Shown here: positions 1 through 64,000 of the stretch, one piece after another
How positions within the stretch are numbered: the first letter of the stretch is position 1
How the letters are laid out: the number at the start of each line of letters is the position of its first letter
DNA from: a virus
IMG/VR virus record: IMGVR_UViG_3300045988_171964
Length of the DNA stretch: 64,000 nucleotides
Direction: 5' to 3' (one strand)
Position numbers and translations under genes: made by a program
Notes under the pieces: model-generated
The model's input: the letters and a program-made list of their open reading frames with translations, nothing else
What the model was told of the DNA's origin: nothing
Database searches by the model: none

Positions 1-2
1 CA

Positions 3-281
3 TCGGAAGTAATCAAGAAAACATACAAGATTACGGACGAGATACGCATCGGTGCTCAATCTCCTATCAAGAAAGATAGATATGATCCCAACGAGTTTGT
101 CGGTTTTATTGTTGCGGTTAAAACCCTGGCACGCGGTCTTGATTGCCGTTTTATGGTAAAGGACAGCATGTATAAGCAGGCAGAAACTTTTGAAGGTGCT
201 TATCGAGATTTGTGTGTCAGAAATCTTGATGAAATAAAAAAGATTTATGAATCAAAACAAAAAGAAAATGATGAAAAGTAA
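3..281 (+). CDS. hypothetical protein, 5'-truncated by window edge
   Basis: Frame 3 is open from the window start to TAA at 279-281. No recognisable motif. Confidence 0.35.
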   Translation, partial: SEVIKKTYKITDEIRIGAQSPIKKDRYDPNEFVGFIVAVKTLARGLDCRFMVKDSMYKQAETFEGAYRDLCVRNLDEIKKIYESKQKENDEK

Positions 282-933
282 ATTGAAGTATTACGCCCAG
301 GTTGTCGGTGTTAACCTGTTGGCGATTTTGGTACCCATCCTTGCTGTTGTCCTTATTTACGCTCTCGGCAAGCTGAAGAATATCTATACCCATCCTTGCA
401 TCCTATCGCAGGAGATATACGATTGCTGTCTGGAGGCAGTCATCGTTGTAATGGCTGGCTTCTTTGTTGGTTTCTGGCTTCTTTCTTGGGCTGATAATTG
501 GAGAAAGTCATGGCTCACTGGCCTAAGAATTAAAAATGAGTTCGATGAATTAGGAATACGTGTTGTCGTAAAGAAAATTTATCCTAACGAGGAGAGGACG
601 GAGCAGAAGAATATACCTACGTCTGATGATTCCGAGTTTGAGGATATTTCCGGATTGACAGTTAAGGAGATTTATCATCTTTATCAAGGTCGGGAAGTTC
701 TGATTACGACAGGCATTCAGGCGAAAAAAGGAGGAAGATATTGCGGCCGTCTTGCTGGTTATGACAATGAAGGTTCTATCCTTTATATAGGCTTTCCTTC
801 GTGCTACGTAGGTCCTTACTCTTTGGATGATATAAATGCTATGCGTGATACAAATCCCGAAGTCAGCTATGTAGAGCCAGGATATAAAAACTACGGTTGC
901 TATATTCCTAGACTTATCCGCATTTATAAATAA
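247..933 (+). CDS. hypothetical membrane protein
   Basis: 228-aa ORF with two N-terminal hydrophobic helices (AQVVGVNLLAILVPILAVVLIYAL; VIVVMAGFFVGFWLLSW). The start may instead be the ATG at 268/271. Confidence 0.5.
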   Translation: MNQNKKKMMKSKLKYYAQVVGVNLLAILVPILAVVLIYALGKLKNIYTHPCILSQEIYDCCLEAVIVVMAGFFVGFWLLSWADNWRKSWLTGLRIKNEFDELGIRVVVKKIYPNEERTEQKNIPTSDDSEFEDISGLTVKEIYHLYQGREVLITTGIQAKKGGRYCGRLAGYDNEGSILYIGFPSCYVGPYSLDDINAMRDTNPEVSYVEPGYKNYGCYIPRLIRIYK

Positions 934-942
934 AAAATAGTT

Positions 943-1524
943 ATGAAGAAGAATTATTTGTTTGATGTTGATGGCTTGCTGCAGGTGCTGCAAGCCATCA
1001 AGGATGGGAATCCCGTGGAGTATCGCCCATTGGAGGAACCTAATTGGCGAGATTTCAACCCAGAGGAATATGATATTGATACGGAAAACTGTAAGTATCG
1101 TGTCAAGCCTTGTGAATATAGTGAATACGTGGAAGATGTTAATGTACCTCCTGCGCTTATGCAGGAAGGTGTGATTTATTTCCTGAAAAGCAAAGACCAT
1201 CGGAGTACTAAACAGAGTTTTGCTTGCGTAAAGGCTAACCTTTGGCATATAGATAAAAAGATATTGCTTCATTTCTTTTGGAGTGAAGACGGTGATTCAA
1301 AAAAGCTTTATGTTAGCGATCCGGATAGAAGAATTAGCCGTAGCGAGAAAACAGATAATTTTGCTAATGAAATTATTCCTGATATAAATCTTTGCGATCC
1401 TGATAAAGCCGAAATTTATGTAGCTTCCATATCACAAGTCAAGATGTTGAAGTCAAGACTTCGAGATGTGGGTTATGAATTAAAGGACGGACAAATGAAA
1501 AAGATAGATGGGAACAAAGAGTAA
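943..1524 (+). CDS. hypothetical protein
   Basis: 193-aa ORF packed tightly against its neighbours. No motif recognised. Confidence 0.5.
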   Translation: MKKNYLFDVDGLLQVLQAIKDGNPVEYRPLEEPNWRDFNPEEYDIDTENCKYRVKPCEYSEYVEDVNVPPALMQEGVIYFLKSKDHRSTKQSFACVKANLWHIDKKILLHFFWSEDGDSKKLYVSDPDRRISRSEKTDNFANEIIPDINLCDPDKAEIYVASISQVKMLKSRLRDVGYELKDGQMKKIDGNKE

Positions 1525-2104
1525 ACAAGCACCGCTCCTTACTAAGGAGCAGGTATCAGAGCAGCTTCTTCAGCAGCATTTGCGCGGCTGGAAATCGAAC
1601 CATAAGTTTATCGTAGAAAACCTTTATGTGTTCGACTGGGAGAGTGATATGCTCATCAAGACCCGAAGCGGATATTGGTATGAGGTGGAATGCAAAATAT
1701 CCCTTGCTGATTTCAAGAACGATTTCACCCATAAGCGGCAGAAGCATGAATTGCTGAAGAATGGAGATGAGAAACGTCGCCGCCCGAATTTCTTTTATTA
1801 TTGCGTACCATGGTACCTTAGTGCGAAAGTATATCCTCTCCTTCCTGATTATGCCGGGCTGATTGTACTTAAAGTGGATGGTAAACTGAATGAGATAAAA
1901 CAGGCTCACTGCCTGCATCTGCATAAGTATACCGATGAGGAACTGAAGCTATGCGATAAGTTTTATTATGCCTACCGCAACTGGAAAAAGTGTGTAGAGC
2001 GTAATCAGCCTACCGCAGAAATCAAGCGCCTGAAGGATGAGATTGCTTTCCTCAAGGCAGAATATAAGGCAGTAGCCGGGTGCGATATTAAAGACGCATT
2101 TTAA
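1508..2104 (+). CDS. putative PD-(D/E)XK-fold nuclease (MmcB-like)
   Basis: The pattern FDWESD...YWYEVECK fits a D...E-x-K nuclease core. Overlaps the upstream ORF by 17 nt. Confidence 0.4.
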   Translation: MGTKSKQAPLLTKEQVSEQLLQQHLRGWKSNHKFIVENLYVFDWESDMLIKTRSGYWYEVECKISLADFKNDFTHKRQKHELLKNGDEKRRRPNFFYYCVPWYLSAKVYPLLPDYAGLIVLKVDGKLNEIKQAHCLHLHKYTDEELKLCDKFYYAYRNWKKCVERNQPTAEIKRLKDEIAFLKAEYKAVAGCDIKDAF

Positions 2105-2125
2105 TGATTAAAAGATTTATAGATT

Positions 2126-2779
2126 ATGGAAAAGATTGAATTTACAAAGGAACAGATAGAGAAGATAGCTGAAGGCATCAGCGTCATCTGCTTCCGTTCT
2201 AACTCGAAGGCAAAAAAGTTTTTGCTTATGGAATATCCGAAGGTTAAAGACGTGCTCAGTAACTCCTGTATCTGGGATGAGCCTGCATATAATGAGGAAC
2301 ACCCCCAGGAAGTAAAAAGTGTGCTGCCTAGTTTTGAGGCAGTGCATACTTTCGGATCGTCGGCTTTATTCAAACCCACTCTTGCTGAGATTATCCAGGC
2401 TTGCCCTATCAACCTTCTTGGAAACTTTAACGCTGTCACCATTCATTATAATGGTTTTATAGAGGACGCTTCCAAGCATAAGAGTATCGTGACTCCTTAT
2501 GTGATTTGTGAGAAGAAGAAGCCATTCGTTCCTTTTTTCAGCGATAAAGAGGAGAAGAAGTTGCATCCTTCACAATTAAAGATAGGCGACCTTGTAGGCA
2601 CTATCATTGACGAGTTCTGCCAGGTAAGCATTGATACTATCCAGCCTGATACCCGCAACCTTCAGACCTTATTTGAGGGTCCACTGAATGAAGTTCCCGA
2701 GAAGTACCTGGATAAACATTTCCGTCCGATAGAGATTATCAAGGACTACGAAGATGAGATACATTTAATCATTAACTAA
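2126..2779 (+). CDS. hypothetical protein
   Basis: 217-aa ORF. The start is preceded by AAGATTTATAGATT. Confidence 0.5.
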   Translation: MEKIEFTKEQIEKIAEGISVICFRSNSKAKKFLLMEYPKVKDVLSNSCIWDEPAYNEEHPQEVKSVLPSFEAVHTFGSSALFKPTLAEIIQACPINLLGNFNAVTIHYNGFIEDASKHKSIVTPYVICEKKKPFVPFFSDKEEKKLHPSQLKIGDLVGTIIDEFCQVSIDTIQPDTRNLQTLFEGPLNEVPEKYLDKHFRPIEIIKDYEDEIHLIIN

Positions 2780-2787
2780 GCTTTATC

Positions 2788-3384
2788 ATGTTTGAGATAT
2801 ACGTTAAAATGAAGAAAAGGAAGTGCTGGAAACTCGCTATAGAGGTTCCCAATGCTTGGGGTGGAATGCCTCACCTCTGGATGTATCTGGAAAAGAAATA
2901 CCTTCCATCTTACGTACCGGTAGGAGCTGATGGAAAACCGCTGGATTTGGAATGGGTGAAGGAAGCACAGGCAAAAGGTGAATATGCAAGCCGCTGGATC
3001 TATGCTTCATCCAGAAAGGAGATCGAGGATCTACAGAAAGATTTCCGCTTAACTTATGAGGAAATGATGGTGTTCAGATCTACCTTTGATTTCGCAAAGG
3101 TTCTAGGCGAAGATATACCAGTTTATCTTGATTGTTTAAAGGTTGTCGCTGATGAGTGTGGAGGTATCTATCCACAACAATACAAGGAACTGAGTGACTT
3201 TATTAAGGTCCACAGCATAGATGATATTGAGGCGATCGCTTTCAACCAGACTAGCGTAAACTGCGCCTATGATTTCTTTGGCAACAGATACAATGAGCCA
3301 GCAGATAACTTCTGGGACTGCATGTGTCCAAAGGATTTTTATGACAACCTCAGAAAAGATTGTGATACTAAAGACGAATTTTAA
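2788..3384 (+). CDS. hypothetical protein
   Basis: 198-aa ORF in a compact same-strand array. Confidence 0.5.
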   Translation: MFEIYVKMKKRKCWKLAIEVPNAWGGMPHLWMYLEKKYLPSYVPVGADGKPLDLEWVKEAQAKGEYASRWIYASSRKEIEDLQKDFRLTYEEMMVFRSTFDFAKVLGEDIPVYLDCLKVVADECGGIYPQQYKELSDFIKVHSIDDIEAIAFNQTSVNCAYDFFGNRYNEPADNFWDCMCPKDFYDNLRKDCDTKDEF

Positions 3385-3395
3385 ATAATAAGATT

Positions 3396-3947
3396 ATGAG
3401 TTTATACACAAAAGAAGAAAAGAAAAAATCCCTTTGGCATCCTATTACCGATGAGGATTTCACTATTGACTTCAGTAAGCCGTTTATTGTTTGTTGCGAT
3501 GATGCTTCTCTCTTCATCGTGGAAGATTTTGCAGATATGTTTAACTATCTGGATGAAGATCGATTCTACGATGTCAAGGCGCAAACCTTGTCTGAAGAAG
3601 GCAAGGAGGAATTTCGAGAAGACTATTGTGGATATATGTATCTCGACGAGGATTTTTACCATGCGATAGATTGGGCGAAGGGCAAGTATATCGAGGACGT
3701 GAAAGGCGATCGAGAGAGACCTGACTTGTTCGTAATGTACGAATCGGGTCCAAAGGTGTTTGACCATTTCGATTTCGGTCAGAGCGGTACTCTGGTATAC
3801 GACGGGACACCGTTACTGCGCAGAGAGTTCGCTGCAAGATACCCCGAATTATACCACGTAGAGTATATCGTTAATCTGAACAGGGTTTCAGAAACCCAGC
3901 TCAGTGCTTTGTTCAGAGCGCCTCTCGATGAGTCTCTTAGCAAGTGA
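3396..3947 (+). CDS. hypothetical protein
   Basis: 183-aa acidic ORF. Confidence 0.5.
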   Translation: MSLYTKEEKKKSLWHPITDEDFTIDFSKPFIVCCDDASLFIVEDFADMFNYLDEDRFYDVKAQTLSEEGKEEFREDYCGYMYLDEDFYHAIDWAKGKYIEDVKGDRERPDLFVMYESGPKVFDHFDFGQSGTLVYDGTPLLRREFAARYPELYHVEYIVNLNRVSETQLSALFRAPLDESLSK

Positions 3948-3976
3948 CTTTAAGGATTTATAAAAAAGAATATATT

Positions 3977-4342
3977 ATGATACAGATTCAAGATTGGGAG
4001 TCATCCAAAAAGATTGTTGTCGTGGATGAAAATCATCACGGCACCGTACAGGTGGAGGTACCGAAGCCTGGACCTTATAAAGACGAGTATTATCAGTATG
4101 CCGATTGCGCTATCTACAACCTTTGGGTAGATGAGAAGTACCGCAAGCAGGGAACGGCTCGCCTCCTGATGGAGACCGCAGAGCGGGAAGCTAAGAAACT
4201 GGGCTGCAAGTCGGCACAGCTGGAATGGGATGATAAAGGCAGTAAGCTTTTCGTTCTCGAATGGTATAAACGCCTTGGCTATCGTGTAATGGCAAGGAAT
4301 GAAAACGATCGTCTGCTGCTGGTGAAGAAACTTCAATGTTGA
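3977..4342 (+). CDS. GNAT-family N-acetyltransferase
   Basis: GNAT motif A: LWVDEKYRKQGTARLLMETAEREAKKLG, followed by EWYKRLGY. The track ORF starts at GTG 3944; ATG 3977 is preferred. The last codons (LQC*) lie in the heptamer hairpin. Confidence 0.75.
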   Translation: MIQIQDWESSKKIVVVDENHHGTVQVEVPKPGPYKDEYYQYADCAIYNLWVDEKYRKQGTARLLMETAEREAKKLGCKSAQLEWDDKGSKLFVLEWYKRLGYRVMARNENDRLLLVKKLQC

Positions 4343-4425
4343 GTGTTGAATGTTGAGTGTTGATTTAGTCTAGCGCCCTTGAGCCCGTCAGGCAATTCAA
4401 CATTCAACACTCAACATTCAACATT
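4334..4425. repeat. Motif-B heptamer hairpin, full copy (B1)
   Basis: Left arm is (TTGA[AG]TG)n and the right arm is its complement (TTCAACA/CTCAACA)n. The 32-nt loop reads TTTAGTCTAGCGCCCTTGAGCCCGTCAGGCAA. Confidence 0.9.
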
Positions 4426-4435
4426 AAAAAGGTTT

Positions 4436-4471
4436 TTGTCCCAGACATAAAAACCTTTTTTCTTACCTTTG
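4436..4471 (+). promoter_or_regulatory. phage promoter, TTGTCCCA-N20-TACCTTTG
   Basis: TTG at 4436 and a TAnnTTTG -7 box at 4464-4471. This 28-nt register is shared by 8 other sites in the window. ORF start is at 4500. Confidence 0.6.
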
Positions 4472-4499
4472 CAAACAGAAAATAAGATTTATAGAGAAT

Positions 4500-4961
4500 A
4501 TGACAGAAAAGGAACAATACGAACTCCTTTTGGAGTTGAAAGACCTTGCAGAATGGATGCAAAATAGCGCACCTGGTTTTGATGTAGAGGAGTATAGATC
4601 GCTCGAAGAGCAGATAAAGAGTCTGAATCAGGAATCGGGTGATTTCTATGAGGTCATTATTGAAATCCATTTTAATAATGGCAGATACATCACTCTCCAC
4701 AATCAAGCCTTTGAGACTTTGGTGCAGGATTCATATATAGGCGATGAGATTGATGCTACGTCGAAGGATACGGTGATAGGAGTTACATACATAGACTCAG
4801 AGACAGACTATACGCAGATGGTGATTCCTATCAGTTCCATCTGCTACATTTCTGCCTACACCCAAGAAATCAAGTGGCAGGAGCGATGGGATGCACTGAG
4901 CAAAGATAAGAAAGATGACTACATTGCAGCCTTCGATGAACAGTACGAAAATCGCCATTAA
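4500..4961 (+). CDS. hypothetical protein
   Basis: 153-aa ORF. AAGATTTATAGAG lies 4 nt upstream of the ATG. Confidence 0.5.
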   Translation: MTEKEQYELLLELKDLAEWMQNSAPGFDVEEYRSLEEQIKSLNQESGDFYEVIIEIHFNNGRYITLHNQAFETLVQDSYIGDEIDATSKDTVIGVTYIDSETDYTQMVIPISSICYISAYTQEIKWQERWDALSKDKKDDYIAAFDEQYENRH

Positions 4962-4966
4962 GGTAA

Positions 4967-5260
4967 ATAGAATTTTTATTCTTCTAATGTTTTGTCAGAT
5001 ATATTTTATAAGTTAAACGATTATTTTTTACTTATCGAAAATCGCTTAGTTTCCTTCGTTGTGAAACGCGGGGTTCTAATTTCTTCATTAATTCTAATGT
5101 GTGTGTAAAGAATAGATTCTTCTAATGTTTTATCACAATATGCTAAACGTATTTAGTTACAATTATTTTATTCAAAATTATGAGTTGTTAAAGTTTATCT
5201 TGGTTCCTTCGTTGTGAAACGCGGGAGCTTTTTATTCTTCGTTAATTAGTTCTCATATTT
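4967..5260. repeat. two ~145-bp direct repeat units in the non-coding region next to the terminase 3' end
   Basis: AATAGA..TTCTTCTAATGTTTT occurs at 4967 and 5111. TTCCTTCGTTGTGAAACGCGGG occurs at 5051 and 5204. Confidence 0.75.
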
Positions 5261-5325
5261 GAACTTAGTTTATGGTTATAGTAAGAGGGGCGGCTGTCGC
5301 GTTGACATCCGCCCCTCATTCCTAA

Positions 5326-5355
5326 TTCAACATTCAACATTCAGCATTCAACATT
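5326..5355. repeat. Motif-B right arm only (B2)
   Basis: TTCAACATTCAACATTCAGCATTCAACATT, preceded by a GC hairpin GAGGGGCGG...CCGCCCCTC at 5284-5317. Confidence 0.8.
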
Positions 5356-5358
5356 TAG

Positions 5359-7362
5359 TTAAACGTTTCTTCCGTCCGGCAGTACGAACCAGCCGATATT
5401 ACCTCGCCAGAATTTGCAGCCCAGATATAGCGAGTCGAAGGCATCGGTGAAGTCTGTTCTCTGCTGCAACGGCAGGTTGTCTTCCGTTTCCGGCTTCTTC
5501 TCCTGGCTCTTATCCTTTCGGAATCCCTGATAACCGATGCTTACCTCACAAAGTTGCAGGGCAATAATCAGGTCGGGGTTGTTAGGCTGATTGATACGAA
5601 TAGCAGGATATTCTATGCCGGCAAGACCATTATTGATGATACGGTGCTTCACCTCATGCTTTTCCGGCACACCCATATCTATTGCCGTAACATTCCAGCC
5701 ATTGCGCTCCAACTCCTTAATCACTGCCTGGTAGAATCGCTCATCGGTCAAGGCATACGATGCACCTTGCTTTGCGGTAGCATCATAGTAGTAAACCACA
5801 TCTCTGTTCACGGCTCTCTTCGGAGCATAGTAATGCGAGAAATCATCTACCAACTCTCTCAGCTTGCGCTCGTTCTTCACGTAGAAACTCTTGATAACAT
5901 TCACTGCCTCTACTCCGTCACGCTGATATACCTGACCTACCACCAGGGTATTGATATTGGCGTTATAGTCAAATGCGAGATAAAGAGGAAGGTCGTTTAT
6001 GCAGTCGCTATCCATACGGCAGTCGTTTCTCTCGGACAGCTCTTTTAAGTCGGGCTGATAACTCTCTGATGTAATCTTCTTGCCGCCGATGATGCCCGTA
6101 GCCTTTTTTGTTTCCCACTTCGCCACTGAGAGCGGATCTATCTCGTTGTCGGGGATATAACCGTGTACCCTATCTATATCCAGGTTAGAGTAAAAACCGT
6201 CATTTGATTTCTTGATTTTGATGTTCAATATTGAAACGGCGAAGGTATAGGCAGGGAGATCTCGCTTTAACTGCCTGATGTAATCCTCACCGAGAATGTC
6301 CACATTCTCGAGAGTAGATGCCCTGCGTACTACGAAAGCTGAACGCCTCAATTCTCTCAGATATTTATCTTGGAATTTCTTAGAACGTAAAAACATCTGC
6401 ATCTCGAAATCCTCTTCTGGTGTAATCAGATATTCGTAATCATAGATGAGTTCGGCATCTTCTGCAGTAACCAGTTTGTAGTTTACCGCCATATCTACCA
6501 TGTTTTTGGTAAGATGATTTCCGTGTTTAGGTAGAATACGAAACATGCCCTCATGCTTCAGCATTTTCAATGCTATTGCACGAATCATCGTTCTTACTTC
6601 CGCAGGAACCACATGGGGTGTGTGTCTTGATTTTTGGGCATTATAGAGCAGGTCATTGTAAAAGATAACTTTATTGGCATATTCTTCCAACTGCTCCTGC
6701 ACCCATCGGTAGGTTTTACCTTTAAAAATTCCGTTCTCTATCACTAGGTCTAACTTCTCATCTTCTCTTTCCAGCCAACTGCCTTTTGCGGTCAGAGCAG
6801 CATCGGAAACGAAAAGCCTACCTCTATAGTAAGGGTTATATTCAGAAAACTCTATATTGCCTAATGGATGAGTCTGTCCTGATAGAGAAGGCATAAACTC
6901 CTCGTCGATTTTCTTTTTGTTTGCAAATCTACCTTCATCCAAAATGGCGTGTGAAAACGTATAAGAGTTTGCTGATGCAGTTTGTGCAAGGGATATGGAA
7001 GCCCATTGTGCGCCGTTGGCGAACCATATAATATTATCATAATTTTTTGGCTTAAAAATGGCAGGGCGGGCATGTTTCGGTGGCCTTCCCCATCCCATGT
7101 GAATACCTATTGTGAAGCCAAACATTCGTTCCATGGCTGCCATGGTACCAGGAATAGTTTTAGAAAATGCTTGCTGTCTTGAAATAGCAAGCCAAGCTCC
7201 CAACATGCCGGGCATAGAGTTTGATACCGCCCATACGCGTGGCGCTACCAATCCGTCTGTTTTACCGGTACGTCGTCCAGCTATGACGATTTCGTCTTTT
7301 GCCCCCATATAAAAGAGTTCCTGCTGGAATCTGTTTAAATATATCTGATGTGGTTGCTGCAT
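5359..7362 (-). CDS. terL: terminase large subunit
   Basis: 667 aa. Walker A-like AGRRTGKTDG, Walker B-like HAILDEGRF, and a C-terminal nuclease-like LAFDYNANINTLVVGQ. Size and phage context fit. Confidence 0.85.
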   Translation of the reverse strand: MQQPHQIYLNRFQQELFYMGAKDEIVIAGRRTGKTDGLVAPRVWAVSNSMPGMLGAWLAISRQQAFSKTIPGTMAAMERMFGFTIGIHMGWGRPPKHARPAIFKPKNYDNIIWFANGAQWASISLAQTASANSYTFSHAILDEGRFANKKKIDEEFMPSLSGQTHPLGNIEFSEYNPYYRGRLFVSDAALTAKGSWLEREDEKLDLVIENGIFKGKTYRWVQEQLEEYANKVIFYNDLLYNAQKSRHTPHVVPAEVRTMIRAIALKMLKHEGMFRILPKHGNHLTKNMVDMAVNYKLVTAEDAELIYDYEYLITPEEDFEMQMFLRSKKFQDKYLRELRRSAFVVRRASTLENVDILGEDYIRQLKRDLPAYTFAVSILNIKIKKSNDGFYSNLDIDRVHGYIPDNEIDPLSVAKWETKKATGIIGGKKITSESYQPDLKELSERNDCRMDSDCINDLPLYLAFDYNANINTLVVGQVYQRDGVEAVNVIKSFYVKNERKLRELVDDFSHYYAPKRAVNRDVVYYYDATAKQGASYALTDERFYQAVIKELERNGWNVTAIDMGVPEKHEVKHRIINNGLAGIEYPAIRINQPNNPDLIIALQLCEVSIGYQGFRKDKSQEKKPETEDNLPLQQRTDFTDAFDSLYLGCKFWRGNIGWFVLPDGRNV

Positions 7363-7468
7363 AAAAATGAAAATGTTATCCTGAATGTATGTTTTTTAGC
7401 CGCATCCTTGCGTCCGTTAGGCGTTCCTGCGGATTTAAAATCCGTAGATAAGTCAGTTTTTTACAATC

Positions 7469-7750
7469 TTAGAGCAATTTTGCTGGCTGGCAATCATCGA
7501 TTAACTTGCGTGTCTCTTTGGCACACTCAGCCACGCATCTCTCGACTGCCTCGGTGATGTCTTGAATTTGATCCTCACGCATATTGCCGTATTTATCGCA
7601 AGTGTCGTTTATTATTTTGTAGAGAACCTGATTTTGTAAAGCCTCCATATAATCTACGTACTCCTTGCAAGTATTGCGCCGAGGTGCTTGCACCCATTTA
7701 AGAAAGCCCTGCTTCCAGTCTTTCCATGTTTTGATTTTTATTACTATCAT
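7469..7750 (-). CDS. hypothetical protein
   Basis: 93-aa ORF co-directional with the terminase. Confidence 0.45.
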   Translation of the reverse strand: MIVIKIKTWKDWKQGFLKWVQAPRRNTCKEYVDYMEALQNQVLYKIINDTCDKYGNMREDQIQDITEAVERCVAECAKETRKLIDDCQPAKLL

Positions 7751-7756
7751 TGTTGC

Positions 7757-8080
7757 TTACATTTTAAATTGTCGTTTCAAAAACTGGTTGCTCTTTATGA
7801 GTTCTATCATTTCTTCTTCTGAGTGTACTCCTCCCCAGAAGAGTTCGGTATGGTCTCCGACTCTATCTTCATCTACAGAGAAAGGTACACCGTAGTTGGT
7901 GTAGGTTTCACCATGGTGTTGAACCAGGTGGCGACCTGGGTTTTTCCGGATGTTTTCTATCCAGACTTCATTATCACACTCGCACCATTTATTATACTCC
8001 TCTCCTGTCAGTGTCATATCAATACCGATAGGGTAGTGTCCGGAGCATCCATTGGTTCCGAAATAAATAATCTTTGCCAT
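7757..8080 (-). CDS. hypothetical protein
   Basis: 107-aa ORF, 6 nt from its neighbour. Confidence 0.45.
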   Translation of the reverse strand: MAKIIYFGTNGCSGHYPIGIDMTLTGEEYNKWCECDNEVWIENIRKNPGRHLVQHHGETYTNYGVPFSVDEDRVGDHTELFWGGVHSEEEMIELIKSNQFLKRQFKM

Positions 8081-8092
8081 AATTTCGCAGAT

Positions 8093-8863
8093 TTAAAATA
8101 GACTAGGCTGCATCATTTCTAATTTGATGCGCTTACAAGCCTTGTCGTAATATTCTTTGTTTAATTCAAATCCGATGAAGTTTCTCTTTTCTCTGATGCA
8201 GGCGATTGCGGTAGTGCCGCTGCCCATGCAATTATCGAGAACGCACCCCCCCACATTGGTATAAGTACATATAAGATACTGGATAAGGGCGACTGGCTTT
8301 TGCGTAGGGTGGAAGGTATCGGCAGAATGTTCTTTATCAAAGCAGATAATGCTCTTTGGGAATTTTTCATCTGATACGATAGTAGGCACTTCTTTATGGT
8401 CGCCATAACAACCTCGCTTCAAACTATGAGAGCCATCTCCCCTTCGATGATTCCTTTGATGTGGCGCACATTTTACCATTTGAGGATTGTAGACAGGTTG
8501 TTTTCGATAAAATACTGCAATATCCTCATGTGAGCGCAGAGGCATCTTGTTGGCATTCAGAAAGCCTGTTACCCGCTGCTTGCTCCAAATAAGATTATAT
8601 TTCCAGAGTTTCGACTGCGACATCATAAGCTGTGCGGTAAACATGCCCTGGCAGAAAAGAATAATGGCTGCATTTGGTTTGGTTATGCGCAGATATTCTT
8701 TCCATAATGGCTCAAGCGGGATAATGCTATCCCAGCCACCGCCTTCACTCTGTTTGTTGAGAACGCCATAAGGCAAATCGCAGATAATGCAATCCACGCT
8801 TGCGTCCGGAATCTTTTTCATTCCTACCAGACAATCCTCATTATATATCTTATTTAATTCCAT
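8093..8863 (-). CDS. DNA methyltransferase, amino-MTase (N6A/N4C) beta-class
   Basis: Motif IV variant CDLPYG lies near the N-terminus and motif I DNCMGSGTT near the C-terminus. Start set at the MELNKIYNEDC ATG (8863); the track ORF runs into the upstream gene. Contains a sense G7 at 8246-8252. Confidence 0.85.
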   Translation of the reverse strand: MELNKIYNEDCLVGMKKIPDASVDCIICDLPYGVLNKQSEGGGWDSIIPLEPLWKEYLRITKPNAAIILFCQGMFTAQLMMSQSKLWKYNLIWSKQRVTGFLNANKMPLRSHEDIAVFYRKQPVYNPQMVKCAPHQRNHRRGDGSHSLKRGCYGDHKEVPTIVSDEKFPKSIICFDKEHSADTFHPTQKPVALIQYLICTYTNVGGCVLDNCMGSGTTAIACIREKRNFIGFELNKEYYDKACKRIKLEMMQPSLF

Positions 8864-8877
8864 TATAATTATATGTT

Positions 8878-9576
8878 TTAGAATAGGCTCGGCTGCATCA
8901 TTTCTAACTGAATGCGCTTGCAAGCCTTGTCGTAATATTCTTTATTCAGTTCAAAGCCGATGAAGTTCCGCTTTTCCTTGATGCAGGCGATAGCGGTAGT
9001 ACCGCTGCCCATAAAAGGATCGAGGACGGTATCACCTTTCAGACTCGAATTGATGATATGTTTTTGAAAGAATGGTGTTGGCTTTATGGTTGGATGATTC
9101 CAAAGATTTTTCTCTGAAGTGTTGAGTGGAGTAATGAAATACGTTCCTTTGGTACTCGTATCACCATAAATACGAACTCCTTTTTCTCGGAAGAACAAAC
9201 AATACTCAGTATCAGTAATATATTTATTGCCGCACGCAGGTATCGGGTTTGTCTTGTGCCAAGTAATCAGATTCCAGTTACAGCCTTTCTCTTTTACAAA
9301 GTAATCAAGATATAGAGGAATCTGTTTTTGGCTACACCAAAGATAGATATTTATCTTTTTCATAACCCTGCAGCATTCATCTAAAATCTTTAAATCGAAT
9401 CCGCTCTTTATCTCATCCAGCTCTTTTACATAGCCTTTATCGTCATGGGCGTAAATACCCCCCCCAGAATTGTCTATAATATAAGGAGGATCACTAACTA
9501 TTAAGTCGATAGCCTTGGAAGGAATCTTTTTCATTCCTGCCAGGCAATCCTCATTATAAATCTTATTTAATTCCAT
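8878..9576 (-). CDS. DNA methyltransferase, amino-MTase (N6A/N4C) beta-class, paralog
   Basis: SDPPY motif IV and DPFMGSGTT motif I. The first ~20 and last ~50 aa nearly match the downstream MTase. Contains a sense G8 at 9458-9465. Confidence 0.85.
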   Translation of the reverse strand: MELNKIYNEDCLAGMKKIPSKAIDLIVSDPPYIIDNSGGGIYAHDDKGYVKELDEIKSGFDLKILDECCRVMKKINIYLWCSQKQIPLYLDYFVKEKGCNWNLITWHKTNPIPACGNKYITDTEYCLFFREKGVRIYGDTSTKGTYFITPLNTSEKNLWNHPTIKPTPFFQKHIINSSLKGDTVLDPFMGSGTTAIACIKEKRNFIGFELNKEYYDKACKRIQLEMMQPSLF

Positions 9577-9603
9577 TCTCTATAAACTATTAACTGTAAA
9601 CTA

Positions 9604-9837
9604 TTAACTCTTTACTCTCCCCACATGCCATTTCTGGCAAGTCTTGCATTGGTACGCCACATACCCTTGCGCCTTCAGCTCCGGTCTTTGGTTCAGAAAC
9701 TCCCAGGCAGCATCCTCTGTTTCGTATGCCACCTTCGCCTTCCAGGTATGCTGTTTTCGGGTGTAATGTTCGGGGTCCGGTGTAAAGGGAGGAACCTTAT
9801 TGTGATAATGATGATCACCTTTGCGCTTACTCATCAT
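9604..9837 (-). CDS. hypothetical small protein
   Basis: 77 aa counted from MMSKRKG. The ATGATGAGTAA overlap with the upstream stop suggests coupling. C-terminal CKTCQKWH is half of a zinc knuckle. Confidence 0.4.
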   Translation of the reverse strand: MMSKRKGDHHYHNKVPPFTPDPEHYTRKQHTWKAKVAYETEDAAWEFLNQRPELKAQGYVAYQCKTCQKWHVGRVKS

Positions 9838-10639
9838 CGCCTCCTTCCTTTTCGGTATCACCTTCCTCTTCCGGAATATCCATTTCGGCTTCCTTCTTCT
9901 CAGCATGTTCATCCAGCACCTCTTCCATATACTCCATATAGTCAGGTACCTTTTCATTATGCTCCTGCAGACTTTCCTCCTCGGCAATATCCTGCATATC
10001 CTTAGCAGTAAGACCATACTTGCGAGCCATTTTTTTCTTGTACTCGTCAGTATAGTTCACCCTATCACGCTTCACGATGCTTACATCCTGCGTGATGGCA
10101 ATGCGGCTCATATCCGGCATTTCCTCGGTAGCATCCTTCTCTTCTAGGAAGTTGCCATAAACGGTAGCCAATGCCTGCATACCCTTATCCACCGCACGGT
10201 CGTTGTTCTGCTGCTTGCCCGTACGGATAAGCCACTCAGCAGAATTGAGATACATCGCCTTGTGACGAGGGCTTTCATCGGTCATAAAAAAGCGAATAAT
10301 GTGGTTGCAGACCGCCACATCGTTTGTCAGCTCGGTAATGGTACGGGGTTTGATATTTCCTTCGTCGTCAATATCAATATGCAGCGCCATCACCATTTCC
10401 TGCGCCTCCCTGTTGCCCTGTCCTGCCTGTTTCATAAACAGCGCGTAGTCGCGTCTTGCTATGTTGCGGCAGGTAGTCTTGGGGTCTATATCGTTGTTTT
10501 GTACCCAGCGCTTGTAGAACTCGTAGCAGAGCTGCATCCTATACTTCTGTTCCAGTTTTGGAAACATCGTGTCGATACTCAGTCCATTTGATAGCCATTT
10601 GTCTATACGTTGCAGGGTATTCTGCGTAAGTTGACTCAT
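9827..10639 (-). CDS. hypothetical protein with acidic C-terminus
   Basis: 270-aa ORF. A terminase small-subunit role is possible by position only and is not supported by motifs. Confidence 0.5.
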   Translation of the reverse strand: MSQLTQNTLQRIDKWLSNGLSIDTMFPKLEQKYRMQLCYEFYKRWVQNNDIDPKTTCRNIARRDYALFMKQAGQGNREAQEMVMALHIDIDDEGNIKPRTITELTNDVAVCNHIIRFFMTDESPRHKAMYLNSAEWLIRTGKQQNNDRAVDKGMQALATVYGNFLEEKDATEEMPDMSRIAITQDVSIVKRDRVNYTDEYKKKMARKYGLTAKDMQDIAEEESLQEHNEKVPDYMEYMEEVLDEHAEKKEAEMDIPEEEGDTEKEGGDDE

Positions 10640-10693
10640 CTCTTATTAATGTTTAATGTTTAATGTTAACCTGGTGGGGCATCGAAAACCGAA

Positions 10694-10720
10694 ATTCGTG
10701 CTATTCGTGTCATTCGTGTT
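10694..10720. repeat. 3 x 9-bp tandem repeat ATTCGTGYY
   Basis: ATTCGTGCT ATTCGTGTC ATTCGTGTT, upstream of the minus-strand gene that starts at 10639. Confidence 0.8.
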
Positions 10721-10744
10721 CAAACTCCCCGAACCCCCGAAACG

Positions 10745-11065
10745 CTATATGGTAAGGTCGATACCAAACTGACCTTCCAGGAACTTCTTGTAATCGGGCT
10801 TACCGAATAGCGGTCCGTTCACCTTATTCCACTCCTTATTATTAGAATAGAACACATCACGTGTGAACCATTCATATACGCTATCGTAGCGTTTCAGCGC
10901 CGTGCAGTTAGGATGCGTATTTAAGTACTTCTGTCCGGCACGCAGATAAGCCTTCGCTATGCGGGGATGCTTCTGAAACTCGATAAGGCGCTTGCGTCTG
11001 GAAGCCAGAGGACAGCACATGCAGCCGAGTCTTCGAGTAACGTTGATTTGCCCCCCCCGTATCAT
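10745..11065 (-). CDS. PAPS-reductase-family protein, C-terminal fragment (frame-shifted)
   Basis: GCMCCPLASRRKRLIEFQKHP continues the upstream fragment. The frames switch at the G8 tract (11051-11058). Confidence 0.6.
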   Translation of the reverse strand: MIRGGQINVTRRLGCMCCPLASRRKRLIEFQKHPRIAKAYLRAGQKYLNTHPNCTALKRYDSVYEWFTRDVFYSNNKEWNKVNGPLFGKPDYKKFLEGQFGIDLTI

Positions 11066-11597
11066 AGTAGAGTGGAGCCAGCTTCAAGTCTCTATCAAGA
11101 ATGAAATCCCTTACGTCTTCATCAGTCCACTCTAAGATAGGGTAAATCTGCTCCACATGGTTCTCTTCTTTCTTTGCACCAAAATATCGGCACTCGGTAG
11201 GCTCGTTATATCTTTCTTTTCTCGCTCTGCTTTCCGCTTTGCGCACACCGATAATGGTTTTATCGAGTACCTTATACTCTTTCAGAGCCTCACAGCAGAA
11301 ACGGGAGAAGCGAGAAGGAAATCCCTTCTTGGCGATAAGCTGAAAGAAATTCTCTTTAGGTCTGAGAATTTCCACGCCCATCTCCTTCACGTGGGCGATA
11401 GTGCCAGGTGGGTCGATGGTGGTGTTCTTGTATATCGCCCTGTATCTGATACCGGCTTCCTTTGCAAGTTGAAGGATCACGTCGCTATCTTTGCCGCCCG
11501 AATAAGCCAGTTCTATCTCTCCATCGTACCTTTTCTGTACGCTTTGCAGGAGTCGGATAGACTGATCTATCTTTTTCTGTAATTGCTCGTTTATCAT
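10908..11597 (-). CDS. PAPS-reductase-family PP-loop protein, N-terminal fragment
   Basis: PP-loop SGGKDS, then IGVRKAESRARK. A meaningful sequence ends at ..LYYDTGG at the G8 tract; the ORF tail past 11051 is out of frame. Confidence 0.7.
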   Translation of the reverse strand: MINEQLQKKIDQSIRLLQSVQKRYDGEIELAYSGGKDSDVILQLAKEAGIRYRAIYKNTTIDPPGTIAHVKEMGVEILRPKENFFQLIAKKGFPSRFSRFCCEALKEYKVLDKTIIGVRKAESRARKERYNEPTECRYFGAKKEENHVEQIYPILEWTDEDVRDFILDRDLKLAPLYYDTGGANQRYSKTRLHVLSSGFQTQAPYRVSEASPHSEGLSACRTEVLKYAS

Positions 11598-11628
11598 TTT
11601 GCGCCTTTTTAATTTCTTTATTTGCCCA

Positions 11629-11664
11629 CAAAATTACGAAATCGCCCCTAAATGATTGGGACAA
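11629..11664 (-). promoter_or_regulatory. phage promoter (minus strand), TTGTCCCA-N20-TAATTTTG
   Basis: The reverse complement gives TTGTCCCAATCATTTAGGGGCGATTTCG followed by TAATTTTG, in the same 28-nt register as the plus-strand promoters. Gene start is at 11597. Confidence 0.55.
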
Positions 11665-11696
11665 CCCCCGAACCCCCTTATCTCGAAATAACACCC

Positions 11697-11733
11697 CTCT
11701 CGCCCCGTCCCCAGCGATTCCATCGCAGGTCCC
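11697..11733 (+). repeat. Motif-A hairpin copy A1
   Basis: CTCTCGCCCCGTCCCCAGCGATTCCATCGCAGGTCCC. Confidence 0.85.
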
Positions 11734-11742
11734 TCAATCCTT

Positions 11743-11778
11743 TTGTCCCCATCTCTCAATAAAAAACCGATACCTTTG
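11743..11778 (+). promoter_or_regulatory. phage promoter, TTGTCCCCA-N19-TACCTTTG
   Basis: TTG at 11743 and the -7 box at 11771-11778. Gene start is at 11823. Confidence 0.6.
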
Positions 11779-11822
11779 TATCGTATTAAAAAACATAGGA
11801 TAACATTAAAAAGAAAAAAGAA

Positions 11823-12428
11823 ATGCAAAGTTTAATTCCAACCCTTACCAGGTTTCTTGCAGCCATCATCGGCTTGGTGTGGTGCACACTGGAACCATCC
11901 CTTAACTACATCGCCGTATGCTTCTTCGCCCTTGTCTGCGACTGCTACACGGCATGGCGCTGCAACTGTCGCATCTATTCCCGCTATCGGGAGGCTATCA
12001 AGAAAGACCCTCGATGCAAAATCGACGGCAAACTGAAATCTAAGAAAATGGCAAAGATGGTGAAGGATTTCTCCGTCCTCATCCTTGCGATATTCTTGGC
12101 CACGATGGTAGATACCGTCATACTCGATTTCCAAAACCCTCTCCATCTTGCTAACTATCTCGCTGCCATCTATTGTGGCGTGCAACTCGTGAGCATCCTC
12201 GAAAACGAGAGTACCTGCAATGGTGCACCCTGGGCAAGAGTGATGCAGAAGATTGTGGCCGATAAAACCGAAAGGCACTTTAATGTAAAGCTGAAAGACT
12301 TGATGAAGGAAGCAACAGAAGAAGAGGGCAACAAGGAAGAGGCTACTCCGGAAGAGGATAAGAAGAAAGAAGATGATAATGACGACTGGATTCCGCAGAA
12401 ACCTGCAGACCCAGTAATGGGCATGTAA
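11823..12428 (+). CDS. holin (holin family 4_1 / TcdE-like)
   Basis: Three hydrophobic helices. The motif QLVSILENESTCNGAPW resembles the E-x-VSIL-x-N....G-x-P signature of TcdE-type holins. Charged C-terminal tail. Confidence 0.6.
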   Translation: MQSLIPTLTRFLAAIIGLVWCTLEPSLNYIAVCFFALVCDCYTAWRCNCRIYSRYREAIKKDPRCKIDGKLKSKKMAKMVKDFSVLILAIFLATMVDTVILDFQNPLHLANYLAAIYCGVQLVSILENESTCNGAPWARVMQKIVADKTERHFNVKLKDLMKEATEEEGNKEEATPEEDKKKEDDNDDWIPQKPADPVMGM

Positions 12429-12492
12429 TGTGCCAATATCTCTTAATTTCCGTACGCTATCAGTTAATAATGTGTTAAAATCTCTTTGAATT

Positions 12493-13095
12493 ATGACAAT
12501 ATCAAATGTTTTGGAACACTGGGCAACCATCTACAAGCCCTTGTCTCATAACCCGACAAGCAAGAAGCTGGAGGATCAGAGTTTCTTCCGCATTCGTGAT
12601 ATTGATGAGGAAAATATCTTTTCCCGAAACGCCAATATCATCCACTCTCCCTGTATGCTCTATCGTGTCGTTAACTCCGGAGAACTGAAATCGGATAAGC
12701 AAGCCCTGATTACTTATCAGGTCTGTTTCCTTACCCGACTGAAAGATTCCTCTGCTACATTGGGCAGATATGATGGCAGCAAATTGCAGGCTGCATCGGA
12801 TGATCTGATGGAGTATTGCGAAGACCTTGCCTCTTATCTCACTCAGCTTCGCCGCACGGGTATCTGTCCTATCACGGGCAGAAACTTCAAGACGGAAGAG
12901 CCTAAGCTGGGCATAGAGTTATCATCCGTCGATATAGAGAGTTTTGCCTATGGTGTAAACCCTCTTTTTCGTGGACCGAGCTGGCTCCTTGCTGATTGTT
13001 ATTGGCAGACTATCCGTCCGCTCTATAACTTCCAATGCGGAAAGGAGCAGAAATATATCATTCCTGCATCAACAGAAGACGGAAAGGAGGGATAA
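12493..13095 (+). CDS. hypothetical protein
   Basis: 200-aa ORF upstream of the tape measure gene. Confidence 0.5.
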   Translation: MTISNVLEHWATIYKPLSHNPTSKKLEDQSFFRIRDIDEENIFSRNANIIHSPCMLYRVVNSGELKSDKQALITYQVCFLTRLKDSSATLGRYDGSKLQAASDDLMEYCEDLASYLTQLRRTGICPITGRNFKTEEPKLGIELSSVDIESFAYGVNPLFRGPSWLLADCYWQTIRPLYNFQCGKEQKYIIPASTEDGKEG

Positions 13096-13098
13096 GCC

Positions 13099-13653
13099 AT
13101 GCCTATCAGAACCCAACCTATCAAGTCGCCTTTTGCACCCTTAAAAGAGGTGGCAGGTGTATATCTGAAGCAAGCTCTTCTTGATATAGAAGTTAACTTC
13201 AATACCCAGAAGATTTATCCGGTAGAAGTATATCGTGGCTACGAGAAGGTGAACAAATATCGCGAGGAACACGGCATGTGGTACTCTACGGGTGAAGGTA
13301 AGAAATCCTTTGAGGGTACGGTATATCAGGCTGATGAAAAGACGGGTAATCTGATGGTAGGAATCCGTTATAACGACTATCTCCGCTATGTGGATATTGG
13401 TGTAGGTTTGACGGGTGATCCTCGTGACCCTGCAGCCCATATCACTGCCGATAAGGTGGACCGCTCGAAGAAAGCTAAGTTTAAAACACGATATATCGGC
13501 AAGTGGGATAGAAGGGCAGGTAAATCTCATCGTCCTGCCATCATGCGCACGGTGAGAAGACTGAAAACGAGATACGAAAACCATCTTGCAGATTACTATG
13601 GCTACCAGGGCTTGTTGCAGATAATGAACGCCCTGGAGGGCAAAGATGAGTAA
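13099..13653 (+). CDS. hypothetical protein
   Basis: 184-aa basic ORF directly upstream of the tape measure gene. A tail-assembly role is suggested by position only. Confidence 0.5.
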   Translation: MPIRTQPIKSPFAPLKEVAGVYLKQALLDIEVNFNTQKIYPVEVYRGYEKVNKYREEHGMWYSTGEGKKSFEGTVYQADEKTGNLMVGIRYNDYLRYVDIGVGLTGDPRDPAAHITADKVDRSKKAKFKTRYIGKWDRRAGKSHRPAIMRTVRRLKTRYENHLADYYGYQGLLQIMNALEGKDE

Positions 13654-13688
13654 CTTTATAAGTATTCATATTTAAAAACAGAAACAAA

Positions 13689-16600
13689 ATGGCAAAGAAT
13701 AAAACAGAGGCTATCATCACGCTCAATGGCCAGCAGCCGCTCCAGGTACTGAAGCAGTTGCAGGAGGCAGCAGCGGGTATATCCGAGCAGATAGATGCGG
13801 CTCAGGCGAAGCTGAAAAACCTGAAGCCGAACACTGACCCATATAAAGCCCTCGATGCGACCATCAAGGATCTGAAGAAGCAGTACGATTTGCTGGCTTC
13901 TGCACAGATTAAGGATATTTCTGCCAATGAGCGTTTGCAGAGCGTAGTGGACCAGCTCAGTAATACTTCACTTCGCAACCTGCGCCGTGCATTGGGCGAC
14001 GGCAAGCGTCAGCTTGAAGGCTTGTCAGAGGCAGAACTGGATCAGGCAAACGCTATCCGCTCAATGATGAAGGAAGTAGGCGACCAGGTGCGCTTGCTCG
14101 AAGGGAAGTATGTAAAGATTGAAAAAGGACTGAAGAATATAAGCATTCAGTCTGACCAATGGCTGAGTAAGGCCATAACGCAGCAGAGAGACCTTGTGGC
14201 TTCACTCGAAAAGACAGATGCCAGCTATCTCAAGAATCACGCCACATTGAAGCAGTTGGAGAGAGAGGAGGATAGACGTAATGGCAAGCTGACTACACCG
14301 GAGGCTATGACTGTGGTGCAAGACCGAACATCTACTGCCTCCGAACTTCGCCGCGCCAAGACATCAATCACTCAGGCGAGGGATAATGTAGATACATCTG
14401 ATACTGCTCAGATAAAAGCCTATAATGAAGCCCTTGCTAAGATTGAGGAACGCCTTGATGCCGTATCGGGGAAAGCCCAGAAAACAGCCATCGGTTGGCA
14501 GAAAATGCGCCAGGTATTATCTAACCCTGGCAAGGCTTCGGGCGAGGACATTAAGCAAACCATGGACGCTATTCAGCAGAAAATACAGCAACTCCCTGCT
14601 GGAAGTAAGGCTGTATCAGATTTGCGCAGACAATACGCCCAGTTGGAACAAACTATGAAAGGTACCCGCCTCTCGCAAGCGCAGCTCAATGATATTGTCG
14701 CCCGCAGTAAGACCGGCAAGGCAAATATCAATGAGCTGAGACAGGCTTATAAGCAACTTGAGGAGGAACTGAATCAGTTAAACACCAAAAGCAAGGAATT
14801 TAACGAGAAGCAGAAGGAACTGAAGGATTTAAAGAAGAATATCGACAATGCTACTGGAGCCATAAGCCAGCAAAGTAAATCCTGGCAGACGGCATTAAAG
14901 AACCTGACCGCATACGTAGGTCTCTTTCAGGTCTTCAATGCTATCAAAGATACAGTTACTTCTGCTATCAAGAAAAACTTTGAATATTCTTCGTCTTTGA
15001 CGGATATTCGCAAGGTGTCCGGACTCACGATGCAGGATGTCAATAAACTGTCTGAGGAATTGGCTAAGATTGATACTCGTACTTCTGTTGATGGCTTGGC
15101 CCAACTTGCCTATCAGGGTGCAAAACTTGGTATGGGTAAGTATGGCGTGGAAGGTATGAAACAGTTCGTAGCTGCTGCCGACCAGATCAATGTAGCCATT
15201 GGTGAGGAAATGGGCGAGGAAGCGCTGCCGGCTCTTTCTAAAATGGTGGAGACGATGGGTCTTATCCCGAAGATGGGTATCGAAAAAGCGATGCTTGCTA
15301 CGGGTTCGGCTATGTTCAAACTGTCTTCTACCTCTACCTCTACATCTACCAATATAGTGGAGTTCGCCAAGCGATTAACCGGTGTGAGCCGTACTGCAGG
15401 TATCACTACCGACCAGTTGTTGGCTCTCGGTTCTGCATCTGATTCCCTCTTCCTGATGCCGGAGGTGAGTGCCACGGCGATGTCTAAGTTCATCGTAGCT
15501 TTGCAGAAGAACCATAACCTTATCGAGAAGGATTTGGGCATTCCGGATGGTACCATCAAAAGAATGTATGCAGCAGGCAACGCAATGGATGCCATCGTGA
15601 TGGTACTTGAAAAGATGCGAGACAAGGGTAATATGAATGCCCTTGGCGGCATCTTCAAAGACCTTGGTTCTAATGGTCAGCGACTCGTTACCGCCATGGT
15701 AACTATGTCTAAGAACGTAGATGTACTGAAGGATCATCTCTACGAGTCTAAGGAGGCATTCGAGGAGGCAACTGCTGTAACCAGCGAGTACACGATGCAG
15801 CAGCAGTCTGCCGCAGGTATATTGGATAGAGCCAATAACCTTTGGGAGAAGGCTTTTATCAATCCAGATGGTGTGGAAAGTGTAAAGTCTATGGCGCAGG
15901 CTTGGTACGATATGTCGCAGATGATCTTGCAAAGCCCGATATTCAAGAATACACTTCAGGCAGCCATGTGGAGTGTGATTACTGCTTGCAAGGTATTTGT
16001 AACTCTCCTTCCTCTCATCGCTAACTATGTTGCTGCTCTAGGTATCTATAAAGCCGTTTCGTTTCTTTGGGAATTAGGTAAGGCGATAAAAGCTGCGGCA
16101 GCTGCGCAAACGTTGTTTAATTCAGCAGCCAAGGTAAATCCTTATGTAGCTATTGCAAGTGCGATTGTCACCGCCGTAGGTGTGGTATGGTCTTTTGTGG
16201 AAGCGGATAGAGAAGCTGCTGCTGCGGAGGCAGAGGCAGCACGCAAAGCTAATGCCTGGAAAGATAAGTTGAAAGAAGCGCAGTCTCAAACTGATACGCT
16301 TACCCGAAAACTCCATTCTTATAAAACTACACTCGAAGCCCTGAACGTATCGCAGAATGCCCGAAATACGCAGATAGCCCGATTTAATCGTGATTTTCGC
16401 CAGTATATCTCTAAGTTGGGTATCGAAATCAAGAGCGTGAGCGATTTGAAGAAGCATTATTCGGAGTTAGCACAGGAAATTCAGCGTGCTACCTATTATC
16501 GCCTTCGTGAGGAAGCCAAGCAGAGCGTAATGCCTTCCTATCAGATGGATCGTCTGAATGCGGCTAACCGTATCAAGAAGGAACTTAATAATCTCGGCTT

Positions 16601-19600
16601 GTTTGCAGGCGGTTTTACCCAAAAGAACGTGATGGATATGTTCAATAAGGGTGCAGGTGCAGGTTGGATATGGCAGAAGATTATCGAGGCAAACACAAAA
16701 GATGCCAAGCAGGGTAGTTTCCGTTTCAATATGAAAACAGGAAACTATACTTATACTGATAATAGCGGTAAAACCGTCAAGGGTAATCCTACAGGCTATA
16801 AAGGTCTGTTATCTTCACTCGTTCATTTCCAGAACGCAACCAAGCGCGAAACAAGTAAGGATAAGGAAATCAATGATTACTTCAATCAGGTAGTTAATCT
16901 TGATGGCTATACTCCTTGGGTAGAAGATGAACCTGGTACGCTTGAAAATGAAGCACCCGATAATGATGCCATCCGTGCTGCGAAGCAGGAGGCACGCGAT
17001 CAGCAGCGTTCCTGGCGTGAGGAGTTGAAGCAGAAGCAGGATGAAGCAAACGCTATCATGGATAACGTGCGCAACTTCTATGAGCGACAAATCAACGAAA
17101 AACTGTCACAGGCAGTAAGCCTCGGTATGGATAAGACGGAGCAGGATTTGTTCGTAGAGCCAGTGAAGAAGCGTATGGATGAAGCCCTTTCGCAGGTGCG
17201 CCTTGCTATCGCTGGTCAGGCTAACACCTGGGAGGACTTCAAAAAGACGATGGATAATGATCTTATCGAGAAGACCGATGAGACCGGAGTTAATCTTTCC
17301 AAGAACCTCCTCACCTCCATTACGCAGAATAATATCGCAGCCCTGCGCACGAAGATGGCTCAGTTGGGTAATAGTCTGAACCGTCCGATGAACTCCATCA
17401 CGGCTGAAATATTTGCCAAGGCTACCAAGAACCAGCAGGATCGTGTAAAGCTGGAAGCGCAGCAGGCAGAAGCCCGTAGAAAGGTGGCTCAGGAGCATAA
17501 CTACATGGGTGCCGTGCAGCAGAATATGTATGACGATTTCAACCAAATGGGCTATGCTACCCCAACCGATTTTGAAGCGCAGGACAAGGAAGCCTTTGAC
17601 AGACGCAAGGCACACATCATTTCCATGTACGAGCAAGCAAGAAAGCAAATCGCCAACCTTTATACAGTTGATGTCAGCAATAAAGAAGGTAGGGGATTGC
17701 TGATGCAGGTACTCTTTGGCGATGATCCTTATGCGCTGGGTGCCCGCATTCAGAGTGTATTGGGCGACAATGCGGAAGACTGGAGGGTGTTCTATAACAA
17801 ACTTATTCAGTATTCTGATGAATATACTGAGGCTCAGAAGAAGACCTACGACCAGGCAAAAAAGATTGCCGAGCAGATGTGGAAGGTCAACCAGCGCAAT
17901 CTTGCCAACCAGGAAACCCTTCGCAAGATGCAGCAGGAAAGCGCCCTCTTCGGTAAGCGAACCAATATGTGGTCGAATCTTGGTCTCGGCGATCTTACCG
18001 CCGACCCAGAGGTGGAGCTGATGAAGATGAAGATGCAGATGGCGGAAGATTATTATGCTTTCGTTTTCAAAAATTCGAGAAATCAGCAACTTATCGATGA
18101 AGCTGACAAGGCTCGTCAGGAGGCAGAACTTGCCTATGTCAACCAAATGGCTACGGCGATGAAGAACCGCCTCTCACAGATGCAGCAGCTTGTGCAGCCT
18201 ATCGAGACCTTCGGTGCAGAAGTAGGCAAGGCATTTGCTGAAATGCGCAATGATGTAAGCAGCGCACAGGAAGCTATCAAGAACGCTCTGAAGTCTATGC
18301 TCGAATCGTGGGGTAATATGGCGCTCAACGATGTGAATACGCAGATGTGGAAGGCTATCAATGATGCAGGTGCCAAGCGAGCCAAGAAGAAAGCGCAGCC
18401 TGGTATCGATGCAGCAAGAGCCAACGCTAACGCCAATGCCGTGAAGGAAGACTTCTCTCATCTCGGCACAAAGGCGAACCCGATGTATGTGCGACTGGTA
18501 GATGAGGGAGCATCTTATCTTACTCAACAGCCGCAGTCTAACTTCGAGAATATGACTCCTCAGCAGCCGGCTCTCGGTTGGAATCCTGACGGCTCGCCTA
18601 TCAATCCTAACAGTCCGGCTATTGTGCCTCCATACGCGCCCCCTGCAACCCCCGAGCAGGCGAATAAGCAAGCAGAGGGCAATGGTGCTCCTCATGCGTG
18701 GGCACATCGCAATCGAGACAATGCCAATGCGTTTTACCAGGATGCCGCAACGCAAACGGGTGCGGCAGCAGCCGATGCTATCGCAGGTGGCGGTTCCTGG
18801 TCCGATGTCGCAGCCGGTATCGGCGGTTCTTTCATCGGTGGCGTAATGAATACCGAGTTCAAGACTGGCGGCGGCAAATCAAAGGAGGATAAGGAGAAAG
18901 CCGAGCAGTTGAAGAAGGAGAAGAAACACCAGAAGGAACTGAGCAAGGAGGTAAAGAAGGGCAATAAGGAACGTGAGAAGGTTACCACGCAGGGTGTCAA
19001 GAACATCACAGACGTAACTGATGCCGGAAACAAGGAGCAGACCGAGGGTACAAAGATAGCTTTGAATACAGGTATGGCTATGACGGAAACGGCGCTCACT
19101 ACCAACCTTGCGAAAACGCAAGCCAATAACGAAGCTGTTATCGAGTCGGATGCTGACCGCACGCGAGCAGGAATGACCTTCTCTATCGCTGGTGCCATCG
19201 GTAAGTGCTTCGACTTCCTAGGTCCTATCGCGGGTCCTATTGCTGCTGCTGGTGTGATGGCTACCCTGATGGGCTTGCTCCAGTGGGCACTCAATTCAGC
19301 CTTCAGCGGCGGCAAAAAGAAGAGTAATACCAATACTACCAATACCAAGCTTGTTACTGGTATGCTTACCTATGATTCCGGAAACGTTCAAGACTTGAAG
19401 CCATTTGTGGCTGATAATGGCGAGGTGTATTGGGCGAAGGAGGATGACGGCAAGCAGATGCAGGGCGTGAAGATGCTTACATCTCCAACCGCCACCACCG
19501 TTAATGGTCAGCCGTCTCTCGTAGCCGAGAAAGGACCGGAAATCGTGATTGGCCGTGAAACCACTCATGCCATGATGATGAATAACCCTGCCCTGCTGAA

Positions 19601-19907
19601 GGCGCTGGTCAATTACGACAGCAACTATTCGGGAGGAAACTCAGCAAGAAGGGCATTTGATAGCGGCAACGTGGGTGATGTTCTTGCAGCAGGCACGCAA
19701 GCAGGCAATGGTAATCTTTCGTCTGGCGCGTCAGCGGCAGGCGACCTGATTGCAGCCAGCGCAGCAAGCAATGCGGCGCTCCTGCAAGCTGTGAATGCGC
19801 TCATTCAGCGCCTCAATCAGCCTATCAACGCCCAGATTAACATGTATGGTCGTGACGGACTGCATGATAGCCTGAATAAGGCTAATCGGTTTATGAAGAA
19901 TAAATAG
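13689..19907 (+). CDS. tail tape measure protein
   Basis: 2072 aa with long coiled-coil stretches. A TP901-type core-like region (YQGAKLGMGKYGVEGMKQFVAAADQINVAIGEEMGEEALPALSKMVETMGL) and central hydrophobic segments. Confidence 0.85.
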   Translation: MAKNKTEAIITLNGQQPLQVLKQLQEAAAGISEQIDAAQAKLKNLKPNTDPYKALDATIKDLKKQYDLLASAQIKDISANERLQSVVDQLSNTSLRNLRRALGDGKRQLEGLSEAELDQANAIRSMMKEVGDQVRLLEGKYVKIEKGLKNISIQSDQWLSKAITQQRDLVASLEKTDASYLKNHATLKQLEREEDRRNGKLTTPEAMTVVQDRTSTASELRRAKTSITQARDNVDTSDTAQIKAYNEALAKIEERLDAVSGKAQKTAIGWQKMRQVLSNPGKASGEDIKQTMDAIQQKIQQLPAGSKAVSDLRRQYAQLEQTMKGTRLSQAQLNDIVARSKTGKANINELRQAYKQLEEELNQLNTKSKEFNEKQKELKDLKKNIDNATGAISQQSKSWQTALKNLTAYVGLFQVFNAIKDTVTSAIKKNFEYSSSLTDIRKVSGLTMQDVNKLSEELAKIDTRTSVDGLAQLAYQGAKLGMGKYGVEGMKQFVAAADQINVAIGEEMGEEALPALSKMVETMGLIPKMGIEKAMLATGSAMFKLSSTSTSTSTNIVEFAKRLTGVSRTAGITTDQLLALGSASDSLFLMPEVSATAMSKFIVALQKNHNLIEKDLGIPDGTIKRMYAAGNAMDAIVMVLEKMRDKGNMNALGGIFKDLGSNGQRLVTAMVTMSKNVDVLKDHLYESKEAFEEATAVTSEYTMQQQSAAGILDRANNLWEKAFINPDGVESVKSMAQAWYDMSQMILQSPIFKNTLQAAMWSVITACKVFVTLLPLIANYVAALGIYKAVSFLWELGKAIKAAAAAQTLFNSAAKVNPYVAIASAIVTAVGVVWSFVEADREAAAAEAEAARKANAWKDKLKEAQSQTDTLTRKLHSYKTTLEALNVSQNARNTQIARFNRDFRQYISKLGIEIKSVSDLKKHYSELAQEIQRATYYRLREEAKQSVMPSYQMDRLNAANRIKKELNNLGLFAGGFTQKNVMDMFNKGAGAGWIWQKIIEANTKDAKQGSFRFNMKTGNYTYTDNSGKTVKGNPTGYKGLLSSLVHFQNATKRETSKDKEINDYFNQVVNLDGYTPWVEDEPGTLENEAPDNDAIRAAKQEARDQQRSWREELKQKQDEANAIMDNVRNFYERQINEKLSQAVSLGMDKTEQDLFVEPVKKRMDEALSQVRLAIAGQANTWEDFKKTMDNDLIEKTDETGVNLSKNLLTSITQNNIAALRTKMAQLGNSLNRPMNSITAEIFAKATKNQQDRVKLEAQQAEARRKVAQEHNYMGAVQQNMYDDFNQMGYATPTDFEAQDKEAFDRRKAHIISMYEQARKQIANLYTVDVSNKEGRGLLMQVLFGDDPYALGARIQSVLGDNAEDWRVFYNKLIQYSDEYTEAQKKTYDQAKKIAEQMWKVNQRNLANQETLRKMQQESALFGKRTNMWSNLGLGDLTADPEVELMKMKMQMAEDYYAFVFKNSRNQQLIDEADKARQEAELAYVNQMATAMKNRLSQMQQLVQPIETFGAEVGKAFAEMRNDVSSAQEAIKNALKSMLESWGNMALNDVNTQMWKAINDAGAKRAKKKAQPGIDAARANANANAVKEDFSHLGTKANPMYVRLVDEGASYLTQQPQSNFENMTPQQPALGWNPDGSPINPNSPAIVPPYAPPATPEQANKQAEGNGAPHAWAHRNRDNANAFYQDAATQTGAAAADAIAGGGSWSDVAAGIGGSFIGGVMNTEFKTGGGKSKEDKEKAEQLKKEKKHQKELSKEVKKGNKEREKVTTQGVKNITDVTDAGNKEQTEGTKIALNTGMAMTETALTTNLAKTQANNEAVIESDADRTRAGMTFSIAGAIGKCFDFLGPIAGPIAAAGVMATLMGLLQWALNSAFSGGKKKSNTNTTNTKLVTGMLTYDSGNVQDLKPFVADNGEVYWAKEDDGKQMQGVKMLTSPTATTVNGQPSLVAEKGPEIVIGRETTHAMMMNNPALLKALVNYDSNYSGGNSARRAFDSGNVGDVLAAGTQAGNGNLSSGASAAGDLIAASAASNAALLQAVNALIQRLNQPINAQINMYGRDGLHDSLNKANRFMKNK

Positions 19908-19968
19908 AAGAAGGTTTTGTTGATTATTAGTTGTTAGTTTTTAAGTTTATTAGTTATTTGTTTTTCGA

Positions 19969-20002
19969 GGCTGTTTCGCTGTGAAGCGAGGCAGCTTTTT
20001 TT
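19969..20002 (+). terminator. intrinsic terminator after the tape measure gene
   Basis: A ~12-bp stem GGCTGTTTCGCT / AGCGAGGCAGCT with a GTGA tetraloop, followed by T7. Confidence 0.8.
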
Positions 20003-20050
20003 AGTGTTGAACGTTGAGTGTTAAATGTTGAATTAGGCTATCGCCTTTGG
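20003..20050. repeat. Motif-B left arm plus loop start (B3)
   Basis: AGTGTTGAACGTTGAGTGTTAAATGTTGAATTAGGCTATCGCC, fused directly to Motif-A copy A2. Confidence 0.8.
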
Positions 20051-20083
20051 GTCTCCGTTCCCAGCGAATTTTTCGCTGGTCCC
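20051..20083 (+). repeat. Motif-A hairpin copy A2 (variant loop)
   Basis: GTCTCCGTTCCCAGCGAATTTTTCGCTGGTCCC. Confidence 0.85.
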
Positions 20084-20140
20084 ATTTTGTAATAAAGCTA
20101 ATATTTTTCCGTACCAACGTTAACCCTTTGATTTAGTGGG

Positions 20141-20640
20141 CATTTTGGTCTCAAAAGCATATCTTGGTCTCATTTTTCGTCGGTTTTACTACCTATATAT
20201 AAAATTTTCCGTGTATTTTTTCTTTTCCCTAAAATCAAAATCCCCTAACCTCAAACTAGGAGTTAGTAGCATTAACGGCTATGCCGTAAACTTCAGACAA
20301 TAAGGTAGTTATGGGGATATAGGGGAGTGGCAGCTAGCGAGAGAAATGCGTGATTTTCTACATATATTCTACATATTTCTGAAATATTTTGTATCTCCTG
20401 CGTACATCTGTTTATAGAAAATTATATAAAAATGAGACCAAGATATAGTAAGTTGCTGAAAAATAAGCAGATAGTAAAAAATCAGTGTGGGCTAGCAGTG
20501 GGACAATGGTGTGGCAGCAGGGGGACAATATACGCCGTTTTAGCAATTAGGGGACTTTAACATTTCTGCTAATAAAATTAAAATGAGACCAGAATCGGCA
20601 AAATGGGACCAGATTTCGCTTCCTGGTCTCATTTTTGAAA
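20141..20640. other. putative replication origin / iteron region
   Basis: Six copies of TGGTCTCA(TTTT): forward at 20146, 20165 and 20624; reverse at 20433 and 20584, plus the variant TGGGACCA at 20604. A perfect 19-bp inverted repeat ATATCTTGGTCTCATTTTT (20159-20177 / 20429-20447) flanks ~250 bp of AT-rich DNA. No ORF. Lies just upstream of the primase-like gene. Confidence 0.5.
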
Positions 20641-20652
20641 AAACAACCTTTG

Positions 20653-20686
20653 CGTCTCCGTTCCCAGCGATTCCATCGTTGGTTCC
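20653..20686 (+). repeat. Motif-A hairpin copy A3
   Basis: CGTCTCCGTTCCCAGCGATTCCATCGTTGGTTCC, followed by C8 at 20685-20692. Confidence 0.85.
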
Positions 20687-20775
20687 CCCCCCTCTCAAAC
20701 CTATATTAAATGTTAAAAATATAACTTATTTCAAATATAATATAGCTTACCTATACTTTATTCGATTTATTTTTG

Positions 20776-20783
20776 TATCTTTG
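20776..20783 (+). promoter_or_regulatory. -7 box TATCTTTG
   Basis: Bacteroidota-type TAnnTTTG 35 nt upstream of the ORF start at 20818. Confidence 0.45.
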
Positions 20784-20817
20784 CAGCGAAAAATGAACAA
20801 TATAATATATGTAAGGT

Positions 20818-21945
20818 ATGTTTGAGGAGATATGTTCCATCTATCGGGATGCGAAAGATGCACTCGGAAGATACGTCGATATGGAGACGGGCGAGTGCAT
20901 CACGCAGATGTCTATCCGTGAGTTCTGTCTTACGGATAGATGGAAGCCGTATGTAGAGAAGCTGAGAGCCATGCGGCAGCAGTATGGTAGCAAGGCGAAG
21001 AAGATGCCGGAGTATATCGAAACCAAGAAGATGCTTCCAGGTGCCACACTGAGCGGTCTCTTCGCTACCTACGAGGACGATAGCCTTACCCATCCCGGCC
21101 AGCGTGTGATGGTTTCCAGAAGAGAAAGCCACCTTCAGCAGCATACCGGATGGCTGGCGATAGATATTGACCTTCAGGACAACGAGGGTATTGCCGATTT
21201 CGAGAATATCCGCAGGGTGTTGGCATTTCGCCCCGAAGTAGCCCTGCTGATGCGCTCCTGCTCCGGAACTGGACTGTTTGGCTTGGTCCGTCTGGCTTAT
21301 CCAGACCATCATAAAGAGCAGTTCAAGGCATTATTGCATGAATATGCTGCAATGGGTATCATGCTCGATGGCTCCTGCGGAAACATCGGACGCGTGCGCT
21401 TTGCCTCATGGGATGATCCTGCGCATATATATATTAATGAACGCGCGATTCCATATACCAAACTGCCCGATAACGTACCTACACCAATGCCCGTGATGAA
21501 CTATGCCAACACATATTTCAGTGGCAGCCATCCGACTGGTGTTGGCTATGGAGGCAGCTATCCGCATAGCGGACAGGGCACCTACAGACGGGACACACCG
21601 GAAATCATCTATCGCAAAGCTTTGCGCCTTGTTGAGAAGATAGAGGCTCAAGGCATTGATATTTGTGCCGGAAAGGATGCTAATAGCGGTTATCTGGGTT
21701 GGGTGAAATGCGGCATGTCGCTTTACCATGTGGATAGAACGGCGGGTTATGACCTATGGAGAAGAGTTTCCCGCTTCCGTCCTGCTGACTCTACCTGCGG
21801 CCACAATGAAATGGATTTCCGCAAGCGATGGAACCAGTTCGCTAATTACAACAAGATTTCTGAGGCAACTTTCTTCGACTACTGCAAGCGGTCGGGCATC
21901 TTCCTCACCAGGGAAGACTGGAAAGAGATATATCAGAATACTTAG
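20818..21945 (+). CDS. primase / replication-initiator-like protein
   Basis: WLAIDIDLQDNEG...LLMRSCSGTGLFGLVRL resembles BT4734/VirE N-terminal-type domains. GYLGWVKCGMSLYHV..GYDLWRRVSRF resembles a PriCT-type helical domain. Sits beside the iteron region. Confidence 0.5.
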   Translation: MFEEICSIYRDAKDALGRYVDMETGECITQMSIREFCLTDRWKPYVEKLRAMRQQYGSKAKKMPEYIETKKMLPGATLSGLFATYEDDSLTHPGQRVMVSRRESHLQQHTGWLAIDIDLQDNEGIADFENIRRVLAFRPEVALLMRSCSGTGLFGLVRLAYPDHHKEQFKALLHEYAAMGIMLDGSCGNIGRVRFASWDDPAHIYINERAIPYTKLPDNVPTPMPVMNYANTYFSGSHPTGVGYGGSYPHSGQGTYRRDTPEIIYRKALRLVEKIEAQGIDICAGKDANSGYLGWVKCGMSLYHVDRTAGYDLWRRVSRFRPADSTCGHNEMDFRKRWNQFANYNKISEATFFDYCKRSGIFLTREDWKEIYQNT

Positions 21946-21948
21946 AAA

Positions 21949-21983
21949 GCGCCTCCGTTCCCAGCGATTCTACCGCTGGTCCA
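21949..21983 (+). repeat. Motif-A hairpin copy A4
   Basis: GCGCCTCCGTTCCCAGCGATTCTACCGCTGGTCCA. Confidence 0.85.
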
Positions 21984-22025
21984 CAAGCAAGGAAAAATAT
22001 TTTAATACATAAAAGATTAAAGATT

Positions 22026-22307
22026 ATGGCAAAAAGAAAAGTAAAAATCCCGAAGGGGTCATGGCTCGACCAGAATGGTCAGCGATGGATGAAAGTAGTG
22101 TTCGATGTAATGTCCGGTTTCGGGGGGGGTGAAAAGTTCATCCGTCAGATCAATTTGGAATTCACCTGCAACTTCGATTTTGGACTGAAAAGATATATAG
22201 TTAATATGGGTGATTATGGTAATCTGCGAAACGTTGTTTTGCAGAAATACCCATCGCTGGCGAGATATGGAGATTTTCACTTGGCGATGACTACTCATAA
22301 AATATAA
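22026..22307 (+). CDS. hypothetical protein
   Basis: 93-aa ORF. Contains a G8 tract at 22122-22129, read as GFGGGE. Confidence 0.4.
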   Translation: MAKRKVKIPKGSWLDQNGQRWMKVVFDVMSGFGGGEKFIRQINLEFTCNFDFGLKRYIVNMGDYGNLRNVVLQKYPSLARYGDFHLAMTTHKI

Positions 22308-22317
22308 AGATAAGATT

Positions 22318-22818
22318 ATGAAATTGATAACGATTATTGGTCCCTCTGGGGCTGGCAAGGACACGGTAGCAAAAATGCTGTCTGATATTCTGGGATATGA
22401 TGTGCTCTGTTCCTACACCACCCGTCCGATGCGGGAAGGTGAAGTTGACGGCAAGGAGCATCATTTTGTCAAGGAATGCAACGTTCCCAAAAGCGAAATG
22501 CTTGCTTATACCCGATACGGAAACTATGAGTATTGGACGGAGAAGAAACAGGTAGATGGTGCCGCCATTTACGTCATCGACGAGAAAGGACTGATGGAGC
22601 TGATGGAGCGCTGTCCGAAAGCCAAGATCATCACCGTCTATGTTTCGGCAAAGCCGGAAACTTTGAAGAAGCGTGGTATCTCTGAGGAACGTACCGACAG
22701 AGACCAGTATCGTGTTCAGATTGATTTCAACAGCTATGATTATGTGATACCAAACAACCGAACGATGCTTCATCTTTGGGACTACGTTGCGTTCGTAGCC
22801 AAGAAGATAAAAGAGTAG
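22318..22818 (+). CDS. guanylate-kinase-like (d)NMP kinase
   Basis: P-loop GPSGAGKDT and the guanylate-kinase signature SYTTRPMREGEVDGKEHHFV. Confidence 0.8.
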   Translation: MKLITIIGPSGAGKDTVAKMLSDILGYDVLCSYTTRPMREGEVDGKEHHFVKECNVPKSEMLAYTRYGNYEYWTEKKQVDGAAIYVIDEKGLMELMERCPKAKIITVYVSAKPETLKKRGISEERTDRDQYRVQIDFNSYDYVIPNNRTMLHLWDYVAFVAKKIKE

Positions 22819-23053
22819 GATTTTTGCATTGCCAACTTTACTGTAAAGTAAGTTCAAAGTGAACATCCTGTACCGTTTCAGTACAGACTGAGTATAGACT
22901 GGGCACAAATAAAATAATGGCAAAAATAACTACCCATTCACCCATCGCTGGTATATCAGGCAAGCTGCATAAGATAGGTAACATCTTTGCCTTTGTCTCC
23001 AATCGGTATGGCGTGATAGATTTTTAATATATAAACATCAAATAAGAAACAAT

Positions 23054-23950
23054 ATGAAAATGATAATTCCTGGTGTTGAGTGGTGGCCTCAGAAGACCGG
23101 CACTCAACAGGTTGCACGAGTAGGAAGAATCTGCTACAAGAGCAAAGCCAAACAGCCTGATGAGAAACTTTCTGAAGAAAAGAAAGAGGAGTTTCGGGAA
23201 GTACAGGCTGCAAAGTTGGTTAACCATTTCTGGAAGAGCGGTCATCGCTCTATGCTCCGTCATGGTACCATCTATTTCTTCGTCAAGAATGACAACAAGC
23301 TGCCGAGGTCTCTCTGGTCTCTCCTCGTGGCTTCACCTTACATCAATTATGCGGTGAAGGATAAGAAGGTATGGATCAGCAGCAACATGCAGTTCCTTGC
23401 CGAGCATGACGAAATCCTCGACATCCTCGACTCATACGATGTGAAGGAAGATGAGTTCATCGAGAAGGCGCTGAAGTATGATTGCAAAAAGGCTCTCTAT
23501 CTCCTCCGCATGACCATGGTTGTTACCACGCAAATCAGTACCAGCCGTGAGCTGAACCGCACATCGCCTAATAGCATCAGCGAACAGAGCACTCGCTATG
23601 TGAACCTGGAGAAGAAAGGTGGCGTACAGATTGCCCGTCCGCACTGGTTGCATGAAGGAACCCGCTGGCAGAAGTTCCTCTATCTTGCCGGATGCAAGAT
23701 AGCTGACTGGCTCTATCGCCGTTTGCTGAAATCGGGCATGAAGCCGCAGGATGCCCGCGGCATTCTTCCTCTCGATACCTATACGGTGGTAGCTTATACC
23801 TATACCCTCAAGGAGTGGAAACATATCCTGGACCTCCGCTTCCATGAAAGTACCGGCAAGGCGCATCCTAACGCCAAGGAAATAGGCTATCTGATTCATC
23901 GCATCATTACCGAGAGAATGATGGAATATGATAAGGACTTCGAGATTTAA
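23054..23950 (+). CDS. thyX: ThyX-like flavin-dependent thymidylate synthase family protein
   Basis: ARVGRICYKS, GHRSMLRHGTIYF, and the ThyX signature region SRELNRTSPNSISEQSTRY, which aligns to SxQLVRHRxxSxSxxSxRY. Canonical RHR reads RTS here. Confidence 0.75.
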   Translation: MKMIIPGVEWWPQKTGTQQVARVGRICYKSKAKQPDEKLSEEKKEEFREVQAAKLVNHFWKSGHRSMLRHGTIYFFVKNDNKLPRSLWSLLVASPYINYAVKDKKVWISSNMQFLAEHDEILDILDSYDVKEDEFIEKALKYDCKKALYLLRMTMVVTTQISTSRELNRTSPNSISEQSTRYVNLEKKGGVQIARPHWLHEGTRWQKFLYLAGCKIADWLYRRLLKSGMKPQDARGILPLDTYTVVAYTYTLKEWKHILDLRFHESTGKAHPNAKEIGYLIHRIITERMMEYDKDFEI

Positions 23951-23986
23951 AGGTAAAATCACTACTCGCTATCTCTAACGCTCATT

Positions 23987-25018
23987 ATGGTAAATAGAGT
24001 ATTTTGCCAATTAATGCTTGGCAATAAAAAGCAAAAAATAGCAATGGGAAATAAAAACAAGAAAAAACAACAGCAGCAACACCAGATGGAGGCTATGGCA
24101 AGGCGGGATGCTAAAATCCGTCAGCTCCCTACCATCTACACCTTCAACTTCAAGGATGTGCCATCTGAAGTATACGCCAAAACCCTGGAGGCAATCTTCT
24201 CTGATCCTCAGTTTGCCGATGCCGTGCGCAACCGCAACGAACTGGTACGTGCTGCCAACCGCATACCGCAGGGCGCACCTCAGATGGCACCCCTCATCAA
24301 GGCTATCCAGGAAAAAGATGCAAAGTTGGCCAATGCCATCTATGCCCTGCTTGTGCAGGTAAATCTGCACAGTGAGATAACTTACGATTTCCTCAGTTTC
24401 GGTCATCTGTCACGCTACTACGTAGACTACAGCCAGCCGGGTATGCAGGAAAAGGTAGACCATCTGAACATTAATCTTGATAAGATCACGTTCCTCTCCG
24501 AAATGCTCGAAAACCTTCTTACCCAGGTGAAGGGCGATATGCTGGAAATCTTCAAAGGTGCCAGCGAGTTCCAGCAGTTTGATGGTGTAATGGCGAGCCT
24601 CCGTCAGTTGAGCGGTTTCTTCGATTTCGCCCGCAAGAAAGACGAGAAATCGAAAGATTACGCCCTCTACTATGAGTATGCCGACAGCATCAATAACTAT
24701 ATGGATAAGCGTATGCAGACCTATTCGCAGAAGTACCGCAAGCTGCATCCTACCCTTCCTGGTTTCACTCAGGAACAGATGGTAGAGGCCATCAATCTCT
24801 TCTTCGGTGAGAAAGATAAGTTCAATGAGAGCTTCATCGCCAAGACGGAATCAGGTGGCCGCTATATCGACGGCATGAAACTCATCCCTAATCTCAACGA
24901 GGAGCAGACTGCCAAGCTCGATAAACTGGTACCGCGCCCGAAGGAAGGAAACAGCATGCAGAAATACTTCCTCTACATCACCGATGCCATCATGTTAAAT
25001 TACCACCTTCGGCGGTAA
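23987..25018 (+). CDS. hypothetical protein
   Basis: 343-aa ORF. The true start may be an internal ATG (MGNKNKKKQQ). Confidence 0.5.
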   Translation: MVNRVFCQLMLGNKKQKIAMGNKNKKKQQQQHQMEAMARRDAKIRQLPTIYTFNFKDVPSEVYAKTLEAIFSDPQFADAVRNRNELVRAANRIPQGAPQMAPLIKAIQEKDAKLANAIYALLVQVNLHSEITYDFLSFGHLSRYYVDYSQPGMQEKVDHLNINLDKITFLSEMLENLLTQVKGDMLEIFKGASEFQQFDGVMASLRQLSGFFDFARKKDEKSKDYALYYEYADSINNYMDKRMQTYSQKYRKLHPTLPGFTQEQMVEAINLFFGEKDKFNESFIAKTESGGRYIDGMKLIPNLNEEQTAKLDKLVPRPKEGNSMQKYFLYITDAIMLNYHLRR

Positions 25019-25020
25019 TT

Positions 25021-25096
25021 TTGAGTGTTGAATGTTGAGTTACCTCACGGACTCAAGGGCGCTAGCCTAATTCAACATTCAACACTCAACATTCAT
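25021..25096. repeat. Motif-B heptamer hairpin, full copy in inverted orientation (B4)
   Basis: The loop TTACCTCACGGACTCAAGGGCGCTAGCCTAA is the reverse complement of the B6 loop. Confidence 0.9.
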
Positions 25097-25110
25097 CAAA
25101 CCATTCAACA

Positions 25111-25851
25111 TTGTTTAAAATGCCAAATATCTATCTTCGTCTCCCCATCTCCCGCTGCCAGTTCTTCCGGCACCGCGACCCTAAGTTCACCCTGGCCAAG
25201 GATGAGCCGGTGGTGTTCAGCAACTACTCACATGAGCAGTTCATTATGCGCAATTCGCTTATCAGCGCCCCTGCGAAAAGCAGCTGTATCGACCTCGGCT
25301 GTTTCTCGCAGCAGCAGTGGTGCAATATGCTGTCGGGCAAGCACCCTGCAGGAGGCAAGGTAGTGATGCGCCGTGATGCCGGAAGCTGGCTCACTTTCCA
25401 GGAGGTGCAGCAGCTCAATGGTCGCCTTACCGATGGTAAGGGCGCACATGATGATTACCTCTGCATCAGACTGCCCCGCGAAGTAGAGATTGTCGATACC
25501 GTTTATCCCGTAAAGCCTACCTTTACGCTTGATACCCATGGTATCCGTGCCCTGGTAGTCTCGCTCAACAACGATTTTAAGCGCAGTCTGGTAGAATGGG
25601 CACTATCCACCTTCGACTTCTGCACCTCCAAAGGCAGGGTTATCGCCCGCTCCCATAATGCCATGCTGGAGCGGTACTTAATGCGATACGGCATAGAAGC
25701 CAGCGAGGAAGAGAAAGACGTGTTGCGCCGCATTATCGGCAGGTGGTTCCGCACGGAGCACTGTTTCTTTAAGAGCTATTCCTGCGTGGATATGCAGTAT
25801 AAAGATAGCCGTGATAAGCCTAACCGCATCGACGAAGTGCAGTGGCTATGA
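25111..25851 (+). CDS. hypothetical protein
   Basis: 246-aa ORF. Confidence 0.5.
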   Translation: MFKMPNIYLRLPISRCQFFRHRDPKFTLAKDEPVVFSNYSHEQFIMRNSLISAPAKSSCIDLGCFSQQQWCNMLSGKHPAGGKVVMRRDAGSWLTFQEVQQLNGRLTDGKGAHDDYLCIRLPREVEIVDTVYPVKPTFTLDTHGIRALVVSLNNDFKRSLVEWALSTFDFCTSKGRVIARSHNAMLERYLMRYGIEASEEEKDVLRRIIGRWFRTEHCFFKSYSCVDMQYKDSRDKPNRIDEVQWL

Positions 25852-25925
25852 TTTTACACCTTATATAATAGATGTTAATTCATATCTAAACAAAAGTTAA
25901 ATAATAGTTAAATCAAGGAAAAGTT

Positions 25926-26414
25926 ATGAAATTACCTGATAGTTGCAGAGAGTTATTTCTTGACGGAGTAACCGATGCTTATTTTTATGCTGTACGGGAA
26001 AGCTCCGTTCCTATTCCCTTCAGCATACCGATGATATTGCAGATAACCGGCTGCCACTTTGCCGGCGAAGCACTCCATGTTGCCCTCAGCGAAGGTGACA
26101 ATTACATCATATCCGATAGCATCACCGCCAAGCAGACTTCTTCAGAGGGTGGCAATGGTACCGTCTTCAAGTTCGAGATTACAGCCAATATTAGTGACGG
26201 AAAGGCGAATATACCCGAAATCATCAAAAAAATGCACGGAAAGGACTATTATATAGTCTTGCGTAAGCAGGATGACACGATTTATCTCTGCCATACGCTG
26301 TCTGGTACCTTCAGTATCACTGATTCCGTGACTGCTCAGAAAGATGCTGAGACCCGTAGCATTACGGCTATCTGTCAGGCGATGTCGGAGTTTATTCCGA
26401 TAACGATTGCTTAA
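25926..26414 (+). CDS. hypothetical protein
   Basis: 162-aa ORF. Confidence 0.5.
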   Translation: MKLPDSCRELFLDGVTDAYFYAVRESSVPIPFSIPMILQITGCHFAGEALHVALSEGDNYIISDSITAKQTSSEGGNGTVFKFEITANISDGKANIPEIIKKMHGKDYYIVLRKQDDTIYLCHTLSGTFSITDSVTAQKDAETRSITAICQAMSEFIPITIA

Positions 26415-26498
26415 TCAATCATAAATTTATAGTACTTAATTATCTTCTAGTTTTAGTAAACATATATTTCATAGTATCGAAATTTTATATTAATTTTA

Positions 26499-26532
26499 GC
26501 CCTGCTGTCCGTGAGGATCGCAGGGTTTTTTG
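26499..26532 (+). terminator. intrinsic terminator
   Basis: CCCTGC / GCAGGG stem followed by T6. Confidence 0.6.
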
Positions 26533-26540
26533 TTTTATCC

Positions 26541-26580
26541 GCTAGGCTAATTCAACATTCAACACTCAACATTCAACATT
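26541..26580. repeat. Motif-B right arm only (B5)
   Basis: GCTAGGCTAATTCAACATTCAACACTCAACATTCAACATT. Confidence 0.8.
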
Positions 26581-26584
26581 TTTT

Positions 26585-26620
26585 TTGTCCCTATCTGTCC
26601 ACGTTTTCCCATTACCTTTG
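26585..26620 (+). promoter_or_regulatory. phage promoter, TTGTCCCTA-N19-TACCTTTG
   Basis: TTG at 26585 and the -7 box at 26613-26620, in the same 28-nt register. Confidence 0.55.
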
Positions 26621-26723
26621 CCGTCAGAAAATATATAAGAGTCTTCTTTTGCAATCAAGGTAAGGAGATTTGTATTCAGGATAACGATAACATACATTTA
26701 TTTTTAAAAATTTATTACCCACA

Positions 26724-28355
26724 ATGAAAGGTCTATACGAAATTCTGACCGAAAAGAAGTGGATGGTGAACCCCGATTTTGTGCATGGCATTCGCAAATC
26801 GATTGAGCAGAACCTAAATACTCATACAGTGTTTACCAAACCGGAAAAGACTTGTGGATTCGTCACTGCAGAGGATGAAAAAGGCAACACCTACTATCCG
26901 GAGGAATATCAGATTTCTGAGGATGGCAAGCAGGTGAAGGGTAACTATCAGCTCGACTATCCGGAAGAGGATGAGCGGGCGCAGAACTTCCCGTTCGTTT
27001 CGGTTCTCACTGTAGATGGTCCTATCACCCGGAATGGTGGATATTGCTCTTATGGTTCTATCGACCATCGTGATATGATGATGCGTGCAGCTGACCATCC
27101 GCTTTGTCGAGGTCATCTTTTTATCATTAATACTCCTGGCGGTTCGGCTTGGGCTAAGAACGATTACGCACTTGCCATCGACTATGCCCACTCCAAGGGT
27201 CAGAAGGTTATTGCTCTGGTAGATGGTATGTGTGCCAGTGCAGGTATGTATCTCGCTTCTCTTTGCGATGAGCGATATTACCTGAATCCGAAAGACCAGG
27301 TTGGTTGCATCGGCGTGATGGCTGCATTCTATACTTTGGCTAATGGCTCAAAGGATAAATACACGGATGAGACTTATCACGAGGAGTATGACCCAGAGTC
27401 ATTCGACAAGAATAAGGCTTACCGCGACATCGCCAACAAGAACGATAACAAGGAACTCGTAAAAGAGCTTGCCGAGTTGGGTGTGGAGTTCAGAGCTGAT
27501 GTAAAGAAAGCCTGTCCTAACGCTATTGAGGATGTTCACCTGAAAGGTAAGGTCTTCAATGCTGAAGACGTGAAGGGAATCCTTATGGACGACCAGAGTA
27601 CCTTTATGGTTTGCGTTCAGCGTTGTTTCGCTCTCTACAACGGCACAGCCGAGCCTATCAAACGAGAGGCTTCTATCCAAAAGCCGGAACCGGAAGACAA
27701 CGAGCCGGAGCAGGCATCAGCATCCACTGCACAAGAGAATCATCAACATACAAACACCAAAAATCAAATCAATATGGCAAATTATCCAAAGATCAACGCC
27801 GCTTGCGGTATGCAGGCTGGTCAGCAGATTGAGGTAAAGGAGGAAGGCGCATTTATGAATGCCCCATTGCTCGATACCCTCGAAGCTCATCTTACATCGC
27901 AGGAGCAGGCTGTGGCTGATGCCAAGCAGAAAGCCACCACAGTAGAGCAGAGTCTTGCTGACCTTCAGGCAAAGCACGACGCACTCGCTGAGACCATCGC
28001 CCAGAAGGACGAGGAAATCAAGAACCTGAAAGAGGCAAAGGCTAAGGCAGATGAGGACATCAAGGCCCTCAACGATGCCAAGGCAAAGGCTGATGAGGAG
28101 AAGGCAAAGGTAGATGAGGAGTTGAAGACCGCCCAGGCTTCACTCGCTACTGCCCAGCAGACCATCGCCGACAAAGATGCTCAGATTGCTGAGTTGAACG
28201 AGAACCCAGGTGAGGAGCCAGCACAGGGTGCTGCACCTCAGAACAACGGTGAAGGTGCAAAGGCTCAGAATCTCCGTGAGTTCGACCCATCGAAGTACAA
28301 AACCAATGCTGAGCGCAAGGCAGCTTACGAGCGCTTTATGCGTGGCGAGGAGTAA
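26724..28355 (+). CDS. prohead protease (S49/SppA-ClpP fold) fused to a coiled-coil scaffold region
   Basis: IINTPGGSAW...ALVDGMCASAGMYLASLCDERYYLNPKDQVGCIGVMA matches the S49 peptidase pattern. The C-terminal ~170 aa is a K/A/E/D-rich coiled coil. Confidence 0.8.
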   Translation: MKGLYEILTEKKWMVNPDFVHGIRKSIEQNLNTHTVFTKPEKTCGFVTAEDEKGNTYYPEEYQISEDGKQVKGNYQLDYPEEDERAQNFPFVSVLTVDGPITRNGGYCSYGSIDHRDMMMRAADHPLCRGHLFIINTPGGSAWAKNDYALAIDYAHSKGQKVIALVDGMCASAGMYLASLCDERYYLNPKDQVGCIGVMAAFYTLANGSKDKYTDETYHEEYDPESFDKNKAYRDIANKNDNKELVKELAELGVEFRADVKKACPNAIEDVHLKGKVFNAEDVKGILMDDQSTFMVCVQRCFALYNGTAEPIKREASIQKPEPEDNEPEQASASTAQENHQHTNTKNQINMANYPKINAACGMQAGQQIEVKEEGAFMNAPLLDTLEAHLTSQEQAVADAKQKATTVEQSLADLQAKHDALAETIAQKDEEIKNLKEAKAKADEDIKALNDAKAKADEEKAKVDEELKTAQASLATAQQTIADKDAQIAELNENPGEEPAQGAAPQNNGEGAKAQNLREFDPSKYKTNAERKAAYERFMRGEE

Positions 28356-28431
28356 GCCCTTCATCATCAGGATAACACTAAGTATTCAGGTTAAAACATT
28401 CTTATTCATTTTTTAATTAGTAATTGAAATT

Positions 28432-29733
28432 ATGGTAACACTTCCTAAAGATTTTATTGGCACTACTGCCTTGCAGCATGTAGCCGAGCAGGTAACTAAG
28501 GAAATCCTTATGGGTCCAGGTTACACCGATGCAGAGGAGATGGACCGCTTGGCTATCGACATCGTTTCTGGTGTTCAGTACAAGCGTACTATCCACATTC
28601 TGCTCCGTAAGGGCGGTACTACCCGCCGTAAGGACGTTCACACTAAGGTGAACAGCGAGGTAGGTTTCTTGAAGGAGCGCACAATTACAGTGAAACTCGC
28701 TTGGGACCATTATACAGATAACATCGACAAGTACTGCGAGACAGTATTTGGTACAGACGCACAGGGTCAGTACCCTCTCGCTACCGAGGCTGCTACTGCT
28801 ATCCTCGCCAACTATGCCGACAACTTGACCGCTTGCTTGTGGAATGGTGACATCGCTCTTGATAAGGGTGATGAGAGCACACCAGCTTCAGAGCAGGCTA
28901 TGGCTCTCTATGATGGTTTCCATACCTGTATCAAGCACGACATCGAGGACGGTCTTATCAGCGAGGCTAACGGCAACTTGATTCATTGTGAGTCAATTGA
29001 CAAGCCTTCTAGCAACGAGGACTCTACTCCTTACGATAACTTCTTGGATTGGCACCTGAAGTGGGATGCCCGTCTGCGCAAGCAGAACGTTCTCGTTTAC
29101 ATGAGCGAGTTGACAGCTCAGTACATCGCTGCAGGTTACGCTAACAAGTTCCACGGCAACTTCAAGGTTGAGTACGAGAACGGCGGTAACTTCAAGCTTC
29201 CAGGTCTTTCTCGTGTAACTCTCTGCCCTATCGCAGATTTCGGTGAGGGTGATCGTATGTACGTTACCATCCCTAAGAACTTCGTTTACGCAGTTGACTC
29301 TGAGGGTAACAAGACTTACGTAGGCGTTAAGGTAGGCACTGACGACGATATGCGCGACATCCAGTTCCAGATTCAGTCAATCCAGGGTGCAGGTGTCCGC
29401 AATCCGTTCAAGTACGCCTTTGCGATGTCAGATGGTGACCTTGCAGCTGCCGAGTATGTAGCTGGTGACTATACCAACTCTAACCTCGTAGTAACAACCG
29501 CAATGGAGGATGCTTCTACGGTTACAGATGGTAAGGTAAAGGTAAACGGCGCAGCTTATACTGCCCCAGTAGCTACAACCGCTAACCAGGTTATCACCTT
29601 GGAGGCAGAGGACGGCACAACCGATACCTTCTCTTACTGGAGCTTCGGCAACAAGAAGATTACGGATAAGAAGATTCAGCTTGCTGCCACCGGCACAAGC
29701 ATGGGTGTCACCGCCTTCTTCAAGAAGGGTTAG
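28432..29733 (+). CDS. major capsid protein (putative)
   Basis: 433 aa, directly downstream of the protease-scaffold gene, with strongly biased codon usage. Called by position only; no diagnostic motif. Confidence 0.6.
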   Translation: MVTLPKDFIGTTALQHVAEQVTKEILMGPGYTDAEEMDRLAIDIVSGVQYKRTIHILLRKGGTTRRKDVHTKVNSEVGFLKERTITVKLAWDHYTDNIDKYCETVFGTDAQGQYPLATEAATAILANYADNLTACLWNGDIALDKGDESTPASEQAMALYDGFHTCIKHDIEDGLISEANGNLIHCESIDKPSSNEDSTPYDNFLDWHLKWDARLRKQNVLVYMSELTAQYIAAGYANKFHGNFKVEYENGGNFKLPGLSRVTLCPIADFGEGDRMYVTIPKNFVYAVDSEGNKTYVGVKVGTDDDMRDIQFQIQSIQGAGVRNPFKYAFAMSDGDLAAAEYVAGDYTNSNLVVTTAMEDASTVTDGKVKVNGAAYTAPVATTANQVITLEAEDGTTDTFSYWSFGNKKITDKKIQLAATGTSMGVTAFFKKG

Positions 29734-29735
29734 CC

Positions 29736-29775
29736 CTCTCCTGCCCCCGTCCCCAGTGATTCCATCGCTGGTCCA
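29736..29775 (+). repeat. Motif-A hairpin copy A5
   Basis: CTCTCCTGCCCCCGTCCCCAGTGATTCCATCGCTGGTCCA. Confidence 0.85.
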
Positions 29776-29878
29776 ACCGGGAAAAGGCAGTCCTCTATAA
29801 ATCCTCGGCGGCGGTCGCCTGACCTGGCGGAATATGGCTTCCGCCGCCATTTCGTTTAATCATTAAAAAGATACAATT

Positions 29879-30457
29879 ATGATAGAAACTGTAACATGCC
29901 CAGAGATCAAGGATATTCTCTCCGAGAACGAATGTTTGGAGAACTACGGCGGTCTTGGCGTAAACGTATATGTCTTTATCAAGAGTGACCTTGCTGCTCC
30001 TCTTGCGCCAGAGGCAGGTAAGAATTCTTATGCAGCGTTGACGGCTGCATCCTTCAAGAAGGGTAAGGGTCTTTTCAAGTTCGAGTGTCAGGATGGCGGT
30101 CAGGGTCATACCTGGGAAAACTTGGGCTACAGAAAGGGCTTTAAGCAGACTTTGGACTACATTCTTGAGAGCGTAAATTCTGCTTCTGCGTATGTGGCTC
30201 GTGCTCTCAATAACCTCAAGTGTGGTTACATCATCGAGGATGGTGATAAATCAATCATCATTTACGACAAGCAGCACGATTTCAAGTACGACTCCGGTAA
30301 TATTAAGGGAGACACGGGCAAAAAACCAGAGGATGATCGTACAGTGACACTGAGCGGTTCCCTCAGTCCGACCATGTATGGCCGCTATGAGATTGCCACA
30401 CCAGAAGGTGGCTGGGATTCTCTCTGCAACGGTGTAGGCACATCGGGGGAAGTGTAA
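29879..30457 (+). CDS. hypothetical virion-module protein
   Basis: 192-aa ORF after the capsid gene. Confidence 0.45.
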   Translation: MIETVTCPEIKDILSENECLENYGGLGVNVYVFIKSDLAAPLAPEAGKNSYAALTAASFKKGKGLFKFECQDGGQGHTWENLGYRKGFKQTLDYILESVNSASAYVARALNNLKCGYIIEDGDKSIIIYDKQHDFKYDSGNIKGDTGKKPEDDRTVTLSGSLSPTMYGRYEIATPEGGWDSLCNGVGTSGEV

Positions 30458-30620
30458 GCGGAACTGACAAGAGCGATACCAATTCCGCTTCACAGCAGTC
30501 ATCTAAGCGGAGCAAGCAGGTATCATCTATCAATGATGAAACCTCTACGCCCGGCGAAAACGATGAATAATCGCTCCCCTATCCAATGATTTCCATTGGC
30601 AATTTACTCTATAAATCAAA

Positions 30621-30669
30621 GCCTCGGTATTAATCCTTAGTAAAATAAGGCAAGATACCGGGGCTTTTT
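30621..30669 (+). terminator. intrinsic terminator closing the capsid block
   Basis: GCCTCGGTAT...ATACCGGGGC stem followed by T5. Confidence 0.65.
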
Positions 30670-30764
30670 GCATTTAAAACTGCACATATCTTTCAGTTTT
30701 TAATATCTTATCCCATAATTAGATTTTTTTATGCAAAATGCGTTTACGCATAGAATATTTTTCT

Positions 30765-30772
30765 TATTTTTG
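30765..30772 (+). promoter_or_regulatory. -7 box TATTTTTG
   Basis: TAnnTTTG in an AT-rich spacer 49 nt upstream of the LysR start. Confidence 0.4.
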
Positions 30773-30820
30773 CAGCATAAAATTTTAATATATATAATGT
30801 ATTTTAAAGAGTAAGAGCTT

Positions 30821-31726
30821 ATGGAACTAAGACATTTACGTTCGTTTGCGTATGTGGCAGAGACGCTTTCTTTCAGCATCGCCGCCACCCGATGCTTTGT
30901 CACCCAATCCGCCATCAGTCAGCACATCAAGGCTCTGGAGGATGAACTGGGATGCAAGCTACTGATACGCACATCGCACAGCATCATGCTCACCGAGAAC
31001 GGAGAGGCACTTCTGCCACGTGCCAAGGAAATACTGAAGTTGGCGGAAGACTGCAAGGAGCATATCAATGCACTCAACAACTGCATGACCGGAGAACTGC
31101 GCATCGGTGTAGGTTCCTTTATCGCACCCTATATCCGTGTGGCTGCACTTATATTCATGGAGCGATACCCTAACGTAAGAGTGAATGCCGAATTTTCCAA
31201 GGCAACGAGCCTGAACCGCCTGTTGCGAGACCACATGCTGGATCTCGCTTTTACGATGAACGAAGCCTATACCAACGAGGGCATCGATAGCCAGCCTTGC
31301 ATCCCATTCAGTCTTTGTGCCATCATGAGAAACACACACCCTCTTGCCAGGAAAGATAAGGTAACATACTATGACCTGCTGAAGCACGGCATCATCATGC
31401 CCGATGTAGGCGAACGTGTTTTCAACACTTTTCAGCAATATTTGCAGAACGATCTCACCAAATTAAGCGTAAAGTGTATCGTCAGTGACCCAGACGAAGA
31501 CCTTGCCATCATAGAAGATACTCACCTGGTTACTTTTATGCCGAAGCTGTATCTGAAGAACCACCCTACCCTTATAGCTCGTCCTATCCATGGCATAGGA
31601 GAAGAACTGATGAGCAATGCCCACTGTATGAAGGATGTACCTATGAAGCGTTCTGCACAACTCTTCCTCGACATTATCAGGGACGAAGCCATCCCGTATA
31701 TCAAGGCTTTGGAAGAAACTATGTAG
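30821..31726 (+). CDS. LysR-family transcriptional regulator
   Basis: N-terminal HTH (LRHLRSFAYVAETLSFSIAATRCFVTQSAISQHIKALEDELGCKLLIR) and a C-terminal substrate-binding-type domain. 301 aa. Confidence 0.9.
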   Translation: MELRHLRSFAYVAETLSFSIAATRCFVTQSAISQHIKALEDELGCKLLIRTSHSIMLTENGEALLPRAKEILKLAEDCKEHINALNNCMTGELRIGVGSFIAPYIRVAALIFMERYPNVRVNAEFSKATSLNRLLRDHMLDLAFTMNEAYTNEGIDSQPCIPFSLCAIMRNTHPLARKDKVTYYDLLKHGIIMPDVGERVFNTFQQYLQNDLTKLSVKCIVSDPDEDLAIIEDTHLVTFMPKLYLKNHPTLIARPIHGIGEELMSNAHCMKDVPMKRSAQLFLDIIRDEAIPYIKALEETM

Positions 31727-31737
31727 TTTAGTACCAA

Positions 31738-31776
31738 AGTACATTTGTACTTATGTACTTCTGCACGTTTGTACTT
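31738..31776. promoter_or_regulatory. operator-like repeats TGTACTT x3 with palindrome AGTACA-TT-TGTACT
   Basis: Palindrome at 31738-31751. TGTACTT at 31746, 31754 and 31770. Lies between the LysR gene and the next promoter. Confidence 0.4.
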
Positions 31777-31865
31777 TTTCTTATCTGTCTATTAGTGTTC
31801 CTGCTTCATGATTTATCCGCAAGAACATCTAATGAAAATCACTTTTCTGTTTACTTCATTCATGT

Positions 31866-31873
31866 TACCTTTG
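31866..31873 (+). promoter_or_regulatory. -7 box TACCTTTG
   Basis: 42 nt upstream of the ORF start at 31915. Confidence 0.45.
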
Positions 31874-31914
31874 CATACGATTCCGATATTGGAAGAATTT
31901 AAACACAAAAAACT

Positions 31915-32427
31915 ATGCAGGTAAAAACGAATGATGGCAACTATGATGTTGCCAGCAAGGGATTGGGTAATACCGCCCTTGGACTTGGTATCGCAGGTTT
32001 GGCTACCAGTTTGCTGGGTGGCGGTGCATCCTTGTTTAACCTCGGTAGAGGTAACAATGGCATGACTGCCAATCCGAGTGATCCGGATGCACGCTTTGTA
32101 ACCAAGAGTGAGACCAACCTTATTCAGGAGAACTCTACATTGAAGACGGAACTTGCTATCCAGAAGAGTGAGAACTATACCGACAAGAAGATGATAGATG
32201 TTACTCAGTATCTTGACGGTAAGATTCGTCAGCTCGAAAACAAGGTAGATGCCAACAAGGATGCACAGCAGGCGGTCAACGCACAGCAGATGGCATATAA
32301 TGCCGCTGCCAACGCCAACATCGACGTGCTGAAATCGCAGGTGGCTTCACTCACGAGTGTTACCAAGCTGATGATTCCATCGGGCAATGTTTGTCAGATG
32401 GGATGCGGATGCGCTTGTAATCAGTAA
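31915..32427 (+). CDS. hypothetical membrane-anchored coiled-coil protein
   Basis: Gly-rich hydrophobic segment LGNTALGLGIAGLATSLLGGGASLF, then a coiled coil, then a Cys-rich tail CQMGCGCACNQ. Confidence 0.45.
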   Translation: MQVKTNDGNYDVASKGLGNTALGLGIAGLATSLLGGGASLFNLGRGNNGMTANPSDPDARFVTKSETNLIQENSTLKTELAIQKSENYTDKKMIDVTQYLDGKIRQLENKVDANKDAQQAVNAQQMAYNAAANANIDVLKSQVASLTSVTKLMIPSGNVCQMGCGCACNQ

Positions 32428-32457
32428 CCGTATTTTCGGATAAAAGGAAGAAACGAT

Positions 32458-32880
32458 ATGGATTACAAGAACTCGCAAATCCTGGCAGCGGTGGTGTCCG
32501 AATGGGCACGCCCTGCCATCTCTCAGATAGCGGCTGGCAATCTGATGCACTTGCCTATGCTCCAGTCTCTCCAGGCTACCATCGGCAGCATGGGACTGGT
32601 GAGTGGCAACTATTCTCTGCAAGCCGATATAGAACCGATGATTCAGCCTGTGGTCAATGCGCTTGTCACTCCGATGCTCGCCAAGTATTTCGGGAACATT
32701 CCCGAAGAGAGCATTCCGCAGATGGCGCACGATGTGGTAGAGCAGCTTCGCTACAAAGGACCGCTCTCTATCCTGGAGGGTGTGATAACCTTTGACGAGG
32801 AAGATCTTGACGAACTCGCCGACCTTCTTCAGAAGAACCTTCCGGTAGAGAAGACCCAGGGCTATCAGGTGAAACATTAA
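32458..32880 (+). CDS. hypothetical protein
   Basis: 140-aa ORF. Confidence 0.45.
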   Translation: MDYKNSQILAAVVSEWARPAISQIAAGNLMHLPMLQSLQATIGSMGLVSGNYSLQADIEPMIQPVVNALVTPMLAKYFGNIPEESIPQMAHDVVEQLRYKGPLSILEGVITFDEEDLDELADLLQKNLPVEKTQGYQVKH

Positions 32881-32921
32881 TGCGGCGGTGAAGTCGTCGC
32901 TCTATTAAAACAGAAAAGACT

Positions 32922-33344
32922 ATGAATAAAAGAACAATTCCAGCCTGCATCATGGCTACGCTTGCAGTAGGTGCAACCGCCACTGCTCCCTATTATGATG
33001 TAAATATCACGCAGCAGCTCTGTGCTCCTTCATGCGTGGACGAGACTCCGGTTTTCAACCCTCAGTTCTCTGTAAAGAGTATTGACAACGTGGGTACTTC
33101 GCAATATCTCATAACCATTCACGTAGAGGGTGTTATCAGTTACGTGCCTTGCAACTGTGGCTCCTGCTGCACCCGCTCGCAGGTAGTAAGTCAGGATTTC
33201 ACCATTCCTGTTTTCTCTGCTACGGCAATCACGAACGTTACCACATCTCTTGGCAGCGTGAAAAACCGTCTTGTCAAGGTAGCCTGCTGCTCCTGCAGCA
33301 AGACTTTCGTGTGCGATGCTCCGTTAACACTCACCATCGCATGA
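32922..33344 (+). CDS. hypothetical secreted Cys-rich protein
   Basis: Signal-peptide-like N-terminus MNKRTIPACIMATLAVGATATA, followed by 10 Cys after the predicted signal peptide. Confidence 0.45.
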   Translation: MNKRTIPACIMATLAVGATATAPYYDVNITQQLCAPSCVDETPVFNPQFSVKSIDNVGTSQYLITIHVEGVISYVPCNCGSCCTRSQVVSQDFTIPVFSATAITNVTTSLGSVKNRLVKVACCSCSKTFVCDAPLTLTIA

Positions 33345-33376
33345 CTATCCACCAACAAAAGGAAAGGTAAGAGACG

Positions 33377-33877
33377 ATGAAGTATATTCAGTTAATAGAT
33401 CAGGCCCGCGCTCACGGCGTGGCTACCGAGAAGAAGATGATGGAGGCGATGGAGCAGTTGAGCTGCGACCTCGCCTCCCTGGAGGAAACAAATCCGGAAT
33501 TGTACTGGTGCATCCTCCGTCACCAGCACGCAGTGTTCTATGATCGTCATTACAGCGAGAAAATGGCCAACCATGATGTCTGCCATCTTGTGTATAGCAA
33601 GAAAGGCGAGAATGGCGAATTGGTAGGAACCGGGGCACACTGGACCAAATCGCAGATAGTGAATGCCACCAAGGGCATGAAGTTCCATGATAAGGTGAAC
33701 GATTGGGATAAGTATGTTGCCTTCAATGCCATGTACGCTGACCTGTGCAGCGATATGACAGAAGATGAAATCATCAAGGCAGCTTATCTCTTCTACTTCC
33801 AGGATGCAGACTGGCAACCCGAAGAAGACGATTGTACCAAGATATGGGATTATATGTCTGCTCACGCTATGATGTAG
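33377..33877 (+). CDS. hypothetical protein
   Basis: 166-aa ORF. Confidence 0.45.
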   Translation: MKYIQLIDQARAHGVATEKKMMEAMEQLSCDLASLEETNPELYWCILRHQHAVFYDRHYSEKMANHDVCHLVYSKKGENGELVGTGAHWTKSQIVNATKGMKFHDKVNDWDKYVAFNAMYADLCSDMTEDEIIKAAYLFYFQDADWQPEEDDCTKIWDYMSAHAMM

Positions 33878-33998
33878 TTTGTTTTGAAATAGGTGATATG
33901 GATTTCGCACTAGCGAGTGCAAGTATTTAAAGTAAAAAGATTGGGATAACATTTTTTGAAGCCTCTTTGCGCCTACAAAAGCCGCAGGGAGGCTTTCT

Positions 33999-34034
33999 TT
34001 GTCCCCATCATCTTTTTAGCATTTGCTATCTTTG
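33999..34034 (+). promoter_or_regulatory. phage promoter, TTGTCCCCA-N19-TATCTTTG
   Basis: TTG at 33999 and the -7 box at 34027-34034. Gene start is at 34072. Confidence 0.6.
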
Positions 34035-34071
34035 CCATCAGAAGAAATAAAAACGATAAAACAGAAAAGAT

Positions 34072-34626
34072 ATGGCAAAGATTCAACCTCTTGCAGATTT
34101 CATCCTCTCCTTCGAGGGAGGTTACGTCAACCACCCCAATGACAAGGGCGGTCCTACCAACATGGGCGTAACATTGAAAACCTGGCAAACCCAAGGTTAC
34201 GACAAGAACAACGATGGCCGCATAGACGCAAAGGACGTGAAGCTTATCACCAAAGCCGATGCTATCTCCATCCTTCGCCGCTGTTACTGGAACCGATGGA
34301 AAGCCGATGACATCAAAGACCAAAGCATCGCCAACATCCTGGTAGATTGGGTCTGGTCTAGCGGCACACCAGGCGTAACCCTCGTGCAAGCCATGCTTGG
34401 CGTAAGAGCCGATGGTATCGTGGGCAACAAAACCCTCAAGGCGCTCAACGCCCAGTCCCCTAAGCAGTTCTTCGACCGCATCAAGGCTCGCCGCAAGCAA
34501 TATATAGCCGGCATCATCGCCAAGCACCCTAGCCAGCAAGTCTTCGAGGCAGGTTGGCTCCGTCGCCTCAATGCGATCAATTACGGCAGTCTCATCGCCA
34601 ATGGCGGCAAGAAAATAAGTTTTTAA
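34072..34626 (+). CDS. endolysin, GH108 lysozyme domain plus PG_binding_3-type domain
   Basis: ILSFEGGYVNHPNDKGGPTNMGVT is the GH108 N-terminal signature with the catalytic Glu. ILVDWVWSSG..GIVGNKTLKAL fits the peptidoglycan-binding region. Confidence 0.9.
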   Translation: MAKIQPLADFILSFEGGYVNHPNDKGGPTNMGVTLKTWQTQGYDKNNDGRIDAKDVKLITKADAISILRRCYWNRWKADDIKDQSIANILVDWVWSSGTPGVTLVQAMLGVRADGIVGNKTLKALNAQSPKQFFDRIKARRKQYIAGIIAKHPSQQVFEAGWLRRLNAINYGSLIANGGKKISF

Positions 34627-34647
34627 CAAATAAATAAAGTAAAAAAA

Positions 34648-35262
34648 ATGGCTTCTTACAATGGAAATGTTGACCTTTTGTCTCTGAATGGAGCAAAGGT
34701 CTTAGTAGGTATCGATGAGAAGAATGTAAAGCGTCCTTATGTTTGCATTCCTCTGGATGTAAACGAAATTCGAATAGAGACATATCAAAAAGATAATGTT
34801 AACAGACAGGTGGCTAAGTTGAGAGTTCACATCGAACCTTTTAAAGATTCGTACAAGAATAAGATTCGACAGAGTAATATCGAGCGTGGCGACACCGACA
34901 AAAGTGTGCCTACCCACGAAATGCAAATATCATTCTCCACCGAGTACGTCAAGGCAGTAGCCAAAGCATTCCCGAAACTCGTAGAACAGGTAAAGGAGTA
35001 TAGTAAGGAGAAAGACCCTGACATCGTAAATCAGGATTTCAACGACGAGAACTCTCACCTCTTCAAGGCAATCCGTACTCGCATGAATAAGCGCATCGCC
35101 AGCCTCTATCAGCCACAGACCGCTACCCAGCAGCAGACGTACCCACAGCAAGCCTACGGAGCCGCTGGCAACGCTACCGCCTATGTACCGCCAGCAGATG
35201 GAGGCAATGATTACTCTTCAATGCCAGGTTACGATGATCCGAACAGCGACCTGCCATTCTAA
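34648..35262 (+). CDS. putative single-stranded DNA-binding protein
   Basis: Q/P/G-rich flexible tail ending in the acidic tip DDPNSDLPF, like the bacterial SSB C-terminal D-D-D-(I/L)-P-F. The N-terminal fold was not recognised. Confidence 0.4.
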   Translation: MASYNGNVDLLSLNGAKVLVGIDEKNVKRPYVCIPLDVNEIRIETYQKDNVNRQVAKLRVHIEPFKDSYKNKIRQSNIERGDTDKSVPTHEMQISFSTEYVKAVAKAFPKLVEQVKEYSKEKDPDIVNQDFNDENSHLFKAIRTRMNKRIASLYQPQTATQQQTYPQQAYGAAGNATAYVPPADGGNDYSSMPGYDDPNSDLPF

Positions 35263-35270
35263 AGGTTTTA

Positions 35271-35364
35271 TTGAATGTTGAATGTTGAGTGTTGAATGTT
35301 GATTTAGGCTAGCGCCCTTGAGTCCGTGAGGCAACTCAACATTCAACATTCAACAATCAACATT
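35271..35364. repeat. Motif-B heptamer hairpin, full copy (B6)
   Basis: Arms of ~30 nt. Loop reads TTTAGGCTAGCGCCCTTGAGTCCGTGAGGCAA. Confidence 0.9.
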
Positions 35365-35377
35365 AAATTTAACGCTT

Positions 35378-36478
35378 ATGCAAGAACAAATAAATCTTAC
35401 AATTCCGAAGGGTTGGAACCAATGTACTCCCTCCCAGTTGGAAGCCCTCGCTGCCATCATGCAGGAGCAGATAGCCAAAGTAGACCGCTATCACCCCTTC
35501 GATATGCAGAAGGTGAAGATAGCCGTCTTCTTCCTTTTTGCGGGGATAAGCATCAATGCCTATCCCGACCCTCGTCTGCCCCTCAATGAGCAACATTACC
35601 TGGTAAGCATAGAGCCGCAGAAGAAGAGCCTCCTGAAGAAGCTACTCTCCCTCTGCGCCCCCGTCCCCAGCGATTCTATCGCTGGTCACCCCCAGAGTAG
35701 CCATTTCCCCCTCTACCTCTGGCAGCTCAACTATTGGCTCTCCCCGAAAGCCAAGACCGATAATAAGACCTCCCCTGAGTATATCGCTCAGGGCGCAGGT
35801 CTTCTCGATTGGCTGGATGCAGATAGCGGTAATTTTCTCACCCGCTTTCCCTATCCGATTATCGGACAGAAAGCCAAGTGGTATCGTCGTGCAAAAGCCT
35901 TTCGTGGTCCGAACCCAGACCTCGATGGTTTCTCCTGGCAGCAATACCGTTTTGCCAGTGATATGATGCAGACCTACACCAAGTTAAGCAATAACCTGGT
36001 AAAGATGAAGCAGATGAATAAGTTCACCGAGGAGCAACTCCAGACGCAAGCTCAGAGTGTCGCAAGTGCAAGAAACATGTTCCTTGCTACCATCTTTAAC
36101 ACCACCACCCAGTACGTCGATCCGACAACAGGCATCACGAAATACGATTTTCATTATGAGTCCAAGCAGTTCACCGAGAACGCAGGTTATTTCGTCAAAT
36201 ATCCGGAAGCCAACTGGCAGGTGATATTATTCTGGTGGAGTGGCATCATGCACACCCTAGCCCATCGCTATCCTCACGTATTTAAGGTGCAGAAGGTAGA
36301 TAATAAAAAGCCGCAAACCCCGATGGAAATCTACACCGCCACCACCGCCACGATGCAGAAGTATGCTGGCCTAACGGAAGATCAGGTCAATACTCAGTCC
36401 TATTCCCTCGTTCTCGAACACCTCGAAAGGTTGTCGAAAGAGAATGAGGAAATGGAAAAAATGAGGAGAAACAAATGA
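35378..36478 (+). CDS. hypothetical protein (Motif-A copy embedded in frame)
   Basis: 366-aa ORF. Its stop overlaps the ATG of the first TRD-like mini-ORF (ATGA). Confidence 0.5.
   Translation: MQEQINLTIPKGWNQCTPSQLEALAAIMQEQIAKVDRYHPFDMQKVKIAVFFLFAGISINAYPDPRLPLNEQHYLVSIEPQKKSLLKKLLSLCAPVPSDSIAGHPQSSHFPLYLWQLNYWLSPKAKTDNKTSPEYIAQGAGLLDWLDADSGNFLTRFPYPIIGQKAKWYRRAKAFRGPNPDLDGFSWQQYRFASDMMQTYTKLSNNLVKMKQMNKFTEEQLQTQAQSVASARNMFLATIFNTTTQYVDPTTGITKYDFHYESKQFTENAGYFVKYPEANWQVILFWWSGIMHTLAHRYPHVFKVQKVDNKKPQTPMEIYTATTATMQKYAGLTEDQVNTQSYSLVLEHLERLSKENEEMEKMRRNK
35651..35687 (+). repeat. Motif-A hairpin copy A6, inside a CDS
   Basis: CTCTGCGCCCCCGTCCCCAGCGATTCTATCGCTGGTC, translated as LCAPVPSDSIAGH. 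Confidence 0.85.
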
Positions 36479-36606
36479 TAGATGTAAAGGCATCTGTACA
36501 CCCTTTGAGTCATAAACAGAAATGGAAGAAATGGGCGGGGCTTTCTCCTGCACTCAGAGCCACCGATTACAAATGCCCACACTGCATAAGGATAGAGTAT
36601 GAATAA
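36475..36606 (+). CDS. C5-MTase TRD-like mini-ORF a (43 aa)
   Basis: MIDVKASVHPLSHKQKWKKWAGLSPALRATDYKCPHCIRIEYE. SPALRATDYK resembles the (S/T)PTLRAxDYK TRD block. Ends in the TATGAATAA junction. Confidence 0.5.
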   Translation: MIDVKASVHPLSHKQKWKKWAGLSPALRATDYKCPHCIRIEYE

Positions 36607-36730
36607 CCATCGTTTTTATCAATATCCACGAGGCGAGAATAAGGGCGGTATTCTAAATACGGATCTCTGCCCTACCATTACCATCAATGCGTGGGAGTCG
36701 AACGTTTTTCTGATAAAGAAATATGAATAA
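36599..36730 (+). CDS. C5-MTase TRD-like mini-ORF b (43 aa)
   Basis: MNNHRFYQYPRGENKGGILNTDLCPTITINAWESNVFLIKKYE, with a CPTIT...W..N TRD-type block. TATGAATAA junctions at both ends. Confidence 0.5.
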   Translation: MNNHRFYQYPRGENKGGILNTDLCPTITINAWESNVFLIKKYE

Positions 36731-37049
36731 TAACACCCAACCTCAATACAAGCGAGGAACGATTATCAAGAACGGAAAGAGATATGGCTTTTATCCTGAT
36801 GGTTCTCTCTATCGGATATACTCCACCTCCGACCGTCCGTTTCTTGAAATCGTGGATATAGAAGGTAAGACCTTCCTACGCATTCGTCAGGCAACAGAGC
36901 AAGGTTATACCGATTGTCCTGCACCAGGTGCAGCCGATTTAAGCTACCCCTCTTCTGCCCTAAGACGTAGCCGCACCGTTGGAGGGGGTAAATTGGTAAA
37001 TGCACTCACGGCTGCCAGTAGCAATCCGTTTGTGTTTGTAGAATTATAA
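36723..37049 (+). CDS. C5-MTase TRD-like ORF c (108 aa)
   Basis: IRQATEQGYTDCPAPGAADLSYPSSALRRSRTVGGGKLVNALTAASSNPFVF resembles the ATKxGY..GD..L.P.S.TRRGRVG...TLT TRD type. Confidence 0.55.
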   Translation: MNNNTQPQYKRGTIIKNGKRYGFYPDGSLYRIYSTSDRPFLEIVDIEGKTFLRIRQATEQGYTDCPAPGAADLSYPSSALRRSRTVGGGKLVNALTAASSNPFVFVEL

Positions 37050-37078
37050 ACAAAAAAAGATTTATAGAGCAAAACAAA

Positions 37079-38380
37079 ATGATAACAAAGTTTAATTTCA
37101 AGGATAAGACTATTAAGTCTTATGCCATCCGAAAGCTGACACCCTTCGAGTGTTTCCGACTGATGGGTGTTCGTGATAACGTGATACAAACCATGCAGAG
37201 TACCAATGCCCAGGCAGCCGAACGCATCGCCAACTACAAGGGCAAGGGCAAACCTGAAGATATGGCAGTATCAGCCAGTCAGCAATACAAGCAGGCAGGT
37301 AACTCCATCGTGGTAGATGTGCTCGCAGCCATCTATCAGCAACTCTGGTATCCGAAAGAGCCAAAGCGTGAGGCACAGACCTCATTCTTTGCCGATTTCT
37401 TCCCAGAAGACCAACTCCCTACCTATCCAGTAGATAAGAACCATGGTGAGAAACTTATCCTCACCACCTTTTCCGGTTACGACTCGCAGTTGATGGCAGC
37501 CGATGTTCTCGCCCAGCAGCACCCTGATTTCCGCTGGACGTGCGTAGGCTGGAGCGATATAGATAAGTATGCCTGTCAGATGCACAACCTCATCTTTCCG
37601 CAGTTTGCTGACAAAGCCTTGGGCGATATAACCAAAATCGACTGGCAACAGGTAAAGAATAATGTGGGGGGGCAAGAAATCGACCTTTTTACCTATTCTT
37701 CACCTTGTCAGGATATATCGCAAGCCGGCAAGCAGATGGGGTTGAAGGAAGGTTCCGATACCCGCTCGGCATTATTGTGGCGAGTAGCCGATGCCGTGGA
37801 AGTGTTGCGCCCGAAGTATCTGCTTCAGGAGAACGTGGCAGCCCTGGTAAGCGAGAAGTTTCTGCCCGATTTTCAGAAGTGGCTTGATAAGCTCTCATCT
37901 CTCGGTTACGTAAGCCGATGGGCAAGACTCAATGCCAAAGACTATGGTGTTCCGCAGAACCGCGACCGAGTTTTCTGCCTCTCAATGAGAAAAGATGTAG
38001 CCTTCGATTACCAGTTTCCCGACCCTATTCCGCTGAAGAGAAAGTTGGAAGATGTGTTGCAGGAGGAAGTAGATACAAGGTTCTTCTTGAAAGATGAAGC
38101 CGTCAGCAAGTTCCTCCAGGCAAACGATAAAGACACCTGCGTCTTCCATCAGTTCGATATAGAGCCGAGCCACGAGAACGCCATGGCATTGAAAGCCATC
38201 CTCACCCTTTATCTGGAAGAGACGCATCTTTGGCATTGCACTCCCCAAGAACTGCAGGAACAGCTTTCTTCCGCTCACGAGGACATCATTATGCCGCTGT
38301 TCAATGACTGGAAAGAGAACGGCAAGTTCGCAAATCCTAAGTTGGAAAGTATGTATCATCATTTTTTGGAGAAGAAATGA
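37079..38380 (+). CDS. DNA (cytosine-5) methyltransferase catalytic core, circularly permuted (IX-X then I-VIII), no recognisable TRD
   Basis: Motifs in order: IX AIRKLTPFECFRLMGV; X YKQAGNSIVVDV; I TTFSGYDSQ; IV YSSPCQDISQAGK; VI LLQENV; VIII PQNRDRVF. Contains G7 at 37666-37672. Confidence 0.9.
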   Translation: MITKFNFKDKTIKSYAIRKLTPFECFRLMGVRDNVIQTMQSTNAQAAERIANYKGKGKPEDMAVSASQQYKQAGNSIVVDVLAAIYQQLWYPKEPKREAQTSFFADFFPEDQLPTYPVDKNHGEKLILTTFSGYDSQLMAADVLAQQHPDFRWTCVGWSDIDKYACQMHNLIFPQFADKALGDITKIDWQQVKNNVGGQEIDLFTYSSPCQDISQAGKQMGLKEGSDTRSALLWRVADAVEVLRPKYLLQENVAALVSEKFLPDFQKWLDKLSSLGYVSRWARLNAKDYGVPQNRDRVFCLSMRKDVAFDYQFPDPIPLKRKLEDVLQEEVDTRFFLKDEAVSKFLQANDKDTCVFHQFDIEPSHENAMALKAILTLYLEETHLWHCTPQELQEQLSSAHEDIIMPLFNDWKENGKFANPKLESMYHHFLEKK

Positions 38381-38568
38381 GCAAGAAAAAGATTCGCAAT
38401 AAGATACCGAAATGCACTCAGTGCTCTGCATCTCTTAATTTCGTTGGTAATGAAGAGTATGGAGATAATGGTTATAAGTATCTTTATCATTGTCCGAACT
38501 GCAGTGCAGACTTAGAGGTTTTTGAACCTTTGGAAGAAGATAAACCCCAATATCCATTTTGGCAATGA
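38377..38568 (+). CDS. zinc-ribbon protein (63 aa)
   Basis: CTQC...CPNC. ATGA overlaps with both neighbours. Confidence 0.5.
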   Translation: MSKKKIRNKIPKCTQCSASLNFVGNEEYGDNGYKYLYHCPNCSADLEVFEPLEEDKPQYPFWQ

Positions 38569-38714
38569 TAAAGGTAAGTTCTTTAAACCCGGACCCTATC
38601 TATCTTGTAGTAAGCAGATGTTTGAAATCACAGTATCAGCGAAACTCGATAGTAAACTTTCTGAAGGCTACAGGCGGTAGGGCTGCAACGGCTGTAATAG
38701 TAAGATATGATTAA
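38565..38714 (+). CDS. TRD-like mini-ORF j (49 aa)
   Basis: MIKVSSLNPDPIYLVVSRCLKSQYQRNSIVNFLKATGGRAATAVIVRYD. Weak TRD likeness. Ends in the TATGATTAA junction. Confidence 0.4.
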   Translation: MIKVSSLNPDPIYLVVSRCLKSQYQRNSIVNFLKATGGRAATAVIVRYD

Positions 38715-38880
38715 AGGTTTATTTTCATTAAGCATACATCATAAAATGCCGATAAACGTAGATAACGATTGCTTTCACTGTCCGGTCTGCACTCATTATC
38801 ATAAGCTGGCATTATCCGATATTCTTCCTGGTTTAAAACGTAGGTGTAATCGTGAGGGTGCTGTAATTGTAGAAATATAG
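38707..38880 (+). CDS. mini-ORF k (57 aa), Cys/His-rich
   Basis: ..DNDCFHCPVCTHYHKL..KRRCNREG... Starts in the junction motif. Confidence 0.35.
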   Translation: MIKGLFSLSIHHKMPINVDNDCFHCPVCTHYHKLALSDILPGLKRRCNREGAVIVEI

Positions 38881-38884
38881 AACT

Positions 38885-39034
38885 ATGAATAGTAATCGCC
38901 CTATCATCCTCGGCTCGTATAGCCCATCTCAAAACGGCATAATCGTGCATCCTAAAGGTATTGCCCTATGCCTTTGTGGAGGGGGCAAAGGGCACGACGT
39001 AGATAAACCGAAAATATTATTAGAGTATGAATAA
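38885..39034 (+). CDS. C5-MTase TRD-like mini-ORF d (49 aa)
   Basis: MNSNRPIILGSYSPSQNGIIVHPKGIALCLCGGGKGHDVDKPKILLEYE, of the SQ..RVY..GI.PTL.A.GGG type. Confidence 0.5.
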   Translation: MNSNRPIILGSYSPSQNGIIVHPKGIALCLCGGGKGHDVDKPKILLEYE

Positions 39035-39128
39035 GGTTATAATAGATAAAGGCAGCATTCCTCCTTCTGAAGAGAAAGAGGATGATCCTAATGATATGCC
39101 ACCCCTCGTATTGATAGAATATGATTAA
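39027..39128 (+). CDS. mini-ORF e (33 aa), acidic linker-like
   Basis: MNKVIIDKGSIPPSEEKEDDPNDMPPLVLIEYD. Junction motifs at both ends. Confidence 0.3.
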   Translation: MNKVIIDKGSIPPSEEKEDDPNDMPPLVLIEYD

Positions 39129-39297
39129 GATATTAGCCATTCACGAGGCGAGAACAGAGCACGCAAAGGAAGTACGCAAGCAGACTGGCACCAACGATTA
39201 TCGGGATAAAGCCATCTTCTTTCGTGACAGCTTCCTGATGCAGTGCATCGGTACCTTCCACACGAAGGATAATCTCCTTGCCTTCAGATATGAATAA
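39121..39297 (+). CDS. C5-MTase TRD-like mini-ORF f (58 aa)
   Basis: ..RTEHAKEVRKQTG..FRDSFLMQCIGTFHTKDNLLAFRYE. Paralog of mini-ORF h. Confidence 0.5.
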   Translation: MIKILAIHEARTEHAKEVRKQTGTNDYRDKAIFFRDSFLMQCIGTFHTKDNLLAFRYE

Positions 39298-39306
39298 AGA
39301 AAAGTT

Positions 39307-39471
39307 ATGAAAGAAATACATCCGATAGTAGTAGGCTTGCTGAATATGCCTCCGTTTGATAAGCGTTTTCAGCTGGCAAAACGAGTGTATGCAGTAAAAG
39401 GCATAGCCCCTGCTTGTAATACATGTGGAGGGGGTGGACTTCAGCCCAAAATATTTGTGGAATATGATTAG
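39307..39471 (+). CDS. C5-MTase TRD-like mini-ORF g (54 aa)
   Basis: ..FQLAKRVYAVKGIAPACNTCGGGGLQPKIFVEYD. Paralog of mini-ORF d. Confidence 0.5.
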   Translation: MKEIHPIVVGLLNMPPFDKRFQLAKRVYAVKGIAPACNTCGGGGLQPKIFVEYD

Positions 39472-39646
39472 GCAAGCCATCATTACTCACTATCGAACCG
39501 AGGAAGCGAAGGCATATCGCAAGATACACGGCGACAGAGGCGGTTGCCGTTATAAGGATAAATACCATCGTCCAAGCCCATCACCCTGGAGTAACTGCAT
39601 TTCCACCGTAACAAAAGATAATCTTTTATGGCAGCAATACGAATAA
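39464..39646 (+). CDS. C5-MTase TRD-like mini-ORF h (60 aa)
   Basis: ..RTEEAKAYRKIHGDRGG...SNCISTVTKDNLLWQQYE. Confidence 0.5.
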   Translation: MIRQAIITHYRTEEAKAYRKIHGDRGGCRYKDKYHRPSPSPWSNCISTVTKDNLLWQQYE

Positions 39647-39786
39647 GAACCTGCGCAAGCAGAGGCAGAGCAGATGGAGATTGGTATTCCAATCCTCACT
39701 CCCAAAGGTTAGAAATCGGGGGGGGTATCAGTAACGCCATCTCCTCCATCGCCAAGGATTTCATGATCATTATCAATTATGAATAA
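39628..39786 (+). pseudogene. degenerate C5-MTase motif IX-X remnant (52-aa ORF i)
   Basis: MAAIRIRTCASRGRADGDWYSNPHSQRLEIGGGISNAISSIAKDF. IRIR and SQR..IG.GIS...IAK echo motifs IX and X, but motif IX is only legible (SRWRLVF) in another frame. Contains G8 at 39718-39725. Confidence 0.35.
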
Positions 39787-39795
39787 AAAGAGGAG

Positions 39796-39826
39796 CCACC
39801 GTTCCCAGCGATTCTATCGCTGGTCC
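39796..39826 (+). repeat. Motif-A hairpin copy A7
   Basis: CCACCGTTCCCAGCGATTCTATCGCTGGTCC. Confidence 0.85.
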
Positions 39827-39836
39827 CCTCCCCTCT

Positions 39837-39872
39837 TTGTCCCCACCAAAACCACAAAAACCCCTAACTTTA
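39837..39872 (+). promoter_or_regulatory. phage promoter, TTGTCCCCA-N19-TAACTTTA
   Basis: TTG at 39837 and a variant -7 box at 39865-39872, in the same register. Confidence 0.5.
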
Positions 39873-39966
39873 CACTCAGAAATAGAGAAAAAAGCGGGCG
39901 CGCGTATATCGCCACCCTTCTCTCTTTCCATCACATTCAGGATAACATAAAAAAAGAAACGCAAAA

Positions 39967-41784
39967 ATGGCAAGCAAAAACAAAAACAGAGTAACCAACC
40001 TGCAGCAGCTCCTAAATCGTAGTGAGGAACTGAAAGATGCAGGCTATGTAGCCGTTCGCCCGGATGCCTTTACGCCGCTTAAAAATGGCGGCGGTAAAGT
40101 CTTTTCCTGGAACGACTACGTTCACGGCATGCTCCTAACCACAGCCGGTATGTCGGCAAGCGGTGGCGACACAGGCGGTTCTGCAGCACGTCAGCAAGTC
40201 TCCACTATCTTTGCATCGAGTGGCGGCGAGAACCTGGGTAAACCGAAGGACGTAGGTACCGAAGGCTTAGGCTTTATGGAATGGGGTATGGCCAACCGAC
40301 TGCCAAATCTTATCTGGATGCTTTCCCGTATGTCGCCTTTTACAGCAGCAGGAGTAGATTACATCAAGAAGATACTGGTAGGTCGCGGTCCCGCAGCCAA
40401 GTATCATTACACCCAGTACGTTGGCGGTAACATCACGGAGAAGTATATCCCCTACGAGAGCGCAGGAGTTCTTCTCCGAGGTCAGATAGCTGACCTCAAA
40501 GCCAAGGAAGAGGCAGCCGCCGAAGCCAAGCGCCAGAACGAGCAGCAGAACCAGAACGGGCAGTCTCAACAGGAGGAGTCTCCGTTCTCTGCGGTTCAAT
40601 CGCAGGTCTTATCCACCGATGAAGAGGAAAGCGAGGAGATGAAATCCCTGAAAGAAGCACTCCACAAATGGGAAGAAACCAATGCCCAGCTTCGTGATTT
40701 CTTAGAAAACAACGACCTGATGCAGACCTTCCTCGATTTGGCAGGAGATATGGCTTTGATGTCACAATGCTTTGTAGAACTTCAGCTTAATCAGCGTTCC
40801 CTCGACGAGAACGGCAAAGCTGTTCCCACCGCTCAATGGACTCCGAAGGTGATCGGTCTGAAGCATCGCAGTATCTTCACTACCCGACTGGAGCGCATGG
40901 ACGAGAACTACCGCATCAACTATGCCTACGTCAGCAATCAGTGGCTCGACCCTACCCAATACGTCGGTGTGCAGAAAGAGGAAGACCGCAAGATAGCGGC
41001 TATCCCTTATCTCCCTACCCCATCAGCCGTGAAGGATTTGCAGCGCAAGATACGCGAGGCACGTCAGAAGAACGTAAGCCGCAAGAAACGCCCTACTCGC
41101 TTCATCATGTCGCCAAGAGATTTCGGCGGTCCATACTATGCCGATGCCCTTTGGCACTCCATCTTTGCCGGCAGCATTTTTGAGTATGCCTTCACCATCG
41201 TAGATGACCGCCTTACCCGAAAGCGCAACAGTAACATCATCGGTAGAGTTATCTATATCCATCAGGACTATATCAGCAGGCTCTATCAGCAGCAGGGTGA
41301 GAAGAAAAAGAAGACCCAGGGCGAGATTCAGAACGAAATCTTTACCTCTATCAATACCTGGCTCTCTAACCCCGATAATGCTGGTCAGGCGCTCATTTCC
41401 TCTGCCTTCACGGGCAGCGATGGGAATGAGCACAAAGCTTGGGAAATCGTAGAAATCGAAACCAAGGCAAATGATCAGGCGAATGCCGACAAAACCGAGT
41501 TGCAGGAAATAAGCAGCATCATCTTCTTTGCCATGGGACTTGATGCAAAGCTCATTGGTAATACCCCTGGCGATACGGCATCATCGGGCGGTACAGACCT
41601 GAGAGAGCGCTTCCTTGTCAAGCAAATCCAGTTTGCTCCTTTACAGCAGTTAATGATACGCCCGTTGGAAGTTTTGAGCCGATTCAACGATTGGGATGAG
41701 CACCTGGTATGGCAGATAGACCGAGAGGTATTGACCACCCTCGATAACTCGAAGACCGGAGTGGCGAAACAAGAGGCCTCTTAA
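39967..41784 (+). CDS. portal protein (putative)
   Basis: 605 aa. It opens the long plus-strand virion block behind a phage promoter. Size and overall character fit a portal, but there is no diagnostic motif. Confidence 0.5.
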   Translation: MASKNKNRVTNLQQLLNRSEELKDAGYVAVRPDAFTPLKNGGGKVFSWNDYVHGMLLTTAGMSASGGDTGGSAARQQVSTIFASSGGENLGKPKDVGTEGLGFMEWGMANRLPNLIWMLSRMSPFTAAGVDYIKKILVGRGPAAKYHYTQYVGGNITEKYIPYESAGVLLRGQIADLKAKEEAAAEAKRQNEQQNQNGQSQQEESPFSAVQSQVLSTDEEESEEMKSLKEALHKWEETNAQLRDFLENNDLMQTFLDLAGDMALMSQCFVELQLNQRSLDENGKAVPTAQWTPKVIGLKHRSIFTTRLERMDENYRINYAYVSNQWLDPTQYVGVQKEEDRKIAAIPYLPTPSAVKDLQRKIREARQKNVSRKKRPTRFIMSPRDFGGPYYADALWHSIFAGSIFEYAFTIVDDRLTRKRNSNIIGRVIYIHQDYISRLYQQQGEKKKKTQGEIQNEIFTSINTWLSNPDNAGQALISSAFTGSDGNEHKAWEIVEIETKANDQANADKTELQEISSIIFFAMGLDAKLIGNTPGDTASSGGTDLRERFLVKQIQFAPLQQLMIRPLEVLSRFNDWDEHLVWQIDREVLTTLDNSKTGVAKQEAS

Positions 41785-41785
41785 A

Positions 41786-41818
41786 GGTAAAAAAGTAAAA
41801 AAGTAAAAAGGTAAAAAA
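41786..41818. repeat. (G)GTAAAAA(A) x4 A-tract repeat
   Basis: GGTAAAAAAGTAAAAAAGTAAAAAGGTAAAAAA, preceded by CTCTTAAA. A second copy lies at 59686-59711. Confidence 0.8.
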
Positions 41819-41826
41819 TAAGAAAT

Positions 41827-42978
41827 ATGATACTCTCTACAAATCAAGAACTCCGGCTACAGATCCCGAGCAATGCCGTGGACGATGTGGCCAACTTGCA
41901 AGGTATGCTTGATAATAGCGAGAAGGACTTTTTGAAACCTCGCTTAGGGGCATCACTCTATGACCGACTTTGCAAGTATTATGCAAGCATTGAGCCTTCT
42001 GATTTCTGTGATACAGTCATCAATGGCAATTATACTGATAATCCTTGGAGCGAACTTCTGGTTTATGCACAGCGCATGGTTGCAAATGATGCAATGGCGC
42101 AGAATGTAGAAAAACAGGTTCTCTCTATCAATGGCTCCGGTATTAACGTGGCTTCCAGCAGTGACTTTGCCGCGGCTACCAAAGACCAGATAGCACAGGG
42201 CAAAGGAAGTTTCCGAGAGACCGCCATGACTTCTCTTAATAATATGCTTTCCCTCTTAGAGGGATGGGCAAGGAAGGTGAATACTCCTATGCTTATCGAG
42301 GCAGCGGGCGATGGTACAGAAGGCAGTACTCCTTCTGATGGCAGCAATCAAGGTCCCTCATCAGAAGGAACGGATAGCGGTAATGATACCGCAACCGAAG
42401 CCGAGACCAAACGGCATGAAGCAATAGAGGAAATTGTAACCCTGTGGCAGGAAAGTAAGTACTATTACTATCATAAAAACTTGCTTTTCCCTACCTGTGA
42501 GTCCTTATATCCGTTTCTCGATATTCGCGATAACAGAGATAAGTTCATTCGCCTTATTCCCGATATGCGCTTTATTCAGAGTGAATACCTGGAAGAAGCA
42601 TTTGGCGAAGATTTCATCCCTCGCCTCTTACAGGCGAGCGAAGATGACAAGATGTTGGATAAGGCACGTCAGCTTGTAGCCGCCTATCTCAAGGAACGTA
42701 CATCAGTTATCAGTTTTGATAAGCTGACCCGCTCTACGGCGCATAATGATGCCATTACCGTAAGGGAAAGCATTCATCGGTTACTGAAGAAAGAGGAAGC
42801 CGAGAAGCAAGCCAAACTCGATGCAGCCAAAGCGGAAAACGCATCAGAAGGCAGCACTCCTTCCTCATCTACGAGTAACGCCTCTAGCACTTCATCATCG
42901 GGCAGCAAGGATAGCAGCGAAGGCTACGAGAACAACCAAAAGGGTTCGCGTATCTTCGTAACGCCTATCCTGTGCTAA
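41827..42978 (+). CDS. hypothetical virion-module protein
   Basis: 383 aa with Ser/acidic-rich patches. Confidence 0.45.
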   Translation: MILSTNQELRLQIPSNAVDDVANLQGMLDNSEKDFLKPRLGASLYDRLCKYYASIEPSDFCDTVINGNYTDNPWSELLVYAQRMVANDAMAQNVEKQVLSINGSGINVASSSDFAAATKDQIAQGKGSFRETAMTSLNNMLSLLEGWARKVNTPMLIEAAGDGTEGSTPSDGSNQGPSSEGTDSGNDTATEAETKRHEAIEEIVTLWQESKYYYYHKNLLFPTCESLYPFLDIRDNRDKFIRLIPDMRFIQSEYLEEAFGEDFIPRLLQASEDDKMLDKARQLVAAYLKERTSVISFDKLTRSTAHNDAITVRESIHRLLKKEEAEKQAKLDAAKAENASEGSTPSSSTSNASSTSSSGSKDSSEGYENNQKGSRIFVTPILC

Positions 42979-43112
42979 AAAAGGCTTATTTTCGGTTTAA
43001 TGTCGTATTAAGCGTCTTCAAAACCGCTTAATTTGACGTTTAATCGGGGATCAAGCCAAAAACAGGTAAAAAATATTCTTAATTTTCAAATAAACATCAG
43101 AAACAAGGATTT

Positions 43113-44225
43113 ATGGAAAATTTATCTTTACAGGAAATCATCAGCATCTTGGAGCCAGCTATCGGCGCAAGAATGCTTACCCAGGAACAGAAGGATGCTT
43201 ATGAGCAGGGATTGTCTCTCCTGGAAGGTGCAAGTAATGCACGCTCGTTTATCGAGAACTCTCGTAAGTTTAAAGACTACCATCGCCGTACCCGACAGAT
43301 GATCGCCTATCTCAACAGCTACAACAACTCTCAAGCTAACGCTGCATCATCTGCTACCGACAAGCGACGTGTTGGCCGACCTACCAAGCAGGAACAGGCT
43401 GAGTATGCCGAACTTCAGAAAAAGAAAGCCATGGAAGAGGCGAAGCAGTCTCTCTTCCCTAGCCTGAAACCGGACACCACCCTGCAGCCGCTTACCTATA
43501 ATGGTATCGTAGCCAACCCTAACGGCGAAAGTATCGCTGCCACCATGCCCAACCTAATGCAGTTGCGTCCGTTCCTCTCTACCGCCCTGCAGGAGCAGGT
43601 GAACACCGTGCGTGACCTCCGCAGCGAGATGGCAAGCAAGGCAGAACAGGCTAAGACCAGGGCTGAAGCCAACGAGAAAGCCATCTCTCAAGGCAAAAGT
43701 GCCGTCTACACCGAGGATGAGATTGCCGAACTCGCCACAAGAGCCGTAGAAATCGAAAGCGATATTCTTCCGGAAATCTTCAAGGCTGTAGATAGAGAAA
43801 TGGGCGAGTGTTATCTGCGACTGAGCGAGAAGACCGGAGACCCTGAATATATCGCCTATGTAAAGAAAACCTTTACCGTGGACCCTCAGACCCTCCGTAC
43901 CCAGTTTAAGCCATTCTACGAGAAGGCGCAATCCCGTGACCCTCGATTTGCCGAGCAGGTAGCCGAAAAGATTGCCAACGACCGTCCGGAAGTAAAGGCA
44001 GCACGCGATGCAGCCGCCAAGCACAAAGCAGAAGCCGATGCTCGCATCAAGTATATCCTTCGCAAGGATAAGCCATCTACTCAGACGAGAGTGAAAGGCA
44101 TCAAGGAGCGCATAGACCAACTTCGCCAGGATTTCTCTGACATCGTGACCGAAGAGGAGATTTCCGGCTATGAAGCTATTCTCACCAAAACTATAGAAGA
44201 AGCCAAAGAGGATCCCGAAGCATAA
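43113..44225 (+). CDS. hypothetical coiled-coil protein
   Basis: 370 aa, K/E/A-rich. Confidence 0.45.
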   Translation: MENLSLQEIISILEPAIGARMLTQEQKDAYEQGLSLLEGASNARSFIENSRKFKDYHRRTRQMIAYLNSYNNSQANAASSATDKRRVGRPTKQEQAEYAELQKKKAMEEAKQSLFPSLKPDTTLQPLTYNGIVANPNGESIAATMPNLMQLRPFLSTALQEQVNTVRDLRSEMASKAEQAKTRAEANEKAISQGKSAVYTEDEIAELATRAVEIESDILPEIFKAVDREMGECYLRLSEKTGDPEYIAYVKKTFTVDPQTLRTQFKPFYEKAQSRDPRFAEQVAEKIANDRPEVKAARDAAAKHKAEADARIKYILRKDKPSTQTRVKGIKERIDQLRQDFSDIVTEEEISGYEAILTKTIEEAKEDPEA

Positions 44226-44230
44226 TTCCC

Positions 44231-44266
44231 CTCTCGCCCCCGTTCCCAGCGATTTCATCGCTGGGT
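44231..44266 (+). repeat. Motif-A hairpin copy A8
   Basis: CTCTCGCCCCCGTTCCCAGCGATTTCATCGCTGGGT. Confidence 0.85.
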
Positions 44267-44274
44267 TCTTTTTT

Positions 44275-44310
44275 ATGTCCCCCCTAATAAGAAAAAACCT
44301 CCTATCTTTG
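44275..44310 (+). promoter_or_regulatory. phage promoter variant, ATGTCCCCC-N19-TATCTTTG
   Basis: -7 box at 44303-44310 in the same register. Gene start is at 44337. Confidence 0.5.
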
Positions 44311-44336
44311 CCCTATAAACAAAGAAGAAAAGCAAT

Positions 44337-44990
44337 ATGGCAAAGAATAAAGAAACCCCAGAACAGCGCACGCAGCGTTTCAAGACCCTTTGCGTCCATA
44401 TCCTCGCCCAGAGCGGCAACTGCCAGGAATCGCAGCATGCCTTCAAAAGCACGCAGAGCATTCCCGATATGTGCGAGGCATGGCGCAAATACTGGCACGG
44501 CTTAATCACCGAGGTACCGCAGCAGGTAATCGATGCTTTCAAGGCGGTATATCCGGAATTTAAGGCTGATATAAACCAGGGTGGTATCTTCTATAACGAG
44601 GATTCGCCCACCGGTACCGTCCTCGTAGGCGATACAGACGAGGAAATCCACCTCTACTCCTCCCGAAAGATATACGTCTTAGGCAAGGCACACGTTATCC
44701 TCCATAATGCGGCTACCGCCCTCGTGATGAATGAAGGCTGCAAAGTAGAGCTATTGGATGGCAGCAAGGCAACCATCAAGGCAGGTTACGGCATCGCCCG
44801 AAACTATGCCCACCTGGTAACTGGCAGCGAGGCAGAAAGCTACGACCAGAGTGTAGTCTTCATCACCGATGGCACTCTTCACGACCATGGGCATCAGAAA
44901 ATCAATGCTTTTGGTACGGCAACCATTGATACCTTCACCGATCGCCTCATAGATTTATACGATAACGCAAAAATAGAAATCAGAAAATGA
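44337..44990 (+). CDS. hypothetical protein
   Basis: 217 aa. ATGA overlap with the next gene. Confidence 0.45.
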   Translation: MAKNKETPEQRTQRFKTLCVHILAQSGNCQESQHAFKSTQSIPDMCEAWRKYWHGLITEVPQQVIDAFKAVYPEFKADINQGGIFYNEDSPTGTVLVGDTDEEIHLYSSRKIYVLGKAHVILHNAATALVMNEGCKVELLDGSKATIKAGYGIARNYAHLVTGSEAESYDQSVVFITDGTLHDHGHQKINAFGTATIDTFTDRLIDLYDNAKIEIRK

Positions 44991-47836
44991 ACTCACATCT
45001 TACGATATTGATAAACGACAAGCCGGTAGCTTTGCCCGATGATTTCTCAATAGATATTGAGGATCAGAACCCAGTGTTCAACGATACGGAAATGTTCTCC
45101 TATCCTTTCTCTATTCCGCTGGACGGCAACCGATGGCTGGTAAAGAACATCGAAGATATTCATGCCGCCATGAAAGCCGTGAATATGGAGCACCTGCCTA
45201 CTCGCATTCATGCCGACGGACTGCCATTCCGAAGCGGTACCTTGGTCATGCAGGACGATGAGGAAATAACCGATTCACTCTCTATGAACATCGATGCCAG
45301 CACGCAGAGTTTCAGCGAGCTAATCAGCGACCTGCAATGCCGTGATATTCCTGTAAAGGACCAGATTATCATCGGTGAGAAAATCGGTAATGTGAGGGTG
45401 GATATAGAGAGCGACCCTGTGGTAAAGGTAAATGTTTTTGTTACCGGAGGTAAGCATAAGGATGATAAGACGGAAAACCACGAAATCAGAGCCGCCCACG
45501 TAAGCGTAAGCAAGGTTCTCGAACCGCAAGCACTCGGTTTCTCTTATCCTGCCAGTTGTAAGGAATATACAAGCACATCTACCCAGCATTATAAAGGTGA
45601 TGCGTATAAGCTCTCAGAGCGTTCCTATCCGCAGAACCATACAGTAAATGAGCCTACCATCGCAAATAACGGTAACTATATAAACACCGCTGCTGCCTAT
45701 GGCGAAACCGATGGCGCGGGCAGGGCAGCCGCTTACTGCAACGCCCGTATCTGTTACAAACATCATGGTCTTGATGATGACAAGAAGACGGCGAGCGGTG
45801 TTATTAGTACGAAAGACTGTACCTGGACGAACGAAGACCTTTATCCTTATTGGGTATTGGATGCCAAACGTCCGCAGTCGGGTATCTGCTTCTATGTGCT
45901 TTATTTCCTCGATTGCCTCTTTGACTATCTGGGTGTAACTTTCGATAAGCGAGCCTTAATGCAGATAGAGGATTTGAAGCATCTCTGCTTCTTCACGACC
46001 GTATGCAGCTACGATACCGTCAGCTACCAGTATGACGAGGACGATCCTACAGGCGCAAAACAACCTAATCTTCACCCTCATCATGGTACTTATTATCGAA
46101 AAAACGATGCCGACGTAATCGCCAAGAAGAAGAAAGCTGGTGAAATCAAGACGGGTTATTTCCAAAGCCAGGAGCATATCAATTCATGGCTGGAAAGCCG
46201 TGGATGCGGTGGAAAGATTAATATCGTGAAAGCTGAGAATAAGGATGTGCAGGAATTGACTCTTCGCACACCAGAAGGTACAACCGAGCATGTGCAGGTA
46301 GGCGAGGTTCGCGATGATGGCGGCAAGGTTACTAGTATCAGCATCGAGGCAAAAATCAGCAAGTTCAAGGTACAGGCAAACGTGCTTAATATGGTAGCCA
46401 ACAGCGGCAATTTCCCTGATGAGAGCGTAAGCACCGTAATCTCATCTCTTGAAAGTGCCTTTGGTATCAAGTTCTCGTATGATTACGAGCAGAAGAAGGT
46501 AACAGCTTATCTTACCCGTGATGTGTTGCGCAAGAGCGGTAATGAGGCAAGAACGTTTCATGCCAACATCCACTCCATGGTCCCGATGACCGAGAAGATT
46601 ACAGGTGTGCGTATGCGCTATTCTGCAGAGAGTGATGCAAAAGATCAGCGTCAGAATGTACTCGATAGCCGTAGAAACAAGAACATGGGTTATTCTACCG
46701 ATTATGATTACATCGATTACCCTGCGCCAGATAGTGGCGATAACTCCACCGTCTATAATCTCGACTACATCGATTTCTTCCATAATCTGAGTAGTGGAGA
46801 TAAGCATTGTTATATCGACCGCAAGACTGGCAACGCTTATCGCGTAAAGGTGAATAGTGATGCACCCACGACAGCCGACTTGAAACCGGTACTCTTTGAG
46901 GTAGGTCAGTTTAAGGGTGTAGAATATGGAGATTGCAGCGATGAGAACGAAGATTTCATTCACGATATTTCGGTAGATTTTACTCCTGTTCCGTTCAATG
47001 ATGTGAACTATTTCAAGGAGATAGAAGCTGCCTATGGCTCTCACGAGGCAATCGACTCCTACAACGGCAAGAAATATGGTGTAACCATCGCCGATAGTCA
47101 GCCTATCCTCTGTGCTTATGTAGATGAGGATATGGAGCATGAGTTTGTGGAGCAGATTATCAATCAGACTATCTCTACTGCTTTCTGTGATTTCTACATG
47201 CAGCAGACACTATCACTCGTAGAAAGCTACGACCCGTCGAGCACCGATGATGGCAATTCTCCGTTGCAGGATGATTCACGCTGGGGATATGCGGTTGCTT
47301 TGATGCGAGGTGGTGGTAGCGATGCTACCCGCCAGTCTTACGATTATAATTACGACCACTTCGGAACGTCCAAATGGCGTACCGTATCTGGTAAGTATGC
47401 CCTGGCATGTGATTCACTGGATATGATGGGCAACGTGTTTGATTACAACGGTGTGCAGGAAGGTGTAGGCGATGGTGAACGTTTCTCGCTCAAGATACGA
47501 GCTTTCAAGGAACCATCGTGGTTAAGTGATCCGAAGTATCAAAATGTAGTACTTTGTGATAAAGATGAGGTAGATAAAAATGGTAAGGTGGTTAAGAAGG
47601 TTCGCTCCCGTGGCCTCTTTGATACCTTCATTCTCCCATACGCCTATTTCCTCTTAAATAGAAAGAAGTTTATGGTAAGATGTACCACCACCGTAGCGCA
47701 GGTGGCCGATATACCTAACCACTGGCAGGAATGGTGGAATATAGGCGGTATGAAATGCCTTATCGACAAGGTAAATACTACCATCGATGCCAAGACGGGC
47801 ATGGGCGAAGTAGAGTTAACAGTGTACGCCCTCTAA
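44987..47836 (+). CDS. large tail/baseplate-associated protein (putative)
   Basis: 949 aa, between the portal block and the tail fibre. Called by size and position only. Confidence 0.45.
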   Translation: MNSHLTILINDKPVALPDDFSIDIEDQNPVFNDTEMFSYPFSIPLDGNRWLVKNIEDIHAAMKAVNMEHLPTRIHADGLPFRSGTLVMQDDEEITDSLSMNIDASTQSFSELISDLQCRDIPVKDQIIIGEKIGNVRVDIESDPVVKVNVFVTGGKHKDDKTENHEIRAAHVSVSKVLEPQALGFSYPASCKEYTSTSTQHYKGDAYKLSERSYPQNHTVNEPTIANNGNYINTAAAYGETDGAGRAAAYCNARICYKHHGLDDDKKTASGVISTKDCTWTNEDLYPYWVLDAKRPQSGICFYVLYFLDCLFDYLGVTFDKRALMQIEDLKHLCFFTTVCSYDTVSYQYDEDDPTGAKQPNLHPHHGTYYRKNDADVIAKKKKAGEIKTGYFQSQEHINSWLESRGCGGKINIVKAENKDVQELTLRTPEGTTEHVQVGEVRDDGGKVTSISIEAKISKFKVQANVLNMVANSGNFPDESVSTVISSLESAFGIKFSYDYEQKKVTAYLTRDVLRKSGNEARTFHANIHSMVPMTEKITGVRMRYSAESDAKDQRQNVLDSRRNKNMGYSTDYDYIDYPAPDSGDNSTVYNLDYIDFFHNLSSGDKHCYIDRKTGNAYRVKVNSDAPTTADLKPVLFEVGQFKGVEYGDCSDENEDFIHDISVDFTPVPFNDVNYFKEIEAAYGSHEAIDSYNGKKYGVTIADSQPILCAYVDEDMEHEFVEQIINQTISTAFCDFYMQQTLSLVESYDPSSTDDGNSPLQDDSRWGYAVALMRGGGSDATRQSYDYNYDHFGTSKWRTVSGKYALACDSLDMMGNVFDYNGVQEGVGDGERFSLKIRAFKEPSWLSDPKYQNVVLCDKDEVDKNGKVVKKVRSRGLFDTFILPYAYFLLNRKKFMVRCTTTVAQVADIPNHWQEWWNIGGMKCLIDKVNTTIDAKTGMGEVELTVYAL

Positions 47837-47840
47837 CTCC

Positions 47841-47876
47841 CTCTCGCCCCCGTTCCCAGCGATTCTATCGCTGGTC
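47841..47876 (+). repeat. Motif-A hairpin copy A9
   Basis: CTCTCGCCCCCGTTCCCAGCGATTCTATCGCTGGTC. Confidence 0.9.
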
Positions 47877-47908
47877 TCACAATAAGAAACATAAAAAATG
47901 AAATAAAA

Positions 47909-49117
47909 ATGGATAAAAAGATATTGATTACCGGAACCGGTATTCATTCTGCCCTAGGCAGAAGTACAAGAGAAGTAGCCATGAACCTCTATAAGGGTAA
48001 ATGCGGATTGCATCACGACGAATGCCGCGATAAATACAATTCCGATTTATGTGGCAATGTACCTAGTTGGAAAGCAGAGTGTCTGGATATACTTACCCAC
48101 GCGCAATACGAATGTATGCCTGCACATGGTTTTTATGTGCTCGATGCGGTATTCGAGGCGCTGAAGAAAGCAAAGGTCAGTAAGGAGTTTCTTGAAAACC
48201 ATAATGTTTCACTTATCGTAAGTAACGACTCAGAATGTTATGAAAGCAAAGTTGTGGTCTCTCACGTAAAAAAGAACATCTCTAATCGTAGACTTCCGGT
48301 AACAACCCTATTCCGTTCACTTAATTCCACTATCAGCATGAACCTGGCCACTATCCTCGGCATTCATGGTTTATCGCTCACCGTTAGCGCAGCCTGTGCA
48401 GGAGGTGGCCACGCCATCGGACTAGCAAAGATGTTGCTCGATAGCAAACAGACTGAAATGGTAATTGTGATTGGTGCGCAGGAATGCGGATCTCAATATT
48501 GCATGGAAGCTTTCGATGCCCTCGGTGTCTTCTCACCTGATAAAGTACAGCCGTTTGGTAAAGGCAGAAACGGATTGGCACCATCTGGTGGCGCAGCCTG
48601 CATCATCCTCGAACCATCGGATAGTCTTCGATTGAAAGAAGAGAAGGTGCATTCATTCGCTTCCCTTTCCGGCTATGGCTTCTCTACCAATGGAAAAGCT
48701 ATCACTACCCCTGATAGTTATCAGGAAGAAGTATCTATGCTGAATGCTATCGAGAATGCAGGTTTGGATGAAGGCATGATAGACGTAGTACTTGCTCATG
48801 CTACCGGCACACCGATGGGCGATGAAGCCGAGGCAAAGGCAATAGAGAGGATCTTCCCTATCTGTCCGAACGTAGTAGCTACAAAAGGTATGACGGGTCA
48901 CGAGTGTTGGATGGCAGGTGTATCGCAAGCCATACAAGCTACCATCATGCTTACATACGGTCGTCTGTTCCATGCAGCCACTACCGAGGAGAACGCCTTC
49001 CCGAAATTGAACCTGGTGATGCGCCCTAAGTATTATTCCCCTCATCATATCCTCTGTAATGCCTTTGGCTTTGGAGGTACAAACTCCTCATTCGTTATTT
49101 CGAATGTTGAATGTTGA
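47909..49117 (+). CDS. beta-ketoacyl-ACP synthase (FabF/FabB-type, Cys-His-His)
   Basis: ILITGTGIHSALG; active-site Cys in LTVSAACAGGGHAIG; first His in VLAHATGTPMGDEAE; second His in ATKGMTGHECWMAG; NAFGFGGTNSSFVI. The last codons lie in the Motif-B left arm. Confidence 0.9.
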   Translation: MDKKILITGTGIHSALGRSTREVAMNLYKGKCGLHHDECRDKYNSDLCGNVPSWKAECLDILTHAQYECMPAHGFYVLDAVFEALKKAKVSKEFLENHNVSLIVSNDSECYESKVVVSHVKKNISNRRLPVTTLFRSLNSTISMNLATILGIHGLSLTVSAACAGGGHAIGLAKMLLDSKQTEMVIVIGAQECGSQYCMEAFDALGVFSPDKVQPFGKGRNGLAPSGGAACIILEPSDSLRLKEEKVHSFASLSGYGFSTNGKAITTPDSYQEEVSMLNAIENAGLDEGMIDVVLAHATGTPMGDEAEAKAIERIFPICPNVVATKGMTGHECWMAGVSQAIQATIMLTYGRLFHAATTEENAFPKLNLVMRPKYYSPHHILCNAFGFGGTNSSFVISNVEC

Positions 49118-49138
49118 GTGTTGATTTAGGCTAGTGCC
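49102..49138. repeat. Motif-B left arm plus loop start (B7)
   Basis: GAATGTTGAATGTTGAGTGTTGATTTAGGCTAGTGCC, fused to Motif-A copy A10 as at B3/A2. Confidence 0.85.
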
Positions 49139-49140
49139 TT

Positions 49141-49175
49141 CGCGCCTCCGTTCCCAGCGATTCTATCGCTGGTCA
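49141..49175 (+). repeat. Motif-A hairpin copy A10
   Basis: CGCGCCTCCGTTCCCAGCGATTCTATCGCTGGTCA. Confidence 0.9.
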
Positions 49176-49200
49176 GTTACTAATAAAAAGCAAAAAAAAT

Positions 49201-49473
49201 ATGAAAAAAGAAGAAATAACCTCTCGCATTATCACCATCGTGAACAGCCTGAAAACATCATGGGTAAAGCACGAAGTAACACCTGCATCTAACCTTCGTG
49301 ACGAGGTAGAACTGGAGTCTCTTGATTTCCTCGATATGATCCAGCAGGTGGAAATGATGTTCCATATCAAGATTACCCCGGAAGAGGCGAAAGATTGCAA
49401 GCTCGTTTCCGATGTAATTGCGCTCGCCGAGCGCAAAGTCAACATTCAACATTCAACACTCAACACTAAATAA
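49201..49473 (+). CDS. acyl carrier protein
   Basis: LRDEVELESLDFLDMIQQVEMMFHIKITPEEA aligns with the ACP helix II region ([20 protein letters not shown]), with the phosphopantetheine Ser in ESLD. The C-terminal NIQHSTLNTK is encoded by the Motif-B right arm. Confidence 0.85.
   Translation: MKKEEITSRIITIVNSLKTSWVKHEVTPASNLRDEVELESLDFLDMIQQVEMMFHIKITPEEAKDCKLVSDVIALAERKVNIQHSTLNTK
49439..49468. repeat. Motif-B right arm only (B8)
   Basis: TCAACATTCAACATTCAACACTCAACACTA. Confidence 0.85.
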
Positions 49474-49475
49474 CT

Positions 49476-50531
49476 ATGGCACAGAAAATCAATCTCACAT
49501 CTGGTTCTGTCTTTGCCGGAAACCCGATAACCTTTACCATCACCCCCTCCGTGGCTACGAATCCATCCTTCCATCGGGTTATCGTAGAAGTGAACTTTGA
49601 TGATGGTACGGGCAGTTACGAAACCAATAAGCTCACTATTCCTGTTACCACCGAGAGAAGTGATGTATCGCTCGATATATCCTCTGCTCTCCGTATTACG
49701 CTGGATAGCTACAAGTATACTGCCATTCCATCCACCTACCCCGTGGTAAGCTGGTACATCAAAGCCTACGATGAGTATATGGATAACAACGGAGAGGTGC
49801 ATACCGGTGTAGGCGAGGTCTATTATCCAGCTGATGGCTCGAAGAATAAAGGTGAAACCAACCTTCGCTGCATAGCCGGAGCCTTCAGCGATATAGAACG
49901 ATTGAAATCGGGCGTAACGAAGGCTGTCACCCTTCTCTCCTGCAAACCGACTGATACCCCCGAAATAGCCGTTGTAGGCGCGAGCTTTGTTTATCCTGTC
50001 TCCTATAGCGCAGGGCAGAACTTAGCTACCAGCAGCTCACTGACCGCCCCTGTATCTAGGGAGCAGGAAATCACGAAGGAAGGTGCGCAGAGCATTCAGG
50101 GGCACCCTATCTATGCTCTACCGTCCTCTGAAGCTGAAGACCGTACCACCTTCCGTTTCATTAACCGCTTCGGTTGTCTAGAGAGTATCAGCGTGCCGAA
50201 ATCCTACTCTCAGAAGATGAATGTCGAGAGCACGCAATATACGAAAGCTATTCAGGAAACCTTCAATCAATTCTCCCGTGCCGCTATCAAGAAGCAGAAT
50301 AATCGTGAAAGCTGGCTCTATCAGAGCGACCCGCTTACCAAGGCATGGCAGCAGTGGTATCTCCATGAGTTCCTGATGTCTGAGCACGTATGGCTGAAAG
50401 CCAATGATGCCTGGCTTCCTTGCACCATCAATCTCGAAGATGAAATAACCATCAAGGACGAAACCAACAAAAATATGTATTCCGTTTCCTTTACTGCAAA
50501 GCTAGGTATCAACGGCAACCCGCTTATTTAG
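49476..50531 (+). CDS. hypothetical tail-module protein
   Basis: 351 aa. Starts 3 nt after the ACP stop. Confidence 0.45.
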   Translation: MAQKINLTSGSVFAGNPITFTITPSVATNPSFHRVIVEVNFDDGTGSYETNKLTIPVTTERSDVSLDISSALRITLDSYKYTAIPSTYPVVSWYIKAYDEYMDNNGEVHTGVGEVYYPADGSKNKGETNLRCIAGAFSDIERLKSGVTKAVTLLSCKPTDTPEIAVVGASFVYPVSYSAGQNLATSSSLTAPVSREQEITKEGAQSIQGHPIYALPSSEAEDRTTFRFINRFGCLESISVPKSYSQKMNVESTQYTKAIQETFNQFSRAAIKKQNNRESWLYQSDPLTKAWQQWYLHEFLMSEHVWLKANDAWLPCTINLEDEITIKDETNKNMYSVSFTAKLGINGNPLI

Positions 50532-50659
50532 TGTTGAATGCTTTTATTAATGTTGAGTGTTGAATGTTGAATGTTGATTTAGGCTAGCGCCGTTGAGTCC
50601 GTTAGGCAATTCAACATTCAACATTCAACACTCAACATTTAAAAATCCCATTCAACATT
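50531..50659. repeat. Motif-B heptamer hairpin, extended full copy (B9)
   Basis: Main arms at 50549-50577 / 50610-50639. Loop reads TTTAGGCTAGCGCCGTTGAGTCCGTTAGGCAA. An extra outer arm pair lies at 50531-50540 / 50651-50659. Confidence 0.9.
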
Positions 50660-50661
50660 TT

Positions 50662-50697
50662 TTGTCCCCACTAAAAAAGCGAAAACCTTTATCTTTG
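50662..50697 (+). promoter_or_regulatory. phage promoter, TTGTCCCCA-N19-TATCTTTG
   Basis: TTG at 50662 and the -7 box at 50690-50697. Gene start is at 50730. Confidence 0.6.
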
Positions 50698-50729
50698 CCT
50701 TATAAATAAATAAAAATCCAAACAAAAAA

Positions 50730-53700
50730 ATGGCAACAGAAGCAAAAAATACAAATTATTGGATCTCGAGCACTGCGCTCTCTATCCAGCTAAATTCGAT
50801 GGGAGAGCCTGACTACATCCAGTGTAGTGTAGTATCGGGCGCTTCGGTCCTCTGCTATATGAGCGATGTGCCAGGCTTGGGCTATGATGCCGGTCACAAC
50901 TATCAGCGCTGGACGCTTGCTGCCTATCCTTCTATCTTCCCCGATAGCAAACGGAAGTATGTGTATATCGCCATTCCACGACAGTCTACCACCGATAATA
51001 ACCAGGCTACCGTCGTGTTCCCTGGTGAGAAGATAGATATATATGGTAAGACTATTCCATCTTCCGGAACTGAAGGTGTGCAGATAGGTAACGAGGCTTA
51101 TTACTATATCTTTACAGGCGGTATCATATCTGCTGTAAAGACCGATGCCGACAATACCAGAAAGCGAGAATGGGAACAGCATTTTGATTGCGGTAAACTG
51201 GCTACCGACGAGGCGATAGCCAGCGGCGGTGAAGGCGAATGGTGGCGGTATAATTCCGTATCAGATACCATCACCTTCCTCAAGGAGATTCTGAAGGCAA
51301 ACTTTAATGAATTGTCGGCAAAGGTAGCTCGCGTAACCAGTCTTTTCCTGGGTGGGCATGAACTGAGGGGCGTTGCTGACAGTAACGGCACCCTGGAAAT
51401 AAGCGATGATACCGTAGTTACCCCTCAGTATCTCGGTCAGTTTGGGGTGAAGCATTTCCTTGCCAAGGATAAGGATGATACGGCCCATGGCACTATCACT
51501 TGGGAGAAGGTTCAGAAGTTCTTGCAGGGGTTGCATGTCGGTAACCGCAACAATGAGAACGGAGGTTCCTGGACTCCCGATGCAGAAGGTCGTTCACACC
51601 TCATAACAGATTACTTGGAGGTAAGAATGAAGGCTATCTTCGAGGAGCTGGTCATCAATAAAACATCCACCATCGGTGGTAAGGAGATAATCTCTCCTGC
51701 TGGCGGTGTGGTGGCTCATAAGGTAGAAGAGGTTACTGTGACATATAATAATGTGTCACAGAAGGCTTATCGTTGCTACTTCCTCGCAGAGCAGGAAGGC
51801 GATTCTGTAGATAATGATTTCGCTGTTAACGATCAGGTGCGCTCGGAATCATTCAATGTACGCAAGGGCACTTACCACAAAGTTGGCAATCACTTTTACT
51901 GGCGATTGGTAATCGGTCGTGATGAAGACCCTGTAGAGCTGGAAGGAAAGAAATATCATTATATCGACCTCTCTGATACCGATTGCGCTACGGCAAGCGA
52001 TGTTCCTGCTAAAGGTGATGTGCTCAACCAGTGCGGTAATAGAACCGATGTAGAACGTCAGAACTGCCTTATCTTCTCGGCGGTAGATACCTATTCGCCA
52101 TCCATCAGCCTCTATCACGGCATCAATAGCTATTCCTTTGCCAATAGGGAGTATGTGGAATATGGTGTGAATAAGCAGACTAACAGGGCTTTCTTCCATG
52201 TCTACGGAGATATGTACTTCGGAGACCGACCTACTAGTGCCAATAACTACGAGGGTGATTCCTATGTCAAGTTTGATAGCGAGACGAAGAAAGTAACCAT
52301 CAAGGGAGACTTGGATATTAAGTCCACCTATGATGGCAAAACCTTGGATAAGTACATCACCGAGAAGAGCTTGGATAAGAATGCCGTTGAGACCATTATC
52401 AATAAATCGCAGACGATTATCGACCTTCAAAACCAGATAGACGGAGCTATTGAGACTTGGTTCTATGACGGCGTTCCTACTTTGAAGAATGCTCCAGCCA
52501 TCAGTTGGAAGACCGACAATGATAAGAAAACCCACTTGGGAGACCTCTACTATGACAACAAGACGGGCAAGGCATACCGCTTTGCCAAGGATGGCTCTAC
52601 CTATGAGTGGATTATCATCACAGATACGGAGCTGACCAAGGCACTCAAAGATTCAAGCCAAGCACTCAAAGATGCAGCCGCTGCGGATAAGAAGGCTAAT
52701 GGAGCGCAAGCTACCGCCAACACCAAGAGACGCATCTTCGGCTCTCAGCCAGTTCCACCATACGATGTGAACGATATGTGGGTGAACGCAACCTATCCGA
52801 ACGATGGTAGCACTTACAAGAACGAAATCTTGAAGTGTTCCACCGCCAAGGCAGAAGGCGAAAAGTTCGATATTGCCGATTGGAAATTGGCTAGCAAGTA
52901 TACCGATGACACGAAGGCAGAGGAAGCCAAGAAAGCTGCTGAGAAGGCGCAAGAAGAGATTAAGACGACACAGAGCAACTTGAACGCCCTCGGAACGACT
53001 GTTACCGAAAACAAAAAGACGTTCGACAGCTACGTCAAAGATGGCTACCTAGAGCCTTCTGAGATTGCTGCAATGTCGCAGGATTCCAAGCGACTTGAAG
53101 ATGCTTTCGCAGCTGCCGAGAAGTCGTACAATGAAGTGAAGGGAGCAGAGGTGTTAAAGAGTACAAAAGAACTCACCGACCTTAATACTGCTTTCACTAC
53201 TCTCTCTACTGCCAAGACGGAACTCGTTACGTATCTCTCAGATATATCTACAAATTACAATAAGGCTGATACTACCGGCAAGGCTGCCATCGTATCTGCT
53301 GTCGGAACGAAGTTTACCAACTTCCAAAGCGCATATTCTGCCTTCTATGACAAGCTGGGTTTGGCAAACGCATATATCACTAGCAAGATATATGGTGACT
53401 TGAAGCAGAATATCACAGACCTCGCAGGTTACAAGTATCTCAAGGATGCGCTCGGTCAGACTACATATGTTGACGGTGGTCTTGTAATGACAACGCTCCT
53501 TGCGCTGAGAGACGGAGACGGAAACGTTCAGAGCGGTATCAACGGAGCAATAGACCCGAATAGAGGAAAGAAGAGTATCGCAACATGGTGGGGCGGTCAG
53601 ATGGTGGATAAGGACTATAATAGCGGAAATCTTACCCCTGCAACCTCCCTCATCCGCTTCGATGGCTCGGGTTATCTTGCCAATGGTGCTATCTGGTGGG

Positions 53701-56700
53701 ATGTGAGCGGAAAGGTTCACGCAGACCCGACATCGTTTATCATCAGTGAGAAGAATCTTGGCGCATACCTCACCTTCTTCGAGCCGACTTGGAAGGAAGG
53801 AAGTGCAGGAACGAGCGTTGCTGACCTTGTGTCTTTGAAGCCAAACGCTCCATTCTCCAAACTTGGCGTATCGGGCGATGCTACATTCGAAGGCGCAATC
53901 TCCTTCCATGGCATTAAGCTCACGTATGATTCCAAAAACAAGGCTATCAAAATTGATGGCAATCTCTATACCACAGGTGGTATCACGGCATACGGAGCAG
54001 GAGCATCTACCACGGGTGGTGGCGGCTTGAACGGCAGTGTGAAGAGTTATTCAAATGCCTTGAAGCTTACATCAGAATCGCTGTCTGAGATAGCTTCTGC
54101 CTACTCCATCAAGGCTCTTGATTCTCGTATCTCCAGCTTGGAAGGTGGTAGTGCTACTGCTATTTCTGTCAGCGGTAGCGGTAATGCGGTTACGTCTGTC
54201 ACCAAGGATGGTACTACTATCAGCGTAGTTAAAGGTAGTACGTTCTTAACTAGTCATCAGTCACTTGATGGTTACGTTAATGCAATATCTGTAAGTGGAA
54301 GTGGGAATGCTATCACGTCTGTATCTAAAAGCGGAAAGGGTATTACATTTACTAAAGGTGCTACATTTTTAACTTCTCACCAAAGTCTTGCTAACTATTA
54401 TACCAAAAGTAGTGTAGATTCACTTCTTAGTGGTAAGTCGGCAACTAGTCATACACATAGTGTTAAGATTAACGGTGTTACTAAAACTATTGCAGCTACT
54501 GGTGGAACTGCTGTAGATTTAGGAACTTATCTTACTAGTCATCAATCTCTTAATGGGTATGCTACGCAATCTTGGGTTAAAAGTCAAGGTTATCTTACTA
54601 CCCATCAAGATGTTAGTATTCTTAACATGGCTAATGATAGATATTATTATAAAGATAATTATGGTATAAATATGCGAAATTCTGATATTATTGGAGTTAA
54701 TAGTATTTATACTAAAGATTTATCTGATGACCCTTCAGAAGCTATTCTATTTTGTAGAAGTAACGGTAACTATGATGGTATTCGTGCAGCAAATGGAGTA
54801 TTATATTTTAGCAATAATGTAGTTAGAACTACTAGAAAATATGATGCTGAATATGAAGTTTATCATAAAGGTAATCTTACTAAACTTAGTCAACTTACTA
54901 ATGACAAGAACTTTGTTACTGGTTCTGTAAGTGGTCAAACTATTACTATCAATGGTGTTTCTACTACTTGGCAAAATACTTGGAGAGGAATTACTGATAG
55001 TTATAGTGGAACTTCTACTGGTACTAGTCTTAGTCAAAAAGGTGCAAATAGTTTATATAATGCTTTGCATAATGGATATGCTAGCAGCGCAGGTAATGCA
55101 GATACTGTAGATGGTTATCATGCTAATGGTAGCAATGTTGCACCCTATGGGCATATACCTACTATAGAAAGCGATGGAGTAATGGAAGTAGGTAAATATA
55201 TTGACTTTCATAATGATAATAGCGGTAAACATGATTTTTCTACTAGATTACTAACTACTGGTAATTATGGAAATTCAGTTAATCTTCCATCAGTAGGTGG
55301 TACATTAGCGTTAACTTCTGACAATGTAGCTTCTGCAACAAAACTTGCGGCAGCAAGAACGATATGGGGTCAAAGTTTTGATGGTACTGGAAATGTTAAT
55401 GGAACTATATACATAAATAATAGTGATTCTGAAAACGGAGCTATAATATTAAATAATAATGTAAATGCTAATGCTCGTATATCAGCTATAAAAGACCAAG
55501 TAGTATTTAATACTGGTGCTGCTATTCGTTTTGGAGCAACCAACTGGGAGTATAGTGATTGGGCTGGTCTTAAATATGATACTGTTGCTAATGCTATATA
55601 TTTAGGTATAGCCGATGGAACTGTATTTAATTATTATTCTAATAAAAGAAGTAATGGTACACTTAAATTTCCAGGTATTACAACTATAACTCCTGATAGT
55701 GGAGCTAGAATTGGAGGTAGCGGTGGTGATTTATATTTAGGTAATGGTAATAATACTAATTGGGTGAAAGTTCAAGACATGTGTAGTCAAGTAAATAGTA
55801 GTTATTGGAACATAACACAATTCGGTAGTGCTACGTTTAAAAGTCTTACTGTTAATGATGTTATTAGTTGTGATAGTATTAGTGTTAGTAAAAATGCCGT
55901 TATTGCTGGTAATTTATCAGTTAACGGTTTAATAAATAATAAAGGTATATTACCTACAAATTATGAAGTTAATAATAAAGGAATGGGTTGTTATGTTTCA
56001 GCTGATGCTTTATGTTCTGGAATTACTGCTATTACTGATAGTATACCAGTTGATAATCTTTCTATAGTTTATAGTAATGATAATGGTACTAATTGGACTA
56101 ATTATAATATATCAAATGATACTAAATTTAAGGCGTATGCGAATGTTGCAGGTGTTGATGGTTTTACCTTAGGTGGCAATGTTATCACTGGTAATACTGA
56201 TGCTGAAAAGTTAGCTCAAATAAAAAAGAACGAATTAATGTTTTCGTTTGAAATTCCTAATTCTTGTTATTCTCAAGTATATTTTGCTTGTGTTGATATG
56301 GGACAAGGTGTTGGTGTTACTTGTACTGTAGAATATTTAAATAGTAAAGGTGTTATAGTCAATACTTATATTAAATATATGACCGGACGGAATCAGTTTA
56401 ATTATATAAATTTATCTAATGGTAATACGGCTTTTGGTGTAGGAAATGATGATAGAAGATATATTCGTTTTAAATTTAAACATGACCAAAATACTACTGC
56501 ATTACGAAATGCTTCAATAAATAGAATACGAATATTTGCTTTTACTAAGTATTCATTTCCTACTGATAGATTTATGGGGCATACAGGTCATATATATAAC
56601 TTTGATTATAATTTGAATACTTACTTCCCTAATGGCATTCTTGCTAAAGGTGGAGTTACAGCTTATCAATCTTCAGACATCCGCCTGAAGCAGGATTTGC

Positions 56701-57047
56701 GGAAGCTGGACTACTTGGGTATCATCAAGGCAATGGGTGGCACTTATGGCTTTGCCTGGAAGAAGGACAACACAAGGTCTATCGGTTGGATTGCCCAACA
56801 CGTCTTGTGCAACCCTCACTTAAAGGACATCGTGGAGACTGACGAGAAGGGCTACTACAAGATTAACTACTGGTCTCCGAAGCTGATTGCAACGGCATTC
56901 GGTGCTATCGAGCAGGTGGGCGATGAGGTCAGCAGGTTGAAGGCTCGGGTGGTCTTCCTTGAATCAGAGGTTCTGCGATTGAGTGGAGATAAGGAAGACT
57001 GCAACAAGAAGAGATTAGATAACAAGAATATTAATTCATTAAATTAG
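50730..57047 (+). CDS. tail fibre / tail spike protein with C-terminal S74-type intramolecular chaperone domain
   Basis: 2105 aa with repetitive beta-rich sequence and (F/Y)LT(S/T)HQ repeats. The C-terminus SSDIRLKQDL...IGWIAQHV...YYKINY...AIEQV..LKARVVFLESEV matches the SDxRxK auto-cleaving chaperone domain. Confidence 0.85.
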   Translation: MATEAKNTNYWISSTALSIQLNSMGEPDYIQCSVVSGASVLCYMSDVPGLGYDAGHNYQRWTLAAYPSIFPDSKRKYVYIAIPRQSTTDNNQATVVFPGEKIDIYGKTIPSSGTEGVQIGNEAYYYIFTGGIISAVKTDADNTRKREWEQHFDCGKLATDEAIASGGEGEWWRYNSVSDTITFLKEILKANFNELSAKVARVTSLFLGGHELRGVADSNGTLEISDDTVVTPQYLGQFGVKHFLAKDKDDTAHGTITWEKVQKFLQGLHVGNRNNENGGSWTPDAEGRSHLITDYLEVRMKAIFEELVINKTSTIGGKEIISPAGGVVAHKVEEVTVTYNNVSQKAYRCYFLAEQEGDSVDNDFAVNDQVRSESFNVRKGTYHKVGNHFYWRLVIGRDEDPVELEGKKYHYIDLSDTDCATASDVPAKGDVLNQCGNRTDVERQNCLIFSAVDTYSPSISLYHGINSYSFANREYVEYGVNKQTNRAFFHVYGDMYFGDRPTSANNYEGDSYVKFDSETKKVTIKGDLDIKSTYDGKTLDKYITEKSLDKNAVETIINKSQTIIDLQNQIDGAIETWFYDGVPTLKNAPAISWKTDNDKKTHLGDLYYDNKTGKAYRFAKDGSTYEWIIITDTELTKALKDSSQALKDAAAADKKANGAQATANTKRRIFGSQPVPPYDVNDMWVNATYPNDGSTYKNEILKCSTAKAEGEKFDIADWKLASKYTDDTKAEEAKKAAEKAQEEIKTTQSNLNALGTTVTENKKTFDSYVKDGYLEPSEIAAMSQDSKRLEDAFAAAEKSYNEVKGAEVLKSTKELTDLNTAFTTLSTAKTELVTYLSDISTNYNKADTTGKAAIVSAVGTKFTNFQSAYSAFYDKLGLANAYITSKIYGDLKQNITDLAGYKYLKDALGQTTYVDGGLVMTTLLALRDGDGNVQSGINGAIDPNRGKKSIATWWGGQMVDKDYNSGNLTPATSLIRFDGSGYLANGAIWWDVSGKVHADPTSFIISEKNLGAYLTFFEPTWKEGSAGTSVADLVSLKPNAPFSKLGVSGDATFEGAISFHGIKLTYDSKNKAIKIDGNLYTTGGITAYGAGASTTGGGGLNGSVKSYSNALKLTSESLSEIASAYSIKALDSRISSLEGGSATAISVSGSGNAVTSVTKDGTTISVVKGSTFLTSHQSLDGYVNAISVSGSGNAITSVSKSGKGITFTKGATFLTSHQSLANYYTKSSVDSLLSGKSATSHTHSVKINGVTKTIAATGGTAVDLGTYLTSHQSLNGYATQSWVKSQGYLTTHQDVSILNMANDRYYYKDNYGINMRNSDIIGVNSIYTKDLSDDPSEAILFCRSNGNYDGIRAANGVLYFSNNVVRTTRKYDAEYEVYHKGNLTKLSQLTNDKNFVTGSVSGQTITINGVSTTWQNTWRGITDSYSGTSTGTSLSQKGANSLYNALHNGYASSAGNADTVDGYHANGSNVAPYGHIPTIESDGVMEVGKYIDFHNDNSGKHDFSTRLLTTGNYGNSVNLPSVGGTLALTSDNVASATKLAAARTIWGQSFDGTGNVNGTIYINNSDSENGAIILNNNVNANARISAIKDQVVFNTGAAIRFGATNWEYSDWAGLKYDTVANAIYLGIADGTVFNYYSNKRSNGTLKFPGITTITPDSGARIGGSGGDLYLGNGNNTNWVKVQDMCSQVNSSYWNITQFGSATFKSLTVNDVISCDSISVSKNAVIAGNLSVNGLINNKGILPTNYEVNNKGMGCYVSADALCSGITAITDSIPVDNLSIVYSNDNGTNWTNYNISNDTKFKAYANVAGVDGFTLGGNVITGNTDAEKLAQIKKNELMFSFEIPNSCYSQVYFACVDMGQGVGVTCTVEYLNSKGVIVNTYIKYMTGRNQFNYINLSNGNTAFGVGNDDRRYIRFKFKHDQNTTALRNASINRIRIFAFTKYSFPTDRFMGHTGHIYNFDYNLNTYFPNGILAKGGVTAYQSSDIRLKQDLRKLDYLGIIKAMGGTYGFAWKKDNTRSIGWIAQHVLCNPHLKDIVETDEKGYYKINYWSPKLIATAFGAIEQVGDEVSRLKARVVFLESEVLRLSGDKEDCNKKRLDNKNINSLN
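54159..54404 (+). repeat. 2 x 123-nt (41-aa) tandem repeat inside the tail fibre
   Basis: AISVSGSGNAVTSVTKDGTTISVVKGSTFLTSHQSLDGYVN / AISVSGSGNAITSVSKSGKGITFTKGATFLTSHQSLANYYT. Shorter LTSHQSLNGY and LTTHQD copies follow. Confidence 0.85.
54230..56670 (+). other. AT-rich mosaic block inside the tail fibre gene
   Basis: Abrupt shift by eye from ~50% GC to clearly AT-rich codons (ggt/act/aat/tta). Composition returns to normal exactly at the start of the chaperone domain. Confidence 0.7.
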
Positions 57048-57055
57048 ATTAGAAA

Positions 57056-57361
57056 ATGGAGAATTTAAAGATTAACAAGAAGAGTGAACAGACAACCGCC
57101 ACTTACACCAAGGGTGGCTATCGAGTAGAAATCACCTACAATGTTGACAAGACTGGTGGCAACATCGAGAGCATCAATATGAGTATCTATGGTGACCCAA
57201 ATGGTAATTATCTCGGCAATGCCAACGCAAGCTTCAACGGCAGCGAGCTGACCTACAACATCAGCGGTGTTCCGCAGAGCAAGCTCAGTGAGGTATCAGC
57301 ATTGATCAAGGAGGTTAATTCCGCTATCGCCGCTAATATGGCAAGCGAGGCAGCAGAGTAA
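57056..57361 (+). CDS. hypothetical protein
   Basis: 101 aa with normal phage composition. Confidence 0.45.
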   Translation: MENLKINKKSEQTTATYTKGGYRVEITYNVDKTGGNIESINMSIYGDPNGNYLGNANASFNGSELTYNISGVPQSKLSEVSALIKEVNSAIAANMASEAAE

Positions 57362-57546
57362 GTATTAACGCAGGGTGGCTCTTATAGAGCTGCCTTGCCT
57401 AGTGTTTTAAGTTCTAAAGATTAGCGTATGGAACGCTTTATATTATAGCTTGCGAAAGTGTTCAATGTAACAGTAGAGCGAGTTGTTACTAAAGAAGTTG
57501 TAACAGAATTAGAAACTAAAGTTGAATATTTAAAAAAATAAAGATT

Positions 57547-58824
57547 ATGTCTTATGCAAATAATGAAATATCAGCTCCAGTATCAATAGATGATATTAAA
57601 ACTGTGTTAGGTGAATCTAGTAATGATGTTGCTACTTTATGTAGAAGTAGCAACATCAATATGTGGAGTAAGAAAAAACCAGTTCGATTATCTGAATCTT
57701 TTCCTGATATAAATGGAACTTGGTATAGAGCAGATGATGATGATTTAGGTATTCAAATTAATAAAGGTGCTAAAACTAATCTAGGAACATTATATGCTGG
57801 AGCTAGTTTTGTATATAAGAAACCTGGAGGTGGAAGTAGTCAACCTTATAGAATGACTGATTTTATTGGTTATAAACATGACGCTAAACCTTTTTTATAT
57901 TGTGAAAGTTTAGGTAGTGTTGCAACTGTTGACGCTTTTACTGGTGAAGTATCTACAAATATACTTAATATTAAAAAAGGAGATATATCTCTTTATGATT
58001 TTAGTGAAAATAATGTAATGCGCCGTGGCTGGTTATATATGGAATATTTAACTTGTAATAGTTCTACTTATGACCCAAATAATTTAAATCATATAGCTCG
58101 TCAATCTAATGATGCTACTCATCAAATTGGCGCAGGATATACTTATATTGTAAATCCTAATGAAAATGAAGAATTGAAAGTAAAACAACATTTAATGGAT
58201 TATAGTAAATTCGGAAATGATATTAGACATGCAGTATTAGTATTTATGGCTATACAATATAATACAGAAGTGTTTCCTATTTATTTTGATAAGAATAAAG
58301 CTCCTTATATTACATTATATAAAGAATATAAATTGTTTGCTAATGCTAAAGTTAGTAATCTAATGTATAGAATTGATAGTATAGGCTTTAGTGGTGATCC
58401 ACTTCTATATACAATAAAAATAACTAGTAATAAACATAATTCTTTTTGTGTTAGTATATCATTTAATGTCGACAAAACTAATAATGGTTCATTTCCATTT
58501 TATAGTGCTACAAGTTTTAATACATTAGCTGGTTTACATAGATTTAGATTAATACAATATTATGGTACTGGAGGAGCTTATTATACTTGGTATCCTACTT
58601 TATATAATAGTAATGGTGTAAAGCAAAATTCTATAACTATAGATTTTAAAACTCATATTAGTGTTAGTTTAATTATTGCATTTGAATATGGAGACATTGC
58701 TACAAATAAAAAAGTATTTAGTTTTATAAATTATGGACAAACTGTTGCTATGGCTTTACAATATAGTGGAGATAATGGTAACAATTGGATGGATATTAAA
58801 AGTTTTAATGTACAATATTATTAA
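57547..58824 (+). CDS. hypothetical protein, AT-rich (possible second receptor-binding or fibre accessory protein)
   Basis: 425 aa with the same AT-rich codon style as the tail fibre block. The function is inferred from position only. Confidence 0.45.
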   Translation: MSYANNEISAPVSIDDIKTVLGESSNDVATLCRSSNINMWSKKKPVRLSESFPDINGTWYRADDDDLGIQINKGAKTNLGTLYAGASFVYKKPGGGSSQPYRMTDFIGYKHDAKPFLYCESLGSVATVDAFTGEVSTNILNIKKGDISLYDFSENNVMRRGWLYMEYLTCNSSTYDPNNLNHIARQSNDATHQIGAGYTYIVNPNENEELKVKQHLMDYSKFGNDIRHAVLVFMAIQYNTEVFPIYFDKNKAPYITLYKEYKLFANAKVSNLMYRIDSIGFSGDPLLYTIKITSNKHNSFCVSISFNVDKTNNGSFPFYSATSFNTLAGLHRFRLIQYYGTGGAYYTWYPTLYNSNGVKQNSITIDFKTHISVSLIIAFEYGDIATNKKVFSFINYGQTVAMALQYSGDNGNNWMDIKSFNVQYY

Positions 58825-58862
58825 TATTTATTTATTAATTAAATAAAAATAAAGAAACAATT

Positions 58863-59327
58863 ATGAAAAAGATTAAGACAATCGAGGCTGTTGTAGCCTA
58901 CAGAACATTGAAGGCATTGAAGACATCATCAATGAGCGATGATGCCGCTATGCGAGTTTGGAAGAATATGAAGGCACTGCGCCAAGTAGCCGATACCTAC
59001 GACAAGGATGTGGAGGAAGCGCAGCAGAGCTTGAAGGACGATAAGTTCGAGGAGATGCAGTGCAAGCTTCAGGAGTGCCAGCAGTTGGAGCAGAAGCACG
59101 CCAATGAGGGCTACGAATACACCAAGGACGATTCAGCCAAGTTCGCTGAGGTCAATGAGTACTTCTTCAATCAGAAGCAGAAGACCGAGAAGTATTTCAA
59201 GGAACTTGCCGACAAGGAGGTAGAGGTAGCCATCGAGGCAGTTGACGAGAAGGAGTTGTTCAAGGCAGCGAAAGATTGCGGCTTGAAGTTCGCTGATATG
59301 GAGACCCTTGATGTTGTGATAGGATAA
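58863..59327 (+). CDS. hypothetical acidic coiled-coil protein
   Basis: 154 aa. Confidence 0.45.
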   Translation: MKKIKTIEAVVAYRTLKALKTSSMSDDAAMRVWKNMKALRQVADTYDKDVEEAQQSLKDDKFEEMQCKLQECQQLEQKHANEGYEYTKDDSAKFAEVNEYFFNQKQKTEKYFKELADKEVEVAIEAVDEKELFKAAKDCGLKFADMETLDVVIG

Positions 59328-59349
59328 ACACTGATAAGTAGATATAGAA

Positions 59350-59396
59350 ATAGCGTTAGAATTTGGCAAGAAAGCCGTTCTAACGCTATTTTTTTT
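59350..59396 (+). terminator. intrinsic terminator ending the virion block
   Basis: 12-bp stem ATAGCGTTAGAA / TTCTAACGCTAT followed by T8. Confidence 0.85.
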
Positions 59397-59685
59397 GTGT
59401 GAATGCGTCTCATATCGTGGAATGGAGTTGGTATACAACTAAAGATATGATTGATTCTTGCTTTACCGTAATGATAGTAACAGCAATGTTTTATATATAC
59501 GGATTTTTTGACATGTTTATCAGTCGCCTCAAGTTAGGACGTAAAATCTGTGCATGATTATGGGAAAGATACTAAATTATGAGAGAAGATTTGGCAATAT
59601 AAGGTATATCCCCTGCCATGTTTCGAGTGGGAAGATGTGGTGAGATGTTTCCTCGTTATCCTTCTCGGCTGGCTCATCTCTTAAA

Positions 59686-59711
59686 AGTAAAAAGGTAAAA
59701 AGGTAAAAAAA
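59686..59711. repeat. GTAAAAAG x3 A-tract repeat (second copy)
   Basis: CTCTTAAAAGTAAAAAGGTAAAAAGGTAAAAAAAG. Compare 41786-41818. Confidence 0.75.
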
Positions 59712-59724
59712 GCCTTAACCCCTT

Positions 59725-59758
59725 TGCGCCCCCGTTCCCAGCGATTCCATCGCTGGTC
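59725..59758 (+). repeat. Motif-A hairpin copy A11
   Basis: TGCGCCCCCGTTCCCAGCGATTCCATCGCTGGTC. Confidence 0.9.
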
Positions 59759-59764
59759 CGTAAC

Positions 59765-59816
59765 TTTAAAAAAGCCCTGCTATCCATCGCGGACGGCAGG
59801 GCTGCATCGTTTTTTA
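59765..59816. terminator. bidirectional intrinsic terminator
   Basis: AGCCCTGC / GCAGGGCT stem, flanked by A6 upstream and by a T6 run 7 nt downstream (GCATCG spacer). Confidence 0.6.
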
Positions 59817-59904
59817 ATACTTTTTTAAAGATTATAACACCGCCACCTTTTTTACGGGCAGCGGAATTTCGACTGCAAAGATACGAAGAAAAACCGAGAT
59901 ATGT

Positions 59905-59964
59905 AGAGAAATTCAGAGAAAATCGGAGAAATTCAGAGAAAATCAGAGAAAAACTAGAAATCAT
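59905..59964. repeat. 5-6 x 10-bp tandem repeat AGAGAAAWTC
   Basis: AGAGAAATTC AGAGAAAATC GGAGAAATTC AGAGAAAATC AGAGAAAAAC TAGAAATCAT, with helical-turn periodicity. Confidence 0.85.
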
Positions 59965-60007
59965 CTGTAAATCTTTGTTCATATCCGTAAGAATTGTCCG
60001 TTTTTTC

Positions 60008-60036
60008 GTAGTAAAGTGCCCGACCCAAGCGATTCT
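60008..60036 (+). repeat. Motif-A hairpin copy A12 (degenerate)
   Basis: GCCCGACCCAAGCGATTCTTTCGCTGTTC. Confidence 0.5.
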
Positions 60037-60172
60037 TTCGCTGTTCTCTAAAAAAGATGAAGCCTTCCGCTCCTTAATCCGAGGAGCAGAAGGCTTCATC
60101 TTATTCCTAAACACGCATACGCCCTGGGCTAGGATTTTCTGCCCTTTCAGGGCGTGTGGGACTTACTCGGAG

Positions 60173-61018
60173 CTATTGATACGCTTCGTCTCTGTTCTTC
60201 CTCCATATCGATGAGAGGTAGCCGTTTTCGCAGTTATAAAGTTTGATGAGCGAACCGTAAAGGTTCATATAATAGAAGGTAGCCACATGTCCCTCTACCA
60301 GATAACCATTGATCGTAACCTTTCCGTTCTTCGTAGAATAGGTGGTAGTGAAGTCCTTCTCACCCTCTATCACCATGTGCATGGTGCCATCCTCGTTAAA
60401 CGTCATGGAACCCATGCAATTCTTCTTCTTTCCATCTTTTGTCATAGTTATGACGCAATACCAGGTACCCCTTATCGCCGCATCATGGTCCGTCTCATCC
60501 GAAATATCATTCAGCGTTCTGCCGCATCTCATCTGGCATTCATTGCCGTTGGCGAAGGTTCCTACAATCAGCGGGCGCATATCGATGCTCGCCGATGTCC
60601 CGCTGCCCGTAAGCTTGTTGCTCTCCTGCAGATGTACACCCGAGATAGTCTCATTCAGCAGATTCTTGATATTGAAGCTTTTCGGTGTGCCCACCTCGAA
60701 GCGGGTAGTAAGCCTGTCGCCATCCATCTGCCAGTAGCCGAAGGCAGTGTTAGGCTCGATAACATAACCGCCTGGAGTCAAATCGCCACCATCCTCATAA
60801 TAAACCATGTGGTTCTTGTAGTAGAAATAAGTACCCCTGGTGCTGTTGATGGTCCACTCGTTGCCGGCAAGATATTCCTTCACCTTAGCCGCCTCCTTCT
60901 CACTCTCATCCTCGCTGCTGCTGCAAGCCGCCAGCGAAGCCGTAATCATTCCCATGGCTACTACCGAGAAGATAGCCATCATGGAATGTTTCATCATCAT
61001 TAAAAAGTTCTTTTTCAT
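60173..61018 (-). CDS. putative lipoprotein
   Basis: Signal peptide with lipobox ITASLAAC followed by SSSEDES. 281 aa. Confidence 0.65.
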   Translation of the reverse strand: MKKNFLMMMKHSMMAIFSVVAMGMITASLAACSSSEDESEKEAAKVKEYLAGNEWTINSTRGTYFYYKNHMVYYEDGGDLTPGGYVIEPNTAFGYWQMDGDRLTTRFEVGTPKSFNIKNLLNETISGVHLQESNKLTGSGTSASIDMRPLIVGTFANGNECQMRCGRTLNDISDETDHDAAIRGTWYCVITMTKDGKKKNCMGSMTFNEDGTMHMVIEGEKDFTTTYSTKNGKVTINGYLVEGHVATFYYMNLYGSLIKLYNCENGYLSSIWRKNRDEAYQ

Positions 61019-61043
61019 TTCTTATTCTATTATAACTGTTTAA

Positions 61044-61520
61044 TTATTCATTACCAATCAGCACAACACCCACCGTTACTTTCTTGCCACAGTGTGGACA
61101 ATACGCAAATGTTCGCATCATTCCATTATCAGCATGATTTTCGCCATTTTCAGTACGCAATTCGTCGTTTTCCGTACACGCGCCCTCATCCGCTGCGTTC
61201 ATCACGGCCAATTTATCCACAATCTTATCCACATTTTCTTTCTTGATGCTAGGGTAAGCCTTTCTTATAATATCCTGCAGTTCCTTCATGGTAGGATAAG
61301 CCCCCTCTTCTTGTGTCTCTGCCTCTTCCGCTGGGTCGGGATAGAAGAGGTCGGTGATGTCGCAGCCGATGGCTACGGCAATATCCTCTAACTTCTTCAC
61401 GGTAGGATTGCCTTTTATTACCGATGTTAAGCTTTGAGGAGAGAGACCTAATTTCTCGCCAAGTTGAACCTGGGTTATATTATGATCAGACAAAGCTCTT
61501 TTTATATCTAAGTATTTCAT
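61044..61520 (-). CDS. XRE-family HTH transcriptional regulator with C-terminal zinc-ribbon
   Basis: ITQVQLGEKLGLSPQSLTSVIKGNPTVKKLEDIAVAIGCDITDLF is an HTH_3 pattern. The C-terminus has CPHCGKK. Confidence 0.8.
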   Translation of the reverse strand: MKYLDIKRALSDHNITQVQLGEKLGLSPQSLTSVIKGNPTVKKLEDIAVAIGCDITDLFYPDPAEEAETQEEGAYPTMKELQDIIRKAYPSIKKENVDKIVDKLAVMNAADEGACTENDELRTENGENHADNGMMRTFAYCPHCGKKVTVGVVLIGNE

Positions 61521-61557
61521 ATTGCTTTATTTTTATCATATTGTTGTTTACGTGGTA

Positions 61558-61565
61558 CAAAAGTA
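61558..61565 (-). promoter_or_regulatory. -7 box TACTTTTG (minus strand) for the XRE gene
   Basis: The reverse complement of CAAAAGTA lies 38 nt upstream of the ATG at 61520. Confidence 0.45.
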
Positions 61566-61660
61566 TAATATATTTTTATAATATACAAGTTTTTAGCCTA
61601 AAAAATGGTTAAAATAAAGGTTTTTGTTTAAAAACGTTTGGTTGTTTCGATAAATCTCCT

Positions 61661-61668
61661 TATCTTTG
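61661..61668 (+). promoter_or_regulatory. -7 box TATCTTTG, divergent from the XRE promoter
   Basis: TAnnTTTG on the plus strand ~100 nt from the minus-strand box. The layout resembles a divergent switch. Confidence 0.4.
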
Positions 61669-62075
61669 CACCGTCTAAAAAATAAAACATTCGGAATGTA
61701 GAGCATGGAGTATCGAAGCACATGATGTGTCTCTGATACAGAGGCTGCATATAGATATATGGCAGTACGTACTCCCCTGCTTGCGATGTAATGTCGTCAG
61801 CGTGGTTTGCTCTACTATGCTCGAGCGTTTTACCATTAGACAAGGGGTTAAGGACGTACTGCCTCTTTTTATATATAAATATGTGCGTCAATGTCTAACA
61901 AAAATTAGTAGCATAACATGAATGAAACAACAATTACCCTACCGATGGGTAAAGCTGACCTCCAAGAGGCAGCCACGGCAGTAATCGAGCAGCTTGCCAC
62001 TGCACCACCCGATACCGGGAGTATGAGTCAGGAACAGTCCATATCCTATAATATGGGTTTGAGTATCCTTTTTGC

Positions 62076-63629
62076 ATGCTTGCGCTCCACCTTTTAGTAA
62101 ATATCAATGTTTCACCTTTAAAAATCATTTTTATGTGTGATTATAAGTCTTCTTTAAGCAAAAAGGAAATCAATGCGATAAGAAACGTATTAAATGGAAC
62201 TATTTCTATGGAGCATTGTTGTCTTTCGGATTTAAAGCAAAAGCAAATAATACTCGCGGCCAATATTTTCCTTAAATATTCTTCAGAGTTTAATCTTGAT
62301 TCCGATTTGAATAATCTTTTCGTTATTATGATGGATAATAAGCATAAAGAAAGAGATTGGCATCGAATAAAAGCTTACTATGAGTTAATTAAAGATTTAA
62401 TTAATAGTGGCGAAAAACTCAATTTAGTTAAGTTCCGTATTTCTAAAGTCAAAAATGTAATCGGCGATTTAAAGAAAAAGACGGTTATCCAATCCATGGC
62501 AATTTCTGAGAATGTATACAAGGAACGTTATAAAGAATTGGTATTGGGTTTGATTGAACAGCAGGGGAAGGAGGCAAAAGCTTATTTCGATTCCCTCAAG
62601 CCTTATAATGATCATGTTAGAAGGTATAGCTATAGTACAGAAAAACAAAATAGAACGAAAGATATGTTCGTTAGCGAACTGAAAGATATTTATGGAGATT
62701 TGTATGATTATTCTTCTGTAATATATAAAAATAGAAAAACAAAGGTTACTCTATTTTGCAAGAAACATAGTCTTTCTTTCCAACGGACCCCTTCTAATTT
62801 GCTTAAAGGCTACGGCTGCCCATGCTGCAACAAGGAACTGGGGCGAACTTATAAGAACACCGTAGAAGCTGCTTATTTGCCGGAAAGACGCAACCTCCGT
62901 TGGGACACAGATAGATTCATCAAGGAATCTGAGTATATATTCGGAAAGGGAACGTTTGATTATTCTAAATGCCATTATGTAAATAGTAAAACGCCTGTTA
63001 CACTGATACAGGTAAGTACAGGGAAAGAATTTTCTGTTAGACCTACCGAACATCTGCGTCATCCTGCCTACAGAGATACGGACTCAGAGTATTACAAAGG
63101 TACTACAGATAAGCAGAAGATATATTATTATGCTGATTGCGTTCGTCGGGAATTGGCAAGTAAGGTTTATATTCCTATGCAGCACGTAGAATCATATAAA
63201 AGATTTAAGTGTATTTGTCCTGTTCACGGAGAGTTTTTTACCGATTTGATTAATATTCATAAAGGCGTAGGTTGTCCGGATTGTACTTCAAAAAAAGAGA
63301 GTTTGGGAGAACGGGCTGTCAGAAGATATTTGCAGCAAAAAGGTATTGAATATATACAGGAATATACTATTCGAGACAAACGATATTTTGATACTTTTGC
63401 CCGTATTGATTTCTATGTGCCCGATAAGAATATGTTTATAGAGTTTCAAGGCGAGCAGCATTACAATATAGCTGTGTCTAAGATAACTCATAACAGCCGT
63501 GGGTGGCAGAAGCAAAAAAAGCGAGATGATCATCTGCGAGCTTATTCAGAGAGTAAGGGAATATCTTTAGTAGAGGTACCTTATACTTATAGAAATAACG
63601 TTTCAGTTTTTCTTGACAAATACTTTTAA
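62076..63629 (+). CDS. zinc-ribbon repeat protein with C-terminal Vsr/DUF559-like endonuclease domain (homing-endonuclease-like)
   Basis: Repeated C..H....(G)CP.C modules (FCKKHSLSF..GYGCPCC; CICPVHGEFF..GVGCPDC). The C-terminus ESLGERAVRRYLQQKGIEYIQEY...RIDFYVPDKNMFIEFQGEQHY fits a PD-(D/E)XK Vsr-like core. The start may be ATG 62133. Confidence 0.5.
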   Translation: MLALHLLVNINVSPLKIIFMCDYKSSLSKKEINAIRNVLNGTISMEHCCLSDLKQKQIILAANIFLKYSSEFNLDSDLNNLFVIMMDNKHKERDWHRIKAYYELIKDLINSGEKLNLVKFRISKVKNVIGDLKKKTVIQSMAISENVYKERYKELVLGLIEQQGKEAKAYFDSLKPYNDHVRRYSYSTEKQNRTKDMFVSELKDIYGDLYDYSSVIYKNRKTKVTLFCKKHSLSFQRTPSNLLKGYGCPCCNKELGRTYKNTVEAAYLPERRNLRWDTDRFIKESEYIFGKGTFDYSKCHYVNSKTPVTLIQVSTGKEFSVRPTEHLRHPAYRDTDSEYYKGTTDKQKIYYYADCVRRELASKVYIPMQHVESYKRFKCICPVHGEFFTDLINIHKGVGCPDCTSKKESLGERAVRRYLQQKGIEYIQEYTIRDKRYFDTFARIDFYVPDKNMFIEFQGEQHYNIAVSKITHNSRGWQKQKKRDDHLRAYSESKGISLVEVPYTYRNNVSVFLDKYF

Positions 63630-63924
63630 TAAAATGATAGGCTATAATTTCCGAATAAGATTATAGCCTATTTTTTGAATTTATTTTTATCTCCTGTAAA
63701 TCTCTGATAATTAATGCCTTTCTAATGTTTCTCCGTTAGTTTTTCACATCGCTGCCTAATGCCCTCTTGTTTTTTACAGCCCGAGAGGAGAATATAAATA
63801 ATTGAATATCAGAGAAAACCCATAGGTTCCAACACCCTTTCAGCACCTCACTCTCGAGCAGCACTGCGCCACCACACTGGTATTTTGCCCCCCTGCCCCC
63901 CTGCCTGGCTCCGTCTGAAATATG

Positions 63925-63993
63925 CCCACCAACACCAGGAGACACGCCCACCGATGAGCACACACCGCCCACCGTCTGGACTTATCACCCACC
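63925..63993. repeat. CCCACC boxes at ~21-bp spacing, cut by the window edge
   Basis: CCCACC at 63925, 63947, 63968 and 63988. Confidence 0.6.
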
Positions 63994-64000
63994 AACACCA

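Follow-up and report, generated by a model that had tools for sequence, protein, structure and literature searches.

The REPs of Escherichia coli occur in both orientations and in clusters (BIMEs), and in the GTAG-REP/RAYT systems the units carry a GTAG tag and REP pairs flank a Y1 (RAYT) transposase gene. In the CGTC-tagged REP superfamily the stem measures 8-9 bp and opens with two A/T pairs, the loop spans 4-5 nt, the tail is CCA-like and TGTC and CCTC occur as tag variants; head-to-head dimers predominate, there is no dedicated transposase and the Rickettsia elements RPE-4 and RPE-6 have been equated with members of this superfamily (Di Nocera et al. 2013, PMC3733652). E. coli REP325 is reported to terminate transcription in a partially Rho-dependent manner and also to stabilise mRNA (bioRxiv 10.64898/2026.03.23.713779). 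In T4-type phages the PeSLs, in which a conserved stem-loop and promoter motifs are repeated between genes, have been linked to gene gain, loss and replacement among close relatives (PMC2839356, PMC4122927).

The element considered here, motif-A, was found in a stretch of 64,000 nucleotides of viral DNA (IMG/VR record IMGVR_UViG_3300045988_171964), hereafter the window. Like the CGTC-tagged REPs it is a short interspersed palindrome whose stem, of 8 bp, carries a conserved unpaired tag (CGT[T/C]C) at one end, with a short loop and a tail of ~3 nt, and it resembles them in its usual place downstream of a coding region, with unidirectional or convergent genes on either side, in occurring at times as head-to-head dimers, in having some intragenic units and in having no transposase gene beside the copies examined. 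It differs from them in its tag, which is mostly CGTTC (CCGTTC in 67 of 86 host copies, 78%) with the CGTC form in a minority (CCGTCC in 17/86, 20%) and one C before the stem, in a stem beginning CC, in a loop of 3 nt (or 5 nt with a 7-bp stem), in its TCC tail, and in being mostly a singleton in the sense orientation (~90%) that is common to phages and denser there. The GTAG tag of the REPtron systems is absent from motif-A, and no RAYT gene was found in the loci examined. The likeness to the Rickettsia palindromic elements (RPE) lies in the occurrence of copies in frame in variable surface or linker regions, with one frame preferred, but only ~15% of the unique motif-A copies are in ORFs, the genomes concerned are those of a free-living gut bacterium and of its phages, and the classical RPE-1 is a much longer unit. 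With REP325, which attenuates read-through and protects upstream mRNA, the analogy is functional only, for the positions of motif-A fit such a role but the two have no sequence relation. PeSLs are matched by the fusion of some phage copies to promoters (31/229, ~14%, to the TTTGTCCC class defined below) and by the swapping of intergenic modules, but PeSLs are phage-specific, whereas motif-A is also chromosomal in the host and mostly stands without a promoter.

The motif-A family is previously undescribed. A literature search found its hairpin sequence in no paper, searches on S. copri repeats, terminators and RAYT returned nothing specific, and Prevotella and Segatella fall outside the coverage of RepRanger. 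There was no family match in an Rfam scan of the whole window at the gathering score, and an E-value scan around the copy at 59724-59762 gave chance-level matches only.

Structure and copies of motif-A in the window

The unit is ~35-40 nt long and consists of a leader, GCCCCCGT[T/C]C, an 8-bp hairpin, CCAGCGAT-TCY-ATCGCTGG, whose stem begins CC/GG, and a TCC(CC) tail. A scan of the window for the hairpin pattern CCAGCGAT-NNN-ATCGCTGG with up to 2 mismatches yielded 11 matches, all on the + strand, with hairpin starts at 11711, 20061, 20664, 21961, 29753, 35667, 39805, 44246, 47856, 49154 and 59738, against a chance expectation of 0.03 estimated from shuffles. The repeated ~35-nt element of C-rich leader and hairpin reported in a preliminary description of the window is therefore real, and the first 11 coordinates listed there denote the same 11 copies. 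A covariance model built from 60 copies scored these at 42.6-60.4 bits (E 6e-10 to 8e-15) and gave zero full-length matches on the - strand; the single polarity claimed in that description holds for every strong copy. The model finds 12 strong copies in all. The supposed degenerate 12th copy near 60008 (60019-60048, +) scored only 7.2 bits (E 2.6), is not significant alone and is at best a decayed remnant; a strong copy absent from the earlier list lies at 40574-40612 (+; 30.2 bits, E 1.5e-6).

Conservation of the 10-nt leader, the stem, the loop and the tail extends to each position, beyond mere composition, although most of the loci were retrieved by exact hairpin pattern and the resulting ascertainment bias inflates part of this apparent conservation. 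There are at least six independent compensatory stem variants, at pairs 2, 3, 7 and 8. In a formal count both sides had changed at 4/8 pairs and 96.3% of cells were paired, compared to 15.6-46.9% for slid partners; the covariation score of the stem was reached by 0/500 shuffles. The minimum free energy is -11.9 kcal/mol (z = -4.8). Judged from these sequence comparisons, the hairpin is a real, selected structure. RNA and DNA hairpins could not be told apart by a strand test because the ratio of G.U (paired on the + strand) to A.C (paired on the - strand), 16 to 11, was non-significant (p = 0.44). A role at the RNA level is plausible from the sequence, the element being polar to transcription, and the hairpin could equally act at the level of DNA.

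The U-tract directly after the hairpin that defines an intrinsic terminator is in general lacking from motif-A. The usual tail is TCCCC, and a T-tract follows the hairpin in 1/12 copies in the window, 14/220 phage copies and 1/75 host copies, which bears out the earlier view that the element is usually no classic intrinsic terminator; the statement that no U-tract follows the stem holds for all window copies but the terminator-like one at 44232-44270.

The individual copies, all on the + strand, occupy a variety of settings. The first (11698-11735; 42.6 bits) lies in a divergent intergenic region, has a stem with an A.A mismatch (ATCGCAGG) and is followed directly by a promoter-like site at 11742-11777 (+; TTTGTCCCC-N21-TACCTTT), its hairpin ending 12 nt upstream; the same stem variant also stands before promoters in L066 and L259. 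The first promoter of the + strand block comes only after this copy, and no + strand gene lies before it, which tells against an RNA role at this site, since an extra upstream promoter would be needed. The second (20047-20085; 48.9 bits), with the stem CCAGCGAA-TTT-TTCGCTGG and a compensatory A-T at pair 8, lies 154 nt past the stop of the tape-measure gene and is joined to half a (TGTTGA)n element. The third (20650-20688), with G.U at pair 4, is preceded by a canonical hairpin+T terminator (20605-20636) and closes a ~600-nt non-coding, iteron-like stretch ahead of a primase-like gene (20818-21945), 16 nt past the stop of which is found the hairpin of the fourth (21947-21985), with an A.C mismatch at pair 7. 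The hairpin of the fifth (29739-29777), with U.G at pair 5, is 20 nt past the stop of a 433-aa gene (28432-29733). Two copies are in frame within genes, namely the sixth (35653-35691), in a hypervariable linker of a conserved 366-aa gene (35378-36478) where it encodes the peptide ..APVPSDSIAG.., and the additional copy at 40574-40612, in the gene 39967-41784 (..ESPFSAVQSQV..). The latter has the stem TCTGCGGT/ATCGCAGG, in which pair 3 is a compensatory T-A and two pairs are G.U, and an orthologous variant, CCTGCGGTTCAATCGCAGG, is present in L002 and L114. The seventh (39791-39829) has its hairpin 19 nt past the stop of ORF 39628-39786, the last of nine small overlapping ORFs, and the hairpin ends 12 nt upstream of a promoter-like site of the same TTTGTCCC class directly downstream (39836-39871, +). 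The eighth (44232-44270), 21 nt past the stop of the gene 43113-44225, has CCCAGCGATTTCATCGCTGGG followed by TTCTTTTTT, a 9-bp stem and the form of a canonical intrinsic terminator; a promoter-like variant (TTATGTCCCCCC-N-TATCTTTG; 44273-44310, +) comes directly after it. The ninth and tenth are intercistronic. The ninth (47842-47880), 20 nt past the stop of a 949-aa gene and 34 nt before a ketoacyl-synthase gene, is missing from many relatives of >90% identity, and the tenth (49140-49178), with ketoacyl-synthase and ACP genes on either side, is missing from most relatives, where the two adjoin, whether or not an (AAAAGGT)n array intervenes. The eleventh (59724-59762; 60.4 bits) is host-like in form, preceded by an (AAAAGGT)n array and followed by a canonical terminator (59774-59815).

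The rule proposed earlier, that copies mostly lie just after a stop codon, applies to seven of them, six with the hairpin 16-37 nt past the stop (21961, 29753, 39805, 44246, 47856 and 49154) and one more loosely at 154 nt (20061), but not to those at 11698-11735, 35653-35691 and 40574-40612. An association with promoters had been suggested for four copies; it is upheld for the sites at 11742, 39836 and 44273 and is unconvincing for the hairpin at 20664. The promoter class concerned has the Bacteroidota-type pattern TTTGTCCC-N21-TAnnTTT, for which there were 6 matches in the window vs 0 expected; a sigma-70 scan of the window gave 39 sites vs 41 expected, that consensus being uninformative for Bacteroidota. 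Seven sites of the promoter class in the window are preceded by motif-A in 3 cases and by other hairpins or terminators in 4. Among phage promoter contexts more widely motif-A is upstream in 33/84, the end of the hairpin being 3-15 nt away in 31 of these 33 and most often 12.

Distribution in Segatella copri and its phages

The window belongs to an uncultured tailed phage of ~100 kb whose host is Segatella (Prevotella) copri. In an S. copri CRISPR array 6/9 spacers match the phage family to which it belongs, one of them targeting the tape-measure gene of the window. No near relatives came up when 15 kb was compared by megablast with INPHARED, and with the head protease as tblastn query the only matches were in cultured Bacteroidota phages, at 28% identity, from which it follows that the family is uncultured. 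A search for tRNA genes in the window found none.

Motif-A with the same leader is present in >100 IMG/VR gut phage contigs and, as leader plus hairpin, at ~76 S. copri / Prevotella loci whose flanks are unrelated to one another and which adjoin housekeeping genes; among the chromosomal neighbours in S. copri are trpD-trpC, rlmH-uvrA, NlpE, histidine kinases and a TonB receptor. Only one copy is carried by 65/76 of the host loci. A rough estimate of host density is 1 per 50-150 kb, or ~25-80 copies per genome, and the density in phages is estimated to be ~10-25 times greater. Close phage relatives carry 97 copies in 351 kb; in distant relatives (56-66% aa identity, 175 kb) there were 0. Orthologue comparison at trpD-trpC and rlmH-uvrA gave no measure of constraint, as the flanking genes are ~98-99% identical.

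As an observation that would refute its proposal, the preliminary description had named a generic REP-like repeat, common in the host chromosome in both orientations. The element is indeed common there, but it is strongly oriented, being sense to the upstream gene in 66/74 host copies (~90%, p = 2e-12) and 110/115 phage copies (~96%). Inverted copies are found as pairs 60-90 nt apart, comprising 5 head-to-head and 2 tail-to-tail dimers, and each tail-to-tail pair (L230, L238) flanks one common terminator hairpin. Replication-polar signals (Chi, KOPS) were rejected on account of these closely spaced inverted copies and of an orientation that follows the upstream gene, CRISPR-like solitary repeats because kilobases separate the copies and host housekeeping operons contain them, and integron attC sites were likewise rejected as the identity of motif-A. 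Inside ORFs there are 52 of 315 unique copies, the remainder being mostly intergenic. Host copies frequently lie 15-50 nt ahead of a canonical terminator, and when a distance of 130 nt is considered such a terminator is downstream in 13/75 vs upstream in 3/75. A ~120-nt cassette consisting of (AAAAGGT)n, motif-A and a canonical terminator is repeated at non-homologous host loci.

Interpretation of motif-A and its rivals

Motif-A is very probably a REP-like interspersed repeat of the Segatella copri lineage that is common to its ~100-kb tailed phages, for it has the dispersed chromosomal copies, the maintained stem-loop and the extragenic location, mainly downstream of genes, by which REP-like elements are generally recognised. 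The fuller reading, that this is a new REP-like family acting on RNA in 3'UTRs and between cistrons, is somewhat better than evenly balanced. Motif-A would be transcribed within 3'UTRs and intercistronic RNA, where a stable hairpin (~-12 kcal/mol) could, acting in cis and by way of host machinery, hinder degradation in the 3'-to-5' direction, and the same hairpin may also be a partial, context-dependent transcription stop; with a U-tract behind it, as at 44232-44270, its form is that of a complete intrinsic terminator. The phage would thereby partition its long same-strand operons through a signal that the host recognises. This barrier or attenuator mechanism is put forward tentatively, at a little under even odds. 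Stem, loop and leader are conserved in sequence far beyond the needs of a simple decay barrier. Behind their near-invariance there may be a host factor that recognises the sequence, homogenisation through copying, or the two together. To our knowledge the phylum to which Segatella belongs has neither Hfq nor ProQ. It is conceivable, if unlikely, that motif-A is the recognition site of a sequence-specific Segatella RNA-binding or processing factor, multiplied ~10-25-fold by the phages, and/or an actively mobile repeat, which in that case may move between phage and host without a known transposase and be able to land in frame within genes.

The rival that survives best is that motif-A is mainly selfish mobile DNA, a MITE/REP-like or recombination-driven cassette exchanged between S. 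copri and its phages and functionless in itself, whose location and orientation merely reflect tolerated insertion sites or the mechanism of insertion. Presence and absence of copies do vary between phages with >90%-identical flanking genes, and at orthologous phage sites motif-A is found in some whilst others are empty or carry an (AAAAGGT)n array or another hairpin; filled and empty sites, however, show no terminal inverted repeats or target-site duplication, and there is no RAYT or other transposase in the window's annotated genes, beside the inverted pairs examined or between the L230 inverted pair, where glycosyltransferases are found. Copies occur in frame within at least three different genes, 46/52 in the single reading frame that gives the flexible peptide PVPSDSIAG, much as Rickettsia RPEs do, yet the nucleotides of an in-ORF hairpin are kept in relatives of 78-99% identity while the linker around it diverges. 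Some copies form composites with other repeat modules, the leader varies by gain or loss of CCCCTTTG-type units, and the near-identity of phage and host sequences is consistent with recent copying or gene conversion, but the strong sense bias would be unexpected under neutral insertion. Taken as the main explanation, selfish DNA seems rather unlikely; it is compatible with the REP-like reading and the two are not mutually exclusive.

A dedicated sequence-specific factor, the site of which is multiplied by the phage in order to capture it, is a less probable account still and must be considered improbable. On RNA this might be a processing endonuclease, an RNA chaperone or a Rho-loading/anti-Rho site, and on DNA a transcription factor binding just upstream of promoters. 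The position-by-position conservation of leader, stem, loop and tail and the greater density in phages would suit such a factor, but no candidate protein was found, and in the host the copies are in the ordinary 3'UTRs of genes unrelated to one another. The tight distance to the -33-like element in the 33 promoter contexts, together with the placing of the first copy, which has a promoter after it and no gene before it, also speaks for this account; against it, promoter-adjacent copies are a small fraction of those in phages and the fixed distance is possibly that of a copied composite cassette. In lambda tR1 the layout is rutA-boxB-rutB, with C-rich single-stranded flanks around a hairpin, and motif-A resembles it, although a rut site would usually be longer than its C-rich tract of ~20 + 5 nt.

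Lambda-type nut sites join a boxA consensus to a boxB hairpin within an operon leader, where an N-like protein of the phage binds. The weakest proposal, made in the preliminary description, is that the phage uses motif-A either for antitermination, as a nut-like (boxA/boxB) site, or as a target of one of its early proteins, and although motif-A shares with lambda nut and the tR1 rut sites a conserved single-stranded segment beside a sense-strand hairpin with C-rich flanks, and the uniform polarity in the window and the copies ahead of promoters would agree with it, it is largely refuted by the host distribution, since the identical element, leader included, stands at many chromosomal loci between housekeeping genes of uninfected S. 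copri, and it is rendered most improbable by the lack of boxA similarity, by copies being at gene 3' ends and within ORFs and not in operon leaders, by near-identical phages that dispense with copies and by the absence of an Rfam family match.

Significance for S. copri and its phages

For the window itself, a phage-specific regulatory hypothesis is replaced by the simpler one that the phage uses its host's own repeat. The analysis also documents how the intergenic regions of the phages are rapidly remodelled module by module, and that repeats have been inserted in frame in phage genes. Being present in close relatives and absent from distant ones, motif-A is a signature that ties uncultured phage contigs to their host. 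S. copri is among the most abundant of human gut bacteria, but we know of almost no published work on its post-transcriptional control and literature searches on that subject returned nothing; in motif-A, conserved at the level of single bases, polar to transcription and common to the host and a widespread uncultured phage family, there is a handle on a factor or mechanism acting at transcript ends in this organism.

Copies and fold of motif-A

A search of the window with the pattern CCAGCGAT-NNN-ATCGCTGG, allowing two mismatches at most, returned 11 matches (in the copies at 11698, 20047, 20650, 21947, 29739, 35653, 39791, 44232, 47842, 49140 and 59724), all on the + strand, when 0.03 were expected, and these are the first eleven of the twelve copies counted in the preliminary description. 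The repetition of motif-A, a C-rich leader with an 8-bp hairpin and a short tail, is real and highly non-random. A covariance model of the kind suggested in that description (R1), built from 60 copies of the 39-nt unit and used to scan the whole window with filters off, recovers the eleven at 42.6-60.4 bits, gives zero full-length matches on the - strand and adds an overlooked copy at 40574-40612 (+, 30.2 bits, E 1.5e-6), which lies in frame within gene 39967-41784 and has a stem with one compensatory T-A pair and two G.U pairs. The twelfth, "degenerate" copy at 60019-60048 scored 7.2 bits (E 2.6) and alone is not significant. Two generalisations also need qualification: the absence of a U-tract does not extend to 44232-44270, which has a U-tract and a 9-bp stem, and a position just after a stop codon does not apply to the two copies within ORFs or to 11698-11735, which sits in a divergent promoter region and not behind a gene.

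The conserved unit is about 35-40 nt long, and position by position the conservation runs from the final 10 nt of the leader through stem and loop to the first 2-5 nt of the tail. The hairpin has a predicted fold of -11.9 kcal/mol (z = -4.8) in which the leader is unpaired. Among 315 unique copies there are at least six independent double substitutions that preserve pairing, namely C-G to A-T and C-G to G-C at pair 2, A-T to G-C and A-T to T-A at pair 3, A-T to T-A at pair 7 and T-A to A-T at pair 8. In a formal count both sides vary at 4/8 pairs and pairing holds in 96.3% of cells, as against 15.6-46.9% with slid partners, and 0/500 shuffles gave a covariation score as high as that observed. 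The hairpin is under structural constraint, in line with the structure conservation at which the preliminary description had hinted. With an alignment enriched for variants, and with most loci retrieved by the exact hairpin, the overall conservation of the sequence comes out too high; the compensatory events are real all the same. Single changes to G.U and A.C numbered 16 and 11 (p = 0.44), a difference that does not separate the two strands. The sequence is so strictly conserved as to suggest a sequence-specific factor, homogenisation through copying, or the two together, which are inseparable here.

The phage, its host and the distribution of motif-A

The phage falls in a large family of contigs in IMG/VR, mostly of about 50-110 kb and from human gut samples, and no close relatives were found among deposited phages. 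The window encodes a tape-measure protein (2072 aa), a head maturation protease, a tail-fibre-like protein (2105 aa), a holin, ThyX, three DNA methylases, a BT4734/PriCT-type primase-like protein and a Cro/CI-type HTH protein. A PAPS-reductase-domain protein adjoins two N6/N4 DNA methylases (10908-11597, 8878-9576 and 8093-8923, -) and there is also a C5 cytosine methylase (37079-38380, +), a putative DNA-modification set that may shield the phage against restriction by its host. Among the late, tail-proximal genes are those for a beta-ketoacyl synthase (PF00109/PF02801; 47909-49117, +) and an acyl-carrier-like protein (PP-binding; 49201-49473, +), kept across the phage family at 58-99% identity and an unusual auxiliary function. 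A CRISPR array at 7331-8000 of a contig from Segatella copri strain F3-48 (L123; repeat GTTGTATATCTTTTGACTCCTACATCAAACCACAAC) has nine spacers, six of which match this phage family, and the host is therefore S. copri. One spacer matches the tape-measure gene of the window at 15086-15112 and one spans the whole motif-A hairpin, which is itself present many times in the host's own chromosome.

A scan for the exact hairpin in one genome per bacterial species gave at least 120 loci, and among the 120 listed about 76 are S. copri or uncultured Prevotella contigs with the full motif-A, the consensus being (AAAAGGT)n-AGAGCCTTAACCCCTTTGCGCCCCCGTTC-CCAGCGATTCCATCGCTGG-TCCCC. The chromosomal neighbours are ordinary genes (trpD-trpC, rlmH-uvrA, NlpE, histidine kinases and a TonB-dependent receptor), and the claim of a phage-specific regulatory signal is not supported. 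In the same scan of viral contigs the matches listed carry the leader of motif-A. Motif-A is thus not specific to phages: it is an interspersed repeat of the host chromosome, which the host's phages share and carry at a higher density, at about 1 per 5.5 kb in the window and, as a rough figure, 1 per 50-150 kb in host DNA near the seed copies. Genome matches in Planctomycetota, Acidobacteriota, Rhizobium and others were rejected as unrelated, having the 19-mer in common but no leader. Such MAGs (L124, L126, L134, L142, L148, L166, L185, L188, L201, L207, L208, L211 and L220) contain a different repeat, AATAGC-CCAGCGATTTYATCGCTGG-G with GTCCCnnnGGGAC-type hairpins on either side, which recurs in distant phyla and looks like some other structured repeat or the end of a mobile element.

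Within the phage family the presence of motif-A tracks clade: 97 copies were counted in 351 kb of close relatives (78-99% aa identity), and neither pattern nor model finds any in 175 kb of distant relatives (56-66%). The loop is TCC in most host copies (75 to 9) and TCT in half of the phage copies (107 to 104), and the phage copies are therefore a population of their own rather than fresh captures from the host. Microsatellite-like (AAAAGGT)n arrays lie between stop and start at 59690-59723 in the window and at many intergenic sites in phage contigs L320-L376 and host loci; they occur in the host and in the phage family, distant relatives included, differ in copy number among near-identical genomes and could serve as A-rich translation leaders in the SD-less Bacteroidota.

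Transcription context, promoters and turnover

Motif-A has a fixed polarity relative to transcription, and its copies mostly occupy 3' or intercistronic regions that are presumably transcribed. The orientation is sense to the nearest upstream ORF in 66/74 host copies (p = 2e-12) and 110/115 phage copies. Inverted copies are pairs 60-90 nt apart, and in the two tail-to-tail pairs (L230 and L238) one common terminator hairpin lies between the copies, so the polarity is that of transcription and not of replication. A canonical hairpin+T terminator occurs within 130 nt downstream in 13/75 host copies and upstream in 3/75, and a cassette of about 120 nt, consisting of (AAAAGGT)n, motif-A and a canonical terminator, recurs at non-homologous host loci. 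The host copies that precede a terminator are within the transcribed 3'UTR, and motif-A is not the terminator itself. Intercistronic copies are found at host trpD-trpC and at 21947, 47842 and 49140 in the window. The copies at 20047 and 20650 stand at either end of a non-coding stretch of about 600 nt (20080-20660) with repeated iteron-like words GAGACCA/TGGTCTC, upstream of a primase-like gene (20818-21945); the stretch may be a replication origin.

Promoter-like sites of one class, TTTGTCCC(C)-N21-TAnnTTT, with a Bacteroidota-type -33/-7 layout and an extended TCCCC, recur in the window. A pattern search gave six exact sites, all on the + strand (4435-4470, 11742-11777, 26584-26619, 33998-34033, 39836-39871 and 50661-50696; 0 expected), and there is a variant at 44273-44310; together they probably delimit middle or late transcription units. 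Every site is directly downstream of a hairpin module, which is motif-A at 11742, 39836 and 44273 and a canonical terminator or a long (TGTTGA)n-armed hairpin at the remaining four. Across phage loci motif-A ends 3-15 nt (most commonly 12) upstream in 33/84 contexts of such promoters, and 31/229 phage copies are followed by one. At orthologous promoters motif-A is swapped for another hairpin: examples are the promoter at 33998 in the window compared with L259, and that at 50661 compared with L043 and L014, in which motif-A has a T-tract. Motif-A and hairpins of the terminator type can thus take each other's position. The long hairpins form a second repeat family with arms of (TGTTGA/TGTTGAG)n around a TTTAGGCTAGCGCC..GGCAA core (about 4345-4430, 35262-35377 and about 50570-50655), frequently with a terminal T-run and a promoter just after. 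Half copies (about 20010-20046 and 49100-49139) are joined to motif-A, and related sequence occurs in S. copri loci L176, L191 and L221.

Motif-A is evolutionarily labile in phages. In phages with flanking genes more than 90% identical, the sites of 47842 and 49140 hold motif-A, an (AAAAGGT)n array, another hairpin or nothing, the stop and next start in empty sites being 2 nt apart or overlapping. Comparison of filled and empty sites shows neither a target-site duplication nor a terminal inverted repeat. The copy at 35653-35691 is in frame within a conserved 366-aa gene (35378-36478, +) and encodes ..APVPSDSIAG.. in a hypervariable linker that lacks motif-A in relatives at 56-66% identity; in relatives at 78-99% the hairpin nucleotides are kept even with a diverged leader. 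The protein (340-366 aa in L240-L319) is a conserved phage protein with no assigned function, in which the linker (alignment columns about 78-110) is the motif-A peptide in one clade and unrelated, often Lys/Arg-rich sequence elsewhere. Among the 315 unique copies 52 are spanned by an ORF, with the PVPSDSIAG frame in 46/52 (p = 2e-16 against equal frames), a form of in-frame gene insertion also described for Rickettsia RPEs.

A REP-like family and its possible role

The closest known systems are REP elements. Tagged REPs have an unpaired tag, 8-9-bp stems, short loops and 3-nt tails, lie downstream of genes or at times within them (RPE-4/6), and in the CGTC class are without an associated transposase (Di Nocera et al., PMC3733652). 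Motif-A has this architecture, but it departs from CGTC-family REPs in the first pairs of the stem, the loop length, the tail and, in most host copies, the tag, and is mostly singleton and sense-oriented; it is therefore filed as a new REP-like family outside the CGTC superfamily. None of the papers searched contains the motif-A sequence, and Rfam lacks a corresponding model. Among phage elements, the PeSL promoter-terminator cassettes of T4-type phages (PMC2839356, PMC4122927) are the nearest parallel to the copies that adjoin a promoter.

E. coli REPs are reported to act in cis on RNA (bioRxiv 10.64898/2026.03.23.713779), and by analogy motif-A would do the same, its hairpin impeding 3' exonucleases and, in part and depending on context, halting transcription; with a U-tract behind it the hairpin would take the form of a full intrinsic terminator. 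A functionless, selfish mobile DNA is compatible with such a role and overlaps it in part. A dedicated protein-binding site, such as a DNA site upstream of promoters, is a rival favoured by copy 1 (11698-11735). It seems unlikely that a dedicated host factor is exploited by the phage or that a transposase-less repeat moves between phage and host. The nut-like site proposed in the preliminary description is not supported, given the host distribution and 3'-end location of motif-A. As a cis-acting RNA element, motif-A would divide the long + strand operons of the phage by means of host machinery. The phage-host sharing, the phage enrichment and the in-frame copies go beyond the routine, and motif-A offers a practical handle on transcript-end control in S. 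copri, an important and poorly studied gut bacterium.

Follow-up and report, generated by a model that had tools for sequence, protein, structure and literature searches.

Introduction

The C5-cytosine methyltransferases (C5-MTases) M.AquI and M.EcoHK31I function as a pair of polypeptides, and complementation between fragments has been demonstrated (PMC3404938), which provides a precedent for the plasticity of these enzymes. When M.SssI was split by engineering in the distal variable region, just ahead of motif IX, there was little or no activity (PMC3404938), so docking at this place is not trivially tolerated. In related gut phages, arrays of target-recognition domains (TRDs) stay fused, as exemplified by the beta subunit of Dulem virus 40, whereas the ~100-kb gut phage studied here, whose host is probably Prevotella, carries them as separate units. 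Multispecific Bacillus-phage C5-MTases, M.AquI and M.BssHII had been named as precedents in the initial annotation of this DNA, and these proved to be the right ones. We found no description of an architecture that combines a TRD-less core with separate TRD cistrons.

Here, we analyzed a 64-kb stretch of the phage (the window) and compared its locus with those of 80 related phage contigs from several projects, with cores that are 67–97% identical. With a probability of roughly 0.6, we read this locus as a permuted, TRD-less C5-MTase core whose programming is supplied in trans by exchangeable TRD mini-subunits.

A permuted C5-MTase core without a TRD

The ORF at 37079–38380 had been annotated as a C5-MTase with motifs IX and X ahead of I, IV, VI and VIII. 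Our analysis agrees, since PF00145 matches it in two stretches and the motifs were located in the order IX-X-I-IV-VI-VIII:

37079..38380, +: permuted TRD-less C5-cytosine methyltransferase core, 433 aa (PF00145, E 1.6e-50)
37079-37123, +: N-terminal beta-hairpin, 15 aa, invariant (invariant columns in the alignment)
37124..37171, +: motif IX (AIRKLTPFECFRLMGV), aa 16-31
37286..37321, +: motif X (YKQAGNSIVVDV), aa 70-81
37463..37489, +: motif I (TTFSGYDSQ), aa 129-137
37697..37720, +: motif IV (SSPCQDIS, catalytic Cys), aa 207-214 (M.MpeI alignment)
37823..37837, +: motif VI (LQENV), aa 249-253 (M.MpeI alignment)
37955..37975, +: motif VIII (QNRDRVF), aa 293-299 (M.MpeI alignment)
38003..38152, +: proximal stub of the variable region (FDYQFP...LEDVL...FFLKDEAVSKFL...CVFHQ), aligning to M.MpeI up to 286
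38153..38377, +: C-terminal tail of the core, 75 aa, helical, lineage-specific (AlphaFold model)

The closest PDB sequences are M.MpeI and M.HhaI, the best Foldseek structures are 4dkj and HhaI, and NCBI names for the core are 'Cytosine specific methyltransferase [Caudoviricetes sp.]' and '[Prevotella sp.]'. Core residues 187–358 and 13–58 align to M.MpeI (PDB 4dkj), leaving M.MpeI ~287–330, which is its TRD, unmatched. The claim that no TRD follows motif VIII also stood: 28 HMMs of mini-ORF families were run against 81 cores without a single match, even at E≤10, and the tail is helical. In ordinary enzymes (P0330, P0347 and the Dulem alpha subunit), the same stub is found immediately ahead of the first TRD. 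The AlphaFold model places the strands of the N-terminal hairpin at residues 2–6 and 11–15 (pLDDT 89 for the first 10 residues) and the helices of the tail at 365–431 (pLDDT about 86–95 across residues 351–430). The tail, which has no Pfam match at E≤1, is a candidate docking platform. Judged by these alignments, both chain ends of the core fall exactly at the entry and exit points of the TRD.

Mini-ORFs resemble single TRD modules

The layout is as first described: 11 mini-ORFs (33–108 aa) surround the core, three upstream and eight downstream, the latter group beginning after a 63-aa CxxC...CxxC ORF. All listed ORFs are present at their coordinates on the + strand, while the start assigned to u10 (GTG at 39425) was revised, as it is most likely the junction ATG at 39464.

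36475..36606, +: u1, 43-aa putative TRD mini-ORF, family 15, GLSPALRATDYKCP; dN/dS 0.16
36599..36730, +: u2, 43-aa putative TRD mini-ORF, family 4, LCPTITINAWESN, ATG overlapping the u1 stop (8 nt); dN/dS 0.17
36723..37049, +: u3, 108-aa unit, family 1, ends VEL; dN/dS 0.10
38377..38568, +: CxxC...CxxC zinc-ribbon ORF, 63 aa, not TRD-like (sub-threshold zinc-ribbon/CapR matches only)
38565..38714, +: u4, 49-aa putative TRD mini-ORF, family 44, CLKSQYQRNS..NF..ATAVIVRYD; dN/dS 0.18
38707..38880, +: u5, 57-aa TRD-like mini-ORF, family 51, PINVDNDC..THYHK, ends VEI; dN/dS 0.16
38885..39034, +: u6, 49-aa putative TRD mini-ORF, family 2, SYSPSQNGIIVHPKGIALCLCGGGKG; dN/dS 0.10
39027..39128, +: u7, 33-aa acidic mini-ORF, family 33; dN/dS 0.17
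39121..39297, +: u8, 58-aa putative TRD mini-ORF, family 8, RTEHAKEVRK...IGTFHTKDNLL; dN/dS 0.11
39290..39310, +: relay ORF, six codons (MNKEKL), read from the sequence
39307..39471, +: u9, 54-aa putative TRD mini-ORF, family 11, RVYAVKGIAPACNTCGGGGLQPKIFVEYD; dN/dS 0.36
39464..39646, +: u10, 60-aa putative TRD mini-ORF, family 3, RTEEAKAYRK...SNCISTVTKDNLL; dN/dS 0.13
39628..39786, +: u11, 52-aa putative TRD mini-ORF, family 0, SRGRADGDW...GISNAISSIAKDFMIIINYE; dN/dS 0.25
39778..39786, +: terminal junction motif TATGAATAA, no unit behind it (comparison with relatives)

We compared the 11 units with 12 multi-TRD methyltransferases, using 200 shuffles each and the zinc-ribbon ORF as a control. 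Eight units beat 200/200 shuffles, two were marginal, one was negative and the control failed. Matches reached by 0/200 shuffles include those of u1 to the P0310 TRD module at aa 50–88 (its best match, 41.6 bits; family HMM 46.7 bits), u2 to the array of TRDs in the beta subunit of Dulem virus 40 (38.1 bits), u4 to P0348 aa 139–174 (24.6 bits), u8 to P0318 aa 203–243 (26.9 bits), u9 to P0335 aa 56–87 (50.1 bits, 69% identity), u10 to P0330 aa 399–444 (35.0 bits) and u11 to P0351 aa 25–75 (30.8 bits; family HMM 48.2 bits). The marginal cases were u5 (23.9 bits to Dulem beta subunit aa 2–30, 1/200 shuffles) and u6, which weakly matched two adjacent P0347 TRD modules (E 0.002 and 0.005; 6/200 shuffles reached its score) and whose family is among the most widespread (58 loci). 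No TRD similarity to the 12 enzymes was detected for u7 (160/200 shuffles), in which the common C-terminal tail LVLIEYD is present and the TRD block absent. Likewise, no resemblance to TRD arrays was seen for the zinc-ribbon ORF, whose score was reached by 157/200 shuffles and whose cluster comprises 12 members within the locus set. On this evidence, the initial view that most of the short ORFs are TRD-like holds for 10 of the 11, which probably represent single DNA-reading modules (strong for eight, marginal for u5 and u6), and fails for u7.

Profile comparisons were in line with the TRD homology anticipated in the initial annotation. Unit u3 consists of a ~50-aa N-terminal extension followed by the TRD 'RQATEQGY...SxLRRSRTVGGGK..ALTA'. 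Searched against 1.84 billion proteins, its profile found ordinary PF00145 methyltransferases, with the match located in the TRD, directly ahead of motif IX; using hhalign, u3 matched P0319 (333 aa) with 98% probability (E 9e-14, 46% identity). The sole PDB match of the u9 family profile was M.MpeI 301–329, which falls inside the segment (~287–330) unmatched by the core alignment. Hundreds of database clusters were found with the u3 and u9 queries, and the best 120 for each were all stand-alone small ORFs. For u9, the best 120 of 266 matching clusters were 53–88 aa long; u3 homologues among the matches listed were stand-alone ORFs of about 83–154 aa, mostly ~105 aa. Furthermore, the family HMMs matched tandem, mostly non-overlapping modules of multi-TRD enzymes, including P0330 (595 aa) and P0347 (672 aa), and tandem matches were also present in the TRD-array+IX+X proteins P0303, P0310 and P0356.

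As a separate observation, a real unit added to the de-permuted core brought little gain in PF00145 score over a shuffled one (177.7–187.3 versus 178.3 bits). A single-sequence structure model of a de-permuted core+u9 chimera had a pLDDT of 34.

Poor activity after distal variable-region splits of M.SssI (PMC3404938) would be compatible with mini-proteins that are translated and selected, yet do not complete the methyltransferase. They could compete with or regulate the core, or else inhibit host restriction or modification enzymes or serve as decoys for them, with the core being non-specific or served by another specificity factor. The zinc-ribbon ORF within the array and u7, with its common tail but no TRD, fit such a role as well. 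We nevertheless consider it unlikely, as the mini-ORF array flanks the TRD-less core in nearly all 80 loci, the core chain has its ends exactly where a TRD would enter and exit, and the modules are homologous to working TRDs in multispecific enzymes. Moreover, we know of no autonomous activity of an isolated C5-MTase TRD.

Stop/start junctions between the units

Seven mini-ORF junctions use the motif TATGAWTAR, that is, Tyr-Glu/Asp-stop overlapping an ATG, which results in an 8-nt stop/start overlap. This motif occurs 10 times in the 64-kb window, nine of them within 36598–39786 (3.3 kb), all on the + strand; whole-window shuffles averaged 3.8 occurrences and reached at most 9. Other connections are ATGA overlaps, which tie the zinc-ribbon ORF to the core on one side and to u4 on the other, and which link the TGA of the relay ORF (starting at the u8 junction ATG) to the u9 ATG. 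The frames of the units are closed by a stop 6–60 nt upstream of the ATG, and inspection of the upstream frames revealed no earlier ATG for any unit. In the related, phylogenetically non-independent genomes from which we drew codon counts, the Tyr codon TAT outnumbered TAC by 451 to 64 at position −2, compared with 57% TAT elsewhere (odds ratio 5.3, p 1.6e-44), and 37 of the 64 TAC-ending units had no unit following. The start codons of the units are thus under selection, the strong preference for TAT preserving the next ATG.

Could the ribosome instead read through these junctions? Programmed recoding, through a +1 shift (GAA|UAA, skipping U) or another stop bypass, would yield one or two classical multi-TRD polypeptides and render the ATGs incidental. 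A +1 shift at TAT-GAW-TAA does enter the frame of the next unit, a relation seen at 360 of 548 junctions (300 with the identical 8-nt overlap), and the same modules are fused in frame in other elements. However, 146 junctions lead into the +2 frame and 42 stay in the same frame, with spacers from −149 to more than +100 nt, so that no single uniform frameshift fuses the units. The 19-nt overlap of u10 and u11 is a recurrent type whose frame relation differs from that of the 8-nt junctions, and the 29-nt gap between u3 and the core contains further in-frame stops of the u3 frame. Neither the choice of the ATG-creating TAT, only where a unit follows, nor the closed upstream frames without earlier ATGs would be expected under recoding. 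By codon–anticodon rules, tRNA-Glu is unable to re-pair from GAA to AAU. Taken together, we regard recoding as quite improbable.

Conservation of the units in related phages

As had been expected of the stops and ATGs, the mini-ORF families recur across the 80 contigs with their own ATG and stop, in 75 different unit architectures, and no continuous multi-TRD ORF was found in this lineage. Isolated frameshift fusions aside (P0087, joining the core and the next unit, and an L018 ORF joining two units), the units are separate ORFs. L083 represents an intermediate form: its permuted core bears a single TRD covalently at the N-terminus, and free TRD ORFs lie on both sides. A cassette insertion or deletion falls exactly on a junction, with L006 and L021 holding an additional cassette of 61 aa precisely at 39778..39786. 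The ORF at 39779–39994 was rejected as a further unit; it is conserved non-coding DNA where relatives hold the extra cassette.

The mini-ORFs are under purifying selection, with dN/dS values of 0.10–0.36 at pS 0.24–0.65 for all 11 window families across these phylogenetically non-independent genomes. Comparative sequence data thereby support the earlier proposal of translation, and units that function as stand-alone proteins. The fusions in P0087 and L018, together with truncated units in several related loci, might suggest that a multi-TRD gene, formerly continuous, was broken up by frameshifts and stops into non-functional mini-ORFs, but this is very improbable and largely refuted by the selection analysis (28 families, dN/dS 0.10–0.36, pS up to 0.65): ORF boundaries are identical where cores are only 67–77% identical, the stop/start junction keeps a uniform form and is not random, and the same small ORFs recur in hundreds of independent assemblies. 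False stops in a continuous ORF, whether from errors of assembly or sequencing or from a non-standard genetic code, can practically be dismissed, having nothing in their favour except the probable origin of the window in metagenomic assembly: the structure is the same in 80 independently assembled contigs, all three stops are used (TAA 498, TGA 175, TAG 103), translation table 11 leaves the large flanking genes intact, and codon reassignment cannot join neighbouring units in different frames.

Discussion

Under the preferred reading of a core programmed in trans, the locus would encode a multispecific phage C5-cytosine methyltransferase split into subunits. The 433-aa chain contains every catalytic and cofactor motif, permuted to the order IX-X-I...VIII, with the recognition modules provided as separate 43–108-aa cistrons rather than as the in-frame tandem array of ordinary multispecific enzymes. 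Since the genes are all on one strand, many of them overlapping, and no terminator-like site lies inside the array, the whole locus may be transcribed as a single mRNA. Each unit would be translated from its own ATG; in most cases the ATG precedes the end of the previous stop codon by 8 nt (TATGAnTAA), an arrangement that would favour termination–reinitiation coupling.

One TRD peptide at a time may then dock on the core and complete the small domain, between the C-terminal variable-region stub (aa ~305–358) and the N-terminal hairpin with motif IX. The C-terminal tail that the units share, 'hydrophobic x3 - Glu - Tyr - Glu/Asp' or 'VEL', is a candidate for the docking strand, whereas the equivalent module ends of fused enzymes are 'hydrophobic x3 - Glu - Pro'. 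Within this reading, it is the non-covalent assembly and the specificities that we infer. By analogy to SPR/phi3T-type phage enzymes, each TRD would set its own target sequence, so that phage DNA would be methylated at many motifs and escape many host restriction enzymes. The pattern among relatives points to modular evolution, in which units would be gained, lost and moved at junctions, and a start and stop of its own frees each module from reading-frame constraint. Separate TRD genes thus look like a plug-in route to methylating many restriction sites.

A permuted C5-MTase core with its chain ends at the predicted TRD slot

The 433-aa ORF at 37079–38380, referred to here as the core, matched PF00145 with an E-value of 1.6e-50. 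Locating the conserved motifs of C5-cytosine methyltransferases (C5-MTases) gave the order IX (aa 16–31), X (70–81), I (129–137), IV (207–214), VI (249–253) and VIII (293–299), as the initial annotation had read it from the sequence. The set is present in full, methyl transfer itself being predicted, and the placement of IX–X N-terminal to I–VIII, with the break in the variable region, is that of a circularly permuted enzyme. De-permuting the sequence yielded a single PF00145 match covering profile positions 23–322.

By sequence, the solved structure closest to the core was M.MpeI (4dkj), a CpG methyltransferase; the core also aligned to M.HhaI. Core residues 187–358 aligned with MpeI 112–286 and core residues 13–58, from motif IX onward, with MpeI 331–376, leaving MpeI ∼287–330, its target-recognition domain (TRD), without a counterpart. 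The 28 profile HMMs built from families of small flanking ORFs found no match at E ≤10 in 81 related cores (0/81), and the earlier statement that no TRD follows motif VIII stood up to both comparisons. Ordinary C5-MTases carry the TRD between motifs VIII and IX on the same polypeptide, which the core does not, and M.BssHII-type enzymes keep it on the permuted chain, an arrangement found in the relative L083 and absent from the core. Nor is the protein divided like AquI, with motifs I–VIII on one chain and the distal variable region plus IX–X on the other, since motifs I–X all lie on the one 433-aa chain. On these alignments, the core is a TRD-less enzyme whose two ends sit at the predicted TRD slot.

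The AlphaFold model of the core (pLDDT 70) showed the usual Rossmann-type large domain, preceded by an N-terminal β-hairpin (residues 2–15) whose sequence is nearly invariant among homologues. Its C-terminal tail, for which no Pfam match was found, was modeled as confident helices (365–431; pLDDT about 86–95 over 351–430). A Foldseek search with this model placed M.MpeI and M.HhaI on top, with a probability of 1.00 to both 4dkj and HhaI.

Small ORFs around the core are linked by stop/start overlaps

The ORF listing placed all genes discussed here on the + strand, within 36475–39786 of the window, and confirmed the layout first proposed, with three small ORFs upstream of the core and eight downstream behind a zinc-ribbon ORF.

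ORFs of the locus (window coordinates)
36475–36606, + strand: u1, short ORF upstream of the core
36599–36730, + strand: u2, short ORF upstream of the core
36723–37049, + strand: u3, 108-aa unit upstream of the core
37079–38380, + strand: core, 433-aa ORF
38377–38568, + strand: zinc-ribbon ORF, 63 aa, CxxC...CxxC
38565–38714, + strand: u4, short ORF downstream of the core
38707–38880, + strand: u5, short ORF downstream of the core
38885–39034, + strand: u6, short ORF downstream of the core
39027–39128, + strand: u7, 33-aa short ORF downstream of the core
39121–39297, + strand: u8, short ORF downstream of the core
39290–39310, + strand: relay ORF of six codons, starting in the u8 junction and ending in an ATGA overlap with the u9 start
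39307–39471, + strand: u9, short ORF downstream of the core
39464–39646, + strand: u10, short ORF downstream of the core
39628–39786, + strand: u11, short ORF downstream of the core

Seven junctions between these small ORFs (units u1–u11) share the motif TATGAWTAR, in which the Tyr-Glu/Asp-stop of one unit shares 8 nt with the ATG-A(A/T)T that opens the next. Of its 10 occurrences in the 64-kb window, nine fall within the 3.3 kb of the array, all nine on the + strand; shuffled sequences contained 3.8 on average and never more than 9. ATGA overlaps join the core to the zinc-ribbon ORF and the latter to u4, and the relay ORF bridges u8 and u9, so that stop/start overlaps run without a break from u6 to u11. 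That every module has its own ATG and stop, as initially claimed, was borne out: a stop 6–60 nt upstream of each unit's ATG closes its frame, and no unit contains an earlier ATG. Overlapping stop and start codons of successive same-strand cistrons characterize a translationally coupled operon, the coupling itself being predicted here. Promoter and terminator predictions did not exceed chance, and the + strand of the array contained no terminator-like site.

The sole copy of the junction motif outside the array, TATGAATAA, lies at 32921–32929. At the end of u5 (38869–38892), ...VEI-TAG is followed in the same frame by AAC TAT GAA TAG, a second canonical 'YE-stop' junction three codons on that contains the u6 ATG. 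This second junction appears to be the older one, with a stop now lying ahead of it. The stretch 39787–39966, which separates the array from the portal gene, is conserved non-coding DNA with a perfect hairpin (CCAGCGA-TTCTA-TCGCTGG, 39805–39823) followed by a C/T-rich run; it could mark the end of the operon or regulate the portal gene. The window also holds two giant + strand ORFs (13689–19907 and 50730–57047; 2072 and 2105 aa). Its G+C content is 0.35–0.37 at 54001–60000 and 62001–64000, compared to about 0.47 elsewhere, with a strongly positive GC skew; the first of these blocks starts within the 2105-aa ORF, in its 3′ portion, and mosaicism or recent acquisition may account for the low G+C.

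Most units are homologous to TRD modules

Single mini-ORFs had no Pfam match at E ≤1 and were therefore analyzed through family profiles; the PF00145 model itself holds little information in the TRD region. Searching 1.84 billion representative proteins with the u3 profile (alignment A2) returned 439 proteins at E ≤1e-3, and all 10 of the longer matches that were checked were PF00145 proteins. In P0319 and P0328, the only two checked proteins with a full-length PF00145 match, u3 aligned in the TRD region directly before motif IX. For P0319, an ordinary methyltransferase of 333 aa, hhalign gave a probability of 98% (E = 9e-14, 46% identity), with u3 residues 52–107 aligned to 220–275 and motif IX ('RARQLT') coming directly after. 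Many long matches were multi-TRD enzymes, and the comparison of profile HMMs with C5-MTase TRDs that the initial annotation had proposed placed our families in them as tandem, mostly non-overlapping modules.

Unit families along three multi-TRD proteins
P0330, 595 aa, canonical motif order (sequence inspection): families 11, 23, 1, 3, 13
P0347, 672 aa, canonical motif order (sequence inspection): families 14/23, 11, 3, 1, 4
P0303: families 15, 42, 11, 13, 0, 1, then motifs IX–X

Each unit was then searched by BLASTP against 12 multi-TRD proteins, and its best score was set beside those of 200 shuffles of the same unit. Eight units (u1, u2, u3, u4, u8, u9, u10 and u11) scored above every shuffle, u5 (1/200) and u6 (6/200) were marginal, the latter aligning weakly with two adjacent P0347 modules, and neither u7 (160/200) nor the zinc-ribbon ORF (157/200) showed TRD similarity in this test. 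The claim of a TRD-like block in most of the mini-ORFs thus holds, with 8 of the 11 strong, two marginal and one without, and its 'at least four sequence types' became 11 units in 11 different families, ten of them with TRD-module homology. Against the whole PDB, the u9 family profile found one kind of match only, a weak one to MpeI 301–329 (E = 0.23), which falls inside the segment absent from the core, the position predicted. In the same database, the profile of the 108-aa unit matched no methyltransferase; its N-terminal half gave only weak repeat-like GhpA matches.

Several TRD types serving one core, as in SPR/phi3T-type enzymes, are thus indicated by homology, with the target sequences predicted; in contrast to those enzymes, the TRDs are not contiguous and in frame on one polypeptide, having separate starts and stops in mixed frames. 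Modules in the fused enzymes end in 'hydrophobic x3 - Glu - Pro', and the phage units in 'hydrophobic x3 - Glu - Tyr - Glu/Asp - stop' or 'VEL - stop', which puts the stop/start junctions exactly at the ancestral module boundaries.

Some ORFs of the array have further features. The N-terminal half of u3 (36723–36870) is a conserved ∼50-aa extension before the TRD (YKRGT..GK.YG.YPDGSLYRIYST..RPF), and the protein it weakly resembles in a repeat-like manner is the grappling-hook protein GhpA (PDB 9flp). The strongly acidic u7 (39027–39128; EEKEDDPND) has the common docking-type tail LVLIEYD and no TRD block; its family occurs in 18 loci under purifying selection (dN/dS 0.17), and its possible roles are those of a 'blank plug', a regulator or a rival of the TRDs for their slot. 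The zinc-ribbon ORF belongs to a cluster with only 12 representatives among the loci and matched the CapR homology domain below threshold (PF21817, E = 3e-4).

Split, permuted and fused relatives

Dulem virus 40 from lemur gut (GenBank PP511379.1; locus L081, 3019–4959) encodes an AquI-like split multispecific C5-MTase, with an alpha subunit of 258 aa carrying motifs I–VIII and a beta subunit of 373 aa carrying a fused TRD array and motifs IX–X. Its record annotates the two subunits merely as two methylase genes. The more distant 3-kb contig L083 (1–2961) combines a permuted core that has one covalent N-terminal TRD with free TRD ORFs on both sides, whose tails (VYEI, EYEL, DYEL) have YEI/YEL instead of EY[ED]. 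Among 50%-identity representatives, we found many diverse short proteins with a Met at the TRD start and similar tails at the end. Rarely, a frameshift in the tail of the core fuses it to the next unit, of family 2 (P0087; 482 aa, 4 contigs). Together, these forms suggest, at the level of sequence, a series from canonical multi-TRD enzymes through split or permuted ones to the fully 'atomised' form in the window. Another rare natural fusion, in L018 (7979–8269), runs a family-11 unit into a family-3 unit; sequencing error or decay could account for both fusions, or they may be covalent versions that are tolerated.

The array varies by whole cassettes among related phages

A scan of IMG/VR yielded 80 loci, mostly on contigs of about 50–110 kb, with cores 67–97% identical to that of the window. 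Copies in NCBI are annotated as 'Cytosine specific methyltransferase [Caudoviricetes sp.]' or '[Prevotella sp.]' for the core and as 'hypothetical protein' for the units. The phage portal has distant similarity only, to Polaribacter phage Leef_1, which points to an unclassified phage lineage of Bacteroidota; an identity as a crAss-like phage was dropped. PHROGs recognized almost nothing among the neighboring genes, and neither the region (blastn) nor u3 (tblastn) had a match among INPHARED phages.

Clustering the small ORFs around the cores gave 28 families with a characteristic C-terminal tail. The alignment of relatives suggested in the initial annotation recovered the units as separate ORFs in mixed frames, in 75 unit architectures among 80 loci, which vary even where cores are 94–97% identical. 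In database searches, u3 and u9 matched hundreds of clusters, and the best 120 of each were all stand-alone small ORFs, of about 83–154 aa (mostly ∼105) for u3 and 53–88 aa for u9. For one cassette insertion/deletion, the upstream breakpoint lies exactly at the junction after u11. We rejected site-specific recombination or a shufflon acting as a programmed switch, as the junctions have only short direct repeats and there are no meaningful inverted repeats; no recombinase was identified beside the locus. Gain and loss of cassettes via the junctions over evolutionary time is the reading retained.

Comparison with known systems

The multispecific C5-MTases of Bacillus phages reportedly carry tandem TRDs. 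In enzymes of the M.SPRI, M.Phi3TI, M.Rho11sI and H2 type, all TRDs stand on one polypeptide, between motifs VIII and IX. The window's array resembles them in being phage-borne and presumably anti-restriction, and in serving one catalytic framework with several short TRD modules of different sequence type; its units are homologous to modules standing in tandem in multi-TRD enzymes of this kind. It differs in three ways: start and stop codons are individual to each TRD, the TRDs form two blocks on either side of the core, and the core is TRD-less.

In Type I restriction-modification, specificity lies with HsdS, a large scaffold bearing two TRDs that can be exchanged or shuffled, which works in HsdM2S1 complexes with N6-adenine chemistry. 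If our reading holds, the systems would share a separate specificity protein that programs a common methyltransferase and a repertoire varied by cassette exchange, whereas fold and chemistry are unrelated, the units are 45–60-aa peptides, and there are no inverted repeats or recombinase here.

Naturally permuted C5-MTases include M.BssHII, M.Alw26I, M2.Eco31I, M.Esp3I and M2.BsaI (PMC5944983). As in this group, IX–X come before I–VIII and the variable region holds the point of permutation; unlike its members, which keep the TRD covalently (Type H or Type J, PMC5944983), the core has none at either end. M.AquI and M.EcoHK31I are two-polypeptide C5-MTases (PMC3404938). With these and Dulem virus 40, the locus shares separately translated chains and a break in or near the variable region, and the Dulem beta subunit has TRD modules homologous to u2 and, marginally, u5. 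Each of these enzymes has two chains, with the TRD fused to IX–X in M.AquI beta and Dulem beta and to the large subunit in M.EcoHK31I, whereas in the window motifs I–X share one chain and only the TRDs are separate, with about ten alternative partners.

The locus therefore combines three known departures, namely tandem-TRD multispecificity, circular permutation in the variable region and a multi-chain enzyme, and lacks one defining feature of each: the TRDs are off the one chain, the permuted chain is TRD-less, and I–X are undivided. Engineered M.SssI, M.MpeI and M.HhaI tolerate permutation and fragment complementation (PMC3404938, PMC5944983), with laboratory fragments that, unlike the units, are large and carry conserved motifs. 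We found no report of a TRD-only fragment supplied in trans in the accessible literature on engineered C5-MTases, and no description of TRDs as separate cistrons in a full-text collection with few subscription journals, making the latter absence of evidence only.

A model of exchangeable specificity subunits

We propose that the units would be made from one mRNA by termination-reinitiation, and that a single unit at a time would dock, flanked by the variable-region stub (aa ∼305–358) on one side and by motif IX with the N-terminal hairpin on the other. Attachment would probably be by the C-terminal strand that the units share, and each unit would confer its own target sequence. Jointly, we give reinitiation, single-unit docking and unit-specific targets somewhat better than even odds. 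With one target per unit, phage DNA would be methylated at many motifs and escape host restriction, by analogy with SPR/phi3T-type enzymes. The full reading, to which we assign a probability of about 0.5, is one of 'plug-in specificity subunits' for a natural Type II-like m5C methyltransferase: a TRD-less core programmed singly by ∼10 interchangeable TRD mini-proteins of 43–108 aa, which dock by a shared strand and whose cassettes, complete with start and stop, are exchanged at the conserved 9-nt junction among phage genomes.

Three points weaken the case for this model. The PF00145 score of the de-permuted core was 174.8 bits without a unit, 178.3 with a shuffled unit and 177.7–187.3 with real ones, which does not tell real units from shuffled ones; a single-sequence AlphaFold run of a de-permuted core+u9 chimera reached a pLDDT of 34, too low to be informative; and engineered M.SssI splits near motif IX are barely active (PMC3404938). 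The mini-proteins could instead function independently of the core, which we regard as unlikely: this would leave the core without a DNA reader and ignores the exact fit of its chain ends to the TRD slot.

Fusion of the units by frameshifting is less likely still. Across 548 unit–unit junctions in the related loci, of which 300 have the 8-nt overlap, the next unit lies in frame +1 in 360 cases, +2 in 146 and the same frame in 42, so no single frameshift rule could fuse the units, and stops intervene between u3 and the core. The start codons also appear selected: at junctions, 451 Tyr codons read TAT and 64 TAC, compared to 57% TAT elsewhere (odds ratio 5.3, p = 1.6e-44), and the units that end in TAC are mostly not followed by another unit, as would be expected were the embedded ATG preserved for initiation. 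Stop-codon reassignment, introns and inteins were rejected, as frames differ, junctions overlap and all three stops are used. Decay of the array is very improbable, being excluded by purifying selection on the eleven window families (pairwise dN/dS 0.10–0.36 at synonymous divergence 0.24–0.65). Recurrence in independent assemblies leaves an artefact or alternative genetic code practically no weight.

The data show a TRD-less permuted core accompanied by about ten TRD modules, each encoded as a cistron of its own, with selection on both the cistrons and their start codons; the units are tightly linked to the core and vary cassette by cassette among genomes. If the plug-in reading is true, this would be the first known C5-MTase with its sequence specificity in small exchangeable subunits, and a TRD of about 45 residues would be able to fold and dock on its own. 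Designer or targeted cytosine methylation could then build on one core combined with exchangeable recognition peptides, an attractive scaffold that might also serve to pre-methylate DNA against restriction barriers in Prevotella and Bacteroidota. Under the same reading, a phage's methylation motifs would be readable directly from its cassette list. Relating cassette presence or absence to m5C motifs across related phages could map each family to a DNA motif, and hundreds of gut-virome 'hypothetical proteins' could be renamed. Stand-alone TRD ORFs with the same tail in more distant elements suggest that the principle may be widespread, and it would explain the fast change of the phage anti-restriction repertoire (75 layouts, 80 genomes).

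Follow-up and report, generated by a model that had tools for sequence, protein, structure and literature searches.

The window, by which we mean the whole 64-kb stretch of DNA analyzed, probably belongs to the genome of a Bacteroidota phage. Its methyltransferase locus consists of a C5-cytosine DNA methyltransferase core and a chain of mini-ORFs of 33 to 108 amino acids (aa), each an ORF of its own, three located upstream and eight downstream of the core. ORFs of the chain overlap by 8, 4, or 19 nt or are separated by gaps of 4 to 9 nt; the gap between mini-gene C and the core is 29 nt, and the ATG of mini-gene A overlaps the stop of an upstream 366-aa ORF (ATGA). The features are as follows (TRD, target-recognition domain).

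36475–36606, + strand: TRD mini-gene A, 43 aa, ends IEYE; pN/pS 0.23; phmmer match to the variable region of covalent C5-MTase P0163 (iE 6e-9)
36599–36730, + strand: TRD mini-gene B, 43 aa, ends KKYE; starts at the ATG in junction 36598; pN/pS 0.25; P0103 match (iE 2e-6)
36723–37049, + strand: mini-gene C, 108 aa, ends FVFVEL; pN/pS 0.12; second half TRD-like
37079–38380, + strand: circularly permuted TRD-less C5-cytosine DNA methyltransferase core, 433 aa; Pfam PF00145 in two stretches (1.6e-50)
38377–38568, + strand: Zn-ribbon–like mini-ORF, 63 aa; ATGA overlaps on both sides; weak zinc-ribbon Pfam matches, below cut-off
38565–38714, + strand: mini-gene D, 49 aa, ends VRYD; pN/pS 0.21
38707–38880, + strand: mini-gene E, 57 aa, ends VIVEI; starts at the ATG of junction 38706; pN/pS 0.20
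38885–39034, + strand: TRD mini-gene F, 49 aa, ends LLEYE; pN/pS 0.16; matches the TRD region of P0135 and P0054
39027–39128, + strand: mini-gene G, 33 aa, acidic, ends LIEYD; pN/pS 0.16; tail present, no recognizable TRD
39121–39297, + strand: TRD mini-gene H, 58 aa, ends AFRYE; pN/pS 0.13; residues 5–54 align to P0048 (iE 3e-13)
39307–39471, + strand: TRD mini-gene I, 54 aa, ends FVEYD; 9 nt after the stop of H; pN/pS 0.20; P0112 match (iE 5e-11)
39464–39646, + strand: TRD mini-gene J, 60 aa, ends WQQYE (Tyr codon TAC); pN/pS 0.21; 39 standalone homologues
39628–39786, + strand: TRD mini-gene K, 52 aa, ends IINYE; ATG 19 nt inside J; pN/pS 0.10; matches TRD units of P0151, P0048, and P0149
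36598, 36722, 38706, 38884, 39026, 39120, 39289, 39463, 39638, 39778 (36598–39786), + strand: ten junction 9-mers; Tyr-Asp/Glu-stop with the next ATG embedded, 8-nt overlap

The junction 9-mer was read in the window sequence as TATGAATAA at 36598, 36722, 39026, 39289, and 39778; as TATGATTAA at 38706 and 39120; as TATGATTAG at 39463; as TATGAATAG at 38884; and as TACGAATAA at 39638. The ten coordinates and the ORF anatomy reported in the first-pass annotation were borne out: Tyr-Glu/Asp-stop forms the end of eight mini-ORFs and the embedded ATG the start of seven, with the exceptions it had named at 39289 and 39778. The ATG at 39290 opens only 6 codons, and the ORF from 39779 is noncoding, with 81/100/85 substitutions at the three codon positions and indels that frequently break the triplet frame.

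Searching the 64-kb window for the degenerate pattern TATGAWTAR gave 10 exact matches, on the + strand only. Shuffled windows contained a mean of 3.81 matches on both strands, and 10 matches were reached in 0 of 100 shuffles. Within the 3.2 kb between 36598 and 39786, nine copies were found versus ~0.1 expected on one strand from the scaled shuffle mean, a ~90-fold local enrichment (Poisson P ~1e-15). This window-wide count, suggested earlier as a check, reveals that the motif is not equally frequent elsewhere, 9 of the 10 matches lying inside the locus. The copy at 32921 only provides the start of an unrelated 140-aa ORF (32922–33344), and no ORF ends there.

The core protein begins with a hairpin, followed by motifs IX-X, motifs I-VIII, the sequence FDIEP, and a unique C-terminal three-helix bundle. 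Ahead of motif IX stand fewer than 20 residues, which match the hairpin found after the last TRD in covalent relatives. The AF2 model of the core had a pLDDT of 76 (~90 to 95 for tail residues 365–431), and the best Foldseek matches were M.MpeI and M.HhaI. A de-permuted construct was colinear with M.MpeI (4dkj) and M.HhaI in the order motifs I-VIII, module position, motifs IX-X. Catalytic motifs are invariant across the cores of relatives. Since the permutation falls exactly at the variable region, the core has every catalytic motif but no TRD; the enzyme therefore probably takes its target specificity from interchangeable separate mini-proteins.

Eight of the 11 mini-ORFs (A, B, C, F, H, I, J, and K) are homologous by phmmer to single TRD units of long covalent multi-TRD C5-methyltransferases; the TRD similarity search gave no significant match for D, E, G, or the Zn-ribbon ORF. 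In mini-gene C, residues 52–101 match the TRD region of P0123 (iE 3e-11), while the partner of H is one TRD unit (486–535) of the 612-aa multi-TRD methylase P0048. A profile search with the J/H family yielded 296 proteins, many of 230 to 626 aa, with at least 45 of at least 230 aa among the matches listed. All 10 long matches scanned against Pfam were PF00145 proteins, and in such proteins the stretch from motif VIII to motif IX contains one to three tandem matches to the module. The mini-ORF limits coincide with the limits of the "..h-h-E-P" units of the covalent enzymes, and residue patterns expected of functional TRDs, among them T-x-x-KDNLL and GGG loops, are retained. The AF2 model of J is a compact β-α-β-β unit with terminal strands (pLDDT 81), for which no structural neighbor was found in the PDB. 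What the earlier description called a multi-TRD gene is a TRD-less permuted core with TRDs as free-standing genes.

Several observations favor separate translation of these genes. All 12 ORFs are under purifying selection in their own frame, with a third-position excess and pN/pS of 0.10 to 0.40, values from pairs that all share the window sequence and are therefore not independent. The Zn-ribbon–like mini-ORF stands at 0.40, with few substitutions; it belongs to an accessory family (family 24) present in only 12 related loci. Among 5.8 billion proteins, homologues of J and F are standalone only (36 to 86 aa), and the 88 clusters homologous to F are all standalone proteins of 36 to 83 aa. No junction with in-frame sense codons was found, and the rare two-module ORFs are due to frameshifts within the upstream module, the junction itself being intact. 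In this split, multispecific phage C5-cytosine methyltransferase, free-standing mini-genes are thus joined to one another by the 9-mer as their standard connector.

For comparison, 81 related phage loci were used. Modules are present in 79 of them (median 10, up to 14, in 18 families), and in these 79 the core and arrays are co-located on one strand as putatively coupled ORFs. The same ORF limits recur in relatives whose cores are only ~70% identical, and the same design was found on a 146-kb contig. In L033 and L042, the core is kept with no module within 5 kb, and the L033 core has PCP in place of the PCQ motif; either the core may persist or act alone there or the copies may be decaying.

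The −8 overlap is the dominant junction class, with 353 module junctions in the 81 loci. TAT is the Tyr codon at all 353; the C-terminal amino acid is D in 202, E in 128, and A in 22; and the stops are TAA (217), TGA (88), and TAG (48). The junction is more degenerate in relatives than in the window, TATG[A/C]NT followed by TAA, TAG, or TGA. An ORF 25 or more codons long begins at 483 (88%) of the 548 TATG junction sites. Other registers also occur, the full set being −8, −19, −14, −4, +3, +4, +6, +9, and +12. In the −19 class, an aromatic residue occupies position −2 in 43 of 43 junctions although no ATG is embedded (TAC in 19 of 19 Tyr cases, Phe in the others), and in the −14 class it is retained in 13 of 14. 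The protein tail conserved before the stop reads three hydrophobic residues, Glu, Tyr or Phe, and an acidic residue at the COOH end. A sequence logo of relatives' junctions revealed codon-periodic conservation upstream of the junction and no conservation downstream. The junction sequence is therefore a superposition of the protein tail, the ATG of the next ORF, and a stop codon: variation at wobble and stop positions together with the codon-periodic upstream conservation indicates that the constraint acts on tail, start, and stop rather than on a DNA site.

These data bear on the possibility that the mini-ORFs are decaying pieces of a once covalent multi-TRD gene, with the string a chance or inherited remnant. 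Single modules are indeed broken in some relatives, but every ORF is under purifying selection, ORF limits are shared at ~70% core identity, 353 junctions keep the same register, and the motif is strongly enriched locally. Selection and conservation effectively refute decay, which we regard as wholly improbable, and the earlier view that the junction is selected rather than pseudogene debris holds.

Comparison of relatives further showed gain, loss, and exchange of modules as complete cassettes at junctions. The breaks lie within a few bases of the junction, in line with its earlier description as a cassette boundary, and in pairs with a homologous left flank and an unrelated right one, homology ends at +5 to +10 in 72%. 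Mini-gene B is missing from L008, with breakpoints running from junction to junction; mini-gene G is swapped for other modules in L011 and L019, also at junctions; and mini-gene I is missing from L011, L012, and L019, the breaks in this case falling on junctions 39289 and 39463. Some module families, including that of mini-gene D (family 1), occur on either side of the core, and a chimeric J/K protein (P0036) was found. Frameshifted modules are common in relatives. In mini-gene K, a G8 run at 39718–39725 has a length of 7, 8, or 9 in relatives, the ORF being broken at 7 and 9.

The clustering of breakpoints, the J/K chimera, and the families on both core sides could also be expected if the 9-mer were primarily a DNA recombination site, either the core site of a recombinase or a footprint of cassette duplication or insertion, its coding content being secondary. 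We consider this improbable. Degeneracy falls exactly on wobble and stop positions (position 5 of the 9-mer is free and all three stop codons are in use), conservation outside it is codon-periodic and only upstream, and the aromatic tail is kept at junctions lacking the 9-mer. The copies are not flanked by inverted or extended repeats, and because they all have the same orientation, deletion is the only outcome that a recombinase could produce. A Pfam scan of the 12 larger neighboring ORFs revealed no recombinase or integrase. Clean breakpoints are also expected from microhomology, and from selection, because only in-register exchanges leave both neighbors intact. The suggestion of a dedicated recombination site or insertion footprint is therefore not upheld. 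Each cassette brings its own start and the previous stop in the same register; any junction-to-junction exchange would therefore yield a working array, which would explain the clean cassette differences between relatives.

Translation signals of Bacteroidota are poorly understood. The geometry of the overlaps suggests that translation is coupled at them. Among prokaryotic overlaps, −8 ranks third in frequency, and overlaps of −8 to +6 are regarded as indicative of termination-reinitiation and are enriched in subunits of heteromeric complexes (PMC10666635). Since the 8-nt overlap is a recognized termination-reinitiation configuration (PMC10666635), coupling, one of the roles suggested earlier for the junction, is plausible here on geometric grounds.

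Alternatively, programmed recoding, i.e., a +1 shift or readthrough at each Tyr-Glu-stop, could produce one covalent multi-TRD chain as in the Bacillus-phage enzymes. Covalent relatives hold exactly such units in one chain, the same +1 shift would serve every −8 junction, and +1 shifting is classically promoted when a stop codon occupies the A site (prfB). Yet a shift site needs no ATG, whereas all −8 junctions have one embedded, and at most TATG sites a module ORF starts from it; judging by the codons, tRNA re-pairing (GAA to AAT or TAT to ATG) is impossible; no single event could serve all registers from −8 to +12; and position 5 and the stop codon vary freely. A joined chain would still be apart from the core, the upstream array stopping 29 nt before the core ATG, and the core has IX-X and I-VIII on one chain. 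Recoding thus appears very unlikely.

Under termination-reinitiation, the overlaps would couple translation so that the whole mini-protein operon is made. Each mini-protein would dock noncovalently in the space between the N and C termini of the core, packed against the N-terminal hairpin and the helix of motif IX; its Tyr-acidic tail and the unique helical bundle at the C terminus of the core might hold it in place. This docking would reconstitute the small domain and create an enzyme pool with ~10 target specificities, which would protect phage DNA from host restriction. With somewhat better than even confidence, we favor this multispecific anti-restriction methylase, in which TRD mini-proteins from coupled translation dock noncovalently on a TRD-less core. 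Points against this reading include the module-free cores of L033 and L042, the modules with no TRD similarity, and the lack of a PDB neighbor for the J model. Moreover, we know of no precedent for a free TRD of ~50 aa, which might bind too weakly, and in the natural two-subunit C5-MTases reported, to our knowledge, the TRD is covalently present on one half.

The lack of precedent also favors a reading in which the mini-proteins are made but are decoys, regulators, small DNA binding proteins, or an inert TRD reservoir, the core being inactive or having another role. The module-free cores of L033 and L042, the absence of TRD similarity in G, D, and E, and the frequently frameshifted modules of relatives point the same way. 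However, core and array are strictly co-located, the core is cut precisely where TRDs belong while its catalytic motifs are invariant, working-TRD residues are kept under purifying selection, and a silent reservoir needs no conserved starts, stops, or C-terminal tail. We hold a nonsubunit role to be unlikely.

The closest known systems are the multispecific C5-MTases of Bacillus phages (M.SPRI, M.phi3TI, M.rho11sI, and M.H2I), reportedly described by Wilke et al. in 1988 and Trautner et al. in 1996. Like the window locus, they are of phage origin and combine one catalytic core with several short TRD units (~40 to 60 aa) in a row; each TRD presumably recognizes one target, the window modules are homologues of the tandem TRD units of such long enzymes, and the presumed role, protection against many host restriction systems, is the same. 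In contrast, all their TRDs are on one polypeptide, between motifs VIII and IX, whereas each window unit is an ORF by itself, complete with start and stop, and ends in an additional Tyr/Phe-acidic tail. The window core is also circularly permuted and flanked by arrays on both sides, and modules are more numerous.

C5-MTases assembled from separately translated pieces are represented by M.AquI, M.EcoHK31I, and M.SssI fragments, the variable region being a permissive cut (PMC3404938). M.AquI consists of two pieces cut within the variable region, with part on each half, and M.EcoHK31I of two pieces with the predicted TRD on the larger subunit (PMC3404938); in the window, a single chain has all the catalytic motifs, and the detached part comprises the TRDs alone, present as many alternative copies. 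Natural and engineered permutants are also known, since the variable region tolerates permutation (PMC5944983). M.BssHII, M.Alw26I, M2.Eco31I, M.Esp3I, and M2.BsaI have IX-X before I-VIII, permuted in the variable region as in the window, but carry the TRD on the chain (type H: TRD-IX-X-I-VIII) (PMC5944983), while the window core has only a ~16-aa hairpin before motif IX and a non-TRD helical bundle after VIII. If specificity indeed comes from the mini-proteins, type I HsdS offers a likeness in mode of working only, not in membership: a separate exchangeable specificity polypeptide serves a generic methylase, with cassette reshuffling, but neither its proteins nor its chemistry is related to those of the window (N6-adenine, large two-TRD S subunits), and shuffling depends on inverted repeats and recombinases.

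The window junction belongs to the known −8 class (ATGNNTRR), inside the −8 to +6 coupling range (PMC6728339, PMC10666635). It differs from usual coupling in being serial, up to about ten times per locus, and in the fixed extra Tyr-acidic before the stop. Its setting differs as well, since outside the locus the window has positive gaps between most genes and a single further −8 overlap, at 20818.

The string TATGAWTAR occurs 10 times in the 64-kb window, on the + strand every time, and all coordinates given by the first-pass annotation proved correct when re-read in the sequence. Nine of the 10 copies fall within 36598-39786, where ~0.1 would be expected on one strand as scaled from the shuffle mean. 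Dinucleotide-preserving shuffles contained a mean of 3.8 copies on both strands, and none of 100 shuffles reached 10. The recurrence is thus confirmed and lies far from chance. The tenth copy, at 32921, is merely the start of an unrelated 140-aa ORF, and a near-copy of the string (TACGAATAA) is found at 39638. The ORF anatomy was also as annotated: Tyr-Glu/Asp-stop ends eight mini-ORFs, and the embedded ATG begins seven. The ATG at 39290 opens six codons, and the ORF starting at 39779, which had been called spurious, is noncoding, with 81, 100, and 85 substitutions at the three codon positions and indels that are often not multiples of three.

Three of the mini-ORFs (modules A to C) lie upstream of a methyltransferase gene, referred to below as the core, and nine (a Zn-ribbon–like ORF and modules D to K) lie downstream of it. 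All are on the + strand, encode 33 to 108 aa, and are linked by 8-, 4-, or 19-nt overlaps or by 4- to 9-nt gaps. The features considered below are as follows:

37079-38380, + strand: core, 433-aa methyltransferase ORF
37666-37672: run of seven G (G7) in the core
38377-38568, + strand: Zn-ribbon–like ORF, 63 aa, two CxxC pairs, below Pfam cutoffs
39027-39128, + strand: module G, 33 aa, very acidic (PPSEEKEDDPNDMPP)
39718-39725: run of eight G (G8) in module K, encoding Gly-Gly-Gly

The junctions in the window comprise five at −8, three at −4 (366-aa ORF/A, core/Zn-ribbon, and Zn-ribbon/D), and one each at −19, +4, and +9. Co-directional ORFs spaced by about −8 to +6 nt are taken as coupled pairs, and such pairs are found here; the 8-nt overlap, which ranks third in frequency among prokaryotic overlaps, falls inside the range considered diagnostic for termination-reinitiation and is overrepresented in genes for subunits of complexes (PMC10666635). 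In the rest of the window, gaps of tens to hundreds of bases lie between most genes. A single further 8-nt stop/start overlap, AGG TAT GTT TGA between ORFs 20583-20825 and 20818-21945, likewise has its ATG within a Tyr codon; the flanking ORFs (80 and 375 aa) are unrelated. From sequence, the junction is probably a coupling signal for termination-reinitiation, in which the downstream ORF would rely on translation and termination of the upstream one.

The core matched PF00145, the C5-cytosine DNA methyltransferase family, at 1.6e-50 and in two separate stretches. Its N terminus carries motifs IX and X (RKLTPFECFRLMG and GNSIVV), which are followed by motifs I to VIII, including FSGYDS, SSPCQDIS (motif IV, PCQ), QENV (motif VI, ENV), and QNRDR (motif VIII, QxRxR). 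The family’s motif set I, IV, VI, VIII, IX, and X is thus present, and all of these strings are invariant across 19 homologues. When the halves were swapped and a mini-ORF was inserted, the construct was colinear with M.MpeI and M.HhaI via motif VIII, the variable region, and motifs IX and X; the same two enzymes were the best Foldseek matches of the AF2 model of the core (pLDDT 76). The two-stretch match and the colinear de-permuted alignment demonstrate that the core is circularly permuted in the variable region. Its catalytic motifs are complete, and no target-recognition domain (TRD) is present between motifs VIII and IX on the core polypeptide; TRD-like sequences sit in separate ORFs. The core starts with MITKFNFKDKTIKSYAIRKLTP, which equals the post-TRD hairpin of covalent relatives, i.e., long C5-methyltransferases with TRDs in-chain; the ~16 aa ahead of motif IX correspond to the hairpin after the last TRD of these enzymes. 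Past motif VIII, an “FDIEP” boundary is followed by a three-helix bundle (residues 365 to 431, pLDDT ~90 to 95). The covalent relatives whose sequences were read (P0127 and P0149) stop shortly past motif X and lack the bundle.

A profile of the family that includes modules J (39464-39646) and H (39121-39297) matched 296 of 1.84 billion representative proteins. Many matches are standalone proteins of ~60 aa, and at least 45 among those listed are 230 to 626 aa long. Ten long matches were scanned with Pfam; all 10 contained PF00145, with one to three tandem copies of the module between motifs VIII and IX. Direct reading of P0048, P0072, and P0149 showed multi-TRD enzymes whose units end in “...KDNLL-(I/V)-E-(P/K)” with no spacers between them. 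Modules A, B, C (second half), F, H, I, J, and K each match the TRD region of covalent enzymes, while D, E, G, and the Zn-ribbon–like ORF gave no match to that region. The limits of the mini-ORFs agree with those of covalent TRD units within about two residues. The matches to the tandem-TRD region and the shared limits indicate, at the level of sequence comparison, that the mini-ORFs are TRD units of a multispecific phage-type methylase encoded one by one. When J and F were used as queries in a word-based search of 5.8 billion proteins, only standalone proteins of 36 to 86 aa were returned; some of their clusters exceed 100 members and lie on ~100-kb contigs. AF2 models module J (pLDDT 81) as a compact beta-alpha-beta-beta unit that begins and ends with a strand. 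A Foldseek search with this model against the PDB gave nothing significant, and Pfam had no match on the mini-ORFs other than weak Zn-ribbon ones.

Pseudogene debris, as from random decay of a longer gene, is excluded by selection and conservation: pN/pS was 0.10 to 0.40 with a clear third-position excess in all 12 ORFs, as calculated from equal-length orthologues in pairs that each include the window sequence. Module G, which has the standard hydrophobic-Glu-Tyr-Asp tail and no TRD-like body, is also conserved (family 17, 18 loci, pN/pS of 0.16). It might be a blank or a competitor for a docking site, or something else entirely. The Zn-ribbon–like ORF has an ATGA overlap on each side, with the core and with D.

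To compare loci, we fetched 80 IMG/VR relatives with cores 67 to 97% identical to that of the window. The same design was found in 78 of them (79 of 81 loci with the window included), with a median of 10 modules per locus (range, 0 to 14) and 777 module ORFs in 18 families; the Zn-ribbon–like ORF is present in only 12 of the 81 loci. One 146-kb contig has the same architecture, and the locus is widespread in human gut viromes, where single protein clusters reach 1331 member sequences. Arrays are mosaic in both module order and content, even where cores are >93% identical, and several module families are seen on either side of the core.

Across the 81 loci, the −8 register is by far the commonest (353 junctions), followed by −19 (43), −14 (14), and small gaps. 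The string generalizes to TATG-[A/C]-N-T-(AA/AG/GA), with position 5 essentially free. All Tyr codons of the −8 class are TAT; the residue before the stop is Asp in 202 cases, Glu in 128, and Ala in 22, and the stops are TAA (217), TGA (88), and TAG (48). Upstream conservation is codon-periodic: T occupies second codon positions −11, −8, and −5, corresponding to three hydrophobic residues, which are followed by GAR (Glu) and then TAT. No conservation was seen downstream of the junction in the sequence logo. The aromatic residue is kept in all 43 junctions of the −19 class, where every Tyr is encoded by the minor codon TAC, in 13 of 14 junctions of the −14 class, and in 153 of 235 cases where ORFs are separated by a gap. 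Since the aromatic residue is kept without an embedded start and conservation follows codons, the 9-mer is a superposition of three things: a selected C-terminal tail (h-h-h-E-Y/F-acidic-COOH, where h is a hydrophobic residue), a start placed inside the Tyr-Asp/Glu codons, and a stop. Covalent TRDs end in h-h-E-P and have no aromatic-acidic tail. The connector is standardized and coding-constrained.

TATG junction sites opened an ORF of at least 25 codons in 483 of 548 cases. TTG in Phe-acidic-stop tails was considered as an alternative start and rejected, as an ORF was opened at only 17 of 58 sites. Stop codon reassignment was also dropped; all three stops are used at junctions, and the standard code leaves the large genes open. 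The first-pass annotation had named in-frame sense codons at these positions in relatives as refuting its reading; none was found in the 81 loci. “Fused” two-module ORFs that appeared to be such relatives turned out to be frameshifts, at least one of them at a poly-G/GGG-codon stretch. Recoding of the array into a polyprotein is unlikely: the ATG is retained universally, tRNA re-pairing is impossible at the junction, the registers are heterogeneous, and the arrays are not contiguous with the core. The proposal that the junction is under selection is borne out, and the string very probably marks selected stop/start overlaps where one TRD mini-gene, translated on its own, meets the next.

Modules are exchanged cassette-wise. 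Gain and loss had been predicted to break at the junctions, and in pairwise comparisons of close relatives, every indel boundary is a module boundary. Module B is missing from L008 junction-to-junction. The Zn-ribbon–like ORF, D, and E are missing from L006, L008, L011, and L019, from the ATGA of the core to the ATG of F. In L011 and L019, G is replaced, and I is missing between junctions 39289 and 39463 in L011, L012, and L019. We also performed change-point analysis of all junction pairs with one flank homologous and the other unrelated, the pairs not being independent of each other. Homology ended at +5 to +10 in 72% and started at −3 to 0 in 50%, and almost no change-points were located inside the upstream module. 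This pattern can result from selection, since only in-register exchange spares both neighbors, or from microhomology. A separate case is the 65-aa protein P0036, a chimera with an N-terminal half from module J and a C-terminal half from module K; recombination thus occurs inside homologous TRD units too, beyond the junctions.

The first-pass annotation had alternatively read the junction as a footprint of module insertion, either a cassette boundary or a recombination site. The cassette boundary stands. A DNA recombination site is unlikely as the primary cause of the 9-mer: the motif is degenerate at wobble positions and coding-shaped, and no recombinase domain was detected by Pfam among the 12 neighboring ORFs scanned, which disfavors a dedicated site-specific system. 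An extended conserved site with recombinase-binding arms, as in shufflons or integrons, was not found either; conservation is confined to the coding tail, start, and stop.

How might the separate units serve the core? The overlaps would couple translation so that the whole array is expressed along with the core, and the mini-proteins would each dock noncovalently between the two core termini. These termini lie exactly at the place where TRD arrays are inserted, and docking would therefore rebuild the small domain. The outcome would be an enzyme population with many specificities guarding the phage DNA. The variable region of C5-methyltransferases is known to be permissive to splitting and to permutation (PMC3404938, PMC5944983). 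An internal TRD of a covalent enzyme is tethered only to other TRDs and must already dock noncovalently on the core; reasoning from these enzymes, loss of the tether would be a modest step. Two features accompany the split design, namely the aromatic-acidic tail and the C-terminal helical bundle of the core; covalent relatives have neither, which makes the tail and the bundle candidate docking elements.

We lean slightly toward this mechanism as a whole, with coupled translation, noncovalent docking, and many specificities. Connectors of the Tyr-acidic-stop/ATG type would make the modules plug-and-play, with specificities added, dropped, or swapped by junction-to-junction exchange. The more specific version, in which a TRD-less core is programmed in trans, Type I–like, by ~10 free-standing 45- to 60-aa TRD mini-proteins whose cassettes are swapped via the 8-nt connector, appears to us evenly balanced between true and false. 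The mini-proteins could instead be made and not serve the core. Two loci, L033 and L042, keep a permuted core (69 to 71% identical, at 5001-6299) whose 5-kb flanks contain no TRD-like mini-ORF, and D, E, and G have no TRD similarity. We consider such a lack of service to the core rather improbable. L033, in which PCP replaces the catalytic-loop PCQ, and L042 may be decaying copies or have modules elsewhere in their genomes.

The locus resembles several known systems. Multispecific Bacillus phage methylases of the SPR/phi3T type, in which every TRD gives a shared core one methylation specificity, have homologous units and would work similarly; however, their defining feature is tandem TRDs in one polypeptide, while the units here are separate ORFs. 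In natural circularly permuted C5-methyltransferases (type H, M.BssHII-like), motifs IX-X come ahead of I-VIII and the permutation point is in the variable region (PMC5944983). The core shares this arrangement, but type H enzymes retain an N-terminal TRD ahead of motif IX and the core has no TRD attached. Two-subunit enzymes (M.AquI and M.EcoHK31I) assemble from separate chains, as would the products of this locus, but are cut differently: in the M.AquI type, motifs I-VIII and IX-X are on separate polypeptides, whereas both blocks are on a single 433-aa chain here. Type I HsdS subunits follow a similar logic and are not homologous. Three matched proteins of 278 to 395 aa (P0054, P0065, and P0070) contain several tandem TRD units and then motifs IX-X, without I-VIII. 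Either they serve as M.AquI-like beta subunits in further multispecific enzymes that are split, or the gene calls may be truncated; they could represent evolutionary intermediates.

Full-text literature searches, whose coverage stops short of the older Trautner laboratory papers, gave no description of free-standing TRD genes. Should specificity indeed come from the mini-proteins in trans, the enzyme would be the first among C5-cytosine methyltransferases to have recognition subunits that detach. It would then illustrate how at least 10 anti-restriction specificities can be carried, and quickly exchanged, by one phage. It would also bear on a long-standing question about multispecific enzymes, the use of many TRDs by a single catalytic domain, the inter-TRD tether being dispensable. 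One core with small swappable readers would also be a natural scaffold for programmable DNA methylation. Even otherwise, the array clearly exemplifies probable translational coupling in series, and does so in a phage probably of Bacteroidota, hosts whose translation start signals are poorly understood. Beyond the string itself, the main interest is a widespread gut phage methyltransferase whose recognition domains are split off into an exchangeable mini-gene array.

Runs of G vary in length among relatives. The run in module K has 7, 8, or 9 G, and the K ORF is truncated at 7 (L024) and at 9 (L005); one relative has G8 in place of the core G7. The window contains five runs of exactly eight G or C, four besides that of K, and two 7-base runs, the core G7 and a C7 at 8246; the other positions noted are 9458, 11051, 20685, and 22122. 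The length differences could reflect phase variation or sequencing or assembly error. In natural frameshift variants (P0270, P0040, and P0043; L010, L014, L018, and L050), the core is joined to module F, or two successive modules are joined to each other. The junction nucleotides of these variants are intact, and the upstream part is read out of frame over its last 10 to 20 residues; four contigs carry P0270. Such fusions could serve experimentally as natural “tethered” versions.

The phage is an uncultivated member of Caudoviricetes of ~100 to 105 kb from the human gut. It was binned once with a Prevotella MAG, its portal shows distant similarity to the portal of Polaribacter phage Leef_1, and it probably infects Bacteroidota. 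The 36400-39900 region had no DNA match among GenBank phages, and PHROGs gave almost nothing on the neighboring structural genes. An assignment as crAss-like was dropped, the near-empty PHROG results leaving the phage not demonstrably crAss-like. As the portal, the putative capsid-region proteins, and most neighbors have no PHROG or Pfam match, the lineage is essentially uncharacterized. A promoter and terminator scan performed no better than on shuffles. Genes recognized around the locus are the following:

13689-19907 and 50730-57047: giant ORFs of 2072 and 2105 aa
30821-31726: full-length LysR-type transcriptional regulator (HTH_1 and LysR_substrate, E of 1e-21 to 1e-25)
34072-34626: endolysin (Glyco_hydro_108 and PG_binding_3)

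The endolysin gene lies ~1.9 kb upstream of the first mini-ORF, which places the methylase locus between lysis and morphogenesis genes. The LysR-type regulator is unusual cargo in a genome that otherwise looks virulent-type.
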